Source: Ignavibacteriota bacterium
GTDB taxonomy: Bacteria; Bacteroidota; Ignavibacteria; UBA10030
Length of the DNA: 64,000 nt
NCBI GenBank assembly: GCA_963727825.1
Contig: CAVSHO010000001.1
Span: 96,001 to 160,000 of the forward strand
Direction: 5' to 3'
Shown: one piece after another, positions 1-64,000 of the stretch
Numbering within the stretch: the stretch's first letter is position 1
How the letters are laid out: every line of letters begins with the position of its first letter
Made by a program: the position numbers and the translations under genes
Notes under the pieces: generated by a model
Databases searched by the model: none
What the model saw: the letters and a program-made list of their open reading frames with translations, nothing else
What the model was told of the DNA's origin: nothing

Positions 1-1
1 G

Positions 2-244
2 CTGCCTATTCCAGTGCTTGCGCGCGAGTTCTATAAACGCGTTTTAAAAGATGGTCGCAGCACCGAAAGCTGGTTGCTCATAAGCCTATATCTTCACACG
101 AATCCATTTGCAATGTTCAAAGAAGCGATACTCGGACTGAAGTTATTTTTACGCGGACGATTGACAATAGGGAGAGAGCGGATCAGACGACGTGACCAAC
201 TCCATGCAATTCTTGGACATACGAAAGGAGGATCGCCATCATGA
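2..244 (+). CDS. hdrC: Heterodisulfide reductase subunit C-like protein, C-terminal part (5' truncated by window edge)
   Basis: Frame open from base 2; stop overlaps hdrB start (ATGA 241-244) after RBS AAAGGAGG; assignment from operon position, since the Fe-S motifs lie outside the window. Confidence 0.65.
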   Translation: MPIPVLAREFYKRVLKDGRSTESWLLISLYLHTNPFAMFKEAILGLKLFLRGRLTIGRERIRRRDQLHAILGHTKGGSPS

Positions 245-1140
245 AGTATCTCTATTATCCTGGTTGCTCCCTTCGTAGCACTGGTCGTGCATACGGCGAA
301 TCACTTGAAGCGGTCTTCAAAGCGCTTGAAATACCCATGGAAGAGTTGGATGATTGGAACTGTTGTGGCGCCACCTCATATGTTTCCATCGACGAAACAG
401 ATGCTTTCGCTCTTGCTGCCCGTAATCTTGCACTTGCTGAACAGCAGTCTTCAGATGAGAAAATAAATCTTATCGCACCTTGCAGTGCGTGTTACCTTGT
501 GCTCTCAAAAACCGAGCGTTTTCTCGAAGATGTTCCAAATGTTAGTGCGAAAATCAATTCAAGCCTTAATAAAGCTGGACTTCATTACAATGGTCGTGTC
601 GATGTACGCCATCCGATTGATGTATTGGTGAATGATTACGGTTTAGAGAACATCGCCAAACGTGTTAAGACTCCACTAAAAGGTGTTAAAGTTGCCTGTT
701 ACTATGGTTGCCAGATTTTGCGACCATATGCCACGTTCGACGATCAATATCATCCGGAAACAATGGAAAAGCTTGTGAAAACTATTGGCGCGGATCCTGT
801 TGATTGGTCCTTAAAAACCCGTTGTTGCGGAGGCAGTTTGACAGGCACAATACAAGAAGCAGGTCTACGGCTCAACCGTATATTACTCAATGATGCGCAA
901 AAAAGTGGAGCCGCAGTTGTTCTCACATGTTGTCCGCTGTGTCAGCATAATATGGAATGTTATCAGCAACGGATTAATCGTATGTACGATGAAGAAATTG
1001 ATATCCCGGTGATGTACTTCACGCAATTAATGGGCATTGCACTCGGTTTATCAGAGAAGGAAGTTAGTATGCAAAGACTGTTTAAGAAGCCATCGCTCAA
1101 ACGTTTTACTCAGAAAGGAGCGACGGCAAATGCATGGTAA
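241..1140 (+). CDS. hdrB: Heterodisulfide reductase subunit B (CCG domains)
   Basis: YYPGCSL, WNCCGA, APCSACY, YYGCQ, RCCGG, TCCPLCQ motifs. Confidence 0.93.
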   Translation: MKYLYYPGCSLRSTGRAYGESLEAVFKALEIPMEELDDWNCCGATSYVSIDETDAFALAARNLALAEQQSSDEKINLIAPCSACYLVLSKTERFLEDVPNVSAKINSSLNKAGLHYNGRVDVRHPIDVLVNDYGLENIAKRVKTPLKGVKVACYYGCQILRPYATFDDQYHPETMEKLVKTIGADPVDWSLKTRCCGGSLTGTIQEAGLRLNRILLNDAQKSGAAVVLTCCPLCQHNMECYQQRINRMYDEEIDIPVMYFTQLMGIALGLSEKEVSMQRLFKKPSLKRFTQKGATANAW

Positions 1141-3142
1141 TGGACAAAACGGACATGTTCGTATCGGATTTTACATTTGTCATTGCGGACACAACATCGC
1201 CAGTATCGTGGATGTGAAAGCAGTTGCAGATTATGTGAAGACACTCCCCGGCGTCGTTATCTCACAAGATTACAAATATATGTGCTCCGATCCGGGACAG
1301 GAACTTATCCAGAAAGATATTAAAGAACATTCTCTTAATCGCGTCATCGTGGCGTCTTGCTCACCGCTGTTGCATGAGCATACCTTCCGCACGGCAGTGG
1401 AAAAAAGTGGACTCAATCCGTATTACTTTCAGATGGTAAACATCCGCGAGGATGTTTCGTGGGTTCACACTGACATTAAAGCAGCGACAGAGAAAGCGAA
1501 GGACCTTGCACGCGCAGCAGTGCAGCGTGTTTTTTACCACAAAGCTCTGGAAACAAAGCATGTGAAGATTCATCCAGACGTGCTCGTTGTTGGTGGCGGC
1601 ATTGCTGGAATTCATGCGTCCCTTACACTTGCAAATGCCGGCAAAAAAGTTTATCTCGTGGAAAGAGATCCGACAATCGGCGGACATATGGCAATGTTCG
1701 ATAAAACATTTCCAACGCTTGACTGCGCTGCGTGCATTCTAACACCGAAAATGTCGCAGGTGAAAAATCATCCCAACATTACACTGTGGACATATTCAGA
1801 AGTATCAAAGGTAGATGGTTATGTTGGCAACTACAAAATTGCAGTCAAACGGAAGCCACGCTATATCAACGAAGAATTGTGTGTCGGCTGTATGGATTGC
1901 ATCGAAAAATGTGTCTATAAGGAAGGCAAGACACCTGACGAATTTAATATGGGGCTGAGCAAGAGGAAACCGATTTACATTCCATTCCCGCAGGCAACTC
2001 CGCAAATTGTTGTGATTGATCCGGAAACCTGTATCGAGTTTAAATCCGGTCGATGCAAAAAGACCTGCGTCGAAGTATGTGACCGTAAAGCAATTGACTT
2101 TAAGCAACAGGAAGAAATAAAAGAGATAGAAGTTGGTACAATTATTCTTACAACAGGATTTCAAACATTTGATGCAAACAGGACTCCATATTACGGCTAT
2201 GGAAGATATTCAAATGTCTACACGTCTCTTGAAGTTGAACGTCTTGTCAATGCTTCCGGCCCGACTACAGGTGAAGTAATTCTTCGCGATGGGCGCCAAC
2301 CCAAATCGATTGGTATTATCCATTGTGTTGGTTCGCGTGATAAAAACACGAATCGTTGGTGCTCGCGCACCTGCTGTATGTATTCACTCAAGCTGGCACA
2401 TCTTTTAAAAGAGCATACGAATGCGGAGGTATATAATTTCTACATCGATATGCGCACACCGGGCAAAGGGTATGAGGAATTTTATGACAAACTGCTTGAA
2501 GAGAACGTACACTTTATCCGCGGCCGTGTTGCAGAAGTAACCGATAGCGCAGTGCGCCCGGAAGAGGAAGGAAAGCTTATTATCCGTGCTGAAGACACAA
2601 TGATCGGTATTGTGCGTCGTGTACCGGTGGACATGGTCGTACTTGCTGTTGGAATGGAACCTCATGCAGATTCGCAAGATGTACGGCGGATGTTTAATAT
2701 TTCCTGTTCGACAGAAGGATTCTTCCTCGAACGCCATCCAAAACTTGCACCGGTTGATACTTTTACTGATGGTATTTACATTGCAGGTGCGTGCCAGGGA
2801 CCAAAAGATATTCCTGATACTGTCGCACAAGCGGGCGCTGCTGCTGCTCAAGTGCTTACACTCATCGATACTGGTGAGATTGAACTGGAGCCGAATACAG
2901 CTTTTGTCGTGCAAGAAGATTGTTCAGGCTGTCGTACGTGTCTCACGATATGTCCGTACAATGCTATTTCTCGTGATGAGGTAAAGCAAAAAGCATTCAT
3001 CAATGAAGCGCTCTGTAAAGGATGCGGCACATGCGTTGCTGCATGTCCATCGGGCGCGATCAAGCAGAATTTGTTTGAAGATGAAATGATCTTCAGCGAG
3101 ATTGACGGCTTATTGAATATGGGACAGAATGTATGCTGTTGA
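1130..3142 (+). CDS. hdrA: Heterodisulfide reductase subunit A (FAD, 4Fe-4S)
   Basis: YICHCGHNIA, KYMCSDPGQ, GGGIAG FAD motif, FDKTFPTLDCAACILTPKM, HCVGSRD, C-terminal ferredoxin CxxCxxCxxxCP pairs; start ATG 1130 after AAAGGAG. Confidence 0.95.
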   Translation: MHGNGQNGHVRIGFYICHCGHNIASIVDVKAVADYVKTLPGVVISQDYKYMCSDPGQELIQKDIKEHSLNRVIVASCSPLLHEHTFRTAVEKSGLNPYYFQMVNIREDVSWVHTDIKAATEKAKDLARAAVQRVFYHKALETKHVKIHPDVLVVGGGIAGIHASLTLANAGKKVYLVERDPTIGGHMAMFDKTFPTLDCAACILTPKMSQVKNHPNITLWTYSEVSKVDGYVGNYKIAVKRKPRYINEELCVGCMDCIEKCVYKEGKTPDEFNMGLSKRKPIYIPFPQATPQIVVIDPETCIEFKSGRCKKTCVEVCDRKAIDFKQQEEIKEIEVGTIILTTGFQTFDANRTPYYGYGRYSNVYTSLEVERLVNASGPTTGEVILRDGRQPKSIGIIHCVGSRDKNTNRWCSRTCCMYSLKLAHLLKEHTNAEVYNFYIDMRTPGKGYEEFYDKLLEENVHFIRGRVAEVTDSAVRPEEEGKLIIRAEDTMIGIVRRVPVDMVVLAVGMEPHADSQDVRRMFNISCSTEGFFLERHPKLAPVDTFTDGIYIAGACQGPKDIPDTVAQAGAAAAQVLTLIDTGEIELEPNTAFVVQEDCSGCRTCLTICPYNAISRDEVKQKAFINEALCKGCGTCVAACPSGAIKQNLFEDEMIFSEIDGLLNMGQNVCC

Positions 3143-3167
3143 ATGTAACCTTGGAGAAGAATTAATT

Positions 3168-3687
3168 ATGTCAACAAAAATTGAACAAGAAAGAAATACA
3201 AACGGTTGGGAACCACGTATAATTGCTTTTTTCTGTAACTGGTGTACATATACTGCAGCAGACCTTGCTGGTGTATCGCGCTTACGCTATGAGCCAAATG
3301 CTCGAATTATTCGCGTCATGTGCTCTGGACGAATCGATCCACAATTCATTCTTGAAGCTTTTTCCAAAGGTGCAGATGGCGTTCTCATTGGCGGCTGTCA
3401 CCCCGGTGATTGTCATTATATGGAAGGGAATTACAAGGCGCTTCGCCGCGTCCAGCTTCTTAAACGAATGTTGAAAGACATGGGAATTGAAGAAAAGCGA
3501 TTTCGTCTTGAATGGATTTCCGCTTCTGAAGGCGAGCGTGTCAAGACAGTTATGAATGAAATGACAGAGCAAGTACGCGCACTCGGTCCGCTTGGATTAC
3601 CGAAAAAAAAAATTTGAGGAGTGGGACAAAGAAATGGAATTAATTGAACAAAAAGTCAATGGAGAGGAGGCAGCAGTCCATGCCTGA
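3168..3687 (+). CDS. mvhD: Hydrogenase iron-sulfur subunit MvhD/FlpD; apparent extra base in the A10 run near the 3' end
   Basis: FFCNWCTY, RVMCSGRID, GGCHPGDCHY, WISASEG; removing one A at 3603-3612 extends the frame (..KFEEWDKEMELIEQKVNGEEAAVHA*) to TGA 3685-3687, overlapping the mvhG ATG. Confidence 0.9.
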
Positions 3688-4645
3688 TAAACCGAAAGTA
3701 GCTTTCTATTGGTGTGCTTCCTGCGGTGGCTGCGAGGAATCAGTTGTTGATCTCGCTGAGAATATTCTGGATGTCGTTGCGGCAGTGGATATTGTGATGT
3801 GGCCTGTTGCTATGGATTTCAAGAAAAAAGATGTTGAAGCGATGGCTGATGGTTCGATCCTGGTCTCTATGGTCAATGGAGCAATACGTACATCAGAACA
3901 AGAAGAGATGGCAAAATTGATGCGGAAGAAAAGCAAGCTTATAATCGCCTATGGTTCATGCGCGCATATGGGAGGTATTCCGGGACTTGCCAATCAATTT
4001 CAACGTGAAGAAATCCTTCAATATATATTTGAAGAATCGCCTTCAACAGTGAATAAGGAAAAAATACGGCCGCAAATGAAATTTGAAACAAATGGCAATT
4101 CAGTTACTTTGCCAACATTTTTCAACGTTGTCCGCGCGCTTGATCAGGTAATCGATGTCGATTATTATTTACCAGGATGTCCGCCAACTTCAAAGTTGCT
4201 AAAGCAAGCACTTGAAGTACTTCTTTCTGGCAAATTACCGGAGAAAGGCGCTGTTCTTGCTCCGGATATAGCACTCTGCGATGAATGCCCGAAAAAAGAT
4301 ACGAAGCCAAGCGATTTGAAGTTCACGGAATTCAAACGTCCGCACTTGACACAAATCGATCCAAATACTTGTTTACTGGCACAAGGTATTGTCTGTATGG
4401 GACCGGCAACACGCGGCGGTTGCGAAGCGGTCTGTATTTCCGGTAATATGCCTTGCACGGGCTGTTTCGGCCCAACATCACGCGTAAAAGATCAAGGCGC
4501 AAAAATTCTTTCTGCTCTTGCATCGCAAATGGAAGCAAAAGATGAAAAAGAAATTGATGAGAAACTTGCATCAATTCCAGATCCAGTTGGTACATTTTAT
4601 CGGTATGGTTTGCCGGCATCAATCCTAAGAAGAAAAAATTTTTAA
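3680..4645 (+). CDS. mvhG: [NiFe]-hydrogenase small subunit, MvhG type
   Basis: CASCGGCE, AYGSCA, PGCPP, CMGPATRGGC, PCTGCFGP; ATG 3680 after GGAGG. Confidence 0.92.
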   Translation: MPDKPKVAFYWCASCGGCEESVVDLAENILDVVAAVDIVMWPVAMDFKKKDVEAMADGSILVSMVNGAIRTSEQEEMAKLMRKKSKLIIAYGSCAHMGGIPGLANQFQREEILQYIFEESPSTVNKEKIRPQMKFETNGNSVTLPTFFNVVRALDQVIDVDYYLPGCPPTSKLLKQALEVLLSGKLPEKGAVLAPDIALCDECPKKDTKPSDLKFTEFKRPHLTQIDPNTCLLAQGIVCMGPATRGGCEAVCISGNMPCTGCFGPTSRVKDQGAKILSALASQMEAKDEKEIDEKLASIPDPVGTFYRYGLPASILRRKNF

Positions 4646-4671
4646 GTACAAGTTGAAAATAAGGAATAGTC

Positions 4672-6150
4672 ATGGATGCATCCGCTACAAAGACACGACG
4701 TATAACGATTGATCCGATCACGCGACTTGAAGGTCATGGGAAGATTGATATCTTTCTCGATGACCAAGGTGAAGTGACGAAGGCATATTATCAGATCCCA
4801 GAATTGCGTGGATTCGAGATTTTTTCTAAGGGACGTCCCGCCGAAGATATGCCGCAAATTACCAGCCGTATTTGCGGTGTTTGCCCAACGGCACACCATA
4901 TGGCTGGAACGAAAGCGTTAGACGATCTCTATAAAGTAGATCCACCGCCTGCAGCAAAGAAAATCCGCGAGTTGATTTACAACCTCTTTATACTCGAAGA
5001 CCATGCACTGCATGTGTATATACTCGGTGGTCCAGACTTTATCGTTGGGCCGGATGCGCCAAAAGAACTGCGCAACATCGTCGGTGTGATTGGCAAAGTT
5101 GGAGTCGATGTTGGTAAGAAGGTGATCTCGATGCGTCGTCAATTGCGTGAGCTCATTAGTTACCTCGGCGGCAAAGTGATTCATCCGGTCTTCGGTTTGC
5201 CAGGCGGTGTGGCAAAAGGAATTGCTCCGGAAGATTTGCCTAAGTTTAAAGAAGTGGCAAAAGACGGACTCGAGTTTGCGAAGTTCACGCTTCAAGTATT
5301 CAAAGATATCGTACTAAAGAACGATAAATACGTCAAGATGATCACATCCGATACATATACTCATAAAACATACTATATGGGGTTAGTGGATGAAAACAAT
5401 AAAGTAAATTTCTATGATGGTAAGGTGCGGGTAATCGATCCAAGCGGAAAGGAATTCATCAAGTTTGCGCCCCAACAATATCTCGATCACATTGCAGAAC
5501 AGGTTGAGCCTTGGAGTTATGTGAAGTTTCCTTACCTCAAGACAATAGGATGGAAAGGATTTATCGATGGAGCCGAGAGCGGCGTGTATTCTGTTGCTCC
5601 TTTGGCACGTCTCAATGCATCCGATGGTATGGCAACTGCCGAAGCTCAAAAGGCATGCGATGAACTCTACAAAACTCTTGGTGGAAAGCCGGTGCATATG
5701 ACACTTGCTAATCATTGGGCGCGTGTTGTGGAGATGTTGCAAGCTGCAGAAAAATGCATTGAACTCGTGAATGATATTGAAATCACAAGCAAAGATATTC
5801 GCACTATTCCGACAAAAACGCCAACCATTGGAATCGGTATTGTTGAGGCGCCGCGCGGTACGCTCATCCATCATTACGAAACGGATGAACGTGGATTGAT
5901 AACAAAAGTGAATTTGATTGTTGCTACTGCGCATAACGGCGCACGTATTGCTATGGGTGTTGATAAAGCAGCGAAAGGGCTTATACGCGGCGGAAAAGTA
6001 AATGACGGCCTTTTGAATATGGTTGAAATGGCATTCCGCGCATACGATCCATGTAATGCCTGTGCGACGCATTCGTTACCAGGTGAGATGCCCTTACTTA
6101 TTAGCATCCGCGATAAACAAGGCAATCTGATTAATGAATTGAAGCGATAA
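4672..6150 (+). CDS. mvhA: [NiFe]-hydrogenase large subunit, group 3c / MvhA type
   Basis: TRLEGHG, L1 RICGVCPTAH, EAPRGTLIHHY, L2 DPCNACATH followed by a cleavable C-terminal extension. Confidence 0.93.
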   Translation: MDASATKTRRITIDPITRLEGHGKIDIFLDDQGEVTKAYYQIPELRGFEIFSKGRPAEDMPQITSRICGVCPTAHHMAGTKALDDLYKVDPPPAAKKIRELIYNLFILEDHALHVYILGGPDFIVGPDAPKELRNIVGVIGKVGVDVGKKVISMRRQLRELISYLGGKVIHPVFGLPGGVAKGIAPEDLPKFKEVAKDGLEFAKFTLQVFKDIVLKNDKYVKMITSDTYTHKTYYMGLVDENNKVNFYDGKVRVIDPSGKEFIKFAPQQYLDHIAEQVEPWSYVKFPYLKTIGWKGFIDGAESGVYSVAPLARLNASDGMATAEAQKACDELYKTLGGKPVHMTLANHWARVVEMLQAAEKCIELVNDIEITSKDIRTIPTKTPTIGIGIVEAPRGTLIHHYETDERGLITKVNLIVATAHNGARIAMGVDKAAKGLIRGGKVNDGLLNMVEMAFRAYDPCNACATHSLPGEMPLLISIRDKQGNLINELKR

Positions 6151-6234
6151 TATTTTTGAAACTATAGACATTTAATATCTCTTGGCGTTGCATTTTAAGA
6201 GTTTAAGAAATAAGTACAAATTGGAGTTCTAAAA

Positions 6235-7458
6235 ATGATAAAGAAATCTATATTCGTTATTTTGTTTTTGCACTTGGCAACAGCGCAATTGTATGCTCAG
6301 CCGGAGCGTCGCGACAAGGCGGTGTTCACAGAACCAAAGAATGAGTTTTGGGATTCTATCAAGACGACACTTGATAAATTCTATAAAAAGGATTCAGTTA
6401 AGAAACTGCAGGTAGATTTTAGTCAATTCAATCCGCCAAAATCCGTAGATGAATTCACAAATTACTGGCATAACAAACCGGTATCACAAGCTGTCTCCGG
6501 TATGTGCTGGTGCTTTTCCACAACATCATTTTTCGAATCAGAAATATTCCGGTTAAGCAAGCGCGAGATCAAACTCTCCGAACTTTATACTGTGTATTGG
6601 GAATACGTTGAAAAGGCACGAGGGTTTGTTCGGGCACTAGGTAATCAGGAGTTCGGTGAGGGATCAGAGTCGGATGCAGTGATACGTATATGGAAGAATC
6701 ATGGTATTGTTCCTGCAGATGCGTACACCGGGTTGCTCAATGGTCAACCTTTTCACGATCACTCGAAAATGTTTGCGGAATTGGATTCATTTCTTAAATC
6801 CCTTAAAGCCTCAAACAGTTGGGATGAAGATGCAGCAGAGCGTAACGTTAAATCTATTCTTAATTATTACATCGGTGCACCGCCGGAAAAGATCCTTGTT
6901 GGCAACAAAGAAATGACACCCAAGGAATATTTGGAAAAGGTTGTTAAATTAAATCTGGATGAGTATGTGGAACTTATTTCTCTTGCCGATCGCCCATATT
7001 ATACATGGGTAGAATATGACGTACCGGATAATTGGTGGCATAGCAAAAACTATTTCAATGTTCCATTGAACGATTTTATGACTACGGTGAAAAGTGCCAT
7101 TCGCTCGGGATATACAGAAGCCATCGGCGGCGACGTTTCGGAACCCGGTATCGATGGTAATGCTGGTATTGCCGTTGTGCCGACTTTTGATATTCCGTCG
7201 CAATACATTGATGAAAATGCGCGCATTTTTCGATTTAAGAATGGTACTACCGGAGATGACCATGGCATTCACCTTGTCGGTTACACACAGAAAGATTGTA
7301 CAGATTGGTATCTCATAAAGGATTCAGGCTCTGGCTCACGTAATAATTCGCATCCTGGATATTTCTTTTTTCATGAAGATTATGTGAAATTGAAAATGCT
7401 CGGAGTAATGCTGCCAAAAAGCGCTATGCCTGAACTTGCGAAGAAAATGGAGAAATAA
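6235..7458 (+). CDS. Secreted papain-like C1 family aminopeptidase (PepC/bleomycin hydrolase-like)
   Basis: Signal peptide; QAVSGMCWCFS catalytic Cys motif; DDHGIHLVG His; YLIKDSG. Confidence 0.85.
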   Translation: MIKKSIFVILFLHLATAQLYAQPERRDKAVFTEPKNEFWDSIKTTLDKFYKKDSVKKLQVDFSQFNPPKSVDEFTNYWHNKPVSQAVSGMCWCFSTTSFFESEIFRLSKREIKLSELYTVYWEYVEKARGFVRALGNQEFGEGSESDAVIRIWKNHGIVPADAYTGLLNGQPFHDHSKMFAELDSFLKSLKASNSWDEDAAERNVKSILNYYIGAPPEKILVGNKEMTPKEYLEKVVKLNLDEYVELISLADRPYYTWVEYDVPDNWWHSKNYFNVPLNDFMTTVKSAIRSGYTEAIGGDVSEPGIDGNAGIAVVPTFDIPSQYIDENARIFRFKNGTTGDDHGIHLVGYTQKDCTDWYLIKDSGSGSRNNSHPGYFFFHEDYVKLKMLGVMLPKSAMPELAKKMEK

Positions 7459-7487
7459 GAGCTCAAAACTTATAAATGCGGACAGCA

Positions 7488-7520
7488 AATGCCGGATGAT
7501 GAGTCCGGCATTCTGCGTTT
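7488..7520. terminator. Hairpin between convergent peptidase and hypE; probable bidirectional terminator
   Basis: AATGCCGGA-TGATGAG-TCCGGCATT perfect 9-bp stem. Confidence 0.55.
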
Positions 7521-7539
7521 AAATCGTGGGATTGTTACA

Positions 7540-8604
7540 TTAGCATATTCTTGGCAGTTGTTCGCCGGAAAGCATATCTACCACACGCGAACCACCAATT
7601 CGCGTTTTCATAATCACAGTGCTGGGATGATTGGCAACAACCTCGCCGATTATAACAGCATTTTTTCCAAACGGATGCGCGCGCATTGCTGCCAGTACCT
7701 TATCTGCGGCTGTTGGAGAGGTAAACGCAAGAAGCTTGCCTTCATTTGCCACGTATAGCGGATCGAAGCCGAGAATTTCGCAAGCACCCTTAACTTCATC
7801 AGATACAGGTATTAGATCTTCAAAAATAGTTATTCCAATATCAGCGCTCTCAGCAATTTCGTTTAGCACGGATGCGACGCCGCCGCGCGTCGGGTCGCGA
7901 AGAACATGAATTTCCTGGCTTGCCTCGAACATCGTCTCTACTAATCCGTTGAGTGGCGCACAGTCGCTTTCAATCTGAGTGTCAAATTCCAATCCTTCTC
8001 GAACAGACATGATGGCGATTCCATGATCGGCAATTGTTCCGCTTAAAATAATTTTATCGCCTAATTTCGCATGCCGAGGATTGATATCAACACCATCTGA
8101 AATAATACCAATACCAGAAGTATTGATAAAGATTTTATCCCCTTTGTTGCGATCGACCACTTTTGTGTCACCAGTAACGAGTTTGACCCCAGCTGCCTCT
8201 GCTGCGGTTTCCATCGAAAGCACAATGCGCCACAATTCTTCCATTGGCAATCCTTCTTCAATAATAAATGCGGAAGAAAGATAAAGCGGGCGTGCGCCAC
8301 ACATTGAAAGATCATTCACGGTTCCGTTCACGGCGAGCTTGCCAATATCTCCGCCGGGAAAGAAAATTGGATTGATGACGTATGAATCAGTAGAAAATGC
8401 TAATCGTGCTCCTCCGACAGAAAAGATCGCGCCATCGTGCAGCGGCTCTATCAATTCATTTTTAAATTGTGACGCAAACATGTCCTTGATCAACTGGTGC
8501 GAAAGCTTTCCTCCTCCACCATGTGCCAGCAGAACATTCTTGTATTCCATAATTGGCAACGGACAAGCAAAGCCATTGCTCAAGTCTATCTTTTTTTCAT
8601 TCAT
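7540..8604 (-). CDS. hypE: Hydrogenase maturation protein HypE
   Basis: LAHGGGG, FSTDSY, GDIGKLAVNGTVNDL, RDPTRGG, C-terminal PRIC. Confidence 0.96.
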   Translation of the reverse strand: MNEKKIDLSNGFACPLPIMEYKNVLLAHGGGGKLSHQLIKDMFASQFKNELIEPLHDGAIFSVGGARLAFSTDSYVINPIFFPGGDIGKLAVNGTVNDLSMCGARPLYLSSAFIIEEGLPMEELWRIVLSMETAAEAAGVKLVTGDTKVVDRNKGDKIFINTSGIGIISDGVDINPRHAKLGDKIILSGTIADHGIAIMSVREGLEFDTQIESDCAPLNGLVETMFEASQEIHVLRDPTRGGVASVLNEIAESADIGITIFEDLIPVSDEVKGACEILGFDPLYVANEGKLLAFTSPTAADKVLAAMRAHPFGKNAVIIGEVVANHPSTVIMKTRIGGSRVVDMLSGEQLPRIC

Positions 8605-8675
8605 CGGTTTTATTTTTGTTGTTACCGCGGTGATTATTTATTCTCTATGGGATTATGTACTCCTACGCTTGCATC

Positions 8676-8742
8676 GTCATTCCCATCCCGACAAAGTCGG
8701 GAGGAATCCAGAACAATAGACTCCCGCGTACGCGGGAATGAC
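8676..8742. repeat. REP/RS3-like palindromic doublet (GTCATTCCC...GGGAATGAC)
   Basis: Outer 9-bp IR 8676-8684/8734-8742; inner hairpin TCCCGAC-AAA-GTCGGGA; 16-bp palindrome TCCCGCGTACGCGGGA at 8722-8737. Confidence 0.75.
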
Positions 8743-8773
8743 AGAATACCTTGCTGCTTGCGGCGATGATTGT

Positions 8774-11700
8774 CTATTTCTTTTCAAGCACCTTTCTAAT
8801 CTTTGCGAGCACTTCTTCTATGATATAAGGCTTTTGTAGAAACCCCAGTACGCCGGCACTTTCCAATTTCGCCTTAACGTCCGGCTCAAAATATCCGCTG
8901 GCTAATATCATCTTTACTGCAGGGTTTATTTCTTTGAGTTTTTTAAATTCAGCTTCGCCCGATAGTTTTGGCAAGCCCATATCACTGATAACGAGTGCAA
9001 TCTCATGTGCATGCTGGTTATATATATCCACTGCTTCCATACCGTTCTTTGCCGTTAGAACAGTATAACCGTGTGATTCAAGAAGAAGTTGTACCATATC
9101 GAGCATCAAGTCTTCATCTTCTACAATAAGAAGGGTCTCGGTTCCACCGTGAACTAAACCTTCCTCCTTACCAGCTTCGAGTGTCGGAATGCTTTCCTTT
9201 GGAACTGGCAAATATAAATGGAAGGTCGTTCCGCTCCCGACTGTGCTTTCGACATCCACGAACCCATGATGAGCTTGAATAACACCATACACTACAGAAA
9301 GTCCCAATCCTGTTCCTTTGCCTTTCTCTTTTGTTGTGAAGAACGGGTCAAAAATTCTATTGCGAGTCGTTTCATCCATCCCCGTACCTGTATCAGATAC
9401 AGTTATGCAGATATATAGCTGTTCATTTGCCGCTGGGAAACGTTCAAGCAACTTATCACCTGCTGTCGTATCTGCAGTGATTGTTATAACACCTCCATTG
9501 GGCATAGCATCCCGCGCGTTAACGCATAGATTGAGCAATGTCTGATGGATTTGTGTGTGATCGGCATTGATCATCGGAAGCTGTTTTTCTATTTCTTTGT
9601 TGAATGTGATAATTTTTGGGAATGTCTGTTGCAGCATCGAAACAAGTTCTCGCGTAAGATCAGGAACGTCCAATGGTTCGAATGCAATTTCAGCTTTGCG
9701 GGCAAAAGTAAGAATTTGCCTGACCAGTGCTGCAGCACGATCGATTGTTTGTTTGATAGCGTTCACACTATCTGAAAATTTCTGTGGATTATCCTTTATC
9801 GAGGGAAGGATGGATGTGTATCCGAGAATGATTCCAAGAATATTATTGAAATCGTGCGCAATTCCGCCGGCGAGTGTGCCAATGCTAAGCATCTTTTGAG
9901 ATTGCACCAACTCTTGCTGAAGTTTCTTTTGTTCTGTAATGTCTTGGAAAACTTCCAGCATTGCCTTGCGTCCTTCGTACATCATACCAACATGACTGAT
10001 TTGGAAAGTTTTACCGCCTAAGACGCCCGTTGTTTCAATAACACCTGGTTTCCCAAATGATATTCCTCTCTTCAACGGACAGTCTTGGCATTGCTGGTTG
10101 TCGTCTTTGTACACCTGCCAGCAACACATATCTACCGCATCAACTGTAAGCATTTCCTTCATAGTATTACTGACAAAAAGAATATTTCCTTCTTCATCAA
10201 CAATGTTCATTCCGAATGGCATTGTCTGAATGAGCATGATCGTTAAAGGCATGCGTTTGACGAAGCGATTCTTCTGCCATCCGGCGTTGAGTGAGATCGG
10301 AGAAGAAAGCAATTGTGTGCTCACTCGTCAATACGAACGTAGACTCGATGTACTTCGTTGAGCCGTCCTTGCATGTGATGACGGATTCCATCGGTTGAGG
10401 TTCATGGTTTTCTCTTTGTGCCCATTCAATGGAAGTGCGCCAAGCTTCTTCAATCTGACTCCGATATTCTTCCCGCGGATATGCGATAGGCCACCATGCA
10501 CTCAAGGATGGTACATCAGCTTGTTCATACCCAAAGAGCTCAGTAAAACTATGGCTGACGTACTCAATGGTTTGATTCTTTCCGGAGAACACAGCATTAG
10601 CGACAGGTGAAAACTCTACTAATGTTTTAAAAAGTCCTTCACTTTGCACCAAAGCTTCTTCTACTTCTTTACGTTCTGTAATATCCTCGATCATAGCGAT
10701 AAAATGCAAAATCCGGTTACTATTATCACGAATAGCTGTAATAGTTGCTGCTCCCCAGACGGCTCGTTTGTCTTTTCGCATGTAGCGCTTCTCGGTATGA
10801 TAAATGGGAATATCTCCAACGGAAAGTTTTTTCATTGCTTCTGAGTCTTGCGTTATATATTCCGGATGTGTAATATCTTTGAAGGTGAGCGAAGTTAATT
10901 CATTTTCCTCATAATCCATCATTCTGCAAAAAGCTGCATTGGCTTTAATAAATTTAAAGTCTGTGCCAGAAGTCGCCATTCCGAGCGGGCCTTCTTCAAA
11001 TATTCTTCTGAAGCGCTCTTCACTTTCCTTCAAGAATTCTTCTGCACGCTTGCGATCGGTAATATCTATGACAATCCCGCTCAAGCCCACAGGTTTATTT
11101 TTCTGCATAATTCTATTTGCATAGAGAGCTGCTGGAAACGTACTGCCGTCTTTCTTGATTATTAAGTATTCTTGCTCTCCTATTTCTTCTCCATTCAAAC
11201 GCTTCCGCATATTCTCTAATGCTCTGTTTTTATCTTGCGGATCAAATATTTGAACAGCATTGAACCCTTTAGCAATATCATCTTCTGTGTATCCCGCAAT
11301 TGTAAATCCTTGACGATTGATGAATGTCACATTCCCCTTTTCATCTGTCTCAAAAATAATTTGTGGTAATAAAGTGGATAGATTTCTAAACCTCTCTTCG
11401 CTTTTACGTATTATCTCATCTGCTTGTTTGCGTTCAGTTATATCCCGAATAATGCTTTGATAGAATTTCTTTTCATCAACCTTAATAAATCGTGAACTGA
11501 TTTCAGCGGGGAATACTGTGCCGTCTTTTCGCCTGTGTTCTGCCTCATATATTAACCCGCCTCGCTCTTCAACCTGTCTCATTTGTTTTTCATCCTGAGA
11601 ACTAGTTTTTTGTGAAAGGAGATCGTAGATACGCAATTTTGCAAACTCTTCCCTTGTATAACCGTAAACCTTGCAGGCCTGGTCGTTTGCTTCTACGATC

Positions 11701-12806
11701 CATCCATCCATATTGACTAATAGGACACAGTCATTCGCATATTTAATGACGTAATCGAAGTGCTTCACGAGAGCTTGGCGTTCAACTTCCGCTGAATATT
11801 TATCATGATAGAATATGGAACGCTGATGCCGCCACCATGCCACTATAATGCCGCTGACTGCTAAGATAACAAGGAACGTTCCGATAGCGGCGATCCAAGC
11901 TTGTGAATAAAGAGATTCATAAACTTCTTCCTGGTCGCATTTTGCATTCATATACCAGGGAGAATCGGGAATATGTCTAATTGCCACGAGCACAGGAACA
12001 CCGCGATAATCAATACCTTCAACTATTCCTTCGATACCGCGGACCGCCATTGAAGCGGGGAGCTGTTTGTTAGAAATTGGCAAGCGTAACGTCAGCATCG
12101 TGTTTTTTTGATGACGAAGCTCATTTAAATAAACAATGCTCTCTCCATCTTGTTCAAGCAATAATGTCTCAGATGTGCGGCTTGGCTTCGGCCATGATTG
12201 GATAAGTTGAAAAAGAACTGCCTGCGGATTGATACGCAGCATTATCGCTCCAATTAGAGAGCTGTCATGTCGATCATGGAAAAAAAGAGGCACCATCAAA
12301 TCCATATGAGCAATAGGAAGCGGCCCTGATTTGTGTAAATCCGAGAGGATTGCTTTTCGTTGACGACTAACTTCTTGAAATAATGAACGAGCTAATGTAC
12401 CGACTGAATCACCATAGCGCGATACTGATAGACGGACTTTTCCCTTTGCGTCGAACAAGATGGAAGATTCATAACCAACTTCGGACTCAAATGATTTCAT
12501 TACTGCAAGAATTTCTTGTTTTCGATCCGTATTGGCTGAAGAATTTAAAAAATCCTTAACTGTTCGTAAGAGAGGTAGGTTGTTAAAAAGAAGGTCACCA
12601 TCTGCGATTCGTTCGCGGCGCCATTGAGTAATTTGGCTCACCTTTAAATCTGCTATGGCTGAGAGATCGTTTTGAGCTTCTAATTTAATGCTCTTCTTCT
12701 GTGCTTGATAGAAACGGTAACCGGCAAGAAGAGTACATGCCACTAAGAGCACAAAAACAATAAGGATGAACCAGTGGATTTTCCGGCGGGGTAGATGAAT
12801 TTTCAT
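8774..12806 (-). CDS. Membrane-bound hybrid sensor histidine kinase (Cache-like sensor, multiple PAS, HisKA, HATPase, REC); split by one frameshift near 10240
   Basis: Two TM helices, repeated PAS/PAC ends (RDITERK), [13 protein letters not shown]-box, DPFFTTK, GTGLGL, C-terminal receiver; ORFs 10197-12806 and 8774-10324 join if one base is removed. Confidence 0.85.
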
Positions 12807-12867
12807 GTGCCGAATCCTTTCTTAACGCTCAGTAGTCTTTCTAAAGTAATTTCAATATATAGCTTTT

Positions 12868-13960
12868 TCAATGATTCATTTTTCCATAATGATAATATGC
12901 CGCGCATGCACCCTCGGAAGAAACCATCGGAGCACCAAGAGGATGTTCCGGTGTGCATTGATTACCGAACGCCGAGCATTCGTGAGGTTTCTTTAAGTCC
13001 TTGCATTACTTGACCGGCAATGCACAGCGGCGATTCTTGCGTATGGATAGCTGCAAGATCAAACAAGTTCTCGGCGTCAAACGCGGAAAACTCATTGCGT
13101 AATCTGTAACCACTCTTCGGGATTGTTCCGATGCCCCGCCACGAGCGGTCTGTAGTCTTAAAAACTTTTTGTATTAATTCTCGTGCCGAACGATTGCCCT
13201 CTCGTCGAACCACTCGTGCGTATTGGTTCTCAACTTCTGCACGCCCTTCTTCAAGCTGTTTGACCGTCATTAAAATTCCTTGAAGAATATCGACTGGCTC
13301 AAAGCCTGTTACTACAATCGGTACGCTATACTTGGATGCGAGTGGAATATATTCTTCATATCCCATCACAGTACAGACATGTCCAGCCGCAAGAAATCCT
13401 TGAACACGATTTACAGGCGATGAAAGAATTGCCTCCGTTGCCGGCGGCACAAGAACATGCGAACAGAGAATAGAAAAATTCTTAAGATCGAGCCGTTTTG
13501 CCTGCAATACGGACATAGCATTTGCGGGAGCGGTAGTCTCGAATCCTACGGCAAAGAAAACAATTCTTTTATCAGGATTTTGCTGGGCAAGTTTCAATGC
13601 ATCGAGCGGCGAATAAACGATGCGCACGTCTCCGCCTGCTGCTTTTACGGTTAGCAAATCTTTTTCTGAACCGGGTACTCGAAGCATATCACCGAATGAC
13701 GTGAAAAGGACGTCCGAAAGTGACGCAATGGCGATAGCTTTGTCGATGAGTTCAAGTGGAGTAACACACACCGGACATCCGGGTCCGTGCACAAGTGTGA
13801 TATTGGAAGGAAGCAGACCATCAATCCCGGATTTAACGATGGTATGTGTCTGCCCACCGCAGATTTCCATGATTGTCCATGCGCGTGTTACAACATTGCG
13901 GATTTCTTTAATTAACTTTTCCGCTGAAACCGCATCACGATATTCATCAATATACTTCAT
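12868..13960 (-). CDS. hypD: Hydrogenase maturation protein HypD; apparent extra base near 12993
   Basis: [27 protein letters not shown]; conserved tail [33 protein letters not shown] lies in the shifted frame ending at 12868. Confidence 0.93.
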
Positions 13961-13996
13961 ACTAGTCTCTTGCTGCCGACTTCTTGAATAACGATT

Positions 13997-14233
13997 CTAT
14001 TCATTTTCAAGATCGTTCATTTCGTTTATCAGTTTGAGCGTTTCCTGCGCTTCCTCTTCATCCATCATACTGATGGCAAAGCCGACATGAACAATAACAT
14101 AATCGCCGATCTTCACCTCTGGCACAAGTTCGAGACAGACTTCCTTTTTTATACCACCGAAGCTTACTTTGCCCATAATTGGCGAAACAGCAGCATCGAT
14201 TTCTATGACTTTACCGGGAATTGCTAAACACAT
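13997..14233 (-). CDS. hypC: Hydrogenase assembly chaperone HypC
   Basis: MCLAIPGK N-terminus, GDYVIVHVGFAI. Confidence 0.95.
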   Translation of the reverse strand: MCLAIPGKVIEIDAAVSPIMGKVSFGGIKKEVCLELVPEVKIGDYVIVHVGFAISMMDEEEAQETLKLINEMNDLENE

Positions 14234-14343
14234 ATTGTTTCCTCTTTCCGTTTCAATTTTCAAATTCCTGAATCAACAATCAAGCTGTTTCTATAATTTT
14301 CTTAAATCTTGCAGAGCAAATCTAAAGTAGATCCAGGGAATCT

Positions 14344-16752
14344 TCACTTTTCTTTCCGATTCAAACGGAGAGCAGCATAAACTTGCCCCAAGGCAATTCC
14401 TCCATCATTTGGCGGAATGCGCTGATGCCAGTATGGGTGAAACCCTTCTTCACGTAACCGTTTTACACTGTGTTCAGTTAGATATTTATTCTGAAAGCAT
14501 CCGCCGGAAAGCACCACATGATTTTGTCTGATCTTCATTGCAACTGCTACGATTATTTCAACGAGCGTATTATGAAATTTTACAGAGATAATTGATTGAC
14601 TAATATGATCTTTCATATCTGTAAGAATTCCTTCGAAAATTGGCCGCCAGTCAACTTTTTTAAGATTTAGTGCTTCGTCAATTTCAAAGGGATAACATTC
14701 TTTGCTCTCCACACCTTGTGTCAAAAACTCCAACTCCATTGCTCCTTGACCCTCGTAATTTACGATCTGTCTTAATCCAATAAGCGATGCGACAGCATCA
14801 AAGAGTCTGCCTGCGCTTGTGGTAGCAGGCGTATTGACCTTCTTTACAAACATTTGTTTAAGCACATCAAGTTCCACTGACGTGAATGAAAGTACAGAAA
14901 TTAAATCGTCACGATGAAAAATATCCCCGCCAAATATTTCGTACAAAATACCAAGTGCAACGCGCCGCGGTTCTTTAATGGCTTTTTCTCCACCGGGTAA
15001 TCGAAAAGGATGGAAGGTGGCAATGCGCTCGAATGATGTGTCAGTTGTCAGTAGAAATTCGCCGCCCCAGATATTTCCATCGAGGCCATACCCTGTCCCA
15101 TCCCAGGAGACGCCAAGCAATTCGCCCTCCAATTGATTCTCCACCATACAAGAAGCTATATGTGCATAATGATGTTGGACTTCTATGAGTGGAATGCCGG
15201 TGTTTCGAGCAAACTTCGAAGATAGATAATCGGGATGAAGGTCGCAAACAATCTGCGCAGGCTTTACTTCGTACAGCGTTTGGAAATCTGTGATTACTCG
15301 ATGAAATGCATCTAACGATTCTTTCGTTTCTAAATCACCAATATACTGACTGATAAACACGTTGTCTTCAGATGTCAGCGCAACAGTGTTCTTGAGGTGT
15401 GCGCCAACTGCCAGTAGGGACACGCCATGGCGTGTCCCTACTACTGAGATGGGTAACGGTGCATATCCTCGTGCTCGGCGAAGTACTAACTCGCGTTCCA
15501 TTATAATACGAACAATAGAATCATCAATATGCCGCACAATCGGCCGGTTGTGAACAAGAAATATATCTGCAATGCCGTTAAGCCGATGAAGAGCTTCATA
15601 CTCATCGATACAAATCGGTTCGTCTGACAAATTACCACTTGTTGCGACAACCGGAGAACCAAGTTCTTTCATTAGGATGTGATGCAGCGGAGTGTATGGC
15701 AGCATCACACCAAGATATGGATTGTTGGGAGCAACAGAAGTTGAGATGGAAGATGGGAGATGATAATTAGACTGTCCCAATCTATTTTCATTCTGTCTTC
15801 TGCCTTCTGATTTCTGAATCCTTTTTAGCAACACAATCGGAGATTCCGGTGAAAGAAGAAGTCTCGTTTCAAATTCGTTAACTTCGCATTCTAATTTTAT
15901 TGCTTCTAATGAATGGAACATCAGCGCCAGCGGTTTCTCTTCCCGATGCTTCCTCTTGCGAAGACGGCGCACTGCTTCGTCATTGTGAGCATCAACCATC
16001 AAATGAAATCCGCCAAGCCCTTTGACGGCGACAATTTTACCGGCTCGAATCATTTCCACGGCTTGAAGTAACGAATCGTGTCTTTCAGCAATTACGGTTC
16101 CTTTGTCATTCCACAATTCTAATTTTGGCCCGCATACGGGACATGCATTTGGCTGGGCATGAAATCGGCGGTTGAGCGGATTTTCGTACTCTGCCTTACA
16201 CTCCGGACACATCTCAAATTTCTTCATTGATGTATTCGGTCGATCGTACGGTAATGCTTCAATAATAGAAAAGCGCGGTCCGCAGTTTGTGCAATTAGTA
16301 AAAGGATAAAGGTAGCGGCGATTTGATAAATCGAAGATATCTTTCAAACAGTCAAGACAGGTTGAGATATCGGGAAGAACCAGCGCAGACTTTGTTCCGG
16401 TAGAATCACTTTTACGAATCTCAAAAGACGTGAATCCCATTGAATCAAGAAATGAGAACTCTAAACTCTGGATAAATGCTCGTGGCGGAATTTCTTTTTG
16501 TATACGAAACAGAAAATGATTTAGAATGTCTTTTTCCCCTTCGACTTCAAGGAAGACACCTTGAGCAGAGTTCGATACCCAGCCCGGCAGGTTCATCTCT
16601 GTCGCCAATCGATAGACGAATGGCCGAAATCCTACGCCTTGCACCGCGCCGCGAATAACGACTCTCAGCCGCCCTCTTTCTGTTTTTTTTTGATTTCTTT
16701 CTTGCACTGCACTTACAAGGTGCAAAAAAATCTTGTGAGAATCAGTATGCAA
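14344..16752 (-). CDS. hypF: Carbamoyltransferase HypF (start uncertain; GTG 16707 possible)
   Basis: GAVQGVGFRPFV acylphosphatase domain, zinc fingers (NCTNCGPRF, CPVCGP), KGLGGFHL, VATSGN, QHHYAH, PPNDGGIALGQ. Confidence 0.96.
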   Translation of the reverse strand: MHTDSHKIFLHLVSAVQERNQKKTERGRLRVVIRGAVQGVGFRPFVYRLATEMNLPGWVSNSAQGVFLEVEGEKDILNHFLFRIQKEIPPRAFIQSLEFSFLDSMGFTSFEIRKSDSTGTKSALVLPDISTCLDCLKDIFDLSNRRYLYPFTNCTNCGPRFSIIEALPYDRPNTSMKKFEMCPECKAEYENPLNRRFHAQPNACPVCGPKLELWNDKGTVIAERHDSLLQAVEMIRAGKIVAVKGLGGFHLMVDAHNDEAVRRLRKRKHREEKPLALMFHSLEAIKLECEVNEFETRLLLSPESPIVLLKRIQKSEGRRQNENRLGQSNYHLPSSISTSVAPNNPYLGVMLPYTPLHHILMKELGSPVVATSGNLSDEPICIDEYEALHRLNGIADIFLVHNRPIVRHIDDSIVRIIMERELVLRRARGYAPLPISVVGTRHGVSLLAVGAHLKNTVALTSEDNVFISQYIGDLETKESLDAFHRVITDFQTLYEVKPAQIVCDLHPDYLSSKFARNTGIPLIEVQHHYAHIASCMVENQLEGELLGVSWDGTGYGLDGNIWGGEFLLTTDTSFERIATFHPFRLPGGEKAIKEPRRVALGILYEIFGGDIFHRDDLISVLSFTSVELDVLKQMFVKKVNTPATTSAGRLFDAVASLIGLRQIVNYEGQGAMELEFLTQGVESKECYPFEIDEALNLKKVDWRPIFEGILTDMKDHISQSIISVKFHNTLVEIIVAVAMKIRQNHVVLSGGCFQNKYLTEHSVKRLREEGFHPYWHQRIPPNDGGIALGQVYAALRLNRKEK
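15413..15442. repeat. Perfect 30-bp GTAG-type REP-like palindrome inside hypF
   Basis: AGTAGGGACACGCCATGGCGTGTCCCTACT equals its own reverse complement; read in frame within VVGTRHGVSLL. Confidence 0.85.
15743..15818. repeat. Opposed heptamer arrays inside hypF
   Basis: GAGATGG AAGATGG GAGATGA ... TTCTGTC TTCTGCC TTCTGAT TTCTGAA. Confidence 0.65.
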
Positions 16753-16817
16753 GAATTCTAAACCATCATCGTTATAAAGGTGTTTATTCTTTCCTAAAAA
16801 AGTATTTAATTAAAACG

Positions 16818-16991
16818 GTAATTACTCAGCAGGTTTTCTGTATCGTGGAAAATAATCCCTCTCCTCACAGGAGAGGGATAGGGTGAGGTCAAATAAAAGA
16901 AATGACCCCACCTGATCCTCCCCTATAGGAGAGGAAATTTTTTAAAAAACCCGATATATAAAAAGGTTAAAAGATGATACTGAGTAGTTAC
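16818..16991. mobile_element. MITE-like element containing a CCCTCTCC/GGAGAGGG REP doublet
   Basis: TIR GTAATTACTCAG / CTGAGTAGTTAC (11/12); flanks TTAAAACG 16810-16817 and TTAAAACA 16992-16999; internal 11-bp stem ATCCCTCTCCT-CAC-AGGAGAGGGAT. Confidence 0.65.
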
Positions 16992-17041
16992 TTAAAACAT
17001 ATTGTATCGAAAAGCATAAACACAAAGGAAAAGAATCAGGC

Positions 17042-18343
17042 ATGATTTGGAATGAATATATTGAATGCATGGATCGGGAACGGCTTGCAAAATTGCAGGG
17101 TGAACGACTCTCCGCAATGGTAGAAAAACTCTATTATAATGTGCCGTTCTATCGCCAAAAATTTCAGAAAAGCGGAATCGAACCAGGAGATATAAAAAAC
17201 GTCAACCAATTAAAAAATCTGCCTTTTACCATGAAGCAGGATTTGCGAGATAATTATCCCTTCGGTTTATTTGCAGTTCCGGCATCGGAAATTGTGCGCG
17301 TGCATGCCTCAAGCGGCACAACAGGGAAGCCGACTGTTGTGGGATATACGCGAAAGGATCTTGAAATTTGGTCTGAGGTCGTAGCCCGCACACTCACTTC
17401 AGCCGGAGGCGGTAAGAACGATGTATTGCATATTGCGTATGGCTATGGTTTGTTCACAGGTGGATTGGGTATCCATTATGGTGCAGAAAAAATTGGTGCA
17501 GCCGTCATTCCTGTTTCCGCCGGCAACACCCAGCGCCAATTACAATTGATGCAAGATCTTGGTTCCACAATCCTCGCCTGTACACCATCGTATGCTCTTC
17601 ATTTGGCAGAGGCAATTGCTGAAGCAGGTATATCGACAAATTCATTGAAGCTTAAAGCTGGAGTATTTGGAGCCGAGCCATGGACTGAAGAAATGCGTCG
17701 TGAAATTGAAGATAAATTGAAAATTAAGGCAATTGATATTTATGGATTAAGCGAGGTGATTGGACCAGGTGTTGCTTCTGAATGTATGTGTCAAAAAGGT
17801 CTGCATATTTTTGAAGACCATTTTATTCCGGAGGTAGTCGATCCGGAAACACTAGAAGTACTTCCCTATGGTCAGATGGGGGAATTGGTATTCACCTGTA
17901 TTACGAAGGAAGCGTTGCCATTGCTCCGATACCGCACACGTGATCTTACGGTATTGAATCCTGAAAAATGCGAGTGTGGACGTACACTTATGCGAATGAA
18001 AAAATGTCTCGGCCGTTCGGATGATATGCTGATTATCAGAGGAGTAAATGTTTTTCCATCGCAAATAGAAGCAGTGCTGCTCGAGATGAGCGAAACCAAA
18101 CCACATTACTTACTTATTGTTGATAGAGTAAATAACCTTGATGTTCTGGAAATATGGGTTGAAGTTGAAGGGCAATTCTTCTCTGATGAAATTAAAAAAC
18201 TGGAAGAACTTAAGAAAAAGGTACAACACAAGATTGAATCAACTTTAGGTATCAGTGCAATTGTAAAGTTAGTTGAACCAAAAACCATCGAACGCAGCGA
18301 AGGCAAAGCCAAAAGAGTAATAGATAAAAGAAAAATAAAATAG
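17042..18343 (+). CDS. paaK: Phenylacetate-CoA ligase
   Basis: [56 protein letters not shown]. Confidence 0.93.
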
Positions 18344-18349
18344 GACGCT

Positions 18350-18775
18350 ATGATCATAAAACAACTTTCAGTATTTCTCGAAAATAAGTCGGGCCGACTG
18401 ACTGAAGTGACCGAAACATTAGCTTCAGCACAAATTAATATCTCTGCTTTCAGTATTGCCGATACCTCTGAATTCGGCATTCTGCGGATGATAGTTAGCA
18501 AGCCGGAAGCAGCGGAAGCTGCATTGAAGGCAAAGGGGATTTCTGTTCATATCACAGAAGTTGTCGCTGTCGTGGTTCCGCACAATCCTGGTGGTTTACA
18601 CAGGACATTAGAAATTCTTTCTTCCGAAGGAATTAGCGTAGAATATATGTACGCATTTGCTATGGGCGATCGTGCGACTGTGATCATTCGTACCGATGCA
18701 ATTCAACAGACCATTACAGTTTTACAGAAGCATAAAATGGAATTGCTCAAATCAAGCGACATCTATGAAATTTAA
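18350..18775 (+). CDS. Tandem ACT-domain amino-acid-binding protein
   Basis: KQLSVFLENKSGRL, ADTSEFGILR, VEYMYAF; usual partner of paaK in anaerobes. Confidence 0.88.
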   Translation: MIIKQLSVFLENKSGRLTEVTETLASAQINISAFSIADTSEFGILRMIVSKPEAAEAALKAKGISVHITEVVAVVVPHNPGGLHRTLEILSSEGISVEYMYAFAMGDRATVIIRTDAIQQTITVLQKHKMELLKSSDIYEI

Positions 18776-18858
18776 ATACTAAACTCCAAATGACAATAAA
18801 ACAAATCTCAAACAAGCTCCAACAAAAAAATATCAAATAATAAATCTGAAATCACAAC
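18774..18858 (+). repeat. Degenerate AAATNNN heptamer array, left flank of four-helix-bundle gene
   Basis: AAATACT AAACTCC AAATGAC ... AAATCTC ... AAATATC AAATAAT AAATCTG AAATCAC. Confidence 0.65.
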
Positions 18859-18868
18859 TAGTTTTCAA

Positions 18869-19228
18869 ATGGATAAAATCCAAATAAAAAAGCCATACGA
18901 TCTTGAAGAACGGACGCTCCAGTATACAAAAGACGTTATTTCTCTGGTTAGTAAGGCAACAAAGAATTTATCAAATATTGAAATCGCAAAACAATTGATT
19001 CGATCATCGGGATCAGTGGGAGCTAATTATATTGAGGCAAATGAATCTTTGGGAAAGAAAGACTTTGTGATGCATGCACGGATAGCTCGTAAGGAGGCAA
19101 AAGAAAATCGTTATTGGCTACAGTTAATGGAATGCAACGACTATTTGCAACCATTAAGAGATCAATTGACTCAAGAATCAACGGAATTATTGAAAATTCT
19201 TAGCAAGATCATTGAGAAATCAACTTGA
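18869..19228 (+). CDS. Four helix bundle protein (TIGR02436 / 23S rRNA-IVP / Avd-like)
   Basis: DLEERT, QLIRSSGSVGANYIEA, KEAKENRYWL. Confidence 0.9.
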   Translation: MDKIQIKKPYDLEERTLQYTKDVISLVSKATKNLSNIEIAKQLIRSSGSVGANYIEANESLGKKDFVMHARIARKEAKENRYWLQLMECNDYLQPLRDQLTQESTELLKILSKIIEKST

Positions 19229-19284
19229 TTCGGAATTTTGAGTTTGTTATTTGTTTGTGATTTGGGTGTTGATAATTGGAATTT
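19226..19284 (+). repeat. Degenerate NNNATTT heptamer array, right flank, complementary to 18774-18858
   Basis: GGAATTT TGAGTTT GTTATTT ... GTGATTT GGGTGTT GATAATT GGAATTT. Confidence 0.65.
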
Positions 19285-19308
19285 CAATTAAAGATATTGG
19301 ATAAGTTT

Positions 19309-20514
19309 ATGAATCGTTATTCCAAATCCGTTTCTTCTCTTCGTACATCAGAGATCCGAGATCTCATGGGGCTTGCAACGCGGGCGGATATTATTTCGTT
19401 TGCCGGCGGTATGCCGGGTAACGAACTGTTTCCCGTTGAAGAAATCGACGAGATCTATAACAATTTGCCCCTCGATATAAAACAAACTGCTTTTCAATAT
19501 GGCCCTACACCTGGGTACCCACCACTACTTGAATCTTTGAAAGAGTATTTAAAAAAGAAAGGAATGCCGGTTGAAACAAACAAGTTGATGATTACAACCG
19601 GTTCTTTGCAGGCGATCAATATTCTTGCAAAAGTATTTATCAATCCGGAGGATTTAGTTGTTACGGAAAATCCTTGTTTTATTGGAGGAATTTCTGCATT
19701 CAAATCATATCAAGCAAATCTTCACGGAATAAATTTGGATGACAATGGAATTGATATCTTTTCTTTGAAGAGTTTTTTAGATGGTACGAAATATATGCCC
19801 CCAAAATTTATTTATCTTACGCCAAACTTTCATAATCCTGCCGGCATACTTTATACAGAACAGCGAAAGGAAGAATTGGTGCCTGTGCTTCAAGAGCATG
19901 ATTTAATGCTAATCGAAGATGATGCATATGGCGAATTGTATTTCGATGAAGAAGCGAAAAAAAGAGTAGTTCCTTTGAAAGCATTATATGAAGGTAAGCT
20001 TGATATATGTTATACAAGCTCTTTTTCAAAAATACTCGGGCCTGGTTTTAGATTAGGTTGGATGTTAGTACCTAATGAGATTTATCAGAAAGCAGAATTG
20101 TGCAAGCAGTCAATGGATGCTTGTTCTCCTAACTTTACGCAAGTTTTAGCAAATGAATTCCTGCGAAGCGGTAAGATGGATCTCTACATAAAAAAAATGC
20201 GGGTAATTTATAGGCGGCGTAAAGATACAATGGCTATTGCCATCCGCAAATATTTTCCCGATGAAATTACTTGGGTGGAGCCAAAAGGCGGGTTTTACAT
20301 TTGGTTAAAATTACCATCGAAAATTGATATTATGTCCGTGCTAAAAGCAAGCATCGAAAAAGGTGCTGTATTTGTAATTGGAAAAACATTCGATCCAGAA
20401 GGGGAGGATAATAGTCATTTCAGGTTGGCATACTCGCACACCCCTGAAGATAAAATCGAAAAAGGTATTCATATTCTTGGCGATGCGTTGAAGAAAGCAA
20501 TGGCACAATCATAG
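19309..20514 (+). CDS. PLP-dependent class I aminotransferase (LysN / aromatic aminotransferase-like)
   Basis: ISFAGGMP, PNFHNPAG, IEDDAY, SSFSKILGPGFRLGW. Confidence 0.88.
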   Translation: MNRYSKSVSSLRTSEIRDLMGLATRADIISFAGGMPGNELFPVEEIDEIYNNLPLDIKQTAFQYGPTPGYPPLLESLKEYLKKKGMPVETNKLMITTGSLQAINILAKVFINPEDLVVTENPCFIGGISAFKSYQANLHGINLDDNGIDIFSLKSFLDGTKYMPPKFIYLTPNFHNPAGILYTEQRKEELVPVLQEHDLMLIEDDAYGELYFDEEAKKRVVPLKALYEGKLDICYTSSFSKILGPGFRLGWMLVPNEIYQKAELCKQSMDACSPNFTQVLANEFLRSGKMDLYIKKMRVIYRRRKDTMAIAIRKYFPDEITWVEPKGGFYIWLKLPSKIDIMSVLKASIEKGAVFVIGKTFDPEGEDNSHFRLAYSHTPEDKIEKGIHILGDALKKAMAQS

Positions 20515-20583
20515 CATTCCAATTCCGGAAATCTATTTCTAAATCGAATTCCTGCGTTAATTCCCAATAATTCAAAAAAAAAC

Positions 20584-21519
20584 ATGATATATAATACAAA
20601 ACGATTGACATCTTATTTAATCGTCGTATTTCTTTTGTTTGCGGATCTTTCATCTTCACAAAACCAGAATAATCCTTTACCGGTTAAAAATGTGAACAAT
20701 GAAGATCAGTACAACATCTATTTTCGTAAAGCAGACAATCACTTAGGCAAATATGAATTTGAAGAGTCCATTAAGGATTGCGAATTAGCCCTAAATTATA
20801 ATGCGAATGATTTTCTCATACGTGCAATGATGTGTCTGAATTATTATGAAATTGCAGAAAGACTTGACGTGAAGAAGTCTGGCGACAAAGATAAAAAGAT
20901 CGAGATATATAAAAAAATGATTCAGATTGCGGAAAAAGGAATAGCTTGTGCGCCAGATAAGGGTGAGTGCTATTTCATGCGGGGATTGGCAAATGCAAGA
21001 ATGGCAACAACTAAAGGAGTTCTTTCCCAATTGTTTACAGCGAAACAAATTGAGACTGATTGGCTAGTGGCAGTAAATCGCAAATCTGATTATGTGACAC
21101 CAAATGGGGAGAACCTTCAAGCATCCAGTTGTTTGGCGCTTGGAGTATACTATCGACTCTGTCCGACTTTCTTTTTGCTCAAATGGATATTTGGAATCAG
21201 TGGCGATCTTGAAAAAGCGGTTACATATTGCAGGAAGGCATATGATCTGGATTCGACAAGAATTGAGATTGTAAAAGAATATGGTGTTGCACTGATAACG
21301 CGTGGATTGGAATCTAAGAACGAAAATGATATCGAACGAGGCAAAGAATATTTGCGAAAGGTGGCTTCTCTGCCGTTACGGTTACAGACAGATAAAACTG
21401 ATATCGAACATAGTAAAATGCTTCTAGAGAATATAAGCTTATGCCCAGGATATTCAAGAGATGAAGAACAAGATGTTTCCAAAGAAACATTTACTAAGGA
21501 AAATTCAGTGTCGCACTGA
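20584..21519 (+). CDS. Exported TPR-like hypothetical protein
   Basis: N-terminal hydrophobic signal; helical TPR-like segments (AVTYCRKAYDLD, GECYFMRG). Confidence 0.6.
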   Translation: MIYNTKRLTSYLIVVFLLFADLSSSQNQNNPLPVKNVNNEDQYNIYFRKADNHLGKYEFEESIKDCELALNYNANDFLIRAMMCLNYYEIAERLDVKKSGDKDKKIEIYKKMIQIAEKGIACAPDKGECYFMRGLANARMATTKGVLSQLFTAKQIETDWLVAVNRKSDYVTPNGENLQASSCLALGVYYRLCPTFFLLKWIFGISGDLEKAVTYCRKAYDLDSTRIEIVKEYGVALITRGLESKNENDIERGKEYLRKVASLPLRLQTDKTDIEHSKMLLENISLCPGYSRDEEQDVSKETFTKENSVSH

Positions 21520-21552
21520 ACTTGTTATTGCGATGAATATCGCTTATGACTG

Positions 21553-22179
21553 TTATGCCAAATGGTTGTTTACGCTCGCAAGAATATCGGAAGTAGAAGT
21601 TTCTAAAGAAGTGCGATAATGTTCTACCTCAGTTTTAGTTTGAGCAACAAAGTCAGCATCAATTAATGAACCGAGGTTAATTTTAACATTCAACATCGCC
21701 CCTTCACACCCTGCATGCAACATCAGCGCGGCGACACCGGCATCAGAAATAGAATTTTGATTTCCCTTTTCCACAATTATTTTGACAAGTTCCATTGCTT
21801 CAATGCAAAGTCCTATGAGTCTTAGCGGAACGAGTGTAGCCATTTTTATTGCATTCTGAATTTCTACTGCACGTTTTACTTTCTGTTCTTCTGTTTCCTT
21901 TGGCAATCCATATGCCGCCATAACCTGGTCGAATGCTAAAGTGTCTTCTTCGATAATTGAATTGAACTTAGCGCGGAGGTTTTCGGATTGCTTCAGTGTT
22001 TTTTCCATTTCTACCTGCACATCAGCATATTTCCTTTTGCCGATGGTGAGTCGGCAGACCATTGAAGCAAGTGCGGCTCCAAGTGACGCAGCAACCGCAG
22101 AAACACTTCCACCGCCGGGCGCAGGAGTGTCGGACGCAATTTCATTGAGAAAGTAAGTAACAGAAAGAGAAGTAAGCAT
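21553..22179 (-). CDS. Formiminotetrahydrofolate cyclodeaminase
   Basis: ASDTPAPGGGSVSA, GNQNSISDAGVA, NVKINL. Confidence 0.9.
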   Translation of the reverse strand: MLTSLSVTYFLNEIASDTPAPGGGSVSAVAASLGAALASMVCRLTIGKRKYADVQVEMEKTLKQSENLRAKFNSIIEEDTLAFDQVMAAYGLPKETEEQKVKRAVEIQNAIKMATLVPLRLIGLCIEAMELVKIIVEKGNQNSISDAGVAALMLHAGCEGAMLNVKINLGSLIDADFVAQTKTEVEHYRTSLETSTSDILASVNNHLA

Positions 22180-22236
22180 ATTAAATCCTATGAGCTAATA
22201 TCGCGCTTCAGCTTCGTTCACTATGAGGTGCTTAAT

Positions 22237-23259
22237 TTAAATTTGGTATTCTATGATTTTATTCTTCGTGTCGAACGGTTCAAATTGGCTTAATCCTAAT
22301 TTCTCGACAGCGAGTGCAACATATTCTTGCTCAGTAAGTATTTTTTTATCTGAGTAATACTTTCCCGCCTTCAACATTGCAGCAAGCGGTGTCAACCCAA
22401 CAATTTCGCTTCCGGTAACGCCGATGTCGAGTGCTTGCGCTTGCTTTTTGACTTCTTCAAAAGCTTCGTGAATAGAAGTAATTTCAAAATCTACTAAATT
22501 AATAGAAACTTGAGCGATATTGAATCGCCCCAGGAAAACTCCAAGAGCTTTCACGGCTTTAAGCGTGCCCGGAATTTTTATTGTTTCGCCATTTTCATTC
22601 TTTATCGGATTATCAAATTCATCTTTCAATACGCGGCCGCTTTCACGGATTCGCATTGCAATTTCATGTGCTAACGCAATGTCTTTTGTATTTAGATTGA
22701 CGTTGTACGCGATGAGAATACTTCTCGCTCCGGTGACAGTAGCGCCGGACTTTGAATTAAAAACTGGTTCACCATAATCTGGTTTCCACGCAGGGTCTTT
22801 CAGTTTCACGATTAGACCCTCATATTCGCCTCTGCGGATGTCAGAAAGATTTTTTCTATAATGTAAGCGAGATGCAAATTCATATAAATAAATTGGAATG
22901 TTCAGCTCAGATGCAACACGCCTGCCATAAATATTGGCAAGCTGCACACAATCACTCATTGAAACGCCGCTAATTGGGACAAATGGAACTACATCTGCAG
23001 CGCCGATACGAGGATGTTCACCTTTGTGCCGAGCCATATCGATATGTTCAGTCGCAACTTTTGTCGCTTGGAAAGCCGCTTCCAGCACGGCGCCTGGTTC
23101 ACCAATGAATGTTATTACTGTTCGATTGTAATCTTTATCCGGTTCAACATTTAGCAAACGAACGTTAGGCACATTTTGCACACTCGCGCCAATGGCATGG
23201 ATTGTCTCCTGATTTCGACCTTCGCTAAAATTAGGAACACATTCTACAAGTTTTCGCAT
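22237..23259 (-). CDS. ftcD: Glutamate formiminotransferase
   Basis: ECVPNFSEGR, HPRIGAADVVPFVP, IRRGEYEGL, GSEIVGL. Confidence 0.93.
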   Translation of the reverse strand: MRKLVECVPNFSEGRNQETIHAIGASVQNVPNVRLLNVEPDKDYNRTVITFIGEPGAVLEAAFQATKVATEHIDMARHKGEHPRIGAADVVPFVPISGVSMSDCVQLANIYGRRVASELNIPIYLYEFASRLHYRKNLSDIRRGEYEGLIVKLKDPAWKPDYGEPVFNSKSGATVTGARSILIAYNVNLNTKDIALAHEIAMRIRESGRVLKDEFDNPIKNENGETIKIPGTLKAVKALGVFLGRFNIAQVSINLVDFEITSIHEAFEEVKKQAQALDIGVTGSEIVGLTPLAAMLKAGKYYSDKKILTEQEYVALAVEKLGLSQFEPFDTKNKIIEYQI

Positions 23260-23276
23260 ATTGAATTCTTTCTAAA

Positions 23277-24542
23277 TTAAAAATCCAAATATGTTCCGCG
23301 TTTGATAACTTTAGCGACGTGGTTTGTTCCAAAATGATAAGCAAGATACCGATAGCTTGGAACATCGTAAAGCACAATGTCTGCTTGTTTGCCGATTTCA
23401 ATGCTGCCAAGTTTCTCTGACAGTCCAAGAGCAGCCGCTCCGTTGAGCGTGGAAGCGGTAATAGTTTCTTCCGGCGTCATTGACATTTGCGTGCAGGCAA
23501 TTGTCATCATCAATGGCATGCAATAAGACATACAAGTACCAGGATTGAAATTTGATGCAATCGCTAGCGGAATACCAGCATCAATAATCTTCCTCGCGGG
23601 CGAATAATCGCAGTGAAGGAAGAACGAAACGCCGGGAAGAATGGTTGCAATAGTTCCGGATTGTTTTAATGCAGCAATTCCTTCATCGTTGATCTGCTCA
23701 AGATGGTCGGCAGAGATCGCTCCCATTTCTGCTGCAAGTTTCGATGCGCCAATCTGCGTTAGCTGATCTGCATGAATTTTTATGTTCATACCAAGCGATT
23801 TAGCTGTTTTAAAAATTCTCCTGCATTGTTCAACAGAAAAATATCCTTGCTCGCAAAAAGCATCGCAGAATTTTGCAAGTTTGCGCTGCGCAATGTAAGG
23901 AAGCATCCGTGTGCAAATGAGATCAACATAACCGTCGGAATTGTTCTTGAATTCCGGTGGTACTGCGTGAGCTCCGAGAAATGTCGATGTAATGTCCATT
24001 AGACATTCGTCGGCAAGCTCATTTATCGCTTCCAGTATTCTAATTTCATCTTTTTCGCTCAATCCGTACCCGGATTTAATTTCTACAGTTGTTGTTCCCT
24101 CCGTGAGCATTGCATCCAGATGCCGGTGAGCGAGTTTCTTCAATTCCTTTTTAGTTGCGGTTCGTGTTGCGTTAACAGTATTGAGAATTCCTCCGCCAGC
24201 TTGTGCAATCTCCTGATATGTTTTTTCACGAAGCGATGGATTCCCACCTTCAGCTCGCAATGCAAACTCATTTTCTCGTGTTCCAGCAAAAATCAAATGC
24301 GTATGTGAATCTACAAACCCAGGCAGTCCAACCAAATCTGTAGCATCAATAATGTCGATATTTTCATTCAATGTTTGCGTGAATTCGGCGTTTCGACCAA
24401 TCCCTTTGAAGGTTCCGTTTTCAATTAATACAGTTGCGTTTTCGATAATGCCGAGATCACGCATTTCTTTGCCGGATTTGAACGGCATGCCATTCGCGCG
24501 GACAGTAACGAGTTGCTTGATATTTTTTATGAGAAGATTCAT
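23277..24542 (-). CDS. hutI: Imidazolonepropionase
   Basis: PGFVDSHTH, GTTTVEIKSGYGL, FLGAH, HADQL, SADHLE. Confidence 0.94.
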   Translation of the reverse strand: MNLLIKNIKQLVTVRANGMPFKSGKEMRDLGIIENATVLIENGTFKGIGRNAEFTQTLNENIDIIDATDLVGLPGFVDSHTHLIFAGTRENEFALRAEGGNPSLREKTYQEIAQAGGGILNTVNATRTATKKELKKLAHRHLDAMLTEGTTTVEIKSGYGLSEKDEIRILEAINELADECLMDITSTFLGAHAVPPEFKNNSDGYVDLICTRMLPYIAQRKLAKFCDAFCEQGYFSVEQCRRIFKTAKSLGMNIKIHADQLTQIGASKLAAEMGAISADHLEQINDEGIAALKQSGTIATILPGVSFFLHCDYSPARKIIDAGIPLAIASNFNPGTCMSYCMPLMMTIACTQMSMTPEETITASTLNGAAALGLSEKLGSIEIGKQADIVLYDVPSYRYLAYHFGTNHVAKVIKRGTYLDF

Positions 24543-24632
24543 AAAATATTATTTTCTATTGATAGCAAGAAAAGAAGATAATGCTTTGGAATCAAGCCAA
24601 CGCACTAACAGAGTCAAGCCATTGTAAAGTGA

Positions 24633-26294
24633 TTAAAATTTTATCATAGGAACATTAATTGACCATTTCTTTGCATTATCAATTGCACGTTTGTATCCAG
24701 CATCAGCGTGGCGAATAATACCTAAACCGGGATCGTATGTCAATACTCTTTGCAATCTCGCTTCTGCTTCTTTGGTTCCATCGGCGACAACAACCATTCC
24801 AGCGTGGATAGATAAACCGATGCCAACTCCGCCGCCGTGGTGAACACTTACCCAGCTTGCACCGCCCGTTGCATTAAGAAGTGCATTAAGGATTGGCCAA
24901 TCTGCGATAGCGTCACTACCGTCAAGCATTTTTTCTGTTTCACGATTTGGCGACGCAACGCTGCCGCAATCGAGGTGGTCACGGCCAATGACGATAGGAG
25001 CTTTTACTTCTCCATTGGCAACAAGATCGTTGAAGATCTTTCCCATTTTTGCTCGTTCACCATACCCAAGCCAGCAGATGCGTGCCGGTAATCCCTGAAA
25101 CTCGACTTCCTTTTGAGCCTTATTAATCCAAGTGCATAACTGTTTATTCTGCGGAAATGTTTCCATCACTGCTTGGTCTGTGCGATAGATGTCTTCTGGA
25201 TCGCCTGAAAGAGCAACCCAACGGAATGGACCTTTGCCATCGCAGAAGAGTGGACGAATATATTCGGGCACAAAGCCGGGAATATCAAACGCCTTCTTCA
25301 CGCCATTTGCCAATGCTTCGCCGCGGATATTATTCCCATAGTCGAAAACAATGGCACCTTTCTGCTTCAGTTTCAACAAACCTTTCATATGATCAACGAT
25401 GGATGCTTTGGCGAGTGCAATGTATTTTTGAGGATCCTTTTTTCGAAGTTCGAGCGCTTTTGTATAAAGCATACCTGCAGGCACATAGCCGTTCAGGGTA
25501 TCGTGTGCAGATGTTTGATCGGTAACGATATCGGGCAGGAATTTCCCTGCCGCAATCTTTGGAATGATCTCTGCTGCATTCCCGAGTAGACCTACAGATA
25601 GAGGAATTTTCTTTTCTTTTGCCGCGCGAACTTGTGCGAGAGCATCATCAAGATTATTTGTCATTGTGTCTAAATAACTTGTCTCAAGGCGACGCTTGAT
25701 ACGATGCAGATCGACCTCAACAACAAGACAGGCGGCTCCGTTCATTGTTGCGGCGAGCGGCTGCGCTCCTCCCATACCGCCAAGGCCTGCGGTGAGCAAG
25801 AATTTGCCGGCAAGATTTTTTCCGAAATGTTTCGCTGCAGCTGCAGCAAATGTTTCGAATGTCCCTTGCAAAATCCCCTGCGTACCTATGTAAATCCAGC
25901 TTCCTGCTGTCATTTGTCCGTACATTGTCAGACCAAGTCCTTCAAGCCGGCGGAATTCTTCCCACGTTGCCCACTTTGGTACAAGCATAGAATTGCTGAT
26001 GAGAACGCGCGGTGCGTTTTCATGCGTCTTGAAGATGCCGACTGGCTTGCCGGATTGGACAAGCAATGTTTCATCATTCTCTAAATTCTTTAGGCTTTCA
26101 ACAATCGCATCGAAGCATTGCCAATTGCGGGCAGCCTTTCCTGTGCCGCCATAAACTATCAACTCCTGTGGTTTCTCGGCAACTTCCGGATCGAGATTGT
26201 TCATGAGCATCCGTAAAGCGGCTTCCTGAATCCAGCCCTTGCAGGTGAGTCGCATGCCGCGTGGTGCACGAATATTATGTCGTTTTAATTTCAT
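24633..26294 (-). CDS. hutU: Urocanate hydratase
   Basis: [54 protein letters not shown]. Confidence 0.97.
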
Positions 26295-26381
26295 AACGCC
26301 GCCTTTCGATAATTACGAAAGTGGTACACAACTTGATGTGGCCTCTAAAGTTTCAAATCAGAAATCTAAGAAACTGCGAGA

Positions 26382-26864
26382 CTATAATTTATACCCGATC
26401 TTCCGTAAAAAATCTTTACGCCATTTAATATCGCTCTCGGTCTCTATACCTCTTGATTTTTCGCCATCGATGATGCCGAGAATGCCGCGGCCTTGCTCGG
26501 TTTCTGCAATTATTACTTCTACAGGATTTGCAGTAGCGCAGAAAATGTTGCAGACTTCCGGAAGATTCTTTATCGCATTAAGAATATTTATCGGAAAACC
26601 ATTTTCTACAAATAAAATGAAGCAGTGCCCGCAGGAAAGTGACAGGGCATTCTTCTTTGCTATCTCAATGAGTGCATCGTCGTTGCCGGTCCAGCGGACA
26701 AGTGCCATACCGGATGATTCGCAGAACCCAAGGCCGAATTTCATCTGCGGATTTGTTTGCACGATGGCTTCGTGAATATCTTCCACTGTTTTAATGAAAT
26801 GCGATTGCCCGAGAATAAAATTAGTTGCTTCCGGCTTTTCAATTTTGATTGTTTTTAATTCCAT
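26382..26864 (-). CDS. Adenosine-specific kinase family protein (DUF355)
   Basis: NFILGQSHFIKTVEDI, FCESSG, FCATANP, RKIGYKL. Confidence 0.87.
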   Translation of the reverse strand: MELKTIKIEKPEATNFILGQSHFIKTVEDIHEAIVQTNPQMKFGLGFCESSGMALVRWTGNDDALIEIAKKNALSLSCGHCFILFVENGFPINILNAIKNLPEVCNIFCATANPVEVIIAETEQGRGILGIIDGEKSRGIETESDIKWRKDFLRKIGYKL

Positions 26865-26892
26865 TTGTTTTCCTCAAATTATGTATAAAAGA

Positions 26893-27369
26893 TTAAACTA
26901 TTGTTTCTACAGGTATCAGAAACTTTAATAATCCAGTGCCTTGATGAATTGGAATTGATATATCCACTAATGCTAAACTGCATTTTTTCATTTCTATCTC
27001 AGGGCTTCGATTTTCATCAATAAGCAATGAGATTGCTTCAGATAAATATGGCTCGTGTCCGACTAGAAGCACCGACGATACTTTAAGTTTATTAAGCTGC
27101 TTGAATAGCTGCCGTGGATCAGAACCGTTTAACAATAATTCGCTGTAAACAATCTGCTTCTTATTGATGTTTGATAAGACAATAGATGTAGTATCTTGTG
27201 CGCGTTTGAGTGGACTTGAGAACGCTACATCAATAACAACATTTATTCGTTGGAGAAGTGTACTGATGAGCGTTGCTTGATGCCTACCAAGATCAGTAAG
27301 CGGGCGTTCGCTGTCGTCAATTCGCGAATCGGAAGAAGCGTCGCCGTGTCGGAGGAAGTAAATATGCAT
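26893..27369 (-). CDS. sixA: Phosphohistidine phosphatase SixA
   Basis: LRHGDA, RPLT, SSPLKRA, LVGHEP. Confidence 0.88.
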   Translation of the reverse strand: MHIYFLRHGDASSDSRIDDSERPLTDLGRHQATLISTLLQRINVVIDVAFSSPLKRAQDTTSIVLSNINKKQIVYSELLLNGSDPRQLFKQLNKLKVSSVLLVGHEPYLSEAISLLIDENRSPEIEMKKCSLALVDISIPIHQGTGLLKFLIPVETIV

Positions 27370-27431
27370 AGTCGTGTTACCAGAATTCTGGAAACCACTG
27401 TGCAAACCGAAAGAGCAGATTGAAAGCTCTG

Positions 27432-28811
27432 CTATGGTTTCGTCAAATTGTATTGTTGAATTTTTGTGTAAAGAGTTTTAAGACTGATGCCAAGAATTTG
27501 CGATGCTGTGTTTTTATTCCAACCGACAGTTTTAAGGACGCCTGCAATGTGAAATTTTTCGATTTCGTGTATCGAAACTGCACTTCCGATTTGTGGACCG
27601 CTTGTCGCAGTGGTAGTTTCTTTGATTAGACTTGCGCGTTTACCGATGGGGAGAGCTATGTCTTCAATGCAAATAAGATTTTCTTTACACAGAATGCTGG
27701 CACGTTCGATTACATTTTCTAATTCGCGCACATTGCCGGGCCAATCATATTTCATTAGAAGCTCCAGTGCCTTTGGTTCAATCATTTTCAATTCATGTGG
27801 ACGCACGCGATTCTTCAAAAAATAATCCACGAGTAGAGGAATGTCTTCCGATCTTTCTCGCAATGAAGGTACCGACAGCGTAATGACATTAATACGATAT
27901 AACAAGTCCTCGCGGAATTTTCCAGTACCGATTTCGTCATGTAAATCTTTATTCGTAGCAGAAATCACGCGTACATCTGATTTAAAATTCTTATTGCCGC
28001 CTACACGCCTATACTCACCTGTTTGTAGGAAGCGCAAAAGTTTTGGTTGAATCATTAAACTAATCTCGCCGATTTCATCGAGGAAGAGTGTGCCGCCATT
28101 TGCAATTTCAACAATACCCTGCTTCATTGCATGTGCATCGGTGAAAGCGCCCTTCTCATGACCAAATAATTCGCTTTCAAGCAAATTCTCCGGAATAGAT
28201 GCACAATTCAATGCAACGAACTGCTGGTCTTTACGCGAACTATTTTTGTGCAGGAAATTAGCGACAAGTTCTTTGCCCGTGCCGCTTGCACCCTGAATGA
28301 GAACAGGCGAATCGGTTGGCGCAACTTTGGCGGCTATATTCAGCAATTCTAACATCGGTTTGCTTTCACCAACAATATTGCCTGCGAATGTATGGCGCGC
28401 AAGTTCAGACTTTAAGACCTTGTTTTCGAGACTGAGACGCTTACGCTCCATTGCGTGTTCAATAACAGCAAGAAGTTCGTCTCCTGCATAGGGTTTCGTG
28501 ATGTAGCTGTATGCGCCTAATTGCATGCACTCGACTGCGATTTTCACATCGTGCACACCTGTAAGCATAATGACCTGCGTATCGAAGGAATGATCGCGTA
28601 TAAACTTCAACACTTCCACTCCATCAACGCGTGGAAGTTTAACATCCAGCAGAACGAGATCAAATATATGCTGCTGCAGGGCGTTAATGGCAAGAACGCC
28701 ATCTTTCGCAACTTCAACCCTGTATCCTTCTTGAGTGAGCAATACCTGAATGACTTGAAGGAACGATTCCTCGTCATCGACTGTAAGGATGGAAATAGAT
28801 TCGTTTTTCAT
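27432..28811 (-). CDS. Sigma-54-dependent NtrC-family response regulator
   Basis: Receiver domain, GASGTGKE, ESELFGHEKGAFTDA, FLDEIGE, WPGNVREL, Fis HTH. Confidence 0.93.
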   Translation of the reverse strand: MKNESISILTVDDEESFLQVIQVLLTQEGYRVEVAKDGVLAINALQQHIFDLVLLDVKLPRVDGVEVLKFIRDHSFDTQVIMLTGVHDVKIAVECMQLGAYSYITKPYAGDELLAVIEHAMERKRLSLENKVLKSELARHTFAGNIVGESKPMLELLNIAAKVAPTDSPVLIQGASGTGKELVANFLHKNSSRKDQQFVALNCASIPENLLESELFGHEKGAFTDAHAMKQGIVEIANGGTLFLDEIGEISLMIQPKLLRFLQTGEYRRVGGNKNFKSDVRVISATNKDLHDEIGTGKFREDLLYRINVITLSVPSLRERSEDIPLLVDYFLKNRVRPHELKMIEPKALELLMKYDWPGNVRELENVIERASILCKENLICIEDIALPIGKRASLIKETTTATSGPQIGSAVSIHEIEKFHIAGVLKTVGWNKNTASQILGISLKTLYTKIQQYNLTKP

Positions 28812-28835
28812 AATATATTCAGAATAAGAAAGCGT

Positions 28836-29942
28836 TTATCGGATGGGAAGTGCGAAATAGAATGTGGCCCCTTTGCCGACTTCCGATTCGACCCAAATTT
28901 TTCCGTTATGTGCTTCAATTATTCGCTGCGAAATGACGAGTCCAAGCCCGGACAATTTTTCTTTATTTGATTTATCAGAGACGAGATCGCGATAACGATC
29001 AAAAATTAACGGTAGTTCTTCCGGTGGAATGCCGGTACCGCTATTAAATACTGAAATCATTACATGCTCAGTCGGCTGTTGTCCTTCTTCCAGCACAAGA
29101 GCAACTTTGCGCACTTGCACAACGATTGCGCCTTGATGAGGTGTATGAGCAACGGCATTGCTCAAGAAATTTTTTATCACTTGTTCGATTTTTTCGGAAT
29201 CATATTCAAGCGATGGTAAATCAGGCTCGGCGTAGAAATCTAAAGTGATGTTGCTTGATTGAATTGGAACATTGAATTCTTGTGTTATATTTTGCGCCGA
29301 CGTTCCAAGACTGCTGATGCCTTTATTCAATCGTACGCGCCCGCCTTCAAGTTTTGTCAAGTCCATCATATCGGTTAAAAGATTTATCACTTTATCGATA
29401 GATGTAGTCATATAACCAAGCAATTCTTTCTGATGATCGCCGAGCGAACCAGCCATTCCCTTGAGCAAGTAGCCGATGCTTTGTCGAAGGCCGGCGATAG
29501 GATTGTGGAGATCATAGAGTAGGCGCGCAGTGTGTTCCGATTGCAAGCGGTGGATTCGGTCTTCGGCATCACGTGCGCGGATAATTCCTTTAAGTTGAGG
29601 TACAAGTTGGTCCATATCGATGGGCTTAGTGAGGTACTCTTTGGCGCCAAGCTTCATCGCTTCAACCGCCATACTAACATCGCTCATTCCCGTCATCATG
29701 ACGACTTCCGTTTGAGCTGAATTCTTTTTAATGTAGCGTAGAACTTCCAAACCATTGGCGCCAGGCATTTTAATATCGAGAATGGCAATATCAAAGTCCT
29801 TCTCTTGTACTTTCTTTATCGCTTCTACCCCATCGGCTGCTTGTTCGACATCGAATCCTTCATCAACAAGCCATGCGGCGACTGTCATACGAAGCGGATC
29901 TTCGTCATCGGCGATGAGAACTTGAATTTTTTCTTCACTCAT
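28836..29942 (-). CDS. Receiver-HisKA-HATPase protein with degenerate kinase motifs
   Basis: N-terminal REC (ADDE, DIKMPG, KP); H-box reads LLYDLHNP; G1 box reads FNSGTGI; SGLGL; GKGATFYF. Confidence 0.85.
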   Translation of the reverse strand: MSEEKIQVLIADDEDPLRMTVAAWLVDEGFDVEQAADGVEAIKKVQEKDFDIAILDIKMPGANGLEVLRYIKKNSAQTEVVMMTGMSDVSMAVEAMKLGAKEYLTKPIDMDQLVPQLKGIIRARDAEDRIHRLQSEHTARLLYDLHNPIAGLRQSIGYLLKGMAGSLGDHQKELLGYMTTSIDKVINLLTDMMDLTKLEGGRVRLNKGISSLGTSAQNITQEFNVPIQSSNITLDFYAEPDLPSLEYDSEKIEQVIKNFLSNAVAHTPHQGAIVVQVRKVALVLEEGQQPTEHVMISVFNSGTGIPPEELPLIFDRYRDLVSDKSNKEKLSGLGLVISQRIIEAHNGKIWVESEVGKGATFYFALPIR

Positions 29943-30133
29943 AAGCGATCGCTTTTGCTGGGTGACACACCTTCCCTATCAGCGCATTCTAATTGTCGAA
30001 TACAGCATCCAATCTGGAAAAATCTAGTATCAAGAAGCGCCAATTTTGTAATTTCTACTAACGGAAATAATAACCAGATTCGCTTGAAAAGTCAATTGCT
30101 TTCTCCTCTTTTGGCTATATAGAAGGGTTGAAA

Positions 30134-30161
30134 TTGACATCAAGCACTACTACATTAGAGT
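30134..30161 (+). promoter_or_regulatory. Possible sigma-70-type promoter of hutH
   Basis: TTGACA-16 bp-TAGAGT about 30 nt upstream of ATG 30191. Confidence 0.3.
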
Positions 30162-30190
30162 ACGAACTTCTATCAATCGATCGGTTTACA

Positions 30191-31762
30191 ATGAAAACCC
30201 ACATTCTCGATGGCAGCCAGCTTACTATTCCTGAAGTATTTAACCTTGCGAATAAAACCGCCCGTGCGAAATTAAATTCAACTGCGAAGCAAAAAATCTT
30301 GCGAGCGAGAAAACTTGTGGACGGGTGGACAAACACCGGTGAAGTAGTGTATGGTGTAACAACCGGTTTTGGAGAATTTGCCAATGTGTTGATAAATGCG
30401 GAAGATATTGAACAACTTCAAGAAAATCTGATTTTCAGCCATGCTGCAGGCGCCGGCGATCCGTTACCGGAAGAAGTGGTGCGAGCAATGATGGCATTAC
30501 GGGTTAATGCATTGGCAAAAGGATTTTCAGGGATACGGCTTTCGACGGTAGAATTATTAATAGAAATGTTAAATCGCGATATTATTCCGGTAATCCCTTC
30601 ACAAGGATCTGTCGGTGCAAGCGGCGATCTCGTTCAGCTTGCACATTTGGTGTTGGCAATGATGGGGAAGGGAAAAATAAATCCTAAGGGAAATGGAAAA
30701 AGTATAAGAGATAAGTTTATTGATTCGAGTGTAGTACTTCGGAAGAATGGGCTACGGCCGATCCATCTAACTGCGAAGGAAGGGCTTGCGCTCATCAATG
30801 GTACGCAAATGATGACAGCATACGCCGCGCTGGCAGTTCATCAAGCGAAACTTTTAGCAAAGATCGCAGATATTGCTGCTTCGATTAGCGTGGAGGCGCT
30901 ACGCGGAAGTGACACCGCATTTGATGAACGAATTCATCGGCTTCGTCCTTACAAAGGTCAATTGGCAGTTGCAAAGAATATGCGGAGATTAATGTACGGC
31001 AGCGAATTGCGTGAGTCTCATAGGCACAACGATACGCGTGTGCAAGATGCATATTCGATGCGATGTATTCCACAAGTGCATGGAGCTTCGCGCGATGCAA
31101 TCGATTATGTATACGATAAAGTTTCCATAGAAATAAATTCTGCGAACGACAATCCCCTTATATTTCCGGAAGATGGTATTCATCTTGAGGGCGGCAACTT
31201 TCATGGTCAGCCAATTGCGCTGGCAATGGATTTCCTTGCAATTGCGTTATCAGAACTCGCAAATATTTCTGAACGGCGCATTGAGCGATTAGTAAATGGT
31301 TCGCTCAGTGGTTTGCCGCGTTTTCTGACTCCCGATGGCGGATTGAATTCCGGTCTGATGATTGCGCAGTATACAGCCGCTTCACTAGTTTCAGAAAATA
31401 AAGTACTTGCGCATCCGGCGAGTGTAGATTCTATTCCGACTTCCGCAAATCAAGAGGATCACAATAGCATGGGTTCTATCAGTGCGCAGAAAGCATGGCG
31501 TGTACTAAAAAATGCACAGACAGTTCTTGCCATCGAATTGTTATGCGCCTGTCAGGGAATGGATTTCGCAAGAATATTGGAAGACAAGAGACCACTCAAA
31601 GCTGGTGCGGGAACGGAAGTGGCATATCAATTTGTTAGGAAGCGTATTAAGCATCTTGATCGAGATCGAGTGCTTTACAATGATATTCAAAAGACGTTAA
31701 GATTAGTTTTAGATGGAAGCATTCTCCCCGTAGTGGAAAAGAAAACTGGAAAACTGGATTGA
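30191..31762 (+). CDS. hutH: Histidine ammonia-lyase
   Basis: YGVTTGFG, GSVGASGDL (MIO), KEGLALINGTQ, QDAYSMRC, GGNFHGQP, NQEDHNSMG. Confidence 0.96.
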   Translation: MKTHILDGSQLTIPEVFNLANKTARAKLNSTAKQKILRARKLVDGWTNTGEVVYGVTTGFGEFANVLINAEDIEQLQENLIFSHAAGAGDPLPEEVVRAMMALRVNALAKGFSGIRLSTVELLIEMLNRDIIPVIPSQGSVGASGDLVQLAHLVLAMMGKGKINPKGNGKSIRDKFIDSSVVLRKNGLRPIHLTAKEGLALINGTQMMTAYAALAVHQAKLLAKIADIAASISVEALRGSDTAFDERIHRLRPYKGQLAVAKNMRRLMYGSELRESHRHNDTRVQDAYSMRCIPQVHGASRDAIDYVYDKVSIEINSANDNPLIFPEDGIHLEGGNFHGQPIALAMDFLAIALSELANISERRIERLVNGSLSGLPRFLTPDGGLNSGLMIAQYTAASLVSENKVLAHPASVDSIPTSANQEDHNSMGSISAQKAWRVLKNAQTVLAIELLCACQGMDFARILEDKRPLKAGAGTEVAYQFVRKRIKHLDRDRVLYNDIQKTLRLVLDGSILPVVEKKTGKLD

Positions 31763-31798
31763 TGAAATAGTTATTACAATTAAACAGAAAGACGATTT

Positions 31799-32896
31799 AT
31801 GAAATTTAAAAAAGAATTCATCAGAACTCTGCCAAAAGTTTTGCTGCACGATCATCTTGATGGAGGCGTACGGCCGCAAACTGTAATTGAATTAGCAAAA
31901 GATCAGAAGTATAAAAAACTTCCGACTACTGATGCTGGCGAGTTGGCGGGATGGTTTCATAGAGGCGCTACTCGCGGAAGTTTATCGCTTTTCCTTGAAG
32001 GGTTTGAGCATACTTGCGGTGTGATGCAAAATGAAGAAGCGCTTGAACGCGTAGCGTATGAAACATTGGAAGACATGAAAAAAGATGGGGTTGTGTACAT
32101 CGAATCACGGTTCGCGCCAGTGTTTCATACCAGCAAGGGGCTTGATCCGAACAAAGTGGTGATGGCAGTACTGCGCGGTTTTGAACGTGGAAAAAAAGAT
32201 TTTGGAGTTCATTACGGTCTGATCATTTGCGCGATGCGGCACATGGATCCATCCGTTTCGCTAGAGATGGCGGAGTTGGCGGTCGATTTCCGGAATCGCG
32301 GAGTGGTGGGATTCGATCTTGCAGGTGAAGAAGGCGGCTATCCTCCGAAGAAACATGTGGATGCGTTTGAATATATCCAACGTGAAAATTTTAATATTAC
32401 CGTTCATGCAGGCGAAGCATTTGGCAAAGAATCCATCTGGCAAGCGATTCAATGGTGTGGTGCACATCGCATTGGACATGCAACGCGGCTTATAGAAGAT
32501 ATGCGTGTGAAAAAAGGCGAAGTGTTGAATATGGGAACGCTTGCACAATATGTATTAGACAAACGAATCCCGCTTGAAATTTGCCTTACCAGCAATGTGC
32601 ACACAGGTGCGGTGCAGAGCATGGAAGAACATCCGTTCGGCATTCTCTATCGTTATAAGTTTCGTTGCACGCTTAACACCGACGATCGCCTTATGAGCAA
32701 TATCACACTCACAGATGAATATTGCAAGGCAGCAGAAATATTCAGCTTGAAATTTGAAGATCTGGAAAAGCTGACTATCAATGCGATGAAGAGCGCATTC
32801 ATGCCGTACAAGCAGCGCATCGCATTAATTTACGATGTTTTAAAGCCTGGATTTGCAAAAGCGAAAGAGAAACAACGAAGGAGAATTAAACAATGA
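31799..32896 (+). CDS. add: Adenosine deaminase
   Basis: PKVLLHDHLDGG, GFDLAGEE, VHAGEA, RIGH, EICLTSN, NTDD. Confidence 0.9.
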   Translation: MKFKKEFIRTLPKVLLHDHLDGGVRPQTVIELAKDQKYKKLPTTDAGELAGWFHRGATRGSLSLFLEGFEHTCGVMQNEEALERVAYETLEDMKKDGVVYIESRFAPVFHTSKGLDPNKVVMAVLRGFERGKKDFGVHYGLIICAMRHMDPSVSLEMAELAVDFRNRGVVGFDLAGEEGGYPPKKHVDAFEYIQRENFNITVHAGEAFGKESIWQAIQWCGAHRIGHATRLIEDMRVKKGEVLNMGTLAQYVLDKRIPLEICLTSNVHTGAVQSMEEHPFGILYRYKFRCTLNTDDRLMSNITLTDEYCKAAEIFSLKFEDLEKLTINAMKSAFMPYKQRIALIYDVLKPGFAKAKEKQRRRIKQ

Positions 32897-33564
32897 CTTG
32901 GATTATATCTTTCCTTTCTATATTACTCATTGGAGGACATATGGAAACAAATAACATTCATTGGTTTGGACAATCTGCATTTCGCATCGAAGACGAAACC
33001 ATGCAAATTTATATTGATCCATTCAAACTTCCGGCAAACCTGCCCAAAGCGGATATCATTTTTATTACGCATGCTCACTTTGATCACTTTTCAATGGAAG
33101 ATATTGCCAAGATTAGAACAGAGCATACAATTATCGTCGCTCCAAAAGATGTTGCATCTAAATTTGGAGATTCAGCCATTGCTGTCGTTCCGGGGAAAGG
33201 TTACACTATCGGCAAGTTGAAAGTGACAACGGTACCAGCGTACAATATAGATAAGAAATTTCATCCCAAATCAAACGGATGGGTGGGTTATATTATAACA
33301 TTGTCGAATGGTCAGAAGATTTATCACGCAGGTGACACGGATTTTATTCCAGAGATGAGGGAGATTATTACAGACATTGCAATGCTGCCGTGCGGCGGCA
33401 CTTATACAATGACGGCAAAACAAGCTGCTGAAGCTGCGAATGTATTTAAACCAAAACTGCTTATTCCGATGCATTACGGTAGCATTGTCGGTTCTAATGC
33501 AGATGCAGATACAGTAAAGAAATTGTTCAAAGGTGAAACGAAAATACTTGCTCCCGAACGATAA
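32893..33564 (+). CDS. MBL-fold metallo-hydrolase (UPF0173-like); alternative start 32941
   Basis: THAHFDH, YHAGDT, IPMHY. Confidence 0.85.
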   Translation: MTWIISFLSILLIGGHMETNNIHWFGQSAFRIEDETMQIYIDPFKLPANLPKADIIFITHAHFDHFSMEDIAKIRTEHTIIVAPKDVASKFGDSAIAVVPGKGYTIGKLKVTTVPAYNIDKKFHPKSNGWVGYIITLSNGQKIYHAGDTDFIPEMREIITDIAMLPCGGTYTMTAKQAAEAANVFKPKLLIPMHYGSIVGSNADADTVKKLFKGETKILAPER

Positions 33565-33604
33565 TCTTTCATCTGATTGTTGAGATGCAATGAACAGACG
33601 AAGA

Positions 33605-35146
33605 TCAGTTCACCATAAATAAACGTCCTTTATATTGAACATTGTGCTGGCATTTATAGAGCCGCCATTGCCCGGTTGTTATGATGGGTTTCAAGATAGG
33701 CATAGCAGGAGATGAAATAAAGGAATGAAAGACATCCAGTGCATTGATGAGTGCATAATCAAATGCCTGACAATCTTCTGCGCGAACATCTTCCGCCATC
33801 CATTCTAATCCCTGTGTCCATGGATTCTTCGTATTGGTAATAATAATACCATTTTGGTGTTCGGCAAACGAAAAATTTATTTTGCTGTTATGAAGAACCT
33901 GTGCGTATGCAAAGGTTTGCATATACGGCCGCCCGCAGATGATTACGCTGCCTTTCATATAATCCAATCCAAGGACGCTTGCCTGGTCCGGAATTGCATC
34001 CAACGCCTCGGTCAATCCGGCATTCTCAAGATTTTCAAATTCAAACCACAGAAATCCTGTTGTACAAAAGAAAATCGTTGCAAACAATAACGGAAAGGTT
34101 GTCCGATAGATAGAAGGAATTTTCGGCTCGGGCAAAGCCAGTAAAAAAAATGTCAGGGCGATAGGCATCCAACGGGAGGCAAAGGAGATCGTATTCATAT
34201 ATTTATCCGGCGCAAAAAACCCGATTGCTGTAAAAAACAAACCCGTCCAGAGAAAATTAAAATGAATACCAGTGCGTATATTGCCGCGATTGGTAAATAA
34301 AGCAATATAACACCACGCGCCAATACCGATGAGCACCAGCAATTCCAATGGTCCATGCAGTCCGCCAAGAATGGCATCGATAAGCCATTTCGGATTCAAC
34401 CGGTCATATGGAAGAGTGTACCAATGCGGAGCAATATCGAACTGAAGAGAAGACCGCATAGTGGAAAAACCAATGTACCACAAGAAGCTATACATAAGAA
34501 TCGGAACTAATGCAATGCTATCACGAATGATGTGTTGAAATGTGCGATGCCGTCGAAGGTCTTCGATACCGAGATACACTATTCCTACCACCAACCAGAT
34601 TGCATGCGCTAAGAATAATAGAACACTGAATAGAATCACCATGATAATATGATGCGTTGATTTCTGTTCTTCACTTTGGTCAACCACATAAAGATACCAT
34701 CCGATAAAAACTGGAAAGCCGATAATAAAATTAATGAACCCCCAATAGAAACTTGCATTGAATACTAGTATACTTGCAAGTACCGCGGATTCCACGGTAC
34801 GATGTTGTCGCTTTGCTAAAATAAACACAGCAAGAACCCACATGCAAACAAGTTCCAGCATAAGCACCTTACCCGCGGCAATTGGTGAAAACACAAACCA
34901 GTCGATTCCTAGCAGTATATATACCAGAGAATTTGCACCTGACCAATTGATAGAATACTCCTGCATTGCTTTTGGATGCGAAAAGTGCTCAATGAAAAGT
35001 TTAATCTGGCCAAGATGTTGCGGAAGATCTGTCGCAGGAACATACCGTACAAAGAAAAATGGCAGACATACCATAAAGCAAGTAAGAAGCCAAAAGAACC
35101 AATTTCGTTTTGATAACTGTGTAAACAGTGACAAATTCATATACAA
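33605..35146 (-). CDS. Polytopic membrane protein, possibly GT-C-like glycosyltransferase
   Basis: Many hydrophobic helices; PATDLPQHL loop after TM1; YWGFINF; C-terminal soluble domain. Confidence 0.55.
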   Translation of the reverse strand: MYMNLSLFTQLSKRNWFFWLLTCFMVCLPFFFVRYVPATDLPQHLGQIKLFIEHFSHPKAMQEYSINWSGANSLVYILLGIDWFVFSPIAAGKVLMLELVCMWVLAVFILAKRQHRTVESAVLASILVFNASFYWGFINFIIGFPVFIGWYLYVVDQSEEQKSTHHIIMVILFSVLLFLAHAIWLVVGIVYLGIEDLRRHRTFQHIIRDSIALVPILMYSFLWYIGFSTMRSSLQFDIAPHWYTLPYDRLNPKWLIDAILGGLHGPLELLVLIGIGAWCYIALFTNRGNIRTGIHFNFLWTGLFFTAIGFFAPDKYMNTISFASRWMPIALTFFLLALPEPKIPSIYRTTFPLLFATIFFCTTGFLWFEFENLENAGLTEALDAIPDQASVLGLDYMKGSVIICGRPYMQTFAYAQVLHNSKINFSFAEHQNGIIITNTKNPWTQGLEWMAEDVRAEDCQAFDYALINALDVFHSFISSPAMPILKPIITTGQWRLYKCQHNVQYKGRLFMVN

Positions 35147-35259
35147 TTATTCTCCAAATATGTTTAAAAGTATAAACGATACACGTATTGCTAAAGTTTT
35201 TAACCAGCTCTTTTATTGCACCCTGTATTTAATCAGTACAATCAGAGAAATGCGTAAAG

Positions 35260-36519
35260 TCATTTTACCATCTGCAAAAACCTTTCTTTATCTCTCCTAT
35301 GAATCCGGATTTTCATTTTTACCTTTCCTTCTTCATAAGTTCGTTCTAATACTTCACCTACGTCATGCAGTTGTGCAATAATTTTTTGTTTTGAGTCAGA
35401 CAGTACAATTTCTTCAATCATAAATTCTTTTTCTAACATTTGCGCAACTGCTTCTTTGAATCCGAGAATATTTATTCCTCTGACTGCGGAGATGAACACA
35501 CAGTTAGGATGCTTTTCGGATAACGTCGGCAAGACACTTCGATCTTGAAGCATGTCAATTTTATTGAAGACAACCAATGTAGGTGTATCGCCAGCACCAA
35601 GGTCTTCTAATGTTTCTTGCACAACATTGATTTGATCTTCGAAGTAAGGACTCGATATATCCACCACATGGAGAAGAATGTCGGCTTCCGTTATTTCCTC
35701 CAACGTACTCTTGAACGATGCAACAAGATGATGCGGCAATTTGCGGATGAAACCGACGGTGTCCGTCATAAGAATTGATACGGCGGAATCAAGCGGGACG
35801 AGCCGCGTTGTCGGATCGAGTGTCGCAAAAAGCCGGTTCTCGACGAAAACATCTGAACCAGCAAGCAGATTTAAAAGTGTCGATTTACCAACATTTGTGT
35901 AGCCCACAAGTGCAGTGCGAGTGTGCTTAGTACGACCTTGGCGTTGTGTTACACGTTGTTTAGATATACGTTCAAGCTTTTCTTTTAAAGTACTAATGCG
36001 TGTTCGGATCAGCCGGCGGTCTGTTTCGATTTGCGTTTCGCCAGGACCTTTTGTGCCGATACCACCGAATTGTTTTGACAAATGCGTCCATTGGCGCGTG
36101 AGGCGCGGCAGAAGATACTCAAGCTGAGCAAGTTCCACTTGCGTTTTCGCTTCACTGGACTTTGCGCGCGATGCAAAAATGTCGAGGATTAATCCGCTGC
36201 GGTCGAGCACCTTACATTCCATTAGGCGCTCAAGATTTCGTACCTGCGCAGGCGAGAGATCGTCATCAAAAATTACAAGTGGAATAGTTTCGTTCTTCAA
36301 TCGCTGATGCAATTCTTCAACCTTCCCTTTACCGATGTACGTGGCCGGCTCAGGATGATCGCGATCCTGTGTTATTCTTCCAACAACTTCTGCTCCCGCT
36401 GTGTCTGCGAGTAATGCAAGCTCGGTGAGTGACTCGTCAACCTCAGCTTTCAAATTCAAACGCGTCGGCACTCCAACGAGAATACACTTTTCTTTTCCAG
36501 TTTGAGCTAATTCAATCAT
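35260..36519 (-). CDS. hflX: GTPase HflX
   Basis: GPGETQIETDRR, GYTNVGKS, FATLDPT, DTVGF, NKID. Confidence 0.96.
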   Translation of the reverse strand: MIELAQTGKEKCILVGVPTRLNLKAEVDESLTELALLADTAGAEVVGRITQDRDHPEPATYIGKGKVEELHQRLKNETIPLVIFDDDLSPAQVRNLERLMECKVLDRSGLILDIFASRAKSSEAKTQVELAQLEYLLPRLTRQWTHLSKQFGGIGTKGPGETQIETDRRLIRTRISTLKEKLERISKQRVTQRQGRTKHTRTALVGYTNVGKSTLLNLLAGSDVFVENRLFATLDPTTRLVPLDSAVSILMTDTVGFIRKLPHHLVASFKSTLEEITEADILLHVVDISSPYFEDQINVVQETLEDLGAGDTPTLVVFNKIDMLQDRSVLPTLSEKHPNCVFISAVRGINILGFKEAVAQMLEKEFMIEEIVLSDSKQKIIAQLHDVGEVLERTYEEGKVKMKIRIHRRDKERFLQMVK

Positions 36520-36537
36520 ATTGATTCTTTCATACTA

Positions 36538-38720
36538 TTATATTTGCTTCACTGCCGAAGAGTGATAATGTTTGTTATCTCGTGCTACGAACATTTCGAT
36601 AATAGCAATAAGCAGTGCGGCGATAAGGAATTGTTTCCAAAGTTCAGTACCAAAACGTGATTCTGTGATAATGCGCTGCACCTCTTGCATCTGATTCACC
36701 TTGTGTATTGAGTGGTCCACAATACCGATCCGGTTAAACATGTTAAATATATGTTTCTCGTCTGAAGGCATTGTGTTTGATTCGTCCGGATCAACATTAA
36801 CGACAAACTTGTCTAATATCAAGTTATCAGATGCTATGGTATAGAATCCCGGTAAGTCATTATCGGAAAACCGAACACTTCTTTCTGCCGCAACTTGCTG
36901 AGGGTTTATAAAGATTTGCGTGCCGCCCGGTTTTGTAATTGTGAGTTTTAGCGGAATGGTTGTGCGAAGATGAATAACTGCTTCTTCGTCAATTAATAAC
37001 GAATGTTCCATTGCTGATTTTTGCACAAGATACGCGAGTGAACGATGCACTAACAGAACGAACAATCCTTTCAGCGGCAAATCCGACCACTCGGTATTAG
37101 CAGCAACACTGAACAATAATACACGTCCTCTGCCAACTTGTTCTTCTATCAAGAATGGATGCCCGTTTGTAAGTGTAATAATGGATTGTGATTTCGATGT
37201 CGTAGAAAAAAAAGATGATTTACTAATATGCGGAGATTCTAGTACACGCTGCCGATCTGATGTTCCCGACGATGGTTTTACTTTGGCTTCTTCAAACATT
37301 CCAGTAAATAGCGGATGGTGTAAATCGACTTTGTCGAATTCAATGAATGAATTGGCTGATTGCAATTTTACATCATCTGCTGATGTCGCAGCAGTTGAGA
37401 TACCAAGCGGTACAGCTATGGTGGTATTAAATGCGTTGTTAGTTGTTTGTGTGCCTGGGAAGAAAATCATCCCACCGCCATTTTGAAGGTATATTTTTAG
37501 TGCGAGAGATTGGTCATGCGTTAGTTCATGCGGATTGGAAAGGATGACGACATCGGTATTGTTCAAATGGGATGATGAAAAACGGTCACACGTTATTTGA
37601 TTTATATTTAAACTCACACTGCTATCAGTGAGTCGGGTGGCAAGTGCAATGCGAAGATAAGTAGAGGTCGGATGTGCTGCCGACAAGAAGAACATGAAGT
37701 ATTTCTGGAATATGTACCTGTGAAAAACCGTGTGTTGTCAAATTCAAGATCGTCATCTTCCAATTCAATTTTTCCCTCGATGAATCCTGGATGATTTGGA
37801 ACAAACGTGAACTCTGTTTCCACTGATTGTCCAGCATGGATATCAATCCCTTTTTGTCCCACGCGGCTTCCATCTTGATAGACACTTACAATATGATTCT
37901 GCAGGTTTGAAGTGCCATGGTTTATCAGCTTCGCTTTCACGGTAAAGGGTTTGTTCACTTCAAAAATTGTGCTCGGTATTGCTATCGATTCTATTGAAAC
38001 ATTTTGTAATTCGCGTTTGCCAAGAGGAATGAGAAAGAATTGTATCGTCTGCGCGAATAGTTTCTCGTTGGTTTTTACCGCGTGTGTTTTGGATTCAAGT
38101 GATCCAGATTGGAAGTCGGATATAAGATAGACTTCTTTATTAAAGTTTTGAGATGAGGCAAGTAAGCGAGAGGAAAAGCGAAGTGCATCTTCAATCGTAC
38201 GATGGACATATGATGGCTTGATTTCATTGATAGCGCTTCGGATTGCAGGAAAGTTTTGCTGGGCAGAAGGAATTTCGGATGTTCCTTCGACTGGAACATC
38301 GGAAAGTTTAAGAAGAAAAACTTCGTCGCCATCCTTTAAAAGGTCCAACACCGCGCTTGCAGCGTTTTTTGCTTGGTGAAGTAATTCTCCCTGTTCATCG
38401 CTCGCGGTCATACTTTGCGAATCATCAAATACAATAACTGCAGTTGTCTTTGCCTGTTCGGCAAGACCACCAGGGAGCGAACCTTTTAATGTCGGGCGAG
38501 AGAATGCGAATACGACAAGGACAACTAACAAAGTGCGAAGAACCAGCAAGAGCAATTGACGAAGTTTAAGCCGGCGGATTTTTGTTTTCTGTAATTCCTT
38601 TAGGAATGAGAGCGTGCTGAATTCAATTGTTTTTAACTTGCGCAGATTGAAAATGTGCAGCAGAATGGGAATGCCGGCTGCAAGAAGTCCAATCAGTACT
38701 ATGGGGTTAAGAAAAGTCAA
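36538..38720 (-). CDS. BatA-domain / vWA / CARDB membrane-anchored protein; two apparent frameshifts near 37718 and 37661
   Basis: TFLNP..PILLH..FSTLSFL N-terminus, DDSQSM vWA motif, ELWKQFL C-terminal TM; continuous through three frames. Confidence 0.75.
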
Positions 38721-38833
38721 TGTGCGTTCTATTCTGATAGATAATCTATAGTAACTTAATCTGAAGATGTGCGAAAAGCAAGAAGGCAAAAATATCAAAT
38801 ATTTTGTATCTTGTAAACAAAAAGGAAAATATC

Positions 38834-39616
38834 ATGCTGCAAGTTGCAATTGAAGCCGCACTCGAAGCGGGAAAATTTCTAAAAATGAATGTTGGGAAAA
38901 TTCGTCATATTGAACATAAAGGCGGACAGAAAACCAATCTCGTAACCGAAATAGATAAGAAGTCGGAACAAATGATCATCAGTAAAATCAAGCAGCATTT
39001 TCCGCATCACGATTTTCTTTGTGAGGAATCCGGTGCCGCAGAAGTGAAATCCGAATACCGGTGGATCATTGATCCTTTAGACGGGACAGTGAACTACACT
39101 CATGCTTTGCCTATCTATACTGTGTCTATCGGTTTGGAATACAAAGGAGAGATTATTTTGGGTGTTGTCTACGATCCAAGTTTAGATGAATTGTATACCG
39201 CTGAAAAAGGTAAGGGTGCGTGGTTAAATAAGAAGCGTATAGAAGTTACTAAGACAACGAAGTTGATTGAAAGTCTCGTTGTTACCGGATTTGCGTATGA
39301 TGTGAACGAGCGTCCTGAACCTTCGGTCACGCACTTCAGAAATTTTCTTGCGGAAGCACAGGCAATTCGGCGGCTGGGATCGGCTGCGCTTGATTTATGC
39401 TATGTTGCCGCAGGACGATTCGAAGGTTTTTGGGAAGGGGTGATTCGTCCATGGGATATGGCAGCAGGAGTATTGATTGTAATGGAAGCGGGCGGAAAAT
39501 GGACTGATTTCCGTGGTTTTCCATCAAGTATTTATAAAGAAGAAATGCTCGCAACGAACGGATTGATTCACGAACAAATGATTGCAGTACTGAAGAAGGG
39601 AATGAAAAATAAATAA
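38834..39616 (+). CDS. suhB: Inositol monophosphatase family protein
   Basis: CEES, WIIDPLDGTVNY, RRLGSAALDL, PWDMAAG. Confidence 0.9.
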   Translation: MLQVAIEAALEAGKFLKMNVGKIRHIEHKGGQKTNLVTEIDKKSEQMIISKIKQHFPHHDFLCEESGAAEVKSEYRWIIDPLDGTVNYTHALPIYTVSIGLEYKGEIILGVVYDPSLDELYTAEKGKGAWLNKKRIEVTKTTKLIESLVVTGFAYDVNERPEPSVTHFRNFLAEAQAIRRLGSAALDLCYVAAGRFEGFWEGVIRPWDMAAGVLIVMEAGGKWTDFRGFPSSIYKEEMLATNGLIHEQMIAVLKKGMKNK

Positions 39617-39734
39617 GAGTTATCTAAAAATATATTATTACAATCAGACTGAGCTTGTCGAAGTTTGGTGACAGAATGTTTTGATATATTTCGACAAGCT
39701 CAACGTAATTTCAAGTCATTTCTTAGATAGGTTA
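39617..39734. repeat. REP doublet (TGAGCTTGTCGAA / TTCGACAAGCTCA) inside degenerate outer inverted ends
   Basis: 13-bp perfect IR 39650-39662/39690-39702; outer TATCTAAAAA 39621-39630 / TTCTTAGATA 39720-39729. Confidence 0.7.
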
Positions 39735-39763
39735 TAGTTAAATGAAGACGTGGTTAAAAACTC

Positions 39764-41128
39764 TTAGAAAGTTACCGCACTAACCTGTTTCCACTTTTTC
39801 ACGCCGTTTTTATCCACAACATCTAAAATCATCGGCTTGTGTTCTGGTTTCGTAGAAGAGAATGAAAATGCTTCTGCAATCCGTTTGCGTGTAGAGGCAA
39901 GAACATTTTCGCGATCAGTATAGAAGACGACGAGTGAATCTCCAATATCTACTGTGTCGCCAACCTTCTTCTTCAATAAAATTCCTGCTTTCATGTCGAT
40001 CACATCGTCGATCTTCTCGCGGCCCGCACCAAGAGAAATGCTTGTCAATCCTAATTCGAAAGAATCTATTTTATCGACATATCCTTTCTCACTCGATTTT
40101 ACTTCCATAGCAAATTTTGGCAACGGATATTTTTCCAAATTTTCAAGGGCTTCAACACTACCTCCTTGTGCACGGACAAGATCGAGAAGTTTATGATATG
40201 CCGATCCGTTCTCAATTGTCTTTCTACATTTCTCAATTCCTTCTTCAATCGACTTCGCTTTCTTGCCGAGATATACCATTGTGCCTGAAAGCACGTATGT
40301 AACTTCCATTAAATCGCTTGAAGCGTCGTTATTTCCAACAGCACCACGCAGGCATTCGACTGATTCAATAACTTCCAACCAATTGCCGATAGCAACTCCA
40401 AGCGGCTGGTTCATATTCGTTATATAGCCGATGGTTTCTTTTCCAAATCCGTTTCCTATGCCGACGAGCGTCTTGGCCAATTCAAGTGAGTGCTCGTAGG
40501 TTTGCATAAATGCCCCCCGCCCGGTTTTCACATCGAGTACTAACGCATCGATGCCTTCTGCTAATTTTTTGCTCATAATGCTTCCGGCAATGAGCGGAAT
40601 ACATTCGACGGTTGAGGTGACATCGCGCAGGGCGTACATTTTTTTGTCGGCAGGAGCGATTTCTTTCGTTTGACCGATCATCACCACACCAATTTCGCTA
40701 ATGACTCGCTTGTATTCGGCAATTGAAAGATCAGTCCGAAAGCCGGGAATGGATTCTAATTTATCGAGTGTGCCGCCGGTATGTCCGAGTCCGCGCCCGG
40801 AGATCATTGGCACTGGAACGTCGCATGCGGCAACCATTGGTGCGAGAATGAGTGATACTTTATCGCCTACTCCGCCGGTAGAATGTTTATCTACTTTAAT
40901 GCCGGGAATTTCAGAAAGGCCAATCACTTCGCCGGAGTGAAGCATCAATTTTGTGAATGTGAGCGTTTCCTCGCTGCTCATTCCACGGAAGTAACATGCC
41001 ATTAGGAATGCAGACATCTGATAGTCCGGCACTTTGCCCTCGACGTATCCCGTGATGAGGAATCGGAATTCTTCTTCGGTGAGTGAATCGCCCTCGCGTT
41101 TCTTGCGAATCAAATCAACAATATTCAT
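39764..41128 (-). CDS. pdp: Thymidine / pyrimidine-nucleoside phosphorylase
   Basis: VDKHSTGGVGDK, SGRGLGHTGGTLDKLE, SIMSKKLA, LDVKTGRGAF. Confidence 0.93.
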   Translation of the reverse strand: MNIVDLIRKKREGDSLTEEEFRFLITGYVEGKVPDYQMSAFLMACYFRGMSSEETLTFTKLMLHSGEVIGLSEIPGIKVDKHSTGGVGDKVSLILAPMVAACDVPVPMISGRGLGHTGGTLDKLESIPGFRTDLSIAEYKRVISEIGVVMIGQTKEIAPADKKMYALRDVTSTVECIPLIAGSIMSKKLAEGIDALVLDVKTGRGAFMQTYEHSLELAKTLVGIGNGFGKETIGYITNMNQPLGVAIGNWLEVIESVECLRGAVGNNDASSDLMEVTYVLSGTMVYLGKKAKSIEEGIEKCRKTIENGSAYHKLLDLVRAQGGSVEALENLEKYPLPKFAMEVKSSEKGYVDKIDSFELGLTSISLGAGREKIDDVIDMKAGILLKKKVGDTVDIGDSLVVFYTDRENVLASTRKRIAEAFSFSSTKPEHKPMILDVVDKNGVKKWKQVSAVTF

Positions 41129-41136
41129 AGCAATTT

Positions 41137-41217
41137 TCAGTGATGAGTGAAGAGTGGTCAATGATAAGCGATAAGCGAGTGTAATAAAGTTTGAAGTAAA
41201 AATTCGTCACTCGTCAC
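41137..41217. repeat. Opposed heptamer arrays with no gene between
   Basis: TCAGTGA TGAGTGA AGAGTGG TCAATGA TAAGCGA TAAGCGA ... TCGTCAC TCGTCAC. Confidence 0.7.
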
Positions 41218-41771
41218 TATCCATTAATCTTTGATTTTAGTTTTCGTTCAGTCAATAAAATTCCGGCGATGGTTTTGCTATCCCCAATTTCGCCGCGCGC
41301 GATCATTTCTACGGCCGTGAAAAATGGAATATATTCAACCGTAAGACTTTGTTCGCCTTCATCAAGGTTTTGTCCGTGTTCGGATTTTTTCAGTCCGGTA
41401 GCAAGATATATATGAAGTACTTCGTTGCAGAACCCCGGTGTAGTGAACATTGTAGTAAGTTTTTCATACTTATCTGCTATGTAGCCGGTTTCTTCCTGTA
41501 GTTCACGTTGAGCAGCTATAAGCGGATCTTCATTGGGTTCAAGCTTTCCAGCAGGAACTTCCAAAATGAATTTTTTGTGTGGATATCGGTACTGCCGAAC
41601 AAAAATCAAATTGCCGTTGTCGAGCAACGGTACGATAACACTTCCACCCGGGTGGCTTACAATTTCACGTTTACGGATGTTGCCGGAAACATCTTTGACC
41701 TCTTCGATAATTAAATCGATGATGCGGCCGTGATACAATCTTTCTGACTTAACTATTTTAGGGAGTGACAT
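41217..41771 (-). CDS. NUDIX hydrolase (ADP-ribose pyrophosphatase-like)
   Basis: RQYRYP, Nudix box PAGKLEPNEDPLIAAQRELQEETGY, TPGFCNE. Confidence 0.9.
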   Translation of the reverse strand: MSLPKIVKSERLYHGRIIDLIIEEVKDVSGNIRKREIVSHPGGSVIVPLLDNGNLIFVRQYRYPHKKFILEVPAGKLEPNEDPLIAAQRELQEETGYIADKYEKLTTMFTTPGFCNEVLHIYLATGLKKSEHGQNLDEGEQSLTVEYIPFFTAVEMIARGEIGDSKTIAGILLTERKLKSKING

Positions 41772-42870
41772 TAGTGTTTGGTGATGAAAGTTGAACGACA
41801 TGCTGTGCAATGCCGGATGAAATTCCTTCCTTCATGAAAGCAGTATATATTTGTTCGCGTAAAGCATTCTCGGCACGGCCTTTTTTCTTCCAATCGTCGG
41901 TGCGTCCAATTAACTGAAGCGTGCATGATGATTCGCCCATTGCACTGAAAAATACATTCGGTTCCGGTTGTTTAAGCAGATCGGAATTCTGACAGGCGAT
42001 AGTCCAGCATGATTTCTCTTAGCACGCTCAATGGATGTACCGTATGCCACATTTACTTCAACGAGAACACGAATATCGTTTCTGGGATATGAATAATTGA
42101 TGACTTTGGTTTTAGTCAACTCAGAGTTTGGGCTAATAATGAGATTATTGTCAAAGTCGAGAATCTTTGTACTGCGAAGGCCAATTTCGTACACATCACC
42201 AATTTCACCTGTTGGAAGTTTTATCCGATCGCCGAGACGAAAGGGTCGATCCAGCATAATAATGAAACCGGCAATCATATTAGCAAGAGTTTCCTGTGCC
42301 GCAAGGGCGATAGCTACCGAGCCGCCGCCAAGGAAGACGAGCAAACTGCTGACATCAACGCCAAAATGTCCAAGAGAAATTACTACTGCAATGAAGAGAA
42401 TCAAAATCATAACCAACCTATTCAAGATTGGGAAAACTGCTTCATTGATCGTCGATTCTGTTTTCTTCGCATGCGTTTCCATAGCATGTTTCAACAGCGT
42501 GTCGATGAAGACGTATTATCAACGCGGTGACAAGCCAAACGAATGCGATGTAAATGATACCTTCCGAGTATTGAATCAATTCTTCGCCGATCTTATCGGT
42601 ATGGGAAATGCCTTTGGCAATTTGTTCTGCGGCGAGATACAAACCAATGACGATTGCAAGCCATTTGACGCGGGGGAGAATAACATTAAAAAGTTTATCG
42701 TCTAATTCAGTATCCGTCTTGGCAATAAGTTTGCGACCAAGGGTGTTGAGAGAGTATTTGAAGAAAAATCCAATGACCATAACGGCGACAAACGCTATAA
42801 AACCGTTCCACAGGTGAAGAGTGAATCCGTTGCCGATAAATTGCTGTATATGTTGGAATAAATCACTCAT
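41758..42870 (-). CDS. MscS-family mechanosensitive channel; about three frameshifts
   Basis: ALAAQETLAN, DRPFRLGDRI, IGLRST, SPNS, VAYGT spread across ORFs 42442-42870, 41910-42494 and 41758-41940. Confidence 0.82.
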
Positions 42871-42871
42871 T

Positions 42872-43453
42872 CTAATAATTTCCTCTGCTGCCGGGTTTTA
42901 CGGCTACGCTGCCGGATTTGCACATTGGGCAATCCGCCGGCTGATGTGCGACGACCTCCATCTGTAGGACTGCAAATTGTTTTGTATCAAATTGCACTTT
43001 GCCGTTGCTTCGATCGACAATACAGCCGGCACCAATGAGATTGCCTTTTGCATTGTTCACTAATTCAATGACTTCTTTTGTAGAACCTCCGGTCGTGACA
43101 ACATCTTCCACTACGAGTACACGTTCGCCTGGAAGAATTTCAAATCCGCGGCGCAATTCCATTTTGCCATCTTTCCGTTCGGCAAAGATAGTGCGCGCGC
43201 CTAACATTCTGCCGACTTCTGTTCCAACCACAATTCCCCCGATAGCGGGAGAGAGAACGACTTCCACTTCATTATATCCAAAGTGGCGAGCAATTTCTCC
43301 GGATAGCAGGTGGAGATATTTTGGAAATTGCAATACGCGGGCGCATTGAAAATACTGCGGACTATGCAAACCGGAAGTGAGTTGGAAATGTCCTTCGAGG
43401 AGTGCTTTTGTTTCCCGGAAGATTTCAAGAATTTGTTCTTTGGGCAGTTTCAT
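42872..43453 (-). CDS. pyrE: Orotate phosphoribosyltransferase
   Basis: GHFQLTSGLHS, VLVVEDVVTTGGS, KPGSR. Confidence 0.93.
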   Translation of the reverse strand: MKLPKEQILEIFRETKALLEGHFQLTSGLHSPQYFQCARVLQFPKYLHLLSGEIARHFGYNEVEVVLSPAIGGIVVGTEVGRMLGARTIFAERKDGKMELRRGFEILPGERVLVVEDVVTTGGSTKEVIELVNNAKGNLIGAGCIVDRSNGKVQFDTKQFAVLQMEVVAHQPADCPMCKSGSVAVKPGSRGNY

Positions 43454-43597
43454 GTCCAGATATTTCTTTTTGTTAAAGTGATAAAAAGATACTAAGAACT
43501 AGTTTGATGCGCAATTTTGGGTTGAAAAATGTATTGGTCCTGCCACTTATGTTACTGTTTTGTTGTGCGCAAATACTCTTTAAGGTTCAGCATTGTC

Positions 43598-44409
43598 TTA
43601 ACTTAAAAAACCCTCCACTCTGTGAACTTTGCCAAGTTTCGTTCCGAGGAAGCGTTCTCCAATTTCCGTAAACTTGTGCGGTACATCGCTGACAAAAAAT
43701 TGCAGGTTCGGTTTTTGGGTACTGATGTTGCTTCAATTTCAAGTCCATAAGCATATTCTTGACAACTAATGCAGTTGATTCTCCAGAATCAATCAAAGTA
43801 ACGCTCTGGTGAAGCACCTTGTTGATGACGTTTCGTAAAATAGGATAATGTGTACAACCAAGAACTAAGTGTATCAATCTTCTCGAGTGTCAAAGGGAAA
43901 AGATATTCTTTGGCGATCAACTCAGTTGCTTTGTGATCAATCCATCCTTCTTCGGCAAGCGGAACGAAAAGAGGGCATGGCTGTCCAAATACTTTGATGT
44001 CAGGATCAAGCTGACGAATGGCGTTTGTGTAAGCATTACTGAAAATGGTTCCAACTGTTCCGGCAATACCAATGCGCTTATTTTTTGTTGCCCGTACCGC
44101 AGCCTCTGCTCCCGGAATGATTACACCGATAACCGGCACTTTCGCCCGTTTTTGCACAACATCAAGAGCGACGGCAGATACTGTATTGCAAGCGATGACG
44201 ATGAGTTTGACATCATGTTGAAGCAGCACGTCTGTGTCTTGCAGGGCATATTCACGTACTACCTGTTGTGATTTTGGCCCATATGGTACACGCGCCGTAT
44301 CGCCAAAATAGATAATATTTTCATGCGGTAAATGGTGCATCAATGCGCGTACTACAGTCATTCCGCCAATACCGGAATCAAAAACGCCAATGGGCTGTGC
44401 GTTATTCAT
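43598..44409 (-). CDS. murI: Glutamate racemase; frameshifts near 43870 and 43725
   Basis: FDSGIGG, DTARVPYG, IACNT; second catalytic LGCTHYP in a shifted frame. Confidence 0.92.
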
Positions 44410-44791
44410 AATAACTCGCGAATTATTTTTTTTGCAATATATCTCTATTCGGATATATTCTGAATCGCTGCGAGAATTTCTCGCTTTGCCGCTTCTCGTT
44501 ATACTATATTATCTAACTTTTTTTTAATGGGCATTTAAAAACAGATAATGGCAACACTATTAATATAATCATTTTTAATGTTCAGTGCGAAATACTATAA
44601 GTTCTCAAATCATTATCATCACTGCCGTTATGGATTTTTTCGGGAAGAAGAAATACGTCAGATAACCTTGTTGGATAAAAAGCTGTATGGCTCATCCACT
44701 TACCACAGCAGTTGCAAACAAGCTAAGGGTTTGGTAGATTATCGAAGCATTCCTTTCGGGTTTCAATAATGCTTCCATTGAAGAGGTTATA

Positions 44792-46867
44792 ATGACAAAG
44801 AGTCGGATTGAAACGATACTAAAAGACAGCAATTACCAACTTTTCCTTTTTTCAGTTAAAGATATAAAAGCGTTAGAAGAGCGAATAGTTGAAAAGAACA
44901 AAAAGCTTTATGTCAATTGTATTATCCGAGAAAAAGAAATTCAGTTAAAACCTGAAGAGATCGTTCGCCAACTTTATGCAATGAAGTTGATGAATATCTA
45001 TAATTACCCCAAAAATAGAATTCGCTTTGAACATGCAGTGCAATTTGGCAGAGAAACCAAGTCTTCCGATATTGTTGTATTCGATAAAGACAGGCCAACA
45101 GTTGAATATATTATCGTTGAAGTAAAGAAACCGAGGCTGAAAGATGGAAAAGAGCAATTGAGAAGCTACTGCAACGCAACCGGTGCGCCGATAGGTGTGT
45201 GGACAAACGGCGGACAAATATCACACTACAATAGAAAAGATCCAAACTTTTTTGAAGACATCACCGATATTCCCAACTCCGATCAGACTCTTGAAGACAT
45301 ATTAAAAGAGCGTTTCACTTGGCGTGATCTTATAATTAAGGACAAAATCCCCAACGAAGGGAAATCTTTAAAAACTATTATCACCGAGATGGAAGATGAG
45401 GTTCTTGCCAATGCAGGAGTCGATGTCTTTGAAGAAGTTTTCAAATTAATATTCACAAAATTATATGATGAGCAAAAAAGCCAGAAAGATAGAGACGTCG
45501 TCAATTATTTTTTAAAGAAGAAAAATCTTCCAATGGTAGCAGAAAAGAAAGCAACCTATGGAAATCAATATGAAGGGTCGACGTTCGATGAAGTTAAAAA
45601 GGTGGTTAGTGATGTTGATGATACTTCGTTCCGGATTTTGGAATTTAGAAACACAGGTCAATCGGAGGGTGATCTGAAGAAAAAGATTCAAAAGCTATTT
45701 GATGAAGCAAAGAATAAATGGCCCGGTGTTTTTCCCGATGAGAGTAAAATTGATCTTTCACCTTCCCATCTTTCGGTTTGCATCTCCAGCTTGCAAGATG
45801 TAAAGCTCTTCAATTCCAATTTGCAAGTTATTGATGAAGCATTTGAATACCTCGTTAGCAAATCATCCAAAGGCGAAAAAGGTCAATATTTTACTCCACG
45901 CCATGTTATCGATATGTGCGTTAAAATGCTCAACCCCCAAAAGGGTGAGTATATGATTGATTCGGCTGCAGGATCATGCGGCTTTACCGTGCACACTATT
46001 TTCCACCTGACGGGACATCTTTTTGAGAACACAGAAATATCGCAGGAAGAAAAAGAAGATGTATTAAAAGTTTTCGGTATTGATTTCGACGAAAAGGTTG
46101 TGCGCGTAGCACGAACATTAAACCTCATCGCTGGAGACGGCGAAACAAACGTCCTGCATCTTAATACACTTGATTATGATCGCTGGAATGAAACGGTGAA
46201 TAATGCAGAATGGCGCGATACCTACGGAAGCGGTTTCAAGCGTTTGGAATCTTTAAAGAAAGATCCAAATGCTTTTAAGGAATTTCGTTTTGATGTTCTT
46301 ATGGCAAACCCGCCTTTTGCCGGAGATATTAAAGAATCCCGCATCATTCATAAATATGAGCTTGGATATAACGATAAAAACAAACCCAAACAGAAAGTAG
46401 GACGCGATATTCTCTTTATCGAGCGTAACCTCGACTTCATCAAACCCGGCGGGCGACTGGCGATTGTATTACCGCAAGGAAGATATAATAATACCTCCGA
46501 CAAAGATATTAGAGAATTCATAGCCGATAAAGCCCGCATACTGGCAGTTGTGGGACTGCAGGTTAATACGTTTAAACCGCACACTGGAACAAAAACAAGT
46601 GTGTTATTCTTGCAGAAATGGGATGATAAGCTTTGCCTAAAGAAAGAGGACTATCCTATTTTCTTCGCCGTATCGGAAAAATCGGGCAAGGATAATTCTG
46701 GTGAATATGTGTATGTAAAGAATGGCGATGGCAAGCCGAAGTTAGATAAGTACGGTCACTTTGTTGTTGATCACGACTTGCACAATCACAGTGGCGAATT
46801 GCCTGATGGTGTTGCCGAAGCATTTATTGAGTGGGCAAAGAAAGAAAAACTGAGTTTTTGGAAATAA
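44792..46867 (+). CDS. Fused restriction endonuclease / N6-adenine methyltransferase (HsdR_N-like + HsdM-like; type IIB/IIG-like)
   Basis: KPEEIVRQ, SSDIVVF..IIVEVKK PD-(D/E)xK motif, GQYFTPR, motif I DSAAGSCGF, motif IV NPPF. Confidence 0.88.
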   Translation: MTKSRIETILKDSNYQLFLFSVKDIKALEERIVEKNKKLYVNCIIREKEIQLKPEEIVRQLYAMKLMNIYNYPKNRIRFEHAVQFGRETKSSDIVVFDKDRPTVEYIIVEVKKPRLKDGKEQLRSYCNATGAPIGVWTNGGQISHYNRKDPNFFEDITDIPNSDQTLEDILKERFTWRDLIIKDKIPNEGKSLKTIITEMEDEVLANAGVDVFEEVFKLIFTKLYDEQKSQKDRDVVNYFLKKKNLPMVAEKKATYGNQYEGSTFDEVKKVVSDVDDTSFRILEFRNTGQSEGDLKKKIQKLFDEAKNKWPGVFPDESKIDLSPSHLSVCISSLQDVKLFNSNLQVIDEAFEYLVSKSSKGEKGQYFTPRHVIDMCVKMLNPQKGEYMIDSAAGSCGFTVHTIFHLTGHLFENTEISQEEKEDVLKVFGIDFDEKVVRVARTLNLIAGDGETNVLHLNTLDYDRWNETVNNAEWRDTYGSGFKRLESLKKDPNAFKEFRFDVLMANPPFAGDIKESRIIHKYELGYNDKNKPKQKVGRDILFIERNLDFIKPGGRLAIVLPQGRYNNTSDKDIREFIADKARILAVVGLQVNTFKPHTGTKTSVLFLQKWDDKLCLKKEDYPIFFAVSEKSGKDNSGEYVYVKNGDGKPKLDKYGHFVVDHDLHNHSGELPDGVAEAFIEWAKKEKLSFWK

Positions 46868-46868
46868 G
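46832..46868 (+). repeat. 3' end of MTase gene, copy 1 of a 37-bp direct repeat
   Basis: 32/37 identical to 47892-47928. Confidence 0.8.
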
Positions 46869-46879
46869 GATATTTTGAA

Positions 46880-47890
46880 ATGAAATTAACAAAGCGATTT
46901 GATAAACAATTTTCTGAAGTCGTAAACATGATCCATCAAGCCCGGTATAATGCCATCAAAAGCGTGAATGCCGAGCTGGTAAAATTGTATTGGAACATTG
47001 GCGAATATATCAGCAAAAAAATTGCAGATGCTGAATGGGGCGATGCTGTTGTGGATCAGCTTGCCGATTATATTCAAAACAGCCATCCTGAATTTAAAGG
47101 TTTTACGCGCCGAGGGCTGTATCGGATGCGACAATTTTATGAGGTGTACCGGGATAATAAATTTGTGTCAGCGCTGCTGACACAAATTAGCTGGACAAAT
47201 CACATGCTGATCCTTTCTAAAACCAAATCAAAAGAAGAGCGTAAATTTTATTTAATGCTTTCATTTAAAGAAAAGTATAGCTCGCGTGAATTAGAACGCC
47301 AAATTGACAGCGGTTATTATGAACGGGTAATGCTTACAAAGAAAAAAGTGTCACCACCGGTGACACAAAGTAAAAAAGATATTACCACGGTGTTTAAAGA
47401 CACCTATGTCCTGGATTTTTTAAACCTGCCTGAACTTCACAGCGAAAAAGATTTGCAGAAAAGTATTGTTGCAAATCTAAGAGATTTTATACTTGAGTTC
47501 GGAAAAGATTTTACTTTCATAGGACAAGAATATCGAATTCAGGTGGGTAATAATGATTATTTTATTGATCTGCTTTTCTTTCATCGCGGTATTAGATGCC
47601 TTGTCATGGTAGAGCTTAAAATCACAGATTTCAAGCCGGAGTATCTGGGGAAAATGAATTTCTATCTTGAAGCGCTGGATAGAGACGTTAGAAAAGAAGG
47701 TGAAAATCCAAGTGTCGGCATTATATTATGTAAGTCGAAAGATGATGAGGTAGTGGAGTACGCCCTAAGCCGTCATCTTTCACCTACACTCGTAGCCGAA
47801 TATAAAACAAAATTAATACCCAAGAAAATATTACAGAAGAAACTGCATGAACTGTTTCTTTTGCAAGGTAAGAAAAGCGATGAAAACTAA
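46880..47890 (+). CDS. YhcG / DUF1016 PD-(D/E)xK nuclease family protein
   Basis: LYWNIG, MRQFY, ISWT, SRELERQI, FKDTYVLDFL, IDLLFFHR..VELK, GKMNFYL. Confidence 0.92.
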   Translation: MKLTKRFDKQFSEVVNMIHQARYNAIKSVNAELVKLYWNIGEYISKKIADAEWGDAVVDQLADYIQNSHPEFKGFTRRGLYRMRQFYEVYRDNKFVSALLTQISWTNHMLILSKTKSKEERKFYLMLSFKEKYSSRELERQIDSGYYERVMLTKKKVSPPVTQSKKDITTVFKDTYVLDFLNLPELHSEKDLQKSIVANLRDFILEFGKDFTFIGQEYRIQVGNNDYFIDLLFFHRGIRCLVMVELKITDFKPEYLGKMNFYLEALDRDVRKEGENPSVGIILCKSKDDEVVEYALSRHLSPTLVAEYKTKLIPKKILQKKLHELFLLQGKKSDEN

Positions 47891-47891
47891 T

Positions 47892-47928
47892 TGGGTAGAG
47901 AAAGATAAATTGAGTTTTTGGAAAAAAG
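47892..47928 (+). repeat. Copy 2 of the 37-bp MTase 3' end repeat, just upstream of the S subunit ATG
   Basis: TGGGTAGAGAAAGATAAATTGAGTTTTTGGAAAAAAG. Confidence 0.8.
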
Positions 47929-47930
47929 AA

Positions 47931-49372
47931 ATGCAAACCTCCGTTGTAAATTAGCTAAAGACTTAAACTTTGAATTTCGGTTCGATGCCGAGTATTACAG
48001 GGCTGAAATCCTAAAGAATATCAGATTGCTAGATAAAAAAGAAAACGCTGTACTAAGCTGATCTTGCATATTTTGTAATAGGGCCTTTCGGTTCTACCGT
48101 AACAGTAGATCAGTATGTGCCAGTCTCAAATTATAGATATGTAAGAAATAGGGATATAAATGATTTTCAAATCAAGCGATAATGAACAAGCTTTTATACC
48201 TGAGCAAGTTTACAGGGCACTACCTCAATTCCACATTAAAGAAAATGACTTGTTAATTACAGTTGTTGGTATCTTTGGGTAAAGTGGCTATCGCTACACA
48301 AAAAAATGATTCATCAATATTCAGCTGTAAAAGCACGATCATCCGAATTAAAAGGATCGATCCGCTTTATCTACTTGTCTATTTAAATTCAAACGTAGGA
48401 CAGTTATTTGCTTTGCGTGGTGTAAGGGGTGCCATTCAACAAGGATTGAATCTGTCAGATTTGAAGGGAATCAAAGTCATTTATTCCGTCGGAAGATTTC
48501 CAAAAGACTATCCGAGCAAATGTTTCTAAGGCGTTTGTTATTAAACCGCGGAGGCAGAAAATCTTGAAGAATATAGCTCAAGCCGAGCAAATACTTCTTT
48601 CCGAATCTTGGTCTTTTATACTGGAACCCAAAACATCGTCTTTCATTTATCAAGAATTTCTCCGACGCGCAGACCAGCAAGCGCATCGATGCCGAATATT
48701 TCCAGCCGATGTATGAGGAAGTGGTCAAATCGATCAAAGCATCAAAAAACCATTCCAAGTTGGGCGACATTGTTTCAATTAAAAAGTGCATTGAGCCGGG
48801 GAGCGAAGCATATCAAGATAGCGGTATTCCATTTTTAAGAGTTAGCAATATTTCTAAGTTCGGAATTAATAATGACAATCAGCAATACGTTTCCGAGTTA
48901 TTATACGAAAGTCTCAAAACGTACCAGCCAAAGAAAGGCGAAATTCTCTTATCAAAGGATGCTACGCCGGGAATTGCATATTACTTAAAAGATGCGCCGG
49001 GAAAAACGATTCCATCCGGCGGAATACTAAGGGTAACAGTAAAAGATACAAACTATGTTTATCGTGAATATCTTCACTTTAGTCTTGAATTCAACTATTG
49101 TTCAAAAACAAATCGAACGCGATGCGGGCGGATCAATAATCAATCACTGGCTTGTTGATCAAGTGAAAGATACTTTAATCCCAATTCTTCCCATATCAGT
49201 GCAAAAGAAGATTGCGGAAAAAGTTGATCAATCATTTTCTGATCGTAAGCAATCAAAGCAACTTCTTGACATCGCCAAGCGAGGTGTAGAAATTGCCATC
49301 GAGAAAAGCGAGGCAGAAGCAGAAAAGTGGATGAAGGCAGAAGAGAAAAAGATTGTAGAAGGAAAAGCCTAA
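47931..49372 (+). pseudogene. hsdS: Restriction-modification specificity (S) subunit, multiply frameshifted (pseudogene or sequencing errors)
   Basis: RFDAEYY and RIDAEYFQP half-repeats, GPFGS, PFLRVSNI, KGEILLSKD, helical spacer SKQLLDIAKRGVEIAIE; pieces lie in different frames. Confidence 0.78.
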
Positions 49373-49581
49373 TTGTCCAGTCACACTTAAATTCCACTCT
49401 CACATGAAGTATTATTGCAAATGGCACTTTGTGAAAATATTTTATCTGGGGCTTTATGAATATTTGTTTTTCAGATTTTCTTTAAAAAACATGGTATTTG
49501 TCTTCTGAATTTCTCTCAAAAAATCAGTAAGTTATACACACTGAAAATTATTCTAGAGTTTTATATGAAAGGACTGGCGCT

Positions 49582-51138
49582 ATGGCGCACGAACCTTTTA
49601 AGAATGAACCGCTAACCGATTTTTCCAAACCGGCAAATCAGAAAGCGATGGAAACAGCATTAGCCAAAGTAAAGGCGATGCTTGGAAAAGAATATCATCT
49701 TGTTATCGGTAGTGAAGAAATCTGCACTGACGACAAATTGAAATCTATAAATCCATCTCGGCCAAGCGAAGTGGTTGGAGTGTTCTCGAAAGCGAATCCT
49801 GATCTTGCAAATAAAGCGATCGAGACTGCCACTGGAAAGTTTGAGGAATGGAAATGGACTGATCCGAAAAAGCGTGCCGATTACCTCTTCAAAGCCGCAA
49901 AGTTGATGCGCCAGCGGAAGCATGAATTCAGCGCGGTAATGATTTACGAAGTCGGCAAGACGTGGCCTGAAGCCGATGCTGATACTGCGGAAGCAATCGA
50001 CTTCCTCGAGTTTTATGCGCGAGAGATGCTGCGCTATTCCGGTAAGCAGCCAATTACAAAGATTCCTGGTGAAAAAAGTGAAATGTGGTACATTCCGCTG
50101 GGAGTGGGTGTTATATTGCCGCCATGGAATTTTGCGCTCGCAATTCTTACAGGTATGACATCAGCCGCTATCGTTACCGGCAATACCGTAGTACTAAAGA
50201 CATCCAGCGATTCGCCGCTTACAGGTTGGATGTTTTTCAACTTGATGCGTGAGGTTGGATTACCCGCTGGTGTGATCAACTTTATGACTGGTTCCGGCGC
50301 TTCTATCGGTGACGTGCTTGTTGCGCATCCGAAAACGCGTTTCATTTCGTTCACAGGATCGAAGGAAGTCGGTATTCATATCAATGAACTTGCGGCAAAG
50401 GTTCAACCCGGACAAAAATGGCTCAAGCGCGTCATTGCAGAGATGGGCGGGAAAGATTCTATCATTATTGACAATCAAACTGATCTCAATGCGGCAGCAC
50501 AAGCATCTCTTGTTTCGGCATTTGGTTTTCAGGGGCAAAAATGTTCAGCCGCTTCCCGCGCAATAGTAGTTGAGAAAGTTTACGATAAGTTTCTCGATAT
50601 ATTAAAAATAAAAGTTGATGAACTAAAAACCGGTCAATCGGATGATCCGGCAAATTATATGGGCCCGGTAGTCAATAAAGGTTCAGAAGAGAAAATTCTC
50701 TCGTACATCCAAAAAGGAATTCAAGAAGGCGGCCGGTTGATCTGCGGAGGCGGTAAAGCCGAAGGAGACGGATTTTTCATCAATCCGACAGTTATTGCCG
50801 ATGTCGATCCTATTGGGACGATTTCGCAGGAAGAAATATTTGGCCCAGTACTTGCAGTTATTAAAGTTAAAGATTTCAATCAAGCCCTTGAAGTGGCAAA
50901 CAATACAGAATTCGGTCTCACCGGCGGCGTCTGGACGAGGAATAGAAAAAAAATTGAAAAAGCGAAGGAGGTATTTCACGTTGGGAATTTTTATGTGAAT
51001 CGAAAAATTACCGGAGCACTTGTTGGCGTGCATCCCTTCGGCGGATTTAATATGTCCGGTACGGATTCAAAAGCTGGCGGACGTGATTACTTATTGCTGC
51101 TTATGCAAGCAAAGGCTTTATCGGAAAAGATCAGATAA
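49582..51138 (+). CDS. pruA: 1-pyrroline-5-carboxylate dehydrogenase (RocA/PruA type)
   Basis: PFKNEP, EAIDFLEFY, PPWNF, FTGS, AEMGGKD, FQGQKCSA, EEIFGPV, SGTDSKAGG. Confidence 0.93.
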   Translation: MAHEPFKNEPLTDFSKPANQKAMETALAKVKAMLGKEYHLVIGSEEICTDDKLKSINPSRPSEVVGVFSKANPDLANKAIETATGKFEEWKWTDPKKRADYLFKAAKLMRQRKHEFSAVMIYEVGKTWPEADADTAEAIDFLEFYAREMLRYSGKQPITKIPGEKSEMWYIPLGVGVILPPWNFALAILTGMTSAAIVTGNTVVLKTSSDSPLTGWMFFNLMREVGLPAGVINFMTGSGASIGDVLVAHPKTRFISFTGSKEVGIHINELAAKVQPGQKWLKRVIAEMGGKDSIIIDNQTDLNAAAQASLVSAFGFQGQKCSAASRAIVVEKVYDKFLDILKIKVDELKTGQSDDPANYMGPVVNKGSEEKILSYIQKGIQEGGRLICGGGKAEGDGFFINPTVIADVDPIGTISQEEIFGPVLAVIKVKDFNQALEVANNTEFGLTGGVWTRNRKKIEKAKEVFHVGNFYVNRKITGALVGVHPFGGFNMSGTDSKAGGRDYLLLLMQAKALSEKIR

Positions 51139-51140
51139 TA

Positions 51141-51214
51141 TTTGTCGATTTTCGATCTTGTGATTTAGTGATCGAGAAGAATAAATCAGTAATTGTAAAT
51201 TGGAAATAACTAAA
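51141..51214. repeat. Degenerate opposed 7/8-nt arrays, empty
   Basis: TGTCGAT TTTCGAT CTTGTGAT TTAGTGAT ... AAATCAGT AATTGTA AATTGGA AATAACT AAA. Confidence 0.45.
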
Positions 51215-51216
51215 AA

Positions 51217-51732
51217 ATGCCTGAATACATAAAATGTGCTTACTGTAGTGAAGAAATAACGGCAGATAGCGATTTCTGTCCGCATTGTGGTACTTTGTTT
51301 GCGAAAGCCGGTACTGTGTTTTGTGATTTGCATCCGCTGGAACACGGAGCAGGTATTTGTATTATCTGCCGCAAACTTTGTTGCGAAGAATGCGGTGCTA
51401 AGGTTCACGGACGGTTTTTATGTTCAGCACATCGAAAAGTTAGAGTGGAACAAGATTGGGTAGAAGTTTTTCGTTCGACAGAAATTTCCGATGCAGAGCT
51501 GGTGAAATCAGTTTTAGAATCAGCCGGGCATAAAGTGTTGGTGCAGAATTTTAATTCTATCGGATTTATCTGGGATGGCGGAGGTGATTCGCCAATCTCG
51601 CGCAGTAACATCAATAAGCCGGCGAAAGTATTTGTGCCAATTCCTGAATATTTGGATGCGATAGAAGAAATTGTGGATTGGAAATCATCGGAAACTAATA
51701 TTGATGAAGTAGAATCTGGGCACCAGGATTGA
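51217..51732 (+). CDS. Zinc-ribbon / B-box-like + DUF2007-like protein
   Basis: CAYC..CPHCG, CDLHP..CIIC..CCEEC..CSAH; AELVKSVLESAG. Confidence 0.65.
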   Translation: MPEYIKCAYCSEEITADSDFCPHCGTLFAKAGTVFCDLHPLEHGAGICIICRKLCCEECGAKVHGRFLCSAHRKVRVEQDWVEVFRSTEISDAELVKSVLESAGHKVLVQNFNSIGFIWDGGGDSPISRSNINKPAKVFVPIPEYLDAIEEIVDWKSSETNIDEVESGHQD

Positions 51733-51750
51733 ACATAAGAGGAATTCACC

Positions 51751-52914
51751 ATGAAGATTCACGAATATCAAGGAAAAGAAGTCCTAAGAAAGTTTGGAGT
51801 TCCTGTTCCCAAAGGAGAAGTGGCATTCACGATTGATGATGCTGTGAAAGCGGCTGAGAAAATCGGCGGAAGCATATGGGTTGTCAAAGCGCAAATTCAA
51901 GCTGGCGGACGCGGCAAAGGCGGCGGTGTTAAAATAGCTCGAAGTTTAGAAGAAGTTCGCGAGCGCGCCGGTGAAATTCTCGGCATGCGCCTCATTACGC
52001 ATCAAACAGGACCGGAAGGGCGCATCGTCCGTCGCTTACTTGTTGAGCAAGGGATGAATATTGCAAAGGAAATGTATGTAGGCATTACGCTGGATCGTCA
52101 GCGCTCGCAAAATGTTGTCATGGTCTCGACGGAAGGCGGAGTGGAGATTGAAAAGGTCGCTGTCGAAGCGCCGGATAAAATATTGAAAGAAACAATCAAT
52201 CCTGTAATCGGATTTCAACAGTTTCAAGCTCGGACACTTTGCTTCGGCCTCGGGCTAACAGGCGATGCATTTAAAAACGGAGTCAAATTTTTATTAGCTC
52301 TCTACAAAGCATATGAAGCTACCGATGCGTCTTTGGCTGAAATTAATCCGCTCGTCATTACGCAGGAAGGGCATGTCGTTGCGCTCGATGCTAAAATCAA
52401 CTTTGATGACAACGCGCTTTTCCGCCATCCGGAATACGAGCAATTGCGCGATATTGATGAAGAAGAACCCCTTGAAGTGGAAGCCGCTGCATCCAATCTT
52501 AATTATATAAAACTCGATGGCAATGTCGGCTGTATGGTTAATGGTGCCGGGCTTGCAATGGCGACAATGGATATTATCAAGCTTGCGGGCGGAATGCCTG
52601 CGAACTTTCTTGATGTAGGCGGCGGCGCAAGCGCAGAGACGGTGGAAGCCGGATTTAAAATTATTTTGAAAGATGAGAATGTTAAAGCCATTCTTATTAA
52701 TATTTTTGGTGGTATTGTACGTTGCGATCGTGTTGCGACTGGGGTTGTAGAAGCTGCGAAAAATATCGATGTGCAAGTTCCTATCGTCGTACGTCTCGCC
52801 GGAACGAACGCCGAACTCGCAGCTGAGATTTTGAAAAGCTCTGGATTAAAATTTCTTGTCGCTGGAACGTTAAAAGAAGCAGCAGAGAAAGTAACAAGTG
52901 CTATTGCGGCGTGA
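51751..52914 (+). CDS. sucC: Succinyl-CoA synthetase beta subunit
   Basis: IHEYQGK, AGGRGKGGGV, EINPL, VNGAGLAMATMD, NFLDVGGG, NIFGGIVRCD. Confidence 0.96.
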   Translation: MKIHEYQGKEVLRKFGVPVPKGEVAFTIDDAVKAAEKIGGSIWVVKAQIQAGGRGKGGGVKIARSLEEVRERAGEILGMRLITHQTGPEGRIVRRLLVEQGMNIAKEMYVGITLDRQRSQNVVMVSTEGGVEIEKVAVEAPDKILKETINPVIGFQQFQARTLCFGLGLTGDAFKNGVKFLLALYKAYEATDASLAEINPLVITQEGHVVALDAKINFDDNALFRHPEYEQLRDIDEEEPLEVEAAASNLNYIKLDGNVGCMVNGAGLAMATMDIIKLAGGMPANFLDVGGGASAETVEAGFKIILKDENVKAILINIFGGIVRCDRVATGVVEAAKNIDVQVPIVVRLAGTNAELAAEILKSSGLKFLVAGTLKEAAEKVTSAIAA

Positions 52915-52923
52915 AGAAAGTTA

Positions 52924-52951
52924 TGAGTGACCAGTGATGAGTGATCATTGG
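52924..52951 (+). repeat. NNAGTGA heptamer array
   Basis: TGAGTGA CCAGTGA TGAGTGA TCATTGG; CAGTGATGAGTGA identical to 41138-41150. Confidence 0.6.
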
Positions 52952-52962
52952 ATAAAAGTGAA

Positions 52963-53166
52963 ATGATGAAACGATCTATAAAAACGGTTGTTCATAAATA
53001 TCAATTAGGCAAAGAACCGAATAATTTTTCCTATTGGCGGAGACAGAGAGTTTCGCGTCGACTTTCCACCGCAGAGGAACTACGTAATTTATTTATCACA
53101 ATGAATTATGGAACTCGACCAAAATTTCAAAGAGTTTGTCGAATTATTAAACCGAAACAGAGTTGA
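52963..53166 (+). CDS. Small basic protein, probable partner of the downstream nucleotidyltransferase (TA-like pair)
   Basis: YWRRQ..RRLSTAEELR..KFQRVCRII; overlaps the start of the next gene. Confidence 0.55.
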   Translation: MMKRSIKTVVHKYQLGKEPNNFSYWRRQRVSRRLSTAEELRNLFITMNYGTRPKFQRVCRIIKPKQS

Positions 53167-53589
53167 ATATTTAATCGTTGGCGGTTATGCAGTTATTGCA
53201 CATGGTTACCCAAGGTCTACCGGTGATCTCGATGTATGGGTAAATCCGACACAATCGAACGCAAAAAAAGTTCTTCATGTATTAAAAGAGTTTGGCTTTG
53301 AAAAATTAAAAACAACTGAAAAAGACTTATTCACAAAAAGGAACAATTCTACAGTTTGGATATGTACCGTTAAGGATTGACATTCTTACCGGTATTGATG
53401 GAGTTGAATTTGAAGAAGCTTTTCCCGAAAAGTTTTAAAAGAAGTATTATGGTATTTTAATCAATTTTATAGGTAAAGAGGCGCTCAAAAAAAAATAAAA
53501 TTAGCGCTGGTAGGAATAGAGATTTGGCAGATTTAGAAGAACTAAAAGAAAAAAACGAAAGAAATAATTTTTATCTCTCTACTCAATGA
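53108..53589 (+). pseudogene. Nucleotidyltransferase (DUF6036-like); frameshifted, with an in-frame TAA
   Basis: YLIVGGYAV..HGYPRSTGDLDVWV; downstream frames give PLRIDILTGIDGVEF and NKISAGRNRDLADLE. Confidence 0.72.
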
Positions 53590-53612
53590 CTCATAGACTC
53601 AACTACTTAAAT
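53581..53612 (+). repeat. ACTCANNN octamer array upstream of gatB
   Basis: ACTCAATG ACTCATAG ACTCAACT ACTTAAAT. Confidence 0.7.
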
Positions 53613-53653
53613 ACTTTTTTCCTTTTTCATTTGATACTTTTGCATTGAATACT

Positions 53654-55111
53654 ATGCCCTGGAATGAAAATTACGAACCTGTTATTGGACTTGAAGTCCA
53701 TGCAGAATTATTAACCAAGTCGAAAGCATTCTGCAGTTGTTCGACAAAATTTGGAAGTGATCCGAACTCTAACGTTTGTCCGGTCTGCCTTGGTATGCCG
53801 GGAGTGCTTCCTGTTTTGAACAAAAACCTTGTTGAGTTCATTATGAGGATGGGTTTGGCGACAAACTGTACCATCGCGCCTAAATCTATCTTTGCCAGAA
53901 AAAATTATTTTTATCCGGATTTGCCAAAAGGTTATCAGATATCGCAGTATGAAGAACCGATATGTGCAAACGGTTGGCTGGATGTTGAACTGAAGGATGG
54001 AACGATAAGGCGAATCGGCATAACACGAATTCATATGGAAGAAGATGCTGGCAAATCGATTCACGATCAGGACACAGATACTCTTGTGGATGTGAACCGG
54101 TGCGGCGTTCCACTTATCGAGATCGTTAGTGAACCCGATATGCATACGCCGCATGAGGCATATCAGTATCTTTATATGATTCGCCAGATCGTTACATATC
54201 TTGGCATCTGTGATGGCAATATGGAAGAAGGAAGTCTTCGGTGCGATGCGAATGTTTCTGTCCGAAAAAAAGGCGAAACAAAATTAGGAACAAAACTTGA
54301 AGTAAAGAATTTGAATTCTTTTCGCTTTGTTGAGAAAGCGCTCGAATATGAAATCAATCGTCAAATAGAGGCACTTGAAAATGGAGAACAGATAATTCAA
54401 CAGACATTACTCTGGGATGCCGATAAAGGAGTTTGCGTTCCGATGCGCATGAAAGAGGAAGCACATGATTATCGCTACTTCCCCGATCCTGATTTAGTGC
54501 CCGTGCTGGTAAATCAAGAGTGGATAGATGATGTGAAAGCAAAGCTGCCGGAGCTCCCGATTGTTCGGCGCGATCGCTACATCAGAGAATTCAAATTACC
54601 AAAGTACGATGCCGATATTATTACCACAGAGCGCGAACTGGCGGACTATTTTGATGGGATCATTGAAAACCTAAAAAAGAAGGATGAAGAATCATACAAG
54701 ATCGCAAGCAATTGGACGATGGGAGACGTTTTGCGTGTAGTTAATGATCAGCATATTGCGGTTTCAGATTTCCCGATTACGCCGAAGAATCTCTCCGATA
54801 TGATCAATCTTATTATTGATAGCACTATCAGCGGCAAGATTGCCAAAGATATCTTTGAGGAAATGCTGAAAACAAAAGAATCGCCCAAAGCGATTGTCGA
54901 GAAGAAGGGCTTAGTGCAAGTAAGTGATGTTTCTGCAATCGAAAAAGTAATTGATGAAATTCTCGCGAACAACCAGGGACAGGTTGAGCAATATAAAAGT
55001 GGGAAGCAGCAGGTCTTCGGTTTCTTTGTTGGACAAACAATGAAGGCAATGAAGGGGAAAGCAAATCCGAAAGTGGTAAATGAGGTGTTACAGCGGAAGC
55101 TGAGTCTATGA
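53654..55111 (+). CDS. gatB: Asp/Glu-tRNA amidotransferase subunit B
   Basis: [48 protein letters not shown]. Confidence 0.97.
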
Positions 55112-55144
55112 GTCGTTGAGTTTTTGAGTCATTGAGTTGTTGAG
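55101..55144 (+). repeat. TGAGTNNN octamer array, left flank of four-helix-bundle gene, overlapping the gatB stop
   Basis: TGAGTCTA TGAGTCGT TGAGTTTT TGAGTCAT TGAGTTGT TGAG. Confidence 0.8.
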
Positions 55145-55170
55145 GTAAGATATTAAAGTGAATAGATAGA

Positions 55171-55524
55171 ATGAATCGGTTTAAGAATTTAAGAGTTTAT
55201 GAGAAAGCACTTGACTATTCATTTGCTGTTCGTCAATGTGTAAGGAAATTTCCGAAGGAAGAAATGTTTGGATTAATCTCTCAATGGCGAAGAGCAGCAG
55301 ACTCAATTGTTTTAAATATTGCAGAAGGCGCAGGAAATTCATCAAAATTGGAATATGCCAGGTTCTTGGATATTGCTATTCGTTCCGGGTTTGAATGTTT
55401 AGCTTGTTTAGATATCGCGATTCGGAGTAAATATGTAGATAAAATAAATTATGACGAACTCTCTTCTCAGACAAATGAAATTATTGCCATGCTGGATGGA
55501 TTGAAAAAAGCAATCAAGAAATAA
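55171..55524 (+). CDS. Four helix bundle protein (23S rRNA-IVP / Avd-like)
   Basis: FKNLRVYEKA, FPKEEMFGLISQWRRAADSIVLNIAEG, FLDIAIRSGFE. Confidence 0.9.
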   Translation: MNRFKNLRVYEKALDYSFAVRQCVRKFPKEEMFGLISQWRRAADSIVLNIAEGAGNSSKLEYARFLDIAIRSGFECLACLDIAIRSKYVDKINYDELSSQTNEIIAMLDGLKKAIKK

Positions 55525-55525
55525 T

Positions 55526-55558
55526 ACTCATAGACTCAACGACTAATTACTCAAAGAC
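55526..55558 (+). repeat. ACTCANNG octamer array, right flank, complementary to 55101-55144
   Basis: ACTCATAG ACTCAACG ACTAATT ACTCAAAG AC. Confidence 0.8.
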
Positions 55559-55576
55559 ATAAATAAAGGATTAACA

Positions 55577-56335
55577 ATGCGAAACAAAGTAATTGCAGGT
55601 AACTGGAAAATGTACAAAGATCTAAATGAATCAACAGAACTTTTAAACGGTCTTAAAACGAAACTTACTGTGCTGCCAAACGGTGTGAAGGCGATTGTGT
55701 GCCCGCCTTATGTCTCGCTTGCATTTGCGCAAAAATTGCTCGAAGGCAGTCCAATCGCGCTCGGTGCACAGAATATGTATCACGAGGATGAAGGCGCTTT
55801 CACGGGTGAAGTCTCGCCGAAAATGTTGAAATCTGCCGGATGCCAATATGTAATCATCGGACATTCAGAGAGACGGCAGTATTTCAAAGAGACGAATGAA
55901 TTTATCAACAAGAAAGCCAAGAAAGCTCTTGCCTCCGGATTGATTCCAATAATTTGCGTGGGCGAAACATTGGATGAACGCGAAAAGAATATTACCGATC
56001 AGATTGTAAGCGTGCAGGTGAAAGGATGTTTGAAAGATATTCCGGCCGCTGATGTCGAGAAGCTGATCATCGCATACGAGCCGGTGTGGGCAATTGGTAC
56101 CGGTAAAGTCGCAACTCCGCAGCAAGCGCAGGAAGTGCACCAGCTTATTCGCAAACTCATCGGGCAAATATATAGCTGGGCAACTGCCGAGAAAGTTATT
56201 CTTCAATACGGCGGCAGCGTGAAACCGGAAAACGCAAAAGAATTGTTGCATCAACCAGACATCGACGGCGCACTTGTCGGCGGTGCTTGCCTAAAAGCAG
56301 ATTCGTTTGCAGCGATTGTGCAGGCAGCAGTTTAA
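55577..56335 (+). CDS. tpiA: Triosephosphate isomerase
   Basis: AGNWKM, GHSERR, AYEPVWAIGTG, YGGSVK, LVGGA. Confidence 0.97.
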   Translation: MRNKVIAGNWKMYKDLNESTELLNGLKTKLTVLPNGVKAIVCPPYVSLAFAQKLLEGSPIALGAQNMYHEDEGAFTGEVSPKMLKSAGCQYVIIGHSERRQYFKETNEFINKKAKKALASGLIPIICVGETLDEREKNITDQIVSVQVKGCLKDIPAADVEKLIIAYEPVWAIGTGKVATPQQAQEVHQLIRKLIGQIYSWATAEKVILQYGGSVKPENAKELLHQPDIDGALVGGACLKADSFAAIVQAAV

Positions 56336-56363
56336 TCTTTCGTTTTACGTAATAGTACTAAAT

Positions 56364-56400
56364 GGCAACTTTCATAGCAGGGGAGTTGCCTTTTGTTTTT
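56364..56400 (+). terminator. Rho-independent terminator after tpiA
   Basis: GGCAACTTTC-loop-GGGAGTTGCC followed by TTTTGTTTTT. Confidence 0.7.
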
Positions 56401-56460
56401 CTCTACTAATCAGTAAATTGAATTATAAACAACCTATAACACATCTCGTGAGGTGCCGCT

Positions 56461-59400
56461 ATGACACGCCGCTTCGTTCTGTTTTTTTCATGTTTGCTAT
56501 TTATTCTCTACAGCATGTTCGCGCAGGAGTCGCGTTTACTCCGGTTTCCTGCTATCCATGGAAATCAAATTGTATTTACCTACGCCGGTGATCTCTACGC
56601 GGTCGCGGCAACAGGAGGTGTTGCCCGTAAATTGACAAACGATGTCGGTTTTGAAATGTTTGCTCATTTTTCGCCCGATGGAAAACAAATCGCTTTTACA
56701 GGTCAATACGACGGGAACACTGAAGTGTATCTCATGCCAGCAGAAGGTGGAGTGCCGAAACGACTAACATTTACCGCGACACTCGGCCGCGATGATGTTT
56801 CCGATCGTATGGGACCAAACAATATTGTCATGGGCTGGAAAGATGATAAACACGTTGTCTTTCGTTCGCGGTGGACCGAGTTTAATGATTTTAAAGGACA
56901 ATTGTACCTCGCATCGGTCGAGGGAGGAATTCCTGAACAACTCCCGCTGCCGCGCGGCGGATTTTGTTCCTACTCTCCCGATGGAAAAAAACTTGCCTAC
57001 AACCGGGTGTTCCGTGAATTCAGAACGTGGAAGCGATATCGCGGCGGTCAGGCCGACGATATCTGGATCTATGATTTTGAAACCAAACAGACGATCAACA
57101 TCACCAATAATCCTGCACAGGATATTTTCCCGATGTGGAGCGGGAATATGATATATTTTATTTCTGATCGCGACGAGAACAAGAGGATGAACCTTTACTC
57201 GTACGATTTGAATACGAAGGAGACAAAGAAGCTTACAGATTTCACAGAGTATGATGTCAAGTTTCCGTCGCTCGGCGATCATGCGATCGTATTCGAAAAT
57301 GGCGGCTTCATCTATACATATGATTTCGCAAGCGGAAAAACAGAAAAGGTCACGATCTCCATTAATGATGATTTCGACGGTGGCCGCGGCGGATTGGTGG
57401 ATGTAAGTAAGAATATTACAAATTACGAAATTGCTCCCGACGGCAGCCGGGCATTATTCGGTGCACGGGGCGATATCTTTACCGTACCAGTGAAGTACGG
57501 CAACGTCCGCAATTTGACGAAAACCCCTGGCGTCCATGAGCGTAATTCCAAATGGTCGCCGGATGGTAAATCGATTGCGTACATCTCCGATGCAAGTGGA
57601 GAAGATGAGATTTATGTGATGCCGCAAGACGGAAACGGAACACCGACCCAGATTACTACAAAAGGCGATGTCTATAAATATTACCTTCTCTGGTCTCCGG
57701 ATTCGAAAAAAATACTGTGGGCGGATAAGCAGCAGAGGCTGCAATATATTGATCTTGAGTCGAAGAAAGTGACGCTGATAATGCAGTCGAGGGTGTGGGA
57801 GTTCACTGATTATGCGTGGTCGCCCGACAGCAAGTGGATTGCATTCGCAAAGCCGGAAGAAGAAGTCATGACGAAACTTTGTTTGTATTCCCTAGAAACT
57901 CAGCAAGTGATCGAAGTAACGGATGGTTGGTTCTCATCCTATGAACCCGCATTCAGCTCGGATGGAAAGTACATCTTTTTTGTATCCAACCGGACATTTA
58001 ACCCATCATACAGTCAAACAGAATGGAATCACGCCTACTTCGATATGGCGAAGATATATTTGCTGACGCTGTCGAAGGAGACAAAATCGCCATTCGAGCC
58101 GAAGAGCGATGAAGTGAAGATGCGGGAAGATAAGTCCGGGAAGTCGGAAGAAAAATCCGACAAAAAGAAGGATGAGAAAAAAGAAGTAGTTGTAAAAGTA
58201 GATGTAGATGGAATTCAGGGGCGCGTAACTGTGCTGCCTATTATCGGTTCGCGCTATCAGAATATCCAATCGGTGGAAGAAAAAGTTTATTATATCAGGC
58301 ACGGTATAAAAGATGAGAAATCAAAATTGTTCCTTTATGACTTGGACAAGCAAAAGGAAACCGAACTTGGCGATATAAATGGGTTTGAAATTTCAGCCGA
58401 CGGAAAAAAGATGCTTGTGGGACAGGAAAAATCTTACGCGATTATCGATCTCCCGACAGCGAAGTTAGAGATCAAGGAAAAACTGGACCTTTCCGACATG
58501 AAGGTAAAACTTGATCATCATGCGGAATGGATGCAAATCTATAACGAGTGCTGGCGGCAAATGCGTGATTTCTTCTTTGCCCCAAATATGAATGGCGTCG
58601 ATTGGGCAGGTATAAAAAAGAAATACGAAGTGCTGGTACCGTTTGTTAATCATCGGGCCGATCTTACATATATTATAGGTGAAATGATTGGTGAACTAAA
58701 TTCTGGACACACATATGTTGGTGGCGGGGATATGCCGAAAGCAGAACGCATCCAAACCGGATTGCTAGGCGCAAAAATTGAACGTGATGCGAAATCGGGT
58801 TACTACCGTATCGTTAAAATTTTGAAAGGCCAGAACTGGGATCAACAAGTTCGCTCGCCGTTGACAGAAATCGGCGTGAGCGCAAAAGAAGGCGACTATA
58901 TACTCGCCGTGGATGGCAAGCCGACAAACCAGATGACGGACATATATGAATCACTTGTCAATACCGTCGGGAAACAGGTGAAGTTGAAACTTAATACCGA
59001 ACCTAAAGACGCTGGCGCTCATGAGACAACCGTTATTCCAACTGGGAATGAACAACCGCTCTATTATTACAACTGGGTTCAGACGAACATCGAAAAAGTT
59101 TCCAAGGCAACGGACGGCAAAATAGGATATGTTCATGTGCCGGATATGGGAGTGCCGGGTCTCAATGAATTTGTGAAGTACTATTATCCACAGCTCCGTA
59201 AAGAAGGTCTCATTATTGATTGCCGCGGGAACGGCGGTGGTAATGTATCGCCGCAAATCATCGAACGGTTGCAGCGTAACATCGCTATGATTGATATTGC
59301 ACGCAACGGCTCTCCTGAGATCGATCCGGACGGAACAGTGCTCGGTCCGAAAGTTTTACTAATCGATGAATTCTCCGCATCCGATGGCGATATTGTTAGT

Positions 59401-59724
59401 TATCGCTTCCGGCAAGCAAAGCTGGGAAAGATAATCGGGAAACGCTCGTGGGGCGGTGTGGTGGGAATACGAGGGACGTTGCCGCTGCTCGACGGTGGGT
59501 TTATAAATAAACCGGAGTTCTCTCGTTACGATATCGAAGGCAAGGAATGGATTATGGAGGGTCACGGCGTCGATCCTGATATTGTCGTTGACAACGATCC
59601 CGCAAAGGAATTTGCGGGCGAAGATGAGCAACTAAACCGTGCCATTCAGCAGGCTCTGGATGAAATGAAGACGAAGCCGGCAAAACTCGCGCCGCCGCCG
59701 CCATATCCAGATAAGAGCAAATGA
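56461..59724 (+). CDS. Tricorn-like S41 protease (beta-propellers, PDZ)
   Basis: Signal peptide, SPDG repeats, GELNSGH, RGNGGG, SASDGD, GKRSWGG, GVDPDI. Confidence 0.92.
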   Translation: MTRRFVLFFSCLLFILYSMFAQESRLLRFPAIHGNQIVFTYAGDLYAVAATGGVARKLTNDVGFEMFAHFSPDGKQIAFTGQYDGNTEVYLMPAEGGVPKRLTFTATLGRDDVSDRMGPNNIVMGWKDDKHVVFRSRWTEFNDFKGQLYLASVEGGIPEQLPLPRGGFCSYSPDGKKLAYNRVFREFRTWKRYRGGQADDIWIYDFETKQTINITNNPAQDIFPMWSGNMIYFISDRDENKRMNLYSYDLNTKETKKLTDFTEYDVKFPSLGDHAIVFENGGFIYTYDFASGKTEKVTISINDDFDGGRGGLVDVSKNITNYEIAPDGSRALFGARGDIFTVPVKYGNVRNLTKTPGVHERNSKWSPDGKSIAYISDASGEDEIYVMPQDGNGTPTQITTKGDVYKYYLLWSPDSKKILWADKQQRLQYIDLESKKVTLIMQSRVWEFTDYAWSPDSKWIAFAKPEEEVMTKLCLYSLETQQVIEVTDGWFSSYEPAFSSDGKYIFFVSNRTFNPSYSQTEWNHAYFDMAKIYLLTLSKETKSPFEPKSDEVKMREDKSGKSEEKSDKKKDEKKEVVVKVDVDGIQGRVTVLPIIGSRYQNIQSVEEKVYYIRHGIKDEKSKLFLYDLDKQKETELGDINGFEISADGKKMLVGQEKSYAIIDLPTAKLEIKEKLDLSDMKVKLDHHAEWMQIYNECWRQMRDFFFAPNMNGVDWAGIKKKYEVLVPFVNHRADLTYIIGEMIGELNSGHTYVGGGDMPKAERIQTGLLGAKIERDAKSGYYRIVKILKGQNWDQQVRSPLTEIGVSAKEGDYILAVDGKPTNQMTDIYESLVNTVGKQVKLKLNTEPKDAGAHETTVIPTGNEQPLYYYNWVQTNIEKVSKATDGKIGYVHVPDMGVPGLNEFVKYYYPQLRKEGLIIDCRGNGGGNVSPQIIERLQRNIAMIDIARNGSPEIDPDGTVLGPKVLLIDEFSASDGDIVSYRFRQAKLGKIIGKRSWGGVVGIRGTLPLLDGGFINKPEFSRYDIEGKEWIMEGHGVDPDIVVDNDPAKEFAGEDEQLNRAIQQALDEMKTKPAKLAPPPPYPDKSK

Positions 59725-59732
59725 CAATTTTT

Positions 59733-59785
59733 AAAATTTTGAGGTCTATCCGAACAGCAGGTAGATAAACCTCGAGGATTTTTTT
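59733..59785 (+). terminator. Probable terminator after the tricorn gene
   Basis: GAGGTCTATC...GATAAACCTC imperfect stem followed by a T tract. Confidence 0.45.
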
Positions 59786-59832
59786 GTGATAAATCTGTCT
59801 CCAGTAAGCAAATGAATGGAACTTTTCGTATA

Positions 59833-59861
59833 TTTCGACTGTTTTACTGATATAGTCGAAA
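59833..59861. promoter_or_regulatory. Probable TetR operator
   Basis: TTTCGACT-13 bp-AGTCGAAA immediately upstream of the tetR GTG start. Confidence 0.55.
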
Positions 59862-59869
59862 GGACGAAT

Positions 59870-60490
59870 GTGGACGAAAAGCTTACGAGGGACAAAGAAG
59901 AACTTATTTTACAGGCTGCACAGCACCGCTTTGCTCTCTACGGTTATACGAAAGCAACGATGGACGAGATTGCCGAAGATATTGGTATGGCAAAGGCTTC
60001 TCTCTATTATTACTTCCCGACAAAAGAAACAATCTTCCGCTCTGTTGTTCAGCACGAACAGGCAGAATTTCTTTCCCATATACAAACGGTGATAGAAGAT
60101 AAATTTTTAGCCAGTCAAAAATTTTTAGAATACATCCGGCTTCGGGTCAAATTGACTGAGCAGTTAAATAATCTCAGTCCCATGCATCAACAAGGGTGGA
60201 ACGAAGTGCGGCCGATTTTTAAAGATATCTTTGCGGATTTTATCCAGCAGGAACTTCGCCGGATCACACAAATATTGCAAGAGGGAAAGAAGAATAATGA
60301 ATTTCAACTCGATCATCCGCAAAAAATTGCATTGATGATTCTGCATATACTTCAAGGACTGCATCTGAGGTTTTTCCGCGGATATGAGCATCAAGCAATC
60401 AATGATACTGATCGTCTGACCTATGAACACGACACACTTCTTTTTGCCGAGACCATACTACAGGGTCTTTGCAGGAAGTCAAAACATTAA
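59870..60490 (+). CDS. TetR/AcrR family regulator
   Basis: ILQAAQHRF..GY..TMDEIAEDIGMAKASLYYYFPTKE; GTG start after AAGGA. Confidence 0.92.
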   Translation: MDEKLTRDKEELILQAAQHRFALYGYTKATMDEIAEDIGMAKASLYYYFPTKETIFRSVVQHEQAEFLSHIQTVIEDKFLASQKFLEYIRLRVKLTEQLNNLSPMHQQGWNEVRPIFKDIFADFIQQELRRITQILQEGKKNNEFQLDHPQKIALMILHILQGLHLRFFRGYEHQAINDTDRLTYEHDTLLFAETILQGLCRKSKH

Positions 60491-60512
60491 TTCAATATAA
60501 GGATATTCTTTC

Positions 60513-61526
60513 ATGCCACAACAAAACGACAAATCCCAAAAACAAAAGCCTCAATTATCCGATCAACGTGAAATCAATACCGCGAACGGAAACGATGCAA
60601 CGCCAATTGAATCGGTACCGCTTTATAGAAACGTGAAAGTTGTTATCCCGCTTTTTCTTGTCGTGCTGGCGATCGCCATTTTTGCATGGCAGTACTATAT
60701 TAAACTGCGCGATTTTGTCTCGACGGACGATGCATACATCGACGCCGATAGAGTCTCTGTTAGCACAAAAATATTAGGTAGGATAAATCAACTGACAGCC
60801 GACGAAGGAGACTCGGTTCGGCAAGGACAAATTCTAGTAAGGCTGGATGACAGCGATTTGCGTGCACAGGAAGCGCAAGCGAAAGCTTCACTCGCATTTG
60901 CCAGTGAAAACATATCGCTTGCAAAAGTCAATCTAGAAAAAGCACAGACAGATTTTCAACGGGCAGCGTCTCAGTTTAACCAGAATATTATCCCTAAAGA
61001 ACAATACGACCATGCACAAAGCGAATTTGAATCTACCAAAGCGAGGCTCAATATTGCCAATGCGCAGACAGTCGCCGCACAGGCACAGCTTGGTGTGATA
61101 CAAACACAATTGACGAATACCGTCATCGAATCGCCGATGACAGGTGTTGTTTCGAAGCGCTGGGTTCTAACAGGCGACGTTGTGCAACCCGGTCAAGCTA
61201 TTTTCACGATCTATAATGTAAAAGACATCTGGGTGACGGCAAATTTGGAAGAGACAAGTCTGTCTAATTTACGTCTTGGCGACAAAGTGGATATTAGCGT
61301 AGACACCTATCCAAAAATAAAATTTATCGGCACTATTCTTCGCCTCGGTTCCAATACTGCATCGCAGTTTTCTTTAATTCCCCCTAATAATGCATCCGGG
61401 AATTTTACAAAGGTCACCCAGCGTGTACCGATAAAAATATCGGTCGAACAGGCTGACAGCATCCATCTTCAACATGTAAATTTATTGCCAGGCATGTCCG
61501 TTGAAGTCAAAGTGAAAGTTCGTTGA
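60513..61526 (+). CDS. emrA: HlyD/EmrA-family membrane fusion protein
   Basis: STDDAY, WVTANLEET, FSLIPPNNASGNFTKVTQRVP, LLPGMSV. Confidence 0.9.
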   Translation: MPQQNDKSQKQKPQLSDQREINTANGNDATPIESVPLYRNVKVVIPLFLVVLAIAIFAWQYYIKLRDFVSTDDAYIDADRVSVSTKILGRINQLTADEGDSVRQGQILVRLDDSDLRAQEAQAKASLAFASENISLAKVNLEKAQTDFQRAASQFNQNIIPKEQYDHAQSEFESTKARLNIANAQTVAAQAQLGVIQTQLTNTVIESPMTGVVSKRWVLTGDVVQPGQAIFTIYNVKDIWVTANLEETSLSNLRLGDKVDISVDTYPKIKFIGTILRLGSNTASQFSLIPPNNASGNFTKVTQRVPIKISVEQADSIHLQHVNLLPGMSVEVKVKVR

Positions 61527-61528
61527 CC

Positions 61529-63148
61529 ATGTTTGGAGGAATAACAAATCGTTTGAAACGAGGATTTACTAATCGTGTGCCTTCGCTTCATCATGAACAC
61601 GACTCGTACCGCTGGTGGGTTTTGGCGAACGTGATGATCGGAACATTTATGGCAGTGCTTGATGCCACGATCGTAGATGTTTCCTTGTCGAAAATTATGG
61701 CGTCATTCGGAATTACTGTCGATAAAGCCGAATGGGTGATCACCGCATACATGCTGGTCTTTGCAGTTATGCTCCCGACATCCGGATGGATAGCAGATCA
61801 CTTCGGATACAAGAGAACATATTTTTTAGCATTGTCATTATTTACCTTAGGATCATTTCTCTGCGGGCAAGCCTGGAATGAAAATATGCTTATCCTATTC
61901 CGAATTGTTCAGGCAAGCGGTGCGGGATTGCTGATGCCGACCGGGATGGCTATTGTAACACGTGAGTTTCCGGCGCGGCAGCGCGGACTTGCACTCGGAT
62001 TCTGGGCCATTGCAGCGGCGGCATCCGTATCACTCGGCCCGATGATAGGCGGATATCTTATAGATAATATCAATTGGAATGCAATCTTTAATGTAAACGT
62101 ACCGGTTGGCATAGTGGGTTTATTTGCAACGATGGTCATTCAGCGTGAATATAAAACAGAACGTACAAGATCGTTTGACGTGATTGGATTCGTATCGATG
62201 GCGACGTTTCTCTGTGCGCTTCTACTGGCACTAACGGATGGTAATGCTTCTTGGAATACCGGCGGATGGACGTCGCCGTTTATCATTTCGTGTTTTATCA
62301 TATCAGGGTGTGCGTTTATCGTATTTTTGGTGACGGAGCTTACTATTGAACATCCGCTCATCGACCTGAGTCTGCTCAAGGATTTTAATTTTAGCATGGC
62401 AAACGGTGTTCTCTTTATTTTCGGATTTGGGATGTTTGGCAGCACATTTTTGCTTCCATTGTATCTTCAATTGTCGATGGGATATACAGCATTTCAAGCA
62501 GGCTCGCTATTTTTACCCGTCGGCATTCTTCAAGCAATCACAGCTCCTATTTCCGGATTTCTATCTGATAAGGTAAATCCAAAAATTCCTGCTGTCATCG
62601 GTATTACATTATTGGCATTCAGCCTTTTCATCAACAGTTCATTGTCAATGTATTCGGAGCATCATCAGATTATGCTTGCATTGTATATCCGCGGGTTTGC
62701 TATGGGATTGATGTTCACACCTTTATCAATGACAGCGCTTTCGAATATTCCGCGTCACAAAATCGGCCAGGCATCCGGGTTGTTTAATGTTATCCGACAA
62801 TTAGGTGGGAGCTTCGGCATTGCATTTATGAGCACAATGCTGCTGCGCCGTACCATTTATCATACTGCAACATACGGCCAGGTTGTGAGTCAGCAATCGG
62901 ATACATTTCGTCAGGTTGCACAGCATTTGACGCGTTTTAGTATGAATGCAATTGGAGGAAATCAATCTCTTGCGGCAATGCGTGCGAACGCTCTAATTGC
63001 GTCGCACATTTCTACCCAGGCGTTTATCAGTGCTGTGTGCGACGACTTTTTAGTGGCATCAATAATCACTATTGCCGCGCTTGTTCCCATTTTATTCCTT
63101 CGTGTACGAAAGCGAAATAAATCTGAACATGTATCGGTCATGGAATAA
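61529..63148 (+). CDS. emrB: DHA2 (EmrB/QacA) MFS efflux transporter
   Basis: FMAVLDATIV, WVITAY, GPMIGGY, NVPVG, PLIDL, RQLGGSFG. Confidence 0.92.
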   Translation: MFGGITNRLKRGFTNRVPSLHHEHDSYRWWVLANVMIGTFMAVLDATIVDVSLSKIMASFGITVDKAEWVITAYMLVFAVMLPTSGWIADHFGYKRTYFLALSLFTLGSFLCGQAWNENMLILFRIVQASGAGLLMPTGMAIVTREFPARQRGLALGFWAIAAAASVSLGPMIGGYLIDNINWNAIFNVNVPVGIVGLFATMVIQREYKTERTRSFDVIGFVSMATFLCALLLALTDGNASWNTGGWTSPFIISCFIISGCAFIVFLVTELTIEHPLIDLSLLKDFNFSMANGVLFIFGFGMFGSTFLLPLYLQLSMGYTAFQAGSLFLPVGILQAITAPISGFLSDKVNPKIPAVIGITLLAFSLFINSSLSMYSEHHQIMLALYIRGFAMGLMFTPLSMTALSNIPRHKIGQASGLFNVIRQLGGSFGIAFMSTMLLRRTIYHTATYGQVVSQQSDTFRQVAQHLTRFSMNAIGGNQSLAAMRANALIASHISTQAFISAVCDDFLVASIITIAALVPILFLRVRKRNKSEHVSVME

Positions 63149-63192
63149 AAATATTTAATGGTACAGATAGAGTCATACAAGGACTGAGAAAT

Positions 63193-64000
63193 ATGAATAG
63201 AATGAAAATAATTTTATCGGCAGTATTTTTTCTCGCCGGCGCTGCGGCAGGACAAGATTCGATGACAGTCGAGCAAGCTGTTCAACGTGTTCTCCAAATC
63301 CATCCGGCAATAGAACAAGCATTGGCAAATACCCGTGCAGCGGAAGCGCGCGTTCAGCAAACATCAAGTGCACGTTTGCCAGAATCAGATATTGAAGCTT
63401 CATATACTTACCTCGGTCCGCCTATTCCTTTTTATTTCGGAGTTTTGGGGCCATTTCAGTTTTATCCGAACAATAATTATGACGCTCATATCGGAGCCGG
63501 TTATATGCTGTACGATTTCGGGAAGACAAGTGCCACTATCGACGTAGCACAATCTCACGTTGAATCTGCGCAAAATACAGTTGATTTAATAAAGAACGGA
63601 TTGGGTTATCAGACCATTCGAACATTTTATACTATCTTGTTTCTTCAAAAATCAATTCATGTAGCGGATGAGCAAATTGAAACATTCGACGAGCACCTTT
63701 CTCTTACTAAGAAAAAGGTCGATGTAGGAACTGCGACAAGCTTCGATGTCCTTACGACTGAAGTTCGTGTCGCCTCGGCCCAAAATCGAAAAGTAGAGTT
63801 GGAAAACTCATTGCACAAACAGGAATCTATATTGCGCCAGTTGCTTGGTGAGAAAGAAGGGATTCCAATTACACTTGTCGGCGAATTTACGATGGTTCCT
63901 GTAAAGCTGAATGCTGATTCACTTGTTGAGCAAGCATTCGCAAAACGTATAGAATTGAAACTTGATCATAATGCCCAGATGACTGCCGACCTCCAGTATA
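63193..64000 (+). CDS. TolC-family outer membrane efflux protein (3' truncated by window edge)
   Basis: ATG 63193 with signal peptide; TVEQAVQRVL..HP, LYDFGK, VGTATSFDVL; no stop seen before the window end; follows emrAB. Confidence 0.8.
   Translation, partial: MNRMKIILSAVFFLAGAAAGQDSMTVEQAVQRVLQIHPAIEQALANTRAAEARVQQTSSARLPESDIEASYTYLGPPIPFYFGVLGPFQFYPNNNYDAHIGAGYMLYDFGKTSATIDVAQSHVESAQNTVDLIKNGLGYQTIRTFYTILFLQKSIHVADEQIETFDEHLSLTKKKVDVGTATSFDVLTTEVRVASAQNRKVELENSLHKQESILRQLLGEKEGIPITLVGEFTMVPVKLNADSLVEQAFAKRIELKLDHNAQMTADLQY

Follow-up and report, generated by a model that had tools for sequence, protein, structure and literature searches.

What kind of element is formed when short tandem arrays face one another across the spacers of bacterial operons, and does it move between genomes? 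The question is raised by a 64,000-nt stretch of an Ignavibacteriota genome (GCA_963727825.1, contig CAVSHO010000001.1, positions 96,001 to 160,000; hereafter the window), for which a first-pass annotation had proposed six sites of opposed arrays. Two of these proved to be real, highly non-random cassettes and a third is weak but real, whereas the remaining three are not paired. The cassette is a single four-helix-bundle (4HB) gene of family PF05635, kept intact by purifying selection, and boxed by two inverted arrays of 7-8-nt units that together take up the entire spacer between two, presumably co-transcribed, host genes. Below, G000 denotes this genome and other G numbers its relatives; gene calls are crude longest-ORF calls, and the statistics involve related genomes and loci that are not independent of each other.

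Two cassettes in operon spacers

Cassette 1 occupies the junction between an ACT-domain gene and an aminotransferase gene.

18774..18857, + strand: left arm of cassette 1, A/C-rich array of AAATnnC-type units
18869..19228, + strand: cargo of cassette 1, 4HB gene, PF05635, 119 aa (59.6 bits, cut-off 33.8)
19229..19286, + strand: right arm of cassette 1, G/T-rich array of GnnATTT type, complementary to the left arm

The left arm, which starts at the ACT-domain gene's own stop codon, shows period 7 at 18828-18853, and the right arm stops about 20 nt short of the aminotransferase start. The arms are 70-83% complementary over 18-30 nt, with a flank alignment score of 23 that places the gene within the top 27 of 2601 genes.

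Cassette 2 lies between gatB and tpiA.

55101..55144, + strand: left arm of cassette 2, TGAGTnnn x5.5 (Tandem Repeats Finder: period 8, 5.5 copies)
55171..55524, + strand: cargo of cassette 2, 4HB gene, PF05635, 117 aa (107.3 bits, cut-off 33.8)
55526..55552, + strand: right arm of cassette 2, ACTCAnnn units, ending about 25 nt before the tpiA start
56364..56390, + strand: terminator-like hairpin after tpiA, the only intergenic one on this strand in 51000-56500

gatB ends inside the left arm, the first units of which contain its final codons and stop. Positions 55108-55129 and 55526-55547 are 86% complementary over 22 nt, including a perfect 13-nt pair, and the flank alignment score of 30 ranks 8th among 2601 genes and was reached by none of 500 shuffles. 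An arm-arm closing stem is present in both the minimum-energy and the centroid structures of each cassette; the whole cassettes fold modestly better than shuffles (z -2.54 for cassette 1, -1.40 for cassette 2), and the empty hairpins described below do not. The cassette 2 gene is under strong purifying selection (dN/dS 0.02-0.09), and its protein matches PDB entries 2GSC (E 8.6e-11) and 2RLD (E 1.6e-6), each of which holds five chains. The other + strand terminator-like match in 51000-56500, at 52583-52603, is inside sucC.

Association of PF05635 genes with complementary flanks

The predicted link between 4HB genes and paired arrays was borne out well beyond the window. This genome holds six PF05635 genes, all over the profile cut-off, all with complementary array flanks and all among the top 27 of 2601 genes in flank complementarity; the host genes around them have unrelated functions. 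In a sample from many phyla (69 usable of 80 loci), a flank score of at least 22 was obtained for 48 of the 69 PF05635 loci, whereas shifted windows reached it in 1 of 65 cases, flanks in direct orientation in 10 of 69 and permuted partners in 11%. Among the 22 loci listed, the best period was 7 in 20. The cyanobacterial loci carry GTTGACT/AGTCAAC-type arms, which resemble STRR units. As had been claimed, a left arm fits its own right arm better than those of other types (0.25 vs 0.09 of 6-mers).

The cassettes are also oriented. At the 53 loci with both neighbours on one strand, the 4HB gene shares that strand in 52. Left arms contain 123 stop trinucleotides compared to 72.8 ± 5.8 in shuffles, so that an upstream gene running into the arm stops after a few codons; right arms show no such excess (63 vs 63.9). 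The broader claim that most arrays start at a stop codon held only moderately: genome-wide, 50 of 127 intergenic arrays (39%) begin within 10 nt after a stop, against 23% under random placement.

Arrays as such are common. At a score of at least 10 there are 396 genome-wide vs 148 in a Markov-simulated genome, with 173 of the 396 in the non-coding 20% of the genome, and inverted pairs scoring at least 20 number 16 vs 7.3 expected, about a twofold excess. Arrays with the unit of the cassette at C9:172364-172720 are scattered over other spacers, as, less cleanly, are those of two other cassettes; for the C9a unit, nine satellite arrays score at least 28, compared to none using shuffled arms.

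Exchange between species and decay

Species have exchanged the cassette together with its arms at one and the same junction. In the 4HB tree, three type clades (SH-aLRT 99, 99 and 92) each mix two HutU species clades, and the AU test rejected the species clade (p 3.7e-79), the tested group having been named after the trees had been seen. Between G000 and G001, dS is 0.47 for the cassette gene at tpiA and 0.50 for that at the ACT junction, whereas hutU gives 2.06 and the gatB stretch of 222 nt adjoining the cassette gives 2.55; values above 2 are saturated, and the flank fragments (222 nt) are short. For G000 and G006 the dS values are concordant (0.585, 0.61 and 0.81). These results agree with the earlier proposal of mobility without a nearby transposase. 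Within a cassette the arms are complementary and change together between types, as seen at gatB-tpiA across the genus (TGAGTC/GACTCA, TGAGAT/ATCTCA and TGAGCC/GGCTCA). The six paralogues within the genome are only 19-39% identical at the protein level and differ in their arms; with so low an identity, nothing points to their having multiplied recently in this genome.

Where the cargo has been lost, the junction retains an empty hairpin or a solo array, or is free of arrays. At gatB-tpiA, 29 relatives comprise 14 with intact cassettes, one with a partial cassette, one with a right-arm remnant and 13 without; 12 of 15 genus members retain the cassette, as do two genomes from other families, and a close relative, G013, has lost it. 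The ACT-aminotransferase junction, at which loaded, empty and absent alleles had been anticipated, provides the full series in 15 relatives: three loaded, six with both arms or decayed arrays but no gene, two with solo arrays, two array-free, one masked and one in a different context. Homologous left arms are present at this junction in relatives. Some 4HB copies are themselves decaying: those of G001 and G006 at the ACT junction have premature stops, and the C10 copy carries a TAA.

Other array sites in the window

Five further features of the window carry arrays or lie between them.

52919..52950, + strand: solo array of AGTGATn units that follows immediately on the sucC stop
52963..53560, + strand: small ORF and DUF6036/DUF2204-type nucleotidyltransferase gene, cargo of the sucC-gatB spacer
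53581..53607, + strand: solo array of right type (ACTCAnnn) immediately ahead of gatB
41139..41218, - strand: cargo-free paired-array hairpin, between the NUDIX gene stop and the pdp start
15744..15817, - strand: two period-7 arrays in hypF, translated in frame as an insertion of about 16 residues

The nucleotidyltransferase site (52924-53612) had been read as a complementary pair, a reading that failed: left and right score 15 against each other, a value reached by 254 of 500 shuffles, and the 52919-52950 array is not complementary to 53581-53627. As no complementary pair encloses the cargo of this spacer, it was rejected as a boxed cassette. The left arm of the 4HB cassette at C9:172337 of this genome (C9a) has a nearly identical counterpart in the 52919-52950 array (score 35). 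The 53581-53607 array copies the cassette 2 right arm in direct orientation (score 36); across gatB, it is complementary to the cassette 2 left arm (score 40, 0 of 500 shuffles); a similar array precedes gatB in 10 of 15 relatives. The nucleotidyltransferase gene is broken by frameshifts in the window and intact in G005 and G010.

Of the two sites taken to be empty pairs, that at 41137-41217 is weak but real. Its 15-nt arms are 87% complementary, with units GTGACGA / CACTCnT on the mRNA strand, and its array-pair score of 20 puts it in the class with 16 observed vs 7.3 expected; its fold is unexceptional (z -1.06, with 31 of 200 shuffles folding as well). Among 20 relatives, orthologous hairpins occur at this junction in five (G013, G006, G005, G011 and G007) and a loaded allele in none. 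At 51141-51214, an inverted repeat was looked for and not found (z -0.70). The hypF arrays are real and in frame, as described, but are not complementary to each other (fold z -0.39 and +0.17); they are inserted in a loop of the YrdC-like domain, and the length of this loop is variable within the genus.

Comparison with known systems

The closest known relatives of the cassettes are the S23p-bearing intervening sequences (IVSs) of 23S rRNA. As described in parts of PMC4990558, the IVSs of Coxiella burnetii (helix 45) and Leptospira have the PF05635 family in common with the cassettes, and like them enclose an ORF between complementary termini in a long stem, with tandem heptamers in the 5' arm that vary in copy number between strains in the IVS. 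The same parts give the Coxiella IVS a 28-bp terminal stem, within which RNase III cuts, and count 2-3 heptamers in tandem in the 5' arm; they report a pentamer for a Xanthomonas 4HB protein, and treat the ORF-bearing IVS as a selfish insert. Both left arms in the window are likewise arrays of period 7-8, resembling the Coxiella 5' arm. Unlike the IVSs, the cassettes lie between protein-coding operon genes and not in helix 25 or 45 (no Rfam families, rRNA included, were found in the window), they have arrays for both arms, with stops in the left one, and they exist in exchangeable allelic types as well as in empty and solo remnants.

Dispersed heptamer repeats (STRR, TAACTGA, GGGAATC) share tandem 7-nt spacer units that often overlap the end of the upstream gene, and such units are found at many spacers of this genome. 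TAACTGA repeats, known from Beggiatoaceae, Cyanobacteria and Bacteroidetes, place stops in all three frames (PMC4679880), and the GGGAATC repeats of Xanthomonas form 70-75 convergent pairs (PMC4692102); neither of these two papers, however, uses the words 'four-helix', 'S23' or 'intervening' or draws a link to a boxed PF05635 gene.

Like the cassettes, integron gene cassettes are promoterless, co-oriented single genes, exchangeable between genomes, with imperfect inverted-repeat ends (attC) in which pairing, not sequence, is conserved. An integron-like array with GTTAGGC...GCCTAAC ends is present on C11 of this genome. Read against these ends, the 4HB arms have no conserved cores but tandem arrays instead, and the 4HB cassettes are single and scattered in housekeeping operons, with no adjacent integrase. 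The Avd protein of diversity-generating retroelements (DGRs) has a homologous four-helix-bundle fold and family, according to parts of PMC10053308; the immediate neighbours here, however, are ACT/aminotransferase and gatB/tpiA, with no adjoining reverse transcriptase or template/variable repeat pair. REP/RAYT elements and MITEs are also small spacer elements bounded by inverted repeats, but their arms are unique palindromes rather than arrays; in addition, RAYT encodes a Y1 transposase, and MITEs occur in many near-identical copies, in contrast to six divergent cassettes with different arms. The RAYT genes of this genome likewise score high in the flank test. In the cassettes, short target-site duplications of the MITE kind would be masked by the repeated units of the arms.

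Discussion

The explanation that we consider best, at even confidence, is that these are gene cassettes of the intervening-sequence type living in operon spacers instead of rRNA. The cassette would be transcribed by read-through, and the arms of the transcript would pair in a stem of more than 20 bp, by analogy with the S23p-bearing IVSs. RNase III, the gene for which is present in the genome, may cut or insulate the stem, so that the insert would do the operon little harm. The arrays conserved at each junction could provide DNA homology for cassette replacement without a transposase, and the 4HB protein probably acts on the arrays. While we infer co-transcription through the cassette followed by cleavage, the arms bear no mark of the RNA strand: mismatches at 68 loci show no G·U excess (sense-RNA G·U 83 vs A·C 84), and arm duplex energies differ little between sense and antisense (the sense duplex is favoured in 12 of 15, with a mean of 1.9 kcal/mol). 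The sense transcript is therefore not singled out as the partner on which selection for pairing acts, and the mismatch balance gives no preference to an RNA stem of the sense strand as the sole target of selection.

This strand symmetry is one of several observations consistent with a DNA-level element, a less probable reading but the strongest of the alternatives. The arrays would then be putative binding or synapsis sites, double-stranded or as single-strand hairpins, for a pentameric 4HB protein that promotes array recombination and so moves or replaces the cassette, RNA pairing being incidental. The exchange breakpoints lie at the arrays, as the step in dS from the adjoining gatB fragment to the cassette gene indicates; empty, solo and array-free alleles occur, as do satellites of a cassette's unit elsewhere in the genome; and the five-chain homologues have a relative in DGR Avd, which is described as a nucleic-acid-binding pentamer in the parts of PMC10053308 and PMC4990558 that deal with it. 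Such an element would be expected in either orientation, yet co-orientation with the operon is nearly invariant, the stop enrichment is confined to the left arm on the sense strand, and the paralogues within the genome are old.

It seems unlikely that the cassette is a domesticated operon module, in which stem and protein control how the flanking genes are processed, stabilized or translationally coupled, with pairing setting the upstream stop beside the downstream start. Retention at gatB-tpiA within and beyond the genus, the low dN/dS, and arms whose outer limits are set exactly by the upstream stop and a point about 20 nt ahead of the downstream start would suit this role, but the 13 of 29 relatives without a cassette there, the loss from G013, the functionally unrelated hosts of the six cassettes and the interchangeability of cassette types speak against it. 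That the arrays are by-products of polymerase slippage, with 4HB association and complementarity owed to chance or composition, is very improbable: arrays are common, many are unpaired and inverted pairs are only about twice expectation, but the association of six of six and 48 of 69 loci against 1 of 65, the type-specific arm covariation and the orientation bias all contradict it.

We found no published description of such cassettes in the literature; new here are the type-wise covariation of the arms, the types that cross the species tree, the allele series, the left-arm stops, the co-orientation and the balance of mismatches free of G·U bias. Boxes that have been swapped, emptied or lost at the same spots in related species suggest that intervening-sequence-type cassettes in operon spacers are a mobile gene cassette of an undescribed kind.

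Array-boxed four-helix-bundle genes in the window

The window spans C1:96001-160000 of a 3.12-Mb assembly (G000; 14 contigs, G+C content of about 41%) and contains two small genes that match the profile of PF05635 (curated cut-off 33.8 bits), the four-helix-bundle (4HB) family also known as '23S rRNA intervening-sequence protein'. Each gene lies between complementary arrays of a 7- or 8-nt unit (the arms), and gene and arms together are termed a cassette.

Features of the two window cassettes
18774-18857 and 19229-19286: left and right arms of cassette 1, AT-rich, 70-83% complementary over 18-30 nt
18869-19228: 4HB gene of cassette 1, 59.6 bits to PF05635, flanked by genes for an ACT-domain protein and an aminotransferase
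55101-55144: left array of cassette 2, period 8, 5.5 copies (Tandem Repeats Finder)
55171-55524: 4HB gene of cassette 2, 107.3 bits to PF05635, between gatB and tpiA

The left array of both cassettes begins at or inside the upstream gene's stop codon, and the right array is the reverse complement of its left array. In cassette 2 the complementary stretch reaches 22 nt at 86%, including a perfect 13-mer. Arm-arm pairing closes both cassettes in the minimum-energy and centroid RNA folds, with only a modest gain in total fold energy over shuffled sequences (z -1.40 and -2.54). The first-pass annotation had claimed at least six sites of this architecture, and its finding is real for these two but overstated for the other four.

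The site with a nucleotidyltransferase as cargo had been described as a complementary pair; it does have arrays at both ends, but their left-right score of 15 was matched by 254 of 500 shuffles. The array at its right end (53581-53607) duplicates cassette 2's right arm in direct orientation (score 36) and is therefore complementary to the left arm of that cassette across gatB (score 40, 0/500 shuffles). The cargo, a DUF6036/DUF2204-type nucleotidyltransferase, is frameshifted in G000 and intact in the relatives G005 and G010. One supposedly empty site (41139-41218) is an array-built hairpin with 15-nt arms of 87% complementarity, but a weak one (fold z -1.06), and at the other (51141-51214) an inverted-repeat search found none. 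The arrays inside hypF are real and in frame, but the two are not complementary to each other. They encode an insertion of about 16 residues in a loop of the YrdC-like domain, which appears as a gap against PDB 3VTH, and the length of the HypF loop varies across the genus (matched segment of 178-208 residues). This loop (15744-15817, - strand; loci L216-L231) is hypervariable in length, with no insert in G011, G013 and G003, about 16 residues in G000, G005, G009 and G010, and about 30 with a 7-residue periodicity in G007, a distribution discordant with the tree of urocanase (HutU).

Association of paired arrays with PF05635 genes

For each of 2601 crude longest-ORF genes of G000, the 100-nt upstream flank was aligned to the reverse-complemented 100-nt downstream flank. 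Local alignment was used because RNAduplex on 120-nt flanks gave no discrimination; likewise, a strict array caller overlooked degenerate arrays and was replaced by a looser one. Scores had a median of 14 and a 99th percentile of 23. The six PF05635 genes of G000 scored 23-30, and all six ranked in the top 27. Their proteins share just 19-39% pairwise identity, and each cassette has a unit of its own (AGGTnnnn, TGAGTnnn, AGTGATn, AAAGTCA, an A-rich unit and AAATnnC).

The remaining high scorers were mostly of known kinds, namely REP-flanked Y1 transposase genes and an integron-like array on contig C11. Three Y1-transposase-like genes (C10:250144-250698, C9:119928-120506 and C7:111474-112031; YYHIxNRG...MPNHYHL motifs) are flanked by GC-rich palindrome copies, the palindrome being specific to each, in a REP/RAYT-like arrangement. 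The long run of small genes at C11 ~2271-100160, each with imperfect inverted repeats of the GTTAGGC...GCCTAAC type and conserved outer motifs, resembles an attC cassette array of the integron type. Three further array pairs were rejected as cassettes: C10:232549 involves a ferredoxin-type subunit gene, C1:389478 lies inside an aminotransferase gene, and C9:247679 lies within a flavoprotein gene. At the last (C9:247679-247712), an ORF resembling the C-terminal part of an HI0933-type flavoprotein opens with a TGATCAC array, which may split or truncate the gene.

Using an alignment of six 4HB proteins as query, we collected 80 loci from species genomes of the Bacteroidota, Cyanobacteria, Acidobacteriota, Planctomycetota, Omnitrophota, Desulfobacterota and Proteobacteria, 69 of them with usable flanks. 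A flank score of at least 22 was reached in 48/69 (median 28), compared with 1/65 when both windows were shifted 200 nt outwards, 10/69 in direct orientation and 11% with permuted partners; these counts overstate significance because the loci are phylogenetically non-independent. The arms are tandem arrays; of the 22 loci inspected, 20 have a best period of 7, and the other two have periods of 6 and 8. PF05635 genes were present in 30/31 related genomes, with up to 15 copies per genome, and a control search also matched the family in Bacteroides thetaiotaomicron. The predicted enrichment of paired arrays around these genes is thus found both in G000 and elsewhere.

Some arrays at other places in G000 are similar to the arms of the genome's cassettes. 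As decoys, foreign arms were confounded by base composition, and a cassette's own arms were shuffled instead. Nine such satellite arrays matched the AGTGATn unit of the C9:172364-172720 cassette with a score of at least 28, against none with shuffled arms; the window sites 52919-52950 and 41139-41178 are among the nine. The units of a second C9 cassette and of the C10 cassette also show a satellite excess, but are AT-rich and less clean; those of the C5 cassette and the two C1 cassettes have few satellites.

Cassette alleles at conserved junctions

The gatB-tpiA junction was examined in 29 relatives. An intact cassette is present in 14/29 (12 congeners, and G023 and G024 from other families), one is partial (G009) and 13 have no cassette. 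The close relative G013 (TpiA identity 95%) has lost the gene and left arm and retains a G005-like remnant of the right arm.

Arm types at the gatB-tpiA junction (left / right: genomes)
TGAGTC / GACTCA: G000, G006, G001, G008
TGAGAT / ATCTCA: G005, G015, G011, G004
TGAGCC / GGCTCA: G014, G012, G002, G010
TGAGTAG / CTACTCA: G023
GAAGTCGT / ACTTCA: G024

Left and right arms covary in every type. The share of left-arm 6-mers with a complement in a right arm was 0.25 at the same locus and 0.26 within the same type, but 0.09 across types, in agreement with the earlier proposal that each left array matches its own right array. At the sucC-gatB junction, an 8-mer CTCAnnnn array lies immediately 5' of gatB in 10/15 relatives; its type does not follow that of the downstream cassette, and covariation is therefore confined to the two arms of a cassette. 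For the same reason, and because array-free gatB-tpiA adjacency is common, gatB was rejected as the cargo of 53581-55144.

In G012 the left arm at the gatB-tpiA junction has a GC-rich hairpin (GACCCGCC...GGCGGGC) nested in its TGAGCC array, suggestive of the insertion of another small palindromic element into the arm. In G014 the right arm at tpiA is expanded to about 190 nt and about 13 TGAGCC units form a solo array at the nudix-pdp junction, so that one unit type recurs across loci of one genome. In G019 and G030, from other families, tpiA directly follows sucC with no intervening gatB; the sucC-gatB-tpiA order of the window is therefore not universal in the order.

The series of loaded, empty and absent alleles that had been predicted was found at the ACT-aminotransferase junction among 15 relatives. 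Three are loaded (G013 intact, G006 and G001 with premature stops), three have both arms without a gene (G005, G010, G004), three have decayed arrays (G008, G003, G002), in two a left array stands alone (G009, AAAACCC x6; G015) and two are array-free (G011, G014); G012 is N-masked and G026 has another context. At the nudix-pdp junction, a loaded allele was found in 0/20 relatives: five have a cargo-free paired hairpin (G013, G006, G005, G011, G007), five a short solo array, one the long solo array of G014, and nine none or a different neighbour.

Exchange of cassettes between species

HutU served as the species proxy after a PAS-domain protein had been discarded as a member of a paralogous family. 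A multi-PAS-domain protein of the window (10197-12806, - strand; 869 residues) belongs to a large, fast-evolving family of paralogues in the genus, with up to seven matches per genome and open frames to about 2000 residues. The HutU tree has two clades. The 4HB tree has three type clades (SH-aLRT 99, 99 and 92), each mixing both HutU species clades, and holding species clade A together was rejected by the AU test (p 3.7e-79, for a group named after the trees had been seen). Synonymous divergence (dS) settles the direction.

Synonymous divergence (dS) from G000
G006 (close species): tpiA 4HB gene 0.585; hutU 0.61; 222 nt of gatB adjoining the cassette 0.81
G001 (distant species): tpiA 4HB gene 0.47; hutU 2.06; 222 nt of gatB adjoining the cassette 2.55

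The contrast is about fourfold, with values above 2 saturated and the flank fragments short. The gene of the ACT-junction cassette agrees, with a dS of 0.50 over 100 codons between G000 and G001. The low dS of the cassettes against the high dS of hutU and gatB indicates that cassettes moved between species into the same junction, with the exchange breakpoints at or in the arrays. The 4HB protein is under strong purifying selection (dN/dS 0.02-0.09).

Proposed transcript pairing and DNA-level exchange

Of 65 loci with assessable neighbours (of 69), 52 have the 4HB gene and both neighbours in the same direction, and only one has both neighbours opposed. In the 48 paired loci, left arms contain 123 sense-strand stop trinucleotides against 72.8 ± 5.8 in shuffles, and right arms 63 against 63.9. 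Stops in every one of the three frames occur in 15/48 left arms (2.9 expected) and in 6/48 right arms. Because neither 7 nor 8 is divisible by three, a stop in a unit of that length shuts all frames within three units, a property recorded earlier for TAACTGA repeats (PMC4679880). Among intergenic arrays of G000, 50/127 (39%) begin within 10 nt past a stop, against 23% under random placement, which gives moderate support to the proposal that most arrays begin at a stop.

The near-absolute co-orientation and the restriction of stop enrichment to the left arm favour an action at the level of the transcript. Consistent with this, G000 has an RNase III gene, and the sole intergenic + strand terminator-like site in 51000-56500 is 3' of tpiA (a second match lies within sucC). 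A precedent is the Coxiella S23p intervening sequence, which has a 28-bp terminal stem, is cut there by RNase III, and has two to three tandem heptamers in its 5' arm (PMC4990558). Against a purely RNA-level role, mismatches in sense RNA are as often A·C (84) as G·U (83; 68 loci, 2237 aligned columns), arm energies are almost equal for sense and antisense, and array-sited exchange, empty hairpins, solo arms and satellites are DNA-level phenomena. Since both kinds of evidence are present, we favour a two-level reading that combines transcript pairing with array homology. On the first level, pairing of the arms in the transcript would render the insert tolerable; on the second, the arrays conserved at each junction would, judging from the dS pattern, supply homology for the replacement of one cassette by another.

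Discussion

The 4HB cassettes share their anatomy with ORF-bearing rRNA intervening sequences; the defining site of the latter is 23S rRNA, whereas the window cassettes lie between protein-coding neighbours. They are best filed beside those sequences, as a variant outside rRNA. PF05635 is equated with Avd in a DGR paper (PMC10053308), and 70-75 convergent pairs of GGGAATC repeats are described for Xanthomonas (PMC4692102). The terms "four-helix", "S23" and "intervening" are absent from the TAACTGA and GGGAATC papers (PMC4679880, PMC4692102). In a search of mainly open-access literature, we found no description of array-boxed PF05635 cassettes away from rRNA, nor any link between such genes and flanking arrays.

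The most economical guess is that the 4HB protein acts on the arrays. In a broader model, a 4HB pentamer would read its own 7-8-nt unit and the inverted arrays would act as portable homology or hairpin arms, together forming a transposase-free, site-retentive cassette system exchanged between species; the dispersed heptamer repeats of many bacteria (STRR, TAACTGA, GGGAATC and the G000 satellites) would be both its landing pads and its footprints, and rRNA intervening sequences its best-known special case. We consider this model rather unlikely.

Among the small orphan proteins of bacteria, those of PF05635 are relatively common, and heptamer repeats have been catalogued for decades with, to our knowledge, no function assigned. 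The link drawn here consists of a boxed gene, covarying arms and interspecies swapping at a fixed operon junction. The covarying arms, the exchange at fixed junctions and the stop-rich left arms are grounds for experimental work, and the exchange pattern flags a route of horizontal transfer with no recombinase gene in the element. A link between PF05635 and heptamer repeats would merge three separate puzzles into a single system open to testing: the intervening sequences of rRNA, repeats of the STRR kind, and the relatives of Avd outside DGRs.

Follow-up and report, generated by a model that had tools for sequence, protein, structure and literature searches.

Within the window, by which we mean the whole 64,000-nt stretch of Ignavibacteriota DNA analysed here, a short gene lies between the host genes gatB and tpiA and is flanked on both sides by tandem octamers, all on the plus strand. 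The last three codons and the stop of gatB (53654..55111; PF02934 and PF02637) fall inside the left array; the ORF list starts this gene at a TTG at 53645, and we took the ATG at 53654 as the likely start. The left arm (55101..55144) consists of 5.5 octamers, namely five TGAGTNNN units followed by TGAG; it is G-rich, carries TGA stops in all three frames, and provides the gatB 3′ end, CTG AGT CTA TGA (55100-55111). The four-helix-bundle gene that follows (55171..55524, stop TAA at 55522-24; PF05635/TIGR02436) encodes a basic protein of 117 aa (pI 9.2). The right arm (55526..55561) is the reverse complement of the left-arm unit in three ACTCA units (55526, 55534, and 55549) and two degenerate ones, at 55542 (ACTAA, with a next spacing of 7) and 55557. 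The likely tpiA ribosome-binding site AAGGA (55566..55570) lies outside the stem of the centroid fold, tpiA itself (55577..56335; PF00121) begins with the ATG at 55577, and a terminator-like hairpin is found 3′ of it at 56364-56390. The first-pass annotation had proposed this layout, with a gatB tail written in octamers, the gene, complementary octamers, and the tpiA ribosome-binding site, and the sequence bears it out. Two orphan arrays lie upstream on the same strand: a right-type octamer array before gatB (53581..53610), which contains the 13-mer of the cassette, and a left-type heptamer array 3′ of sucC (52915..52950), whose word family is that of the xdh-junction cassette on contig C9.

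The octamer arrays around the four-helix gene are beyond chance. The left array is the sole run of at least four TGAGT octamers in the 3.12-Mb genome, for which the chance expectation of a five-unit run is about 1e-6. Positions 55101-55113 are the exact reverse complement of 55526-55538, and this 13-mer recurs at 53589, upstream of gatB. Against 200 dinucleotide shuffles in place of the right arm, the computed duplex of the two real arms (–32.8 kcal/mol) was the stronger in every case, and by computation the complementary ends are able to form a stem, albeit an interrupted one. No terminator-like site was found on the plus strand between gatB and tpiA, and the junction holds 5 promoter-like sites vs 9.4 in shuffles, a count that is uninformative. 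At the level of codons, third-position G in the gatB tail rose by 0.13 in 26 occupied alleles vs 0.04 in 11 empty ones, three rows giving no anchor; we base nothing on this difference.

The protein matches the PF05635 profile with 107.3 bits (cut-off 33.8) and TIGR02436 with 103.4 bits (cut-off 24), and no profile match beyond the PF05635 family, for example to a transposase, was obtained for the gene's product. The predicted model (pLDDT 96.4) is all-helical with four helices. A VIA-align search aligned it with 2gsc (Xcc0516; Z 20.8, rmsd 0.9, 112 aligned), with 2rld (BT_0352; Z 16.8), and with DGR Avd (8ub7, Z 15.1; 4dwl, Z 14.5), unrelated bundles scoring below the Avd matches with Z 13.3 or less. 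The solved entries 2gsc and 2rld have five chains each, which together with the available part of the literature on the family (PMC4990558) suggests a homopentamer. In the same part of that source, S23p/four-helix-bundle proteins are described as having no known function (PMC4990558). We found no known catalytic motif in the protein and no His or Tyr among the invariant columns of the alignment. Close homologues are labelled Ignavibacteriae or Bacteroidota, and with dN/dS of 0.02-0.15 in 12 within-type allele pairs the gene is, by this measure, under purifying selection. Over its first 7-9 residues the protein varies together with the repeat type; this N-terminal segment is a candidate for a specificity determinant, one that is confounded by ancestry.

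Searching 41 genomes for the junction returned 30 loci. The cassette, that is the gene with its two arms, lies between gatB and tpiA in 13 of the 15 same-genus relatives; L002 lacks the gene and keeps a right arm nearly identical to that of L004, and the remaining relative has no gatB beside tpiA. In that set the cassette was present at none of nine loci from other genera of the family and at one of five from other families, and a wider search recovered it at gatB-tpiA in further genomes too. Three repeat types (TGAGT, TGAGC, and TGAGA) occur at the junction, each with its own protein clade, L006 being a divergent TGAGT allele. The first-pass annotation had suggested comparing repeat type with protein clade, and repeat type does follow clade. 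Co-variation of the arms, also put forward there, was borne out: the majority base at unit position 5 is the same on both arms in 12 of 14 alleles, and the position-5 agreement of the arms (9.56 vs 4.58) was reached in none of 20000 permutations, a result that overstates the case because the alleles are related. An independent-pairs test of the tie between clade and repeat comprised only four pairs (median p 0.5), and linkage alone can explain why protein clade and repeat type travel jointly.

Identity in the gene is uncorrelated with identity in its neighbours (rho –0.02 with gatB and 0.06 with tpiA, 91 pairs), whereas gatB and tpiA correlate with each other (rho 0.61 over the 91 pairs). L001 and L016 illustrate this, with 91% nucleotide identity and dS 0.45 in the gene vs 76–77% and dS 1.97 and 1.31 in the flanks. 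Their flank windows range from 68 to 82%, the exceptions being 89% in the last window of gatB and 87% in a single distal window of tpiA, and no long co-converted flanks of the kind produced by endonuclease homing appear along them. Conversely, L016, L009, L014, L010, and L015 share 88–93% of gatB, yet all three repeat types are found among them. By these comparisons, both arms and the protein clade switch together, independently of gatB and tpiA ancestry, with swap borders near the arms. All five TGAGC alleles have a unit of the TGAGT kind at the outer end of the right arm, which suggests that crossovers fall inside the arm. Ordinary homologous recombination is visible as well, since L012 has gatB from one host group and tpiA from another. 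The arms themselves vary from 4 to 13 units on the left and from 2 to 20 on the right, and L005 has long internal duplications. A fixed number of five units per arm is ruled out by these counts, and a five-to-five match of units is not fixed because unit numbers vary so widely.

The first-pass annotation had taken the locus as one instance of a recurring system of a gene within inverted arrays, and the rest of the genome agrees with this: it has six PF05635 genes, each flanked by its own arms. A clade of 43 rows (SH-aLRT 93, in a tree of 118 columns with support given as "unstarred") is octameric on both arms in 38 of them; 29 of its rows lie at gatB-tpiA and 14 at eight other kinds of junction, and a subclade of six rows (support 99) carries one octamer across three junction kinds. 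An AAGTA group at ftsA-ftsZ scores period 7. Left and right arm have the same period in 73 of the 89 cassettes of the subfamily and different periods in 11, with no call in 5. The inverted match of the arms beat at least 99 of 100 shuffles in 80 of the 114 usable loci (119 in total), and the left-arm period is 7 in 40, 8 in 36, and another value in 3. Stops in all three frames are found in 67 of 114 left arms (41 expected) and in 60 right arms read antisense (35 expected). Several of the other sites lie in the same neighbourhood, presumably pruA-sucC-gatB-tpiA (we take the gene names other than gatB, tpiA, and uvrD as assumed), which suggests that cassettes hop locally. In relatives, the sites of the genome's cassettes hold full alleles, alleles of different types, arms without a gene (L197), or clean empty spacers of 22-25 nt (L199, L208, and L209). 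Full and empty alleles have spacers too diverged for alignment, and inspection by eye showed no target-site duplication between them.

Another cassette of the window, cassette 1 (18750-19290), had been described as having the same layout; it is likewise a gene within inverted arrays, but its polarity is opposite, with the C-rich arm first. Its site in relatives is full, reduced to arms (L197), occupied by arms with a palindromic insert (L198), or empty (L199). At ftsA-ftsZ (G000:C9 about 713000-713250; L194, minus strand), both arms are kept around a remnant of 21 codons, and of the gene itself this remnant in the source genome retains no more than the first and last codons; in relatives, this site is either occupied by a full cassette with a different repeat type or an empty spacer. 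One of the six four-helix genes (G000:C10:138943-139251) has an internal TAA, while relatives have an orthologue that is intact in some cases and broken or of another type in others.

The explanation that we favour, tentatively and with chances that we put a little short of even, is that the locus is a mobile cassette without a promoter of its own, and that its arms serve as recognition arrays for the pentamer that its protein is predicted to form. The gene with its arms, the joint switching of arms and clade, the discordance with gatB and tpiA, the position of swap borders close to the arms, the occupation of other junctions, the arms-only and empty alleles, and the purifying selection on the gene are observed. 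The four-helix gene would be transcribed from the host operon, because its neighbours are co-oriented with it and the junction has no terminator or convincing promoter. The protein would form a pentamer like that of Avd and read the invariant core of every 7-8-nt unit, a core that looks invariant in part because units were picked by it. One unit could occupy each protomer crevice, at both ends and in inverted orientation, and such binding would unite or protect the two cassette ends. The host's recombination machinery, crossing over within or beside the arms, could then copy the unit into an occupied, scarred, or neighbouring operon junction. The insert would be tolerable because its left arm carries stops in all three frames and its right arm stops short of the next ribosome-binding site, and deletion of the gene would leave arms-only scars.

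A different explanation, somewhat unlikely in our estimation, is that the element is an mRNA intervening sequence: selection would act on pairing of the arms within the gatB-gene-tpiA transcript, which would loop the gene out and bring the gatB stop near the tpiA start, and RNase III would cut the arms, as in ORF-bearing 23S rRNA elements; the unit would spread by recombination. The first-pass annotation had likewise stressed RNA pairing and its perfect 13-mer. The arms are indeed able to pair, both the MFE and the centroid fold closing an arm-to-arm stem and the centroid leaving AAGGA open. Cognate arm duplexes beat shuffles in 15 of 15 alleles (0-8 of 200), and the inverted matches that pass shuffles in 80 of 114 loci also fit this explanation. 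The genome encodes an RNase III gene, both neighbours are co-oriented with the cassette in 96 of the 129 cassettes scored (an opposite-strand neighbour in 9, no call on at least one side in 24), and a precedent exists in the Coxiella intervening sequence, which, in the available part of the source, has tandem heptamers and a terminal stem of 28 bp and is cleaved by RNase III (PMC4990558). Two signals lean towards RNA: an A at core position 2 is less frequent among left units (33 of 163) than among right units (50 of 144; Fisher p 0.005; 17 vs 7 when counted by locus, p 0.064), and the sense duplex is the more stable one in 49 of 80 loci (p 0.017) and in 12 of 15 alleles. Transcription-linked or strand-biased C-to-T deamination would yield the same signal at core position 2.

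The broader tests do not follow these narrower ones. Changes that keep a G-U wobble and changes that break it number 126 vs 134 in the 80 of 114 loci, and 129 vs 128 in 110 of 142 cassettes; arm variation is strand-symmetric in these tests. Arms pair equally well with same-type arms of other alleles, and pairing is a property of the type, not of the allele. The cognate longest match exceeds every same-type non-cognate match in just 2 of 14 alleles, which rules out the perfect 13-mer as a distinguishing feature. The fold of the whole 521-nt cassette is no better than that of shuffles (z –0.82), the helix is interrupted every 8 nt, and single and mismatched arms persist at other junctions. Moreover, the orphan array upstream of gatB pairs with the left array better than the right arm does (–39.9 vs –32.0), and the same is true in 5 of the 11 genus members scored (15 loci given, 13 parsed). 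What stands of the earlier emphasis on RNA is thus the capacity to pair and the lean of the narrower test, and its allele-specific part does not. We read RNA pairing as a consequence of the inverted design of a mobile cassette and not as its main selected feature; such pairing would explain why relatives are tolerated in rRNA.

Neutral processes could also be considered, with slippage expanding the units, template switching keeping the inverted copies alike, and the gene spreading by plain homologous recombination through conserved flanks and being kept for an unrelated benefit. The unstable copy numbers, the internal duplications of L005, the strand-symmetric variation, the flank recombination in L012, and the location of occupied sites between conserved genes, with 16 of 16 homologues of at least 60% identity adjoining gatB or tpiA, are what an unselected by-product would give. 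Copying from arm to arm predicts allele-specific identity, however, which is absent; the swaps join hosts that are only 76% identical, with no long shared flank, and neither the arrival at new junctions with both arms intact nor the universal 7-8-nt period is explained. We consider this account quite unlikely. Less probable still, and very doubtful to us, is a domesticated host regulator that binds the arrays and tunes the translation or stability of tpiA, gatB, and other operons with orphan arrays. Purifying selection on the gene is in keeping with such a role, as is a strict scan of the genome that found 26 mostly intergenic arrays of period 7 or 8 (43 in all) vs one in a shuffled genome, only three of the arrays adjoining a four-helix gene. 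Likewise, 23 orphan arrays resemble the genome's own cassettes, with a score of 221 vs 130 for random sets from other genera (0/5000) and 230 vs 178 for random same-genus sets (4/3000). But the whole cassette sets of two close relatives score 213 and 216, near the genome's own, and one orphan of G005 fits a cassette of the source genome better than G005's own (25 vs 16), which together indicate shared ancestry. Among ten orphans at the split-uvrD junction, a match to resident cassettes beyond chance was obtained for only 2, and p exceeded 0.8 for 4. In close relatives, the gene is lost cleanly or scars stay behind. As to whether orphans are simple scars, none of the 14 same-genus loci scored at each of five orphan junctions carries a four-helix gene, some of these loci being cut by contig ends, but one of 29 family-level loci has such a gene at the split-uvrD junction.

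The mobile cassette that we favour has several known relatives and analogues. ORF-bearing 23S rRNA intervening sequences (S23p; Coxiella and Leptospira) encode the same protein family. According to the available part of their description, they also resemble our locus in that their ends are complementary, that tandem heptamers precede the ORF in Coxiella, and that they are sporadically distributed and exchanged horizontally at a site conserved in the host (PMC4990558). The cassette lies between the protein-coding genes gatB and tpiA, outside 16S/23S rRNA, has tandem arrays at both ends with an interrupted stem, and gave a null result in the broad wobble test; its gene is under purifying selection, whereas the gene of the rRNA elements is described as decaying in that part of the source (PMC4990558). 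An ORF-bearing rRNA intervening sequence is excluded because the locus is outside rRNA, with gatB and tpiA as flanks and no Rfam match within 52700-56500. DGR Avd has the same fold (Z 14.5-15.1) and is, like the cassette protein, basic; according to the portion of the report available, it forms a pentamer whose RNA target lies immediately downstream of its own gene, and flipped bases of this RNA sit in crevices between the five protomers (10.1101/2023.10.23.563531); we also drew on what could be consulted of PMC6182149 for this comparison. The cassette protein scores 22.8 bits against the Avd equivalog NF033474, below the cut-off of 80 bits, and no reverse transcriptase lies near the cassette, the genome's single PF00078 match being on C9 and the locus on C1. 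A DGR or other RT-linked element is ruled out by this score and by the lack of an adjacent reverse transcriptase.

RAYT genes with their REP/REPIN sequences are similar in organisation: as far as the accessible part of the source describes them, a short gene is flanked by its own class of inverted repeat, repeat class is tied to protein class, and gene-less inverted doublets occur in extragenic space (PMC3337134). In contrast to RAYTs, the cassette protein is all-helical and has no HUH/Y tyrosine transposase; its units are tandem 7-8-mers and not palindromic REPs, and its orphans number tens, where REPs number hundreds in that part of the source (PMC3337134). The cassette likewise differs from an insertion sequence with terminal inverted repeats in having no transposase gene. 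Cyanobacterial STRRs are intergenic tandem heptamers, often in inverted pairs, and the cassette arms resemble them in both respects. We found no link in the literature between STRR arrays and the PF05635 family, and a search by word match, which covered few subscription papers and no supplements, returned no published account of such arrays around PF05635 genes outside rRNA.

The protein family is already known; what the locus contributes is a series of three allele types at a single site, together with tight borders of the swaps, a null result in the wobble test, and alleles reduced to arms. The function of S23p proteins and the movement of ORF-bearing intervening sequences have been open since the 1990s. 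The gatB-tpiA junction provides a natural allelic series for these questions, in which each of three clades of the protein goes with a repeat code distinguished by a single position, and in which states with arms alone or with nothing occur as well. If recognition of the arms by the protein is true, it would amount to a compact pentamer-repeat code and to mobility without a known transposase, in 60 of the 61 genomes searched in the family, and it would explain many orphan intergenic 7-8-nt arrays. A bolder proposal, which we hold to be unlikely, is that these cassettes form a class of transposase-free mobile elements analogous to REP/RAYT, in which an Avd-like pentamer reads its own 7-8-nt tandem code at both ends, homing to operon junctions proceeds by host recombination, cassettes of another type are displaced, gene-less arm doublets spread in trans, and ORF-bearing rRNA intervening sequences are copies that landed in rRNA.

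Gene-less arrays occur in several other settings. All 29 family loci scored for a UvrD/PcrA-like helicase have it divided between two genes (G000:C1:295521-297645; L281, L358-L387), and the junction between its halves contains a four-helix cassette (L373, 1 of 29), arm pairs of many types, or a stop-start spacer of 0-1 nt; by eye, several of these loci have complementary arm pairs of different words. In the window, 41135-41220 is a complementary heptamer arm pair with a short spacer and no gene, a spacer that other repeat types occupy in relatives. Long heptamer arrays of the CAATCCT/CAATCCG type are present at G000:C9:11-233, 875-993, and about 24450-26150, and the gene pairs that they surround are presumably of a small nucleotidyltransferase/HEPN-like kind. 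Short palindromic inserts with recurring GGCGGGCAAG or CCTGCC-type words lie in or beside arms (L007 left arm, L070, L375, L377, and L381), and the arms may be landing sites for other miniature elements.

At the sucC-gatB junction (52915-53610 in the window), the left array is built of heptamers and the right one of octamers, and the two are non-complementary. Between them lies a two-gene unit, with a gene of 67 aa and a frameshifted nucleotidyltransferase-like gene; the unit is intact in L063 and L068 (152 and 146 aa), and other relatives have nothing between the arrays. L078 has two toxin-antitoxin-like gene pairs at this junction, which we take to be of the HEPN/nucleotidyltransferase and PIN types, separated by a repeat of the sucC 3′ end. 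A right-type octamer array precedes gatB in 9 of the 11 cassette-bearing genus members scored (L062-L075) and is missing in L061, the allele that lost the cassette. The array at 53581-53610 is likely the scar of a sister cassette; the type of the pre-gatB array does not follow that of the left arm, yet it could pair with the left arm and bracket gatB.
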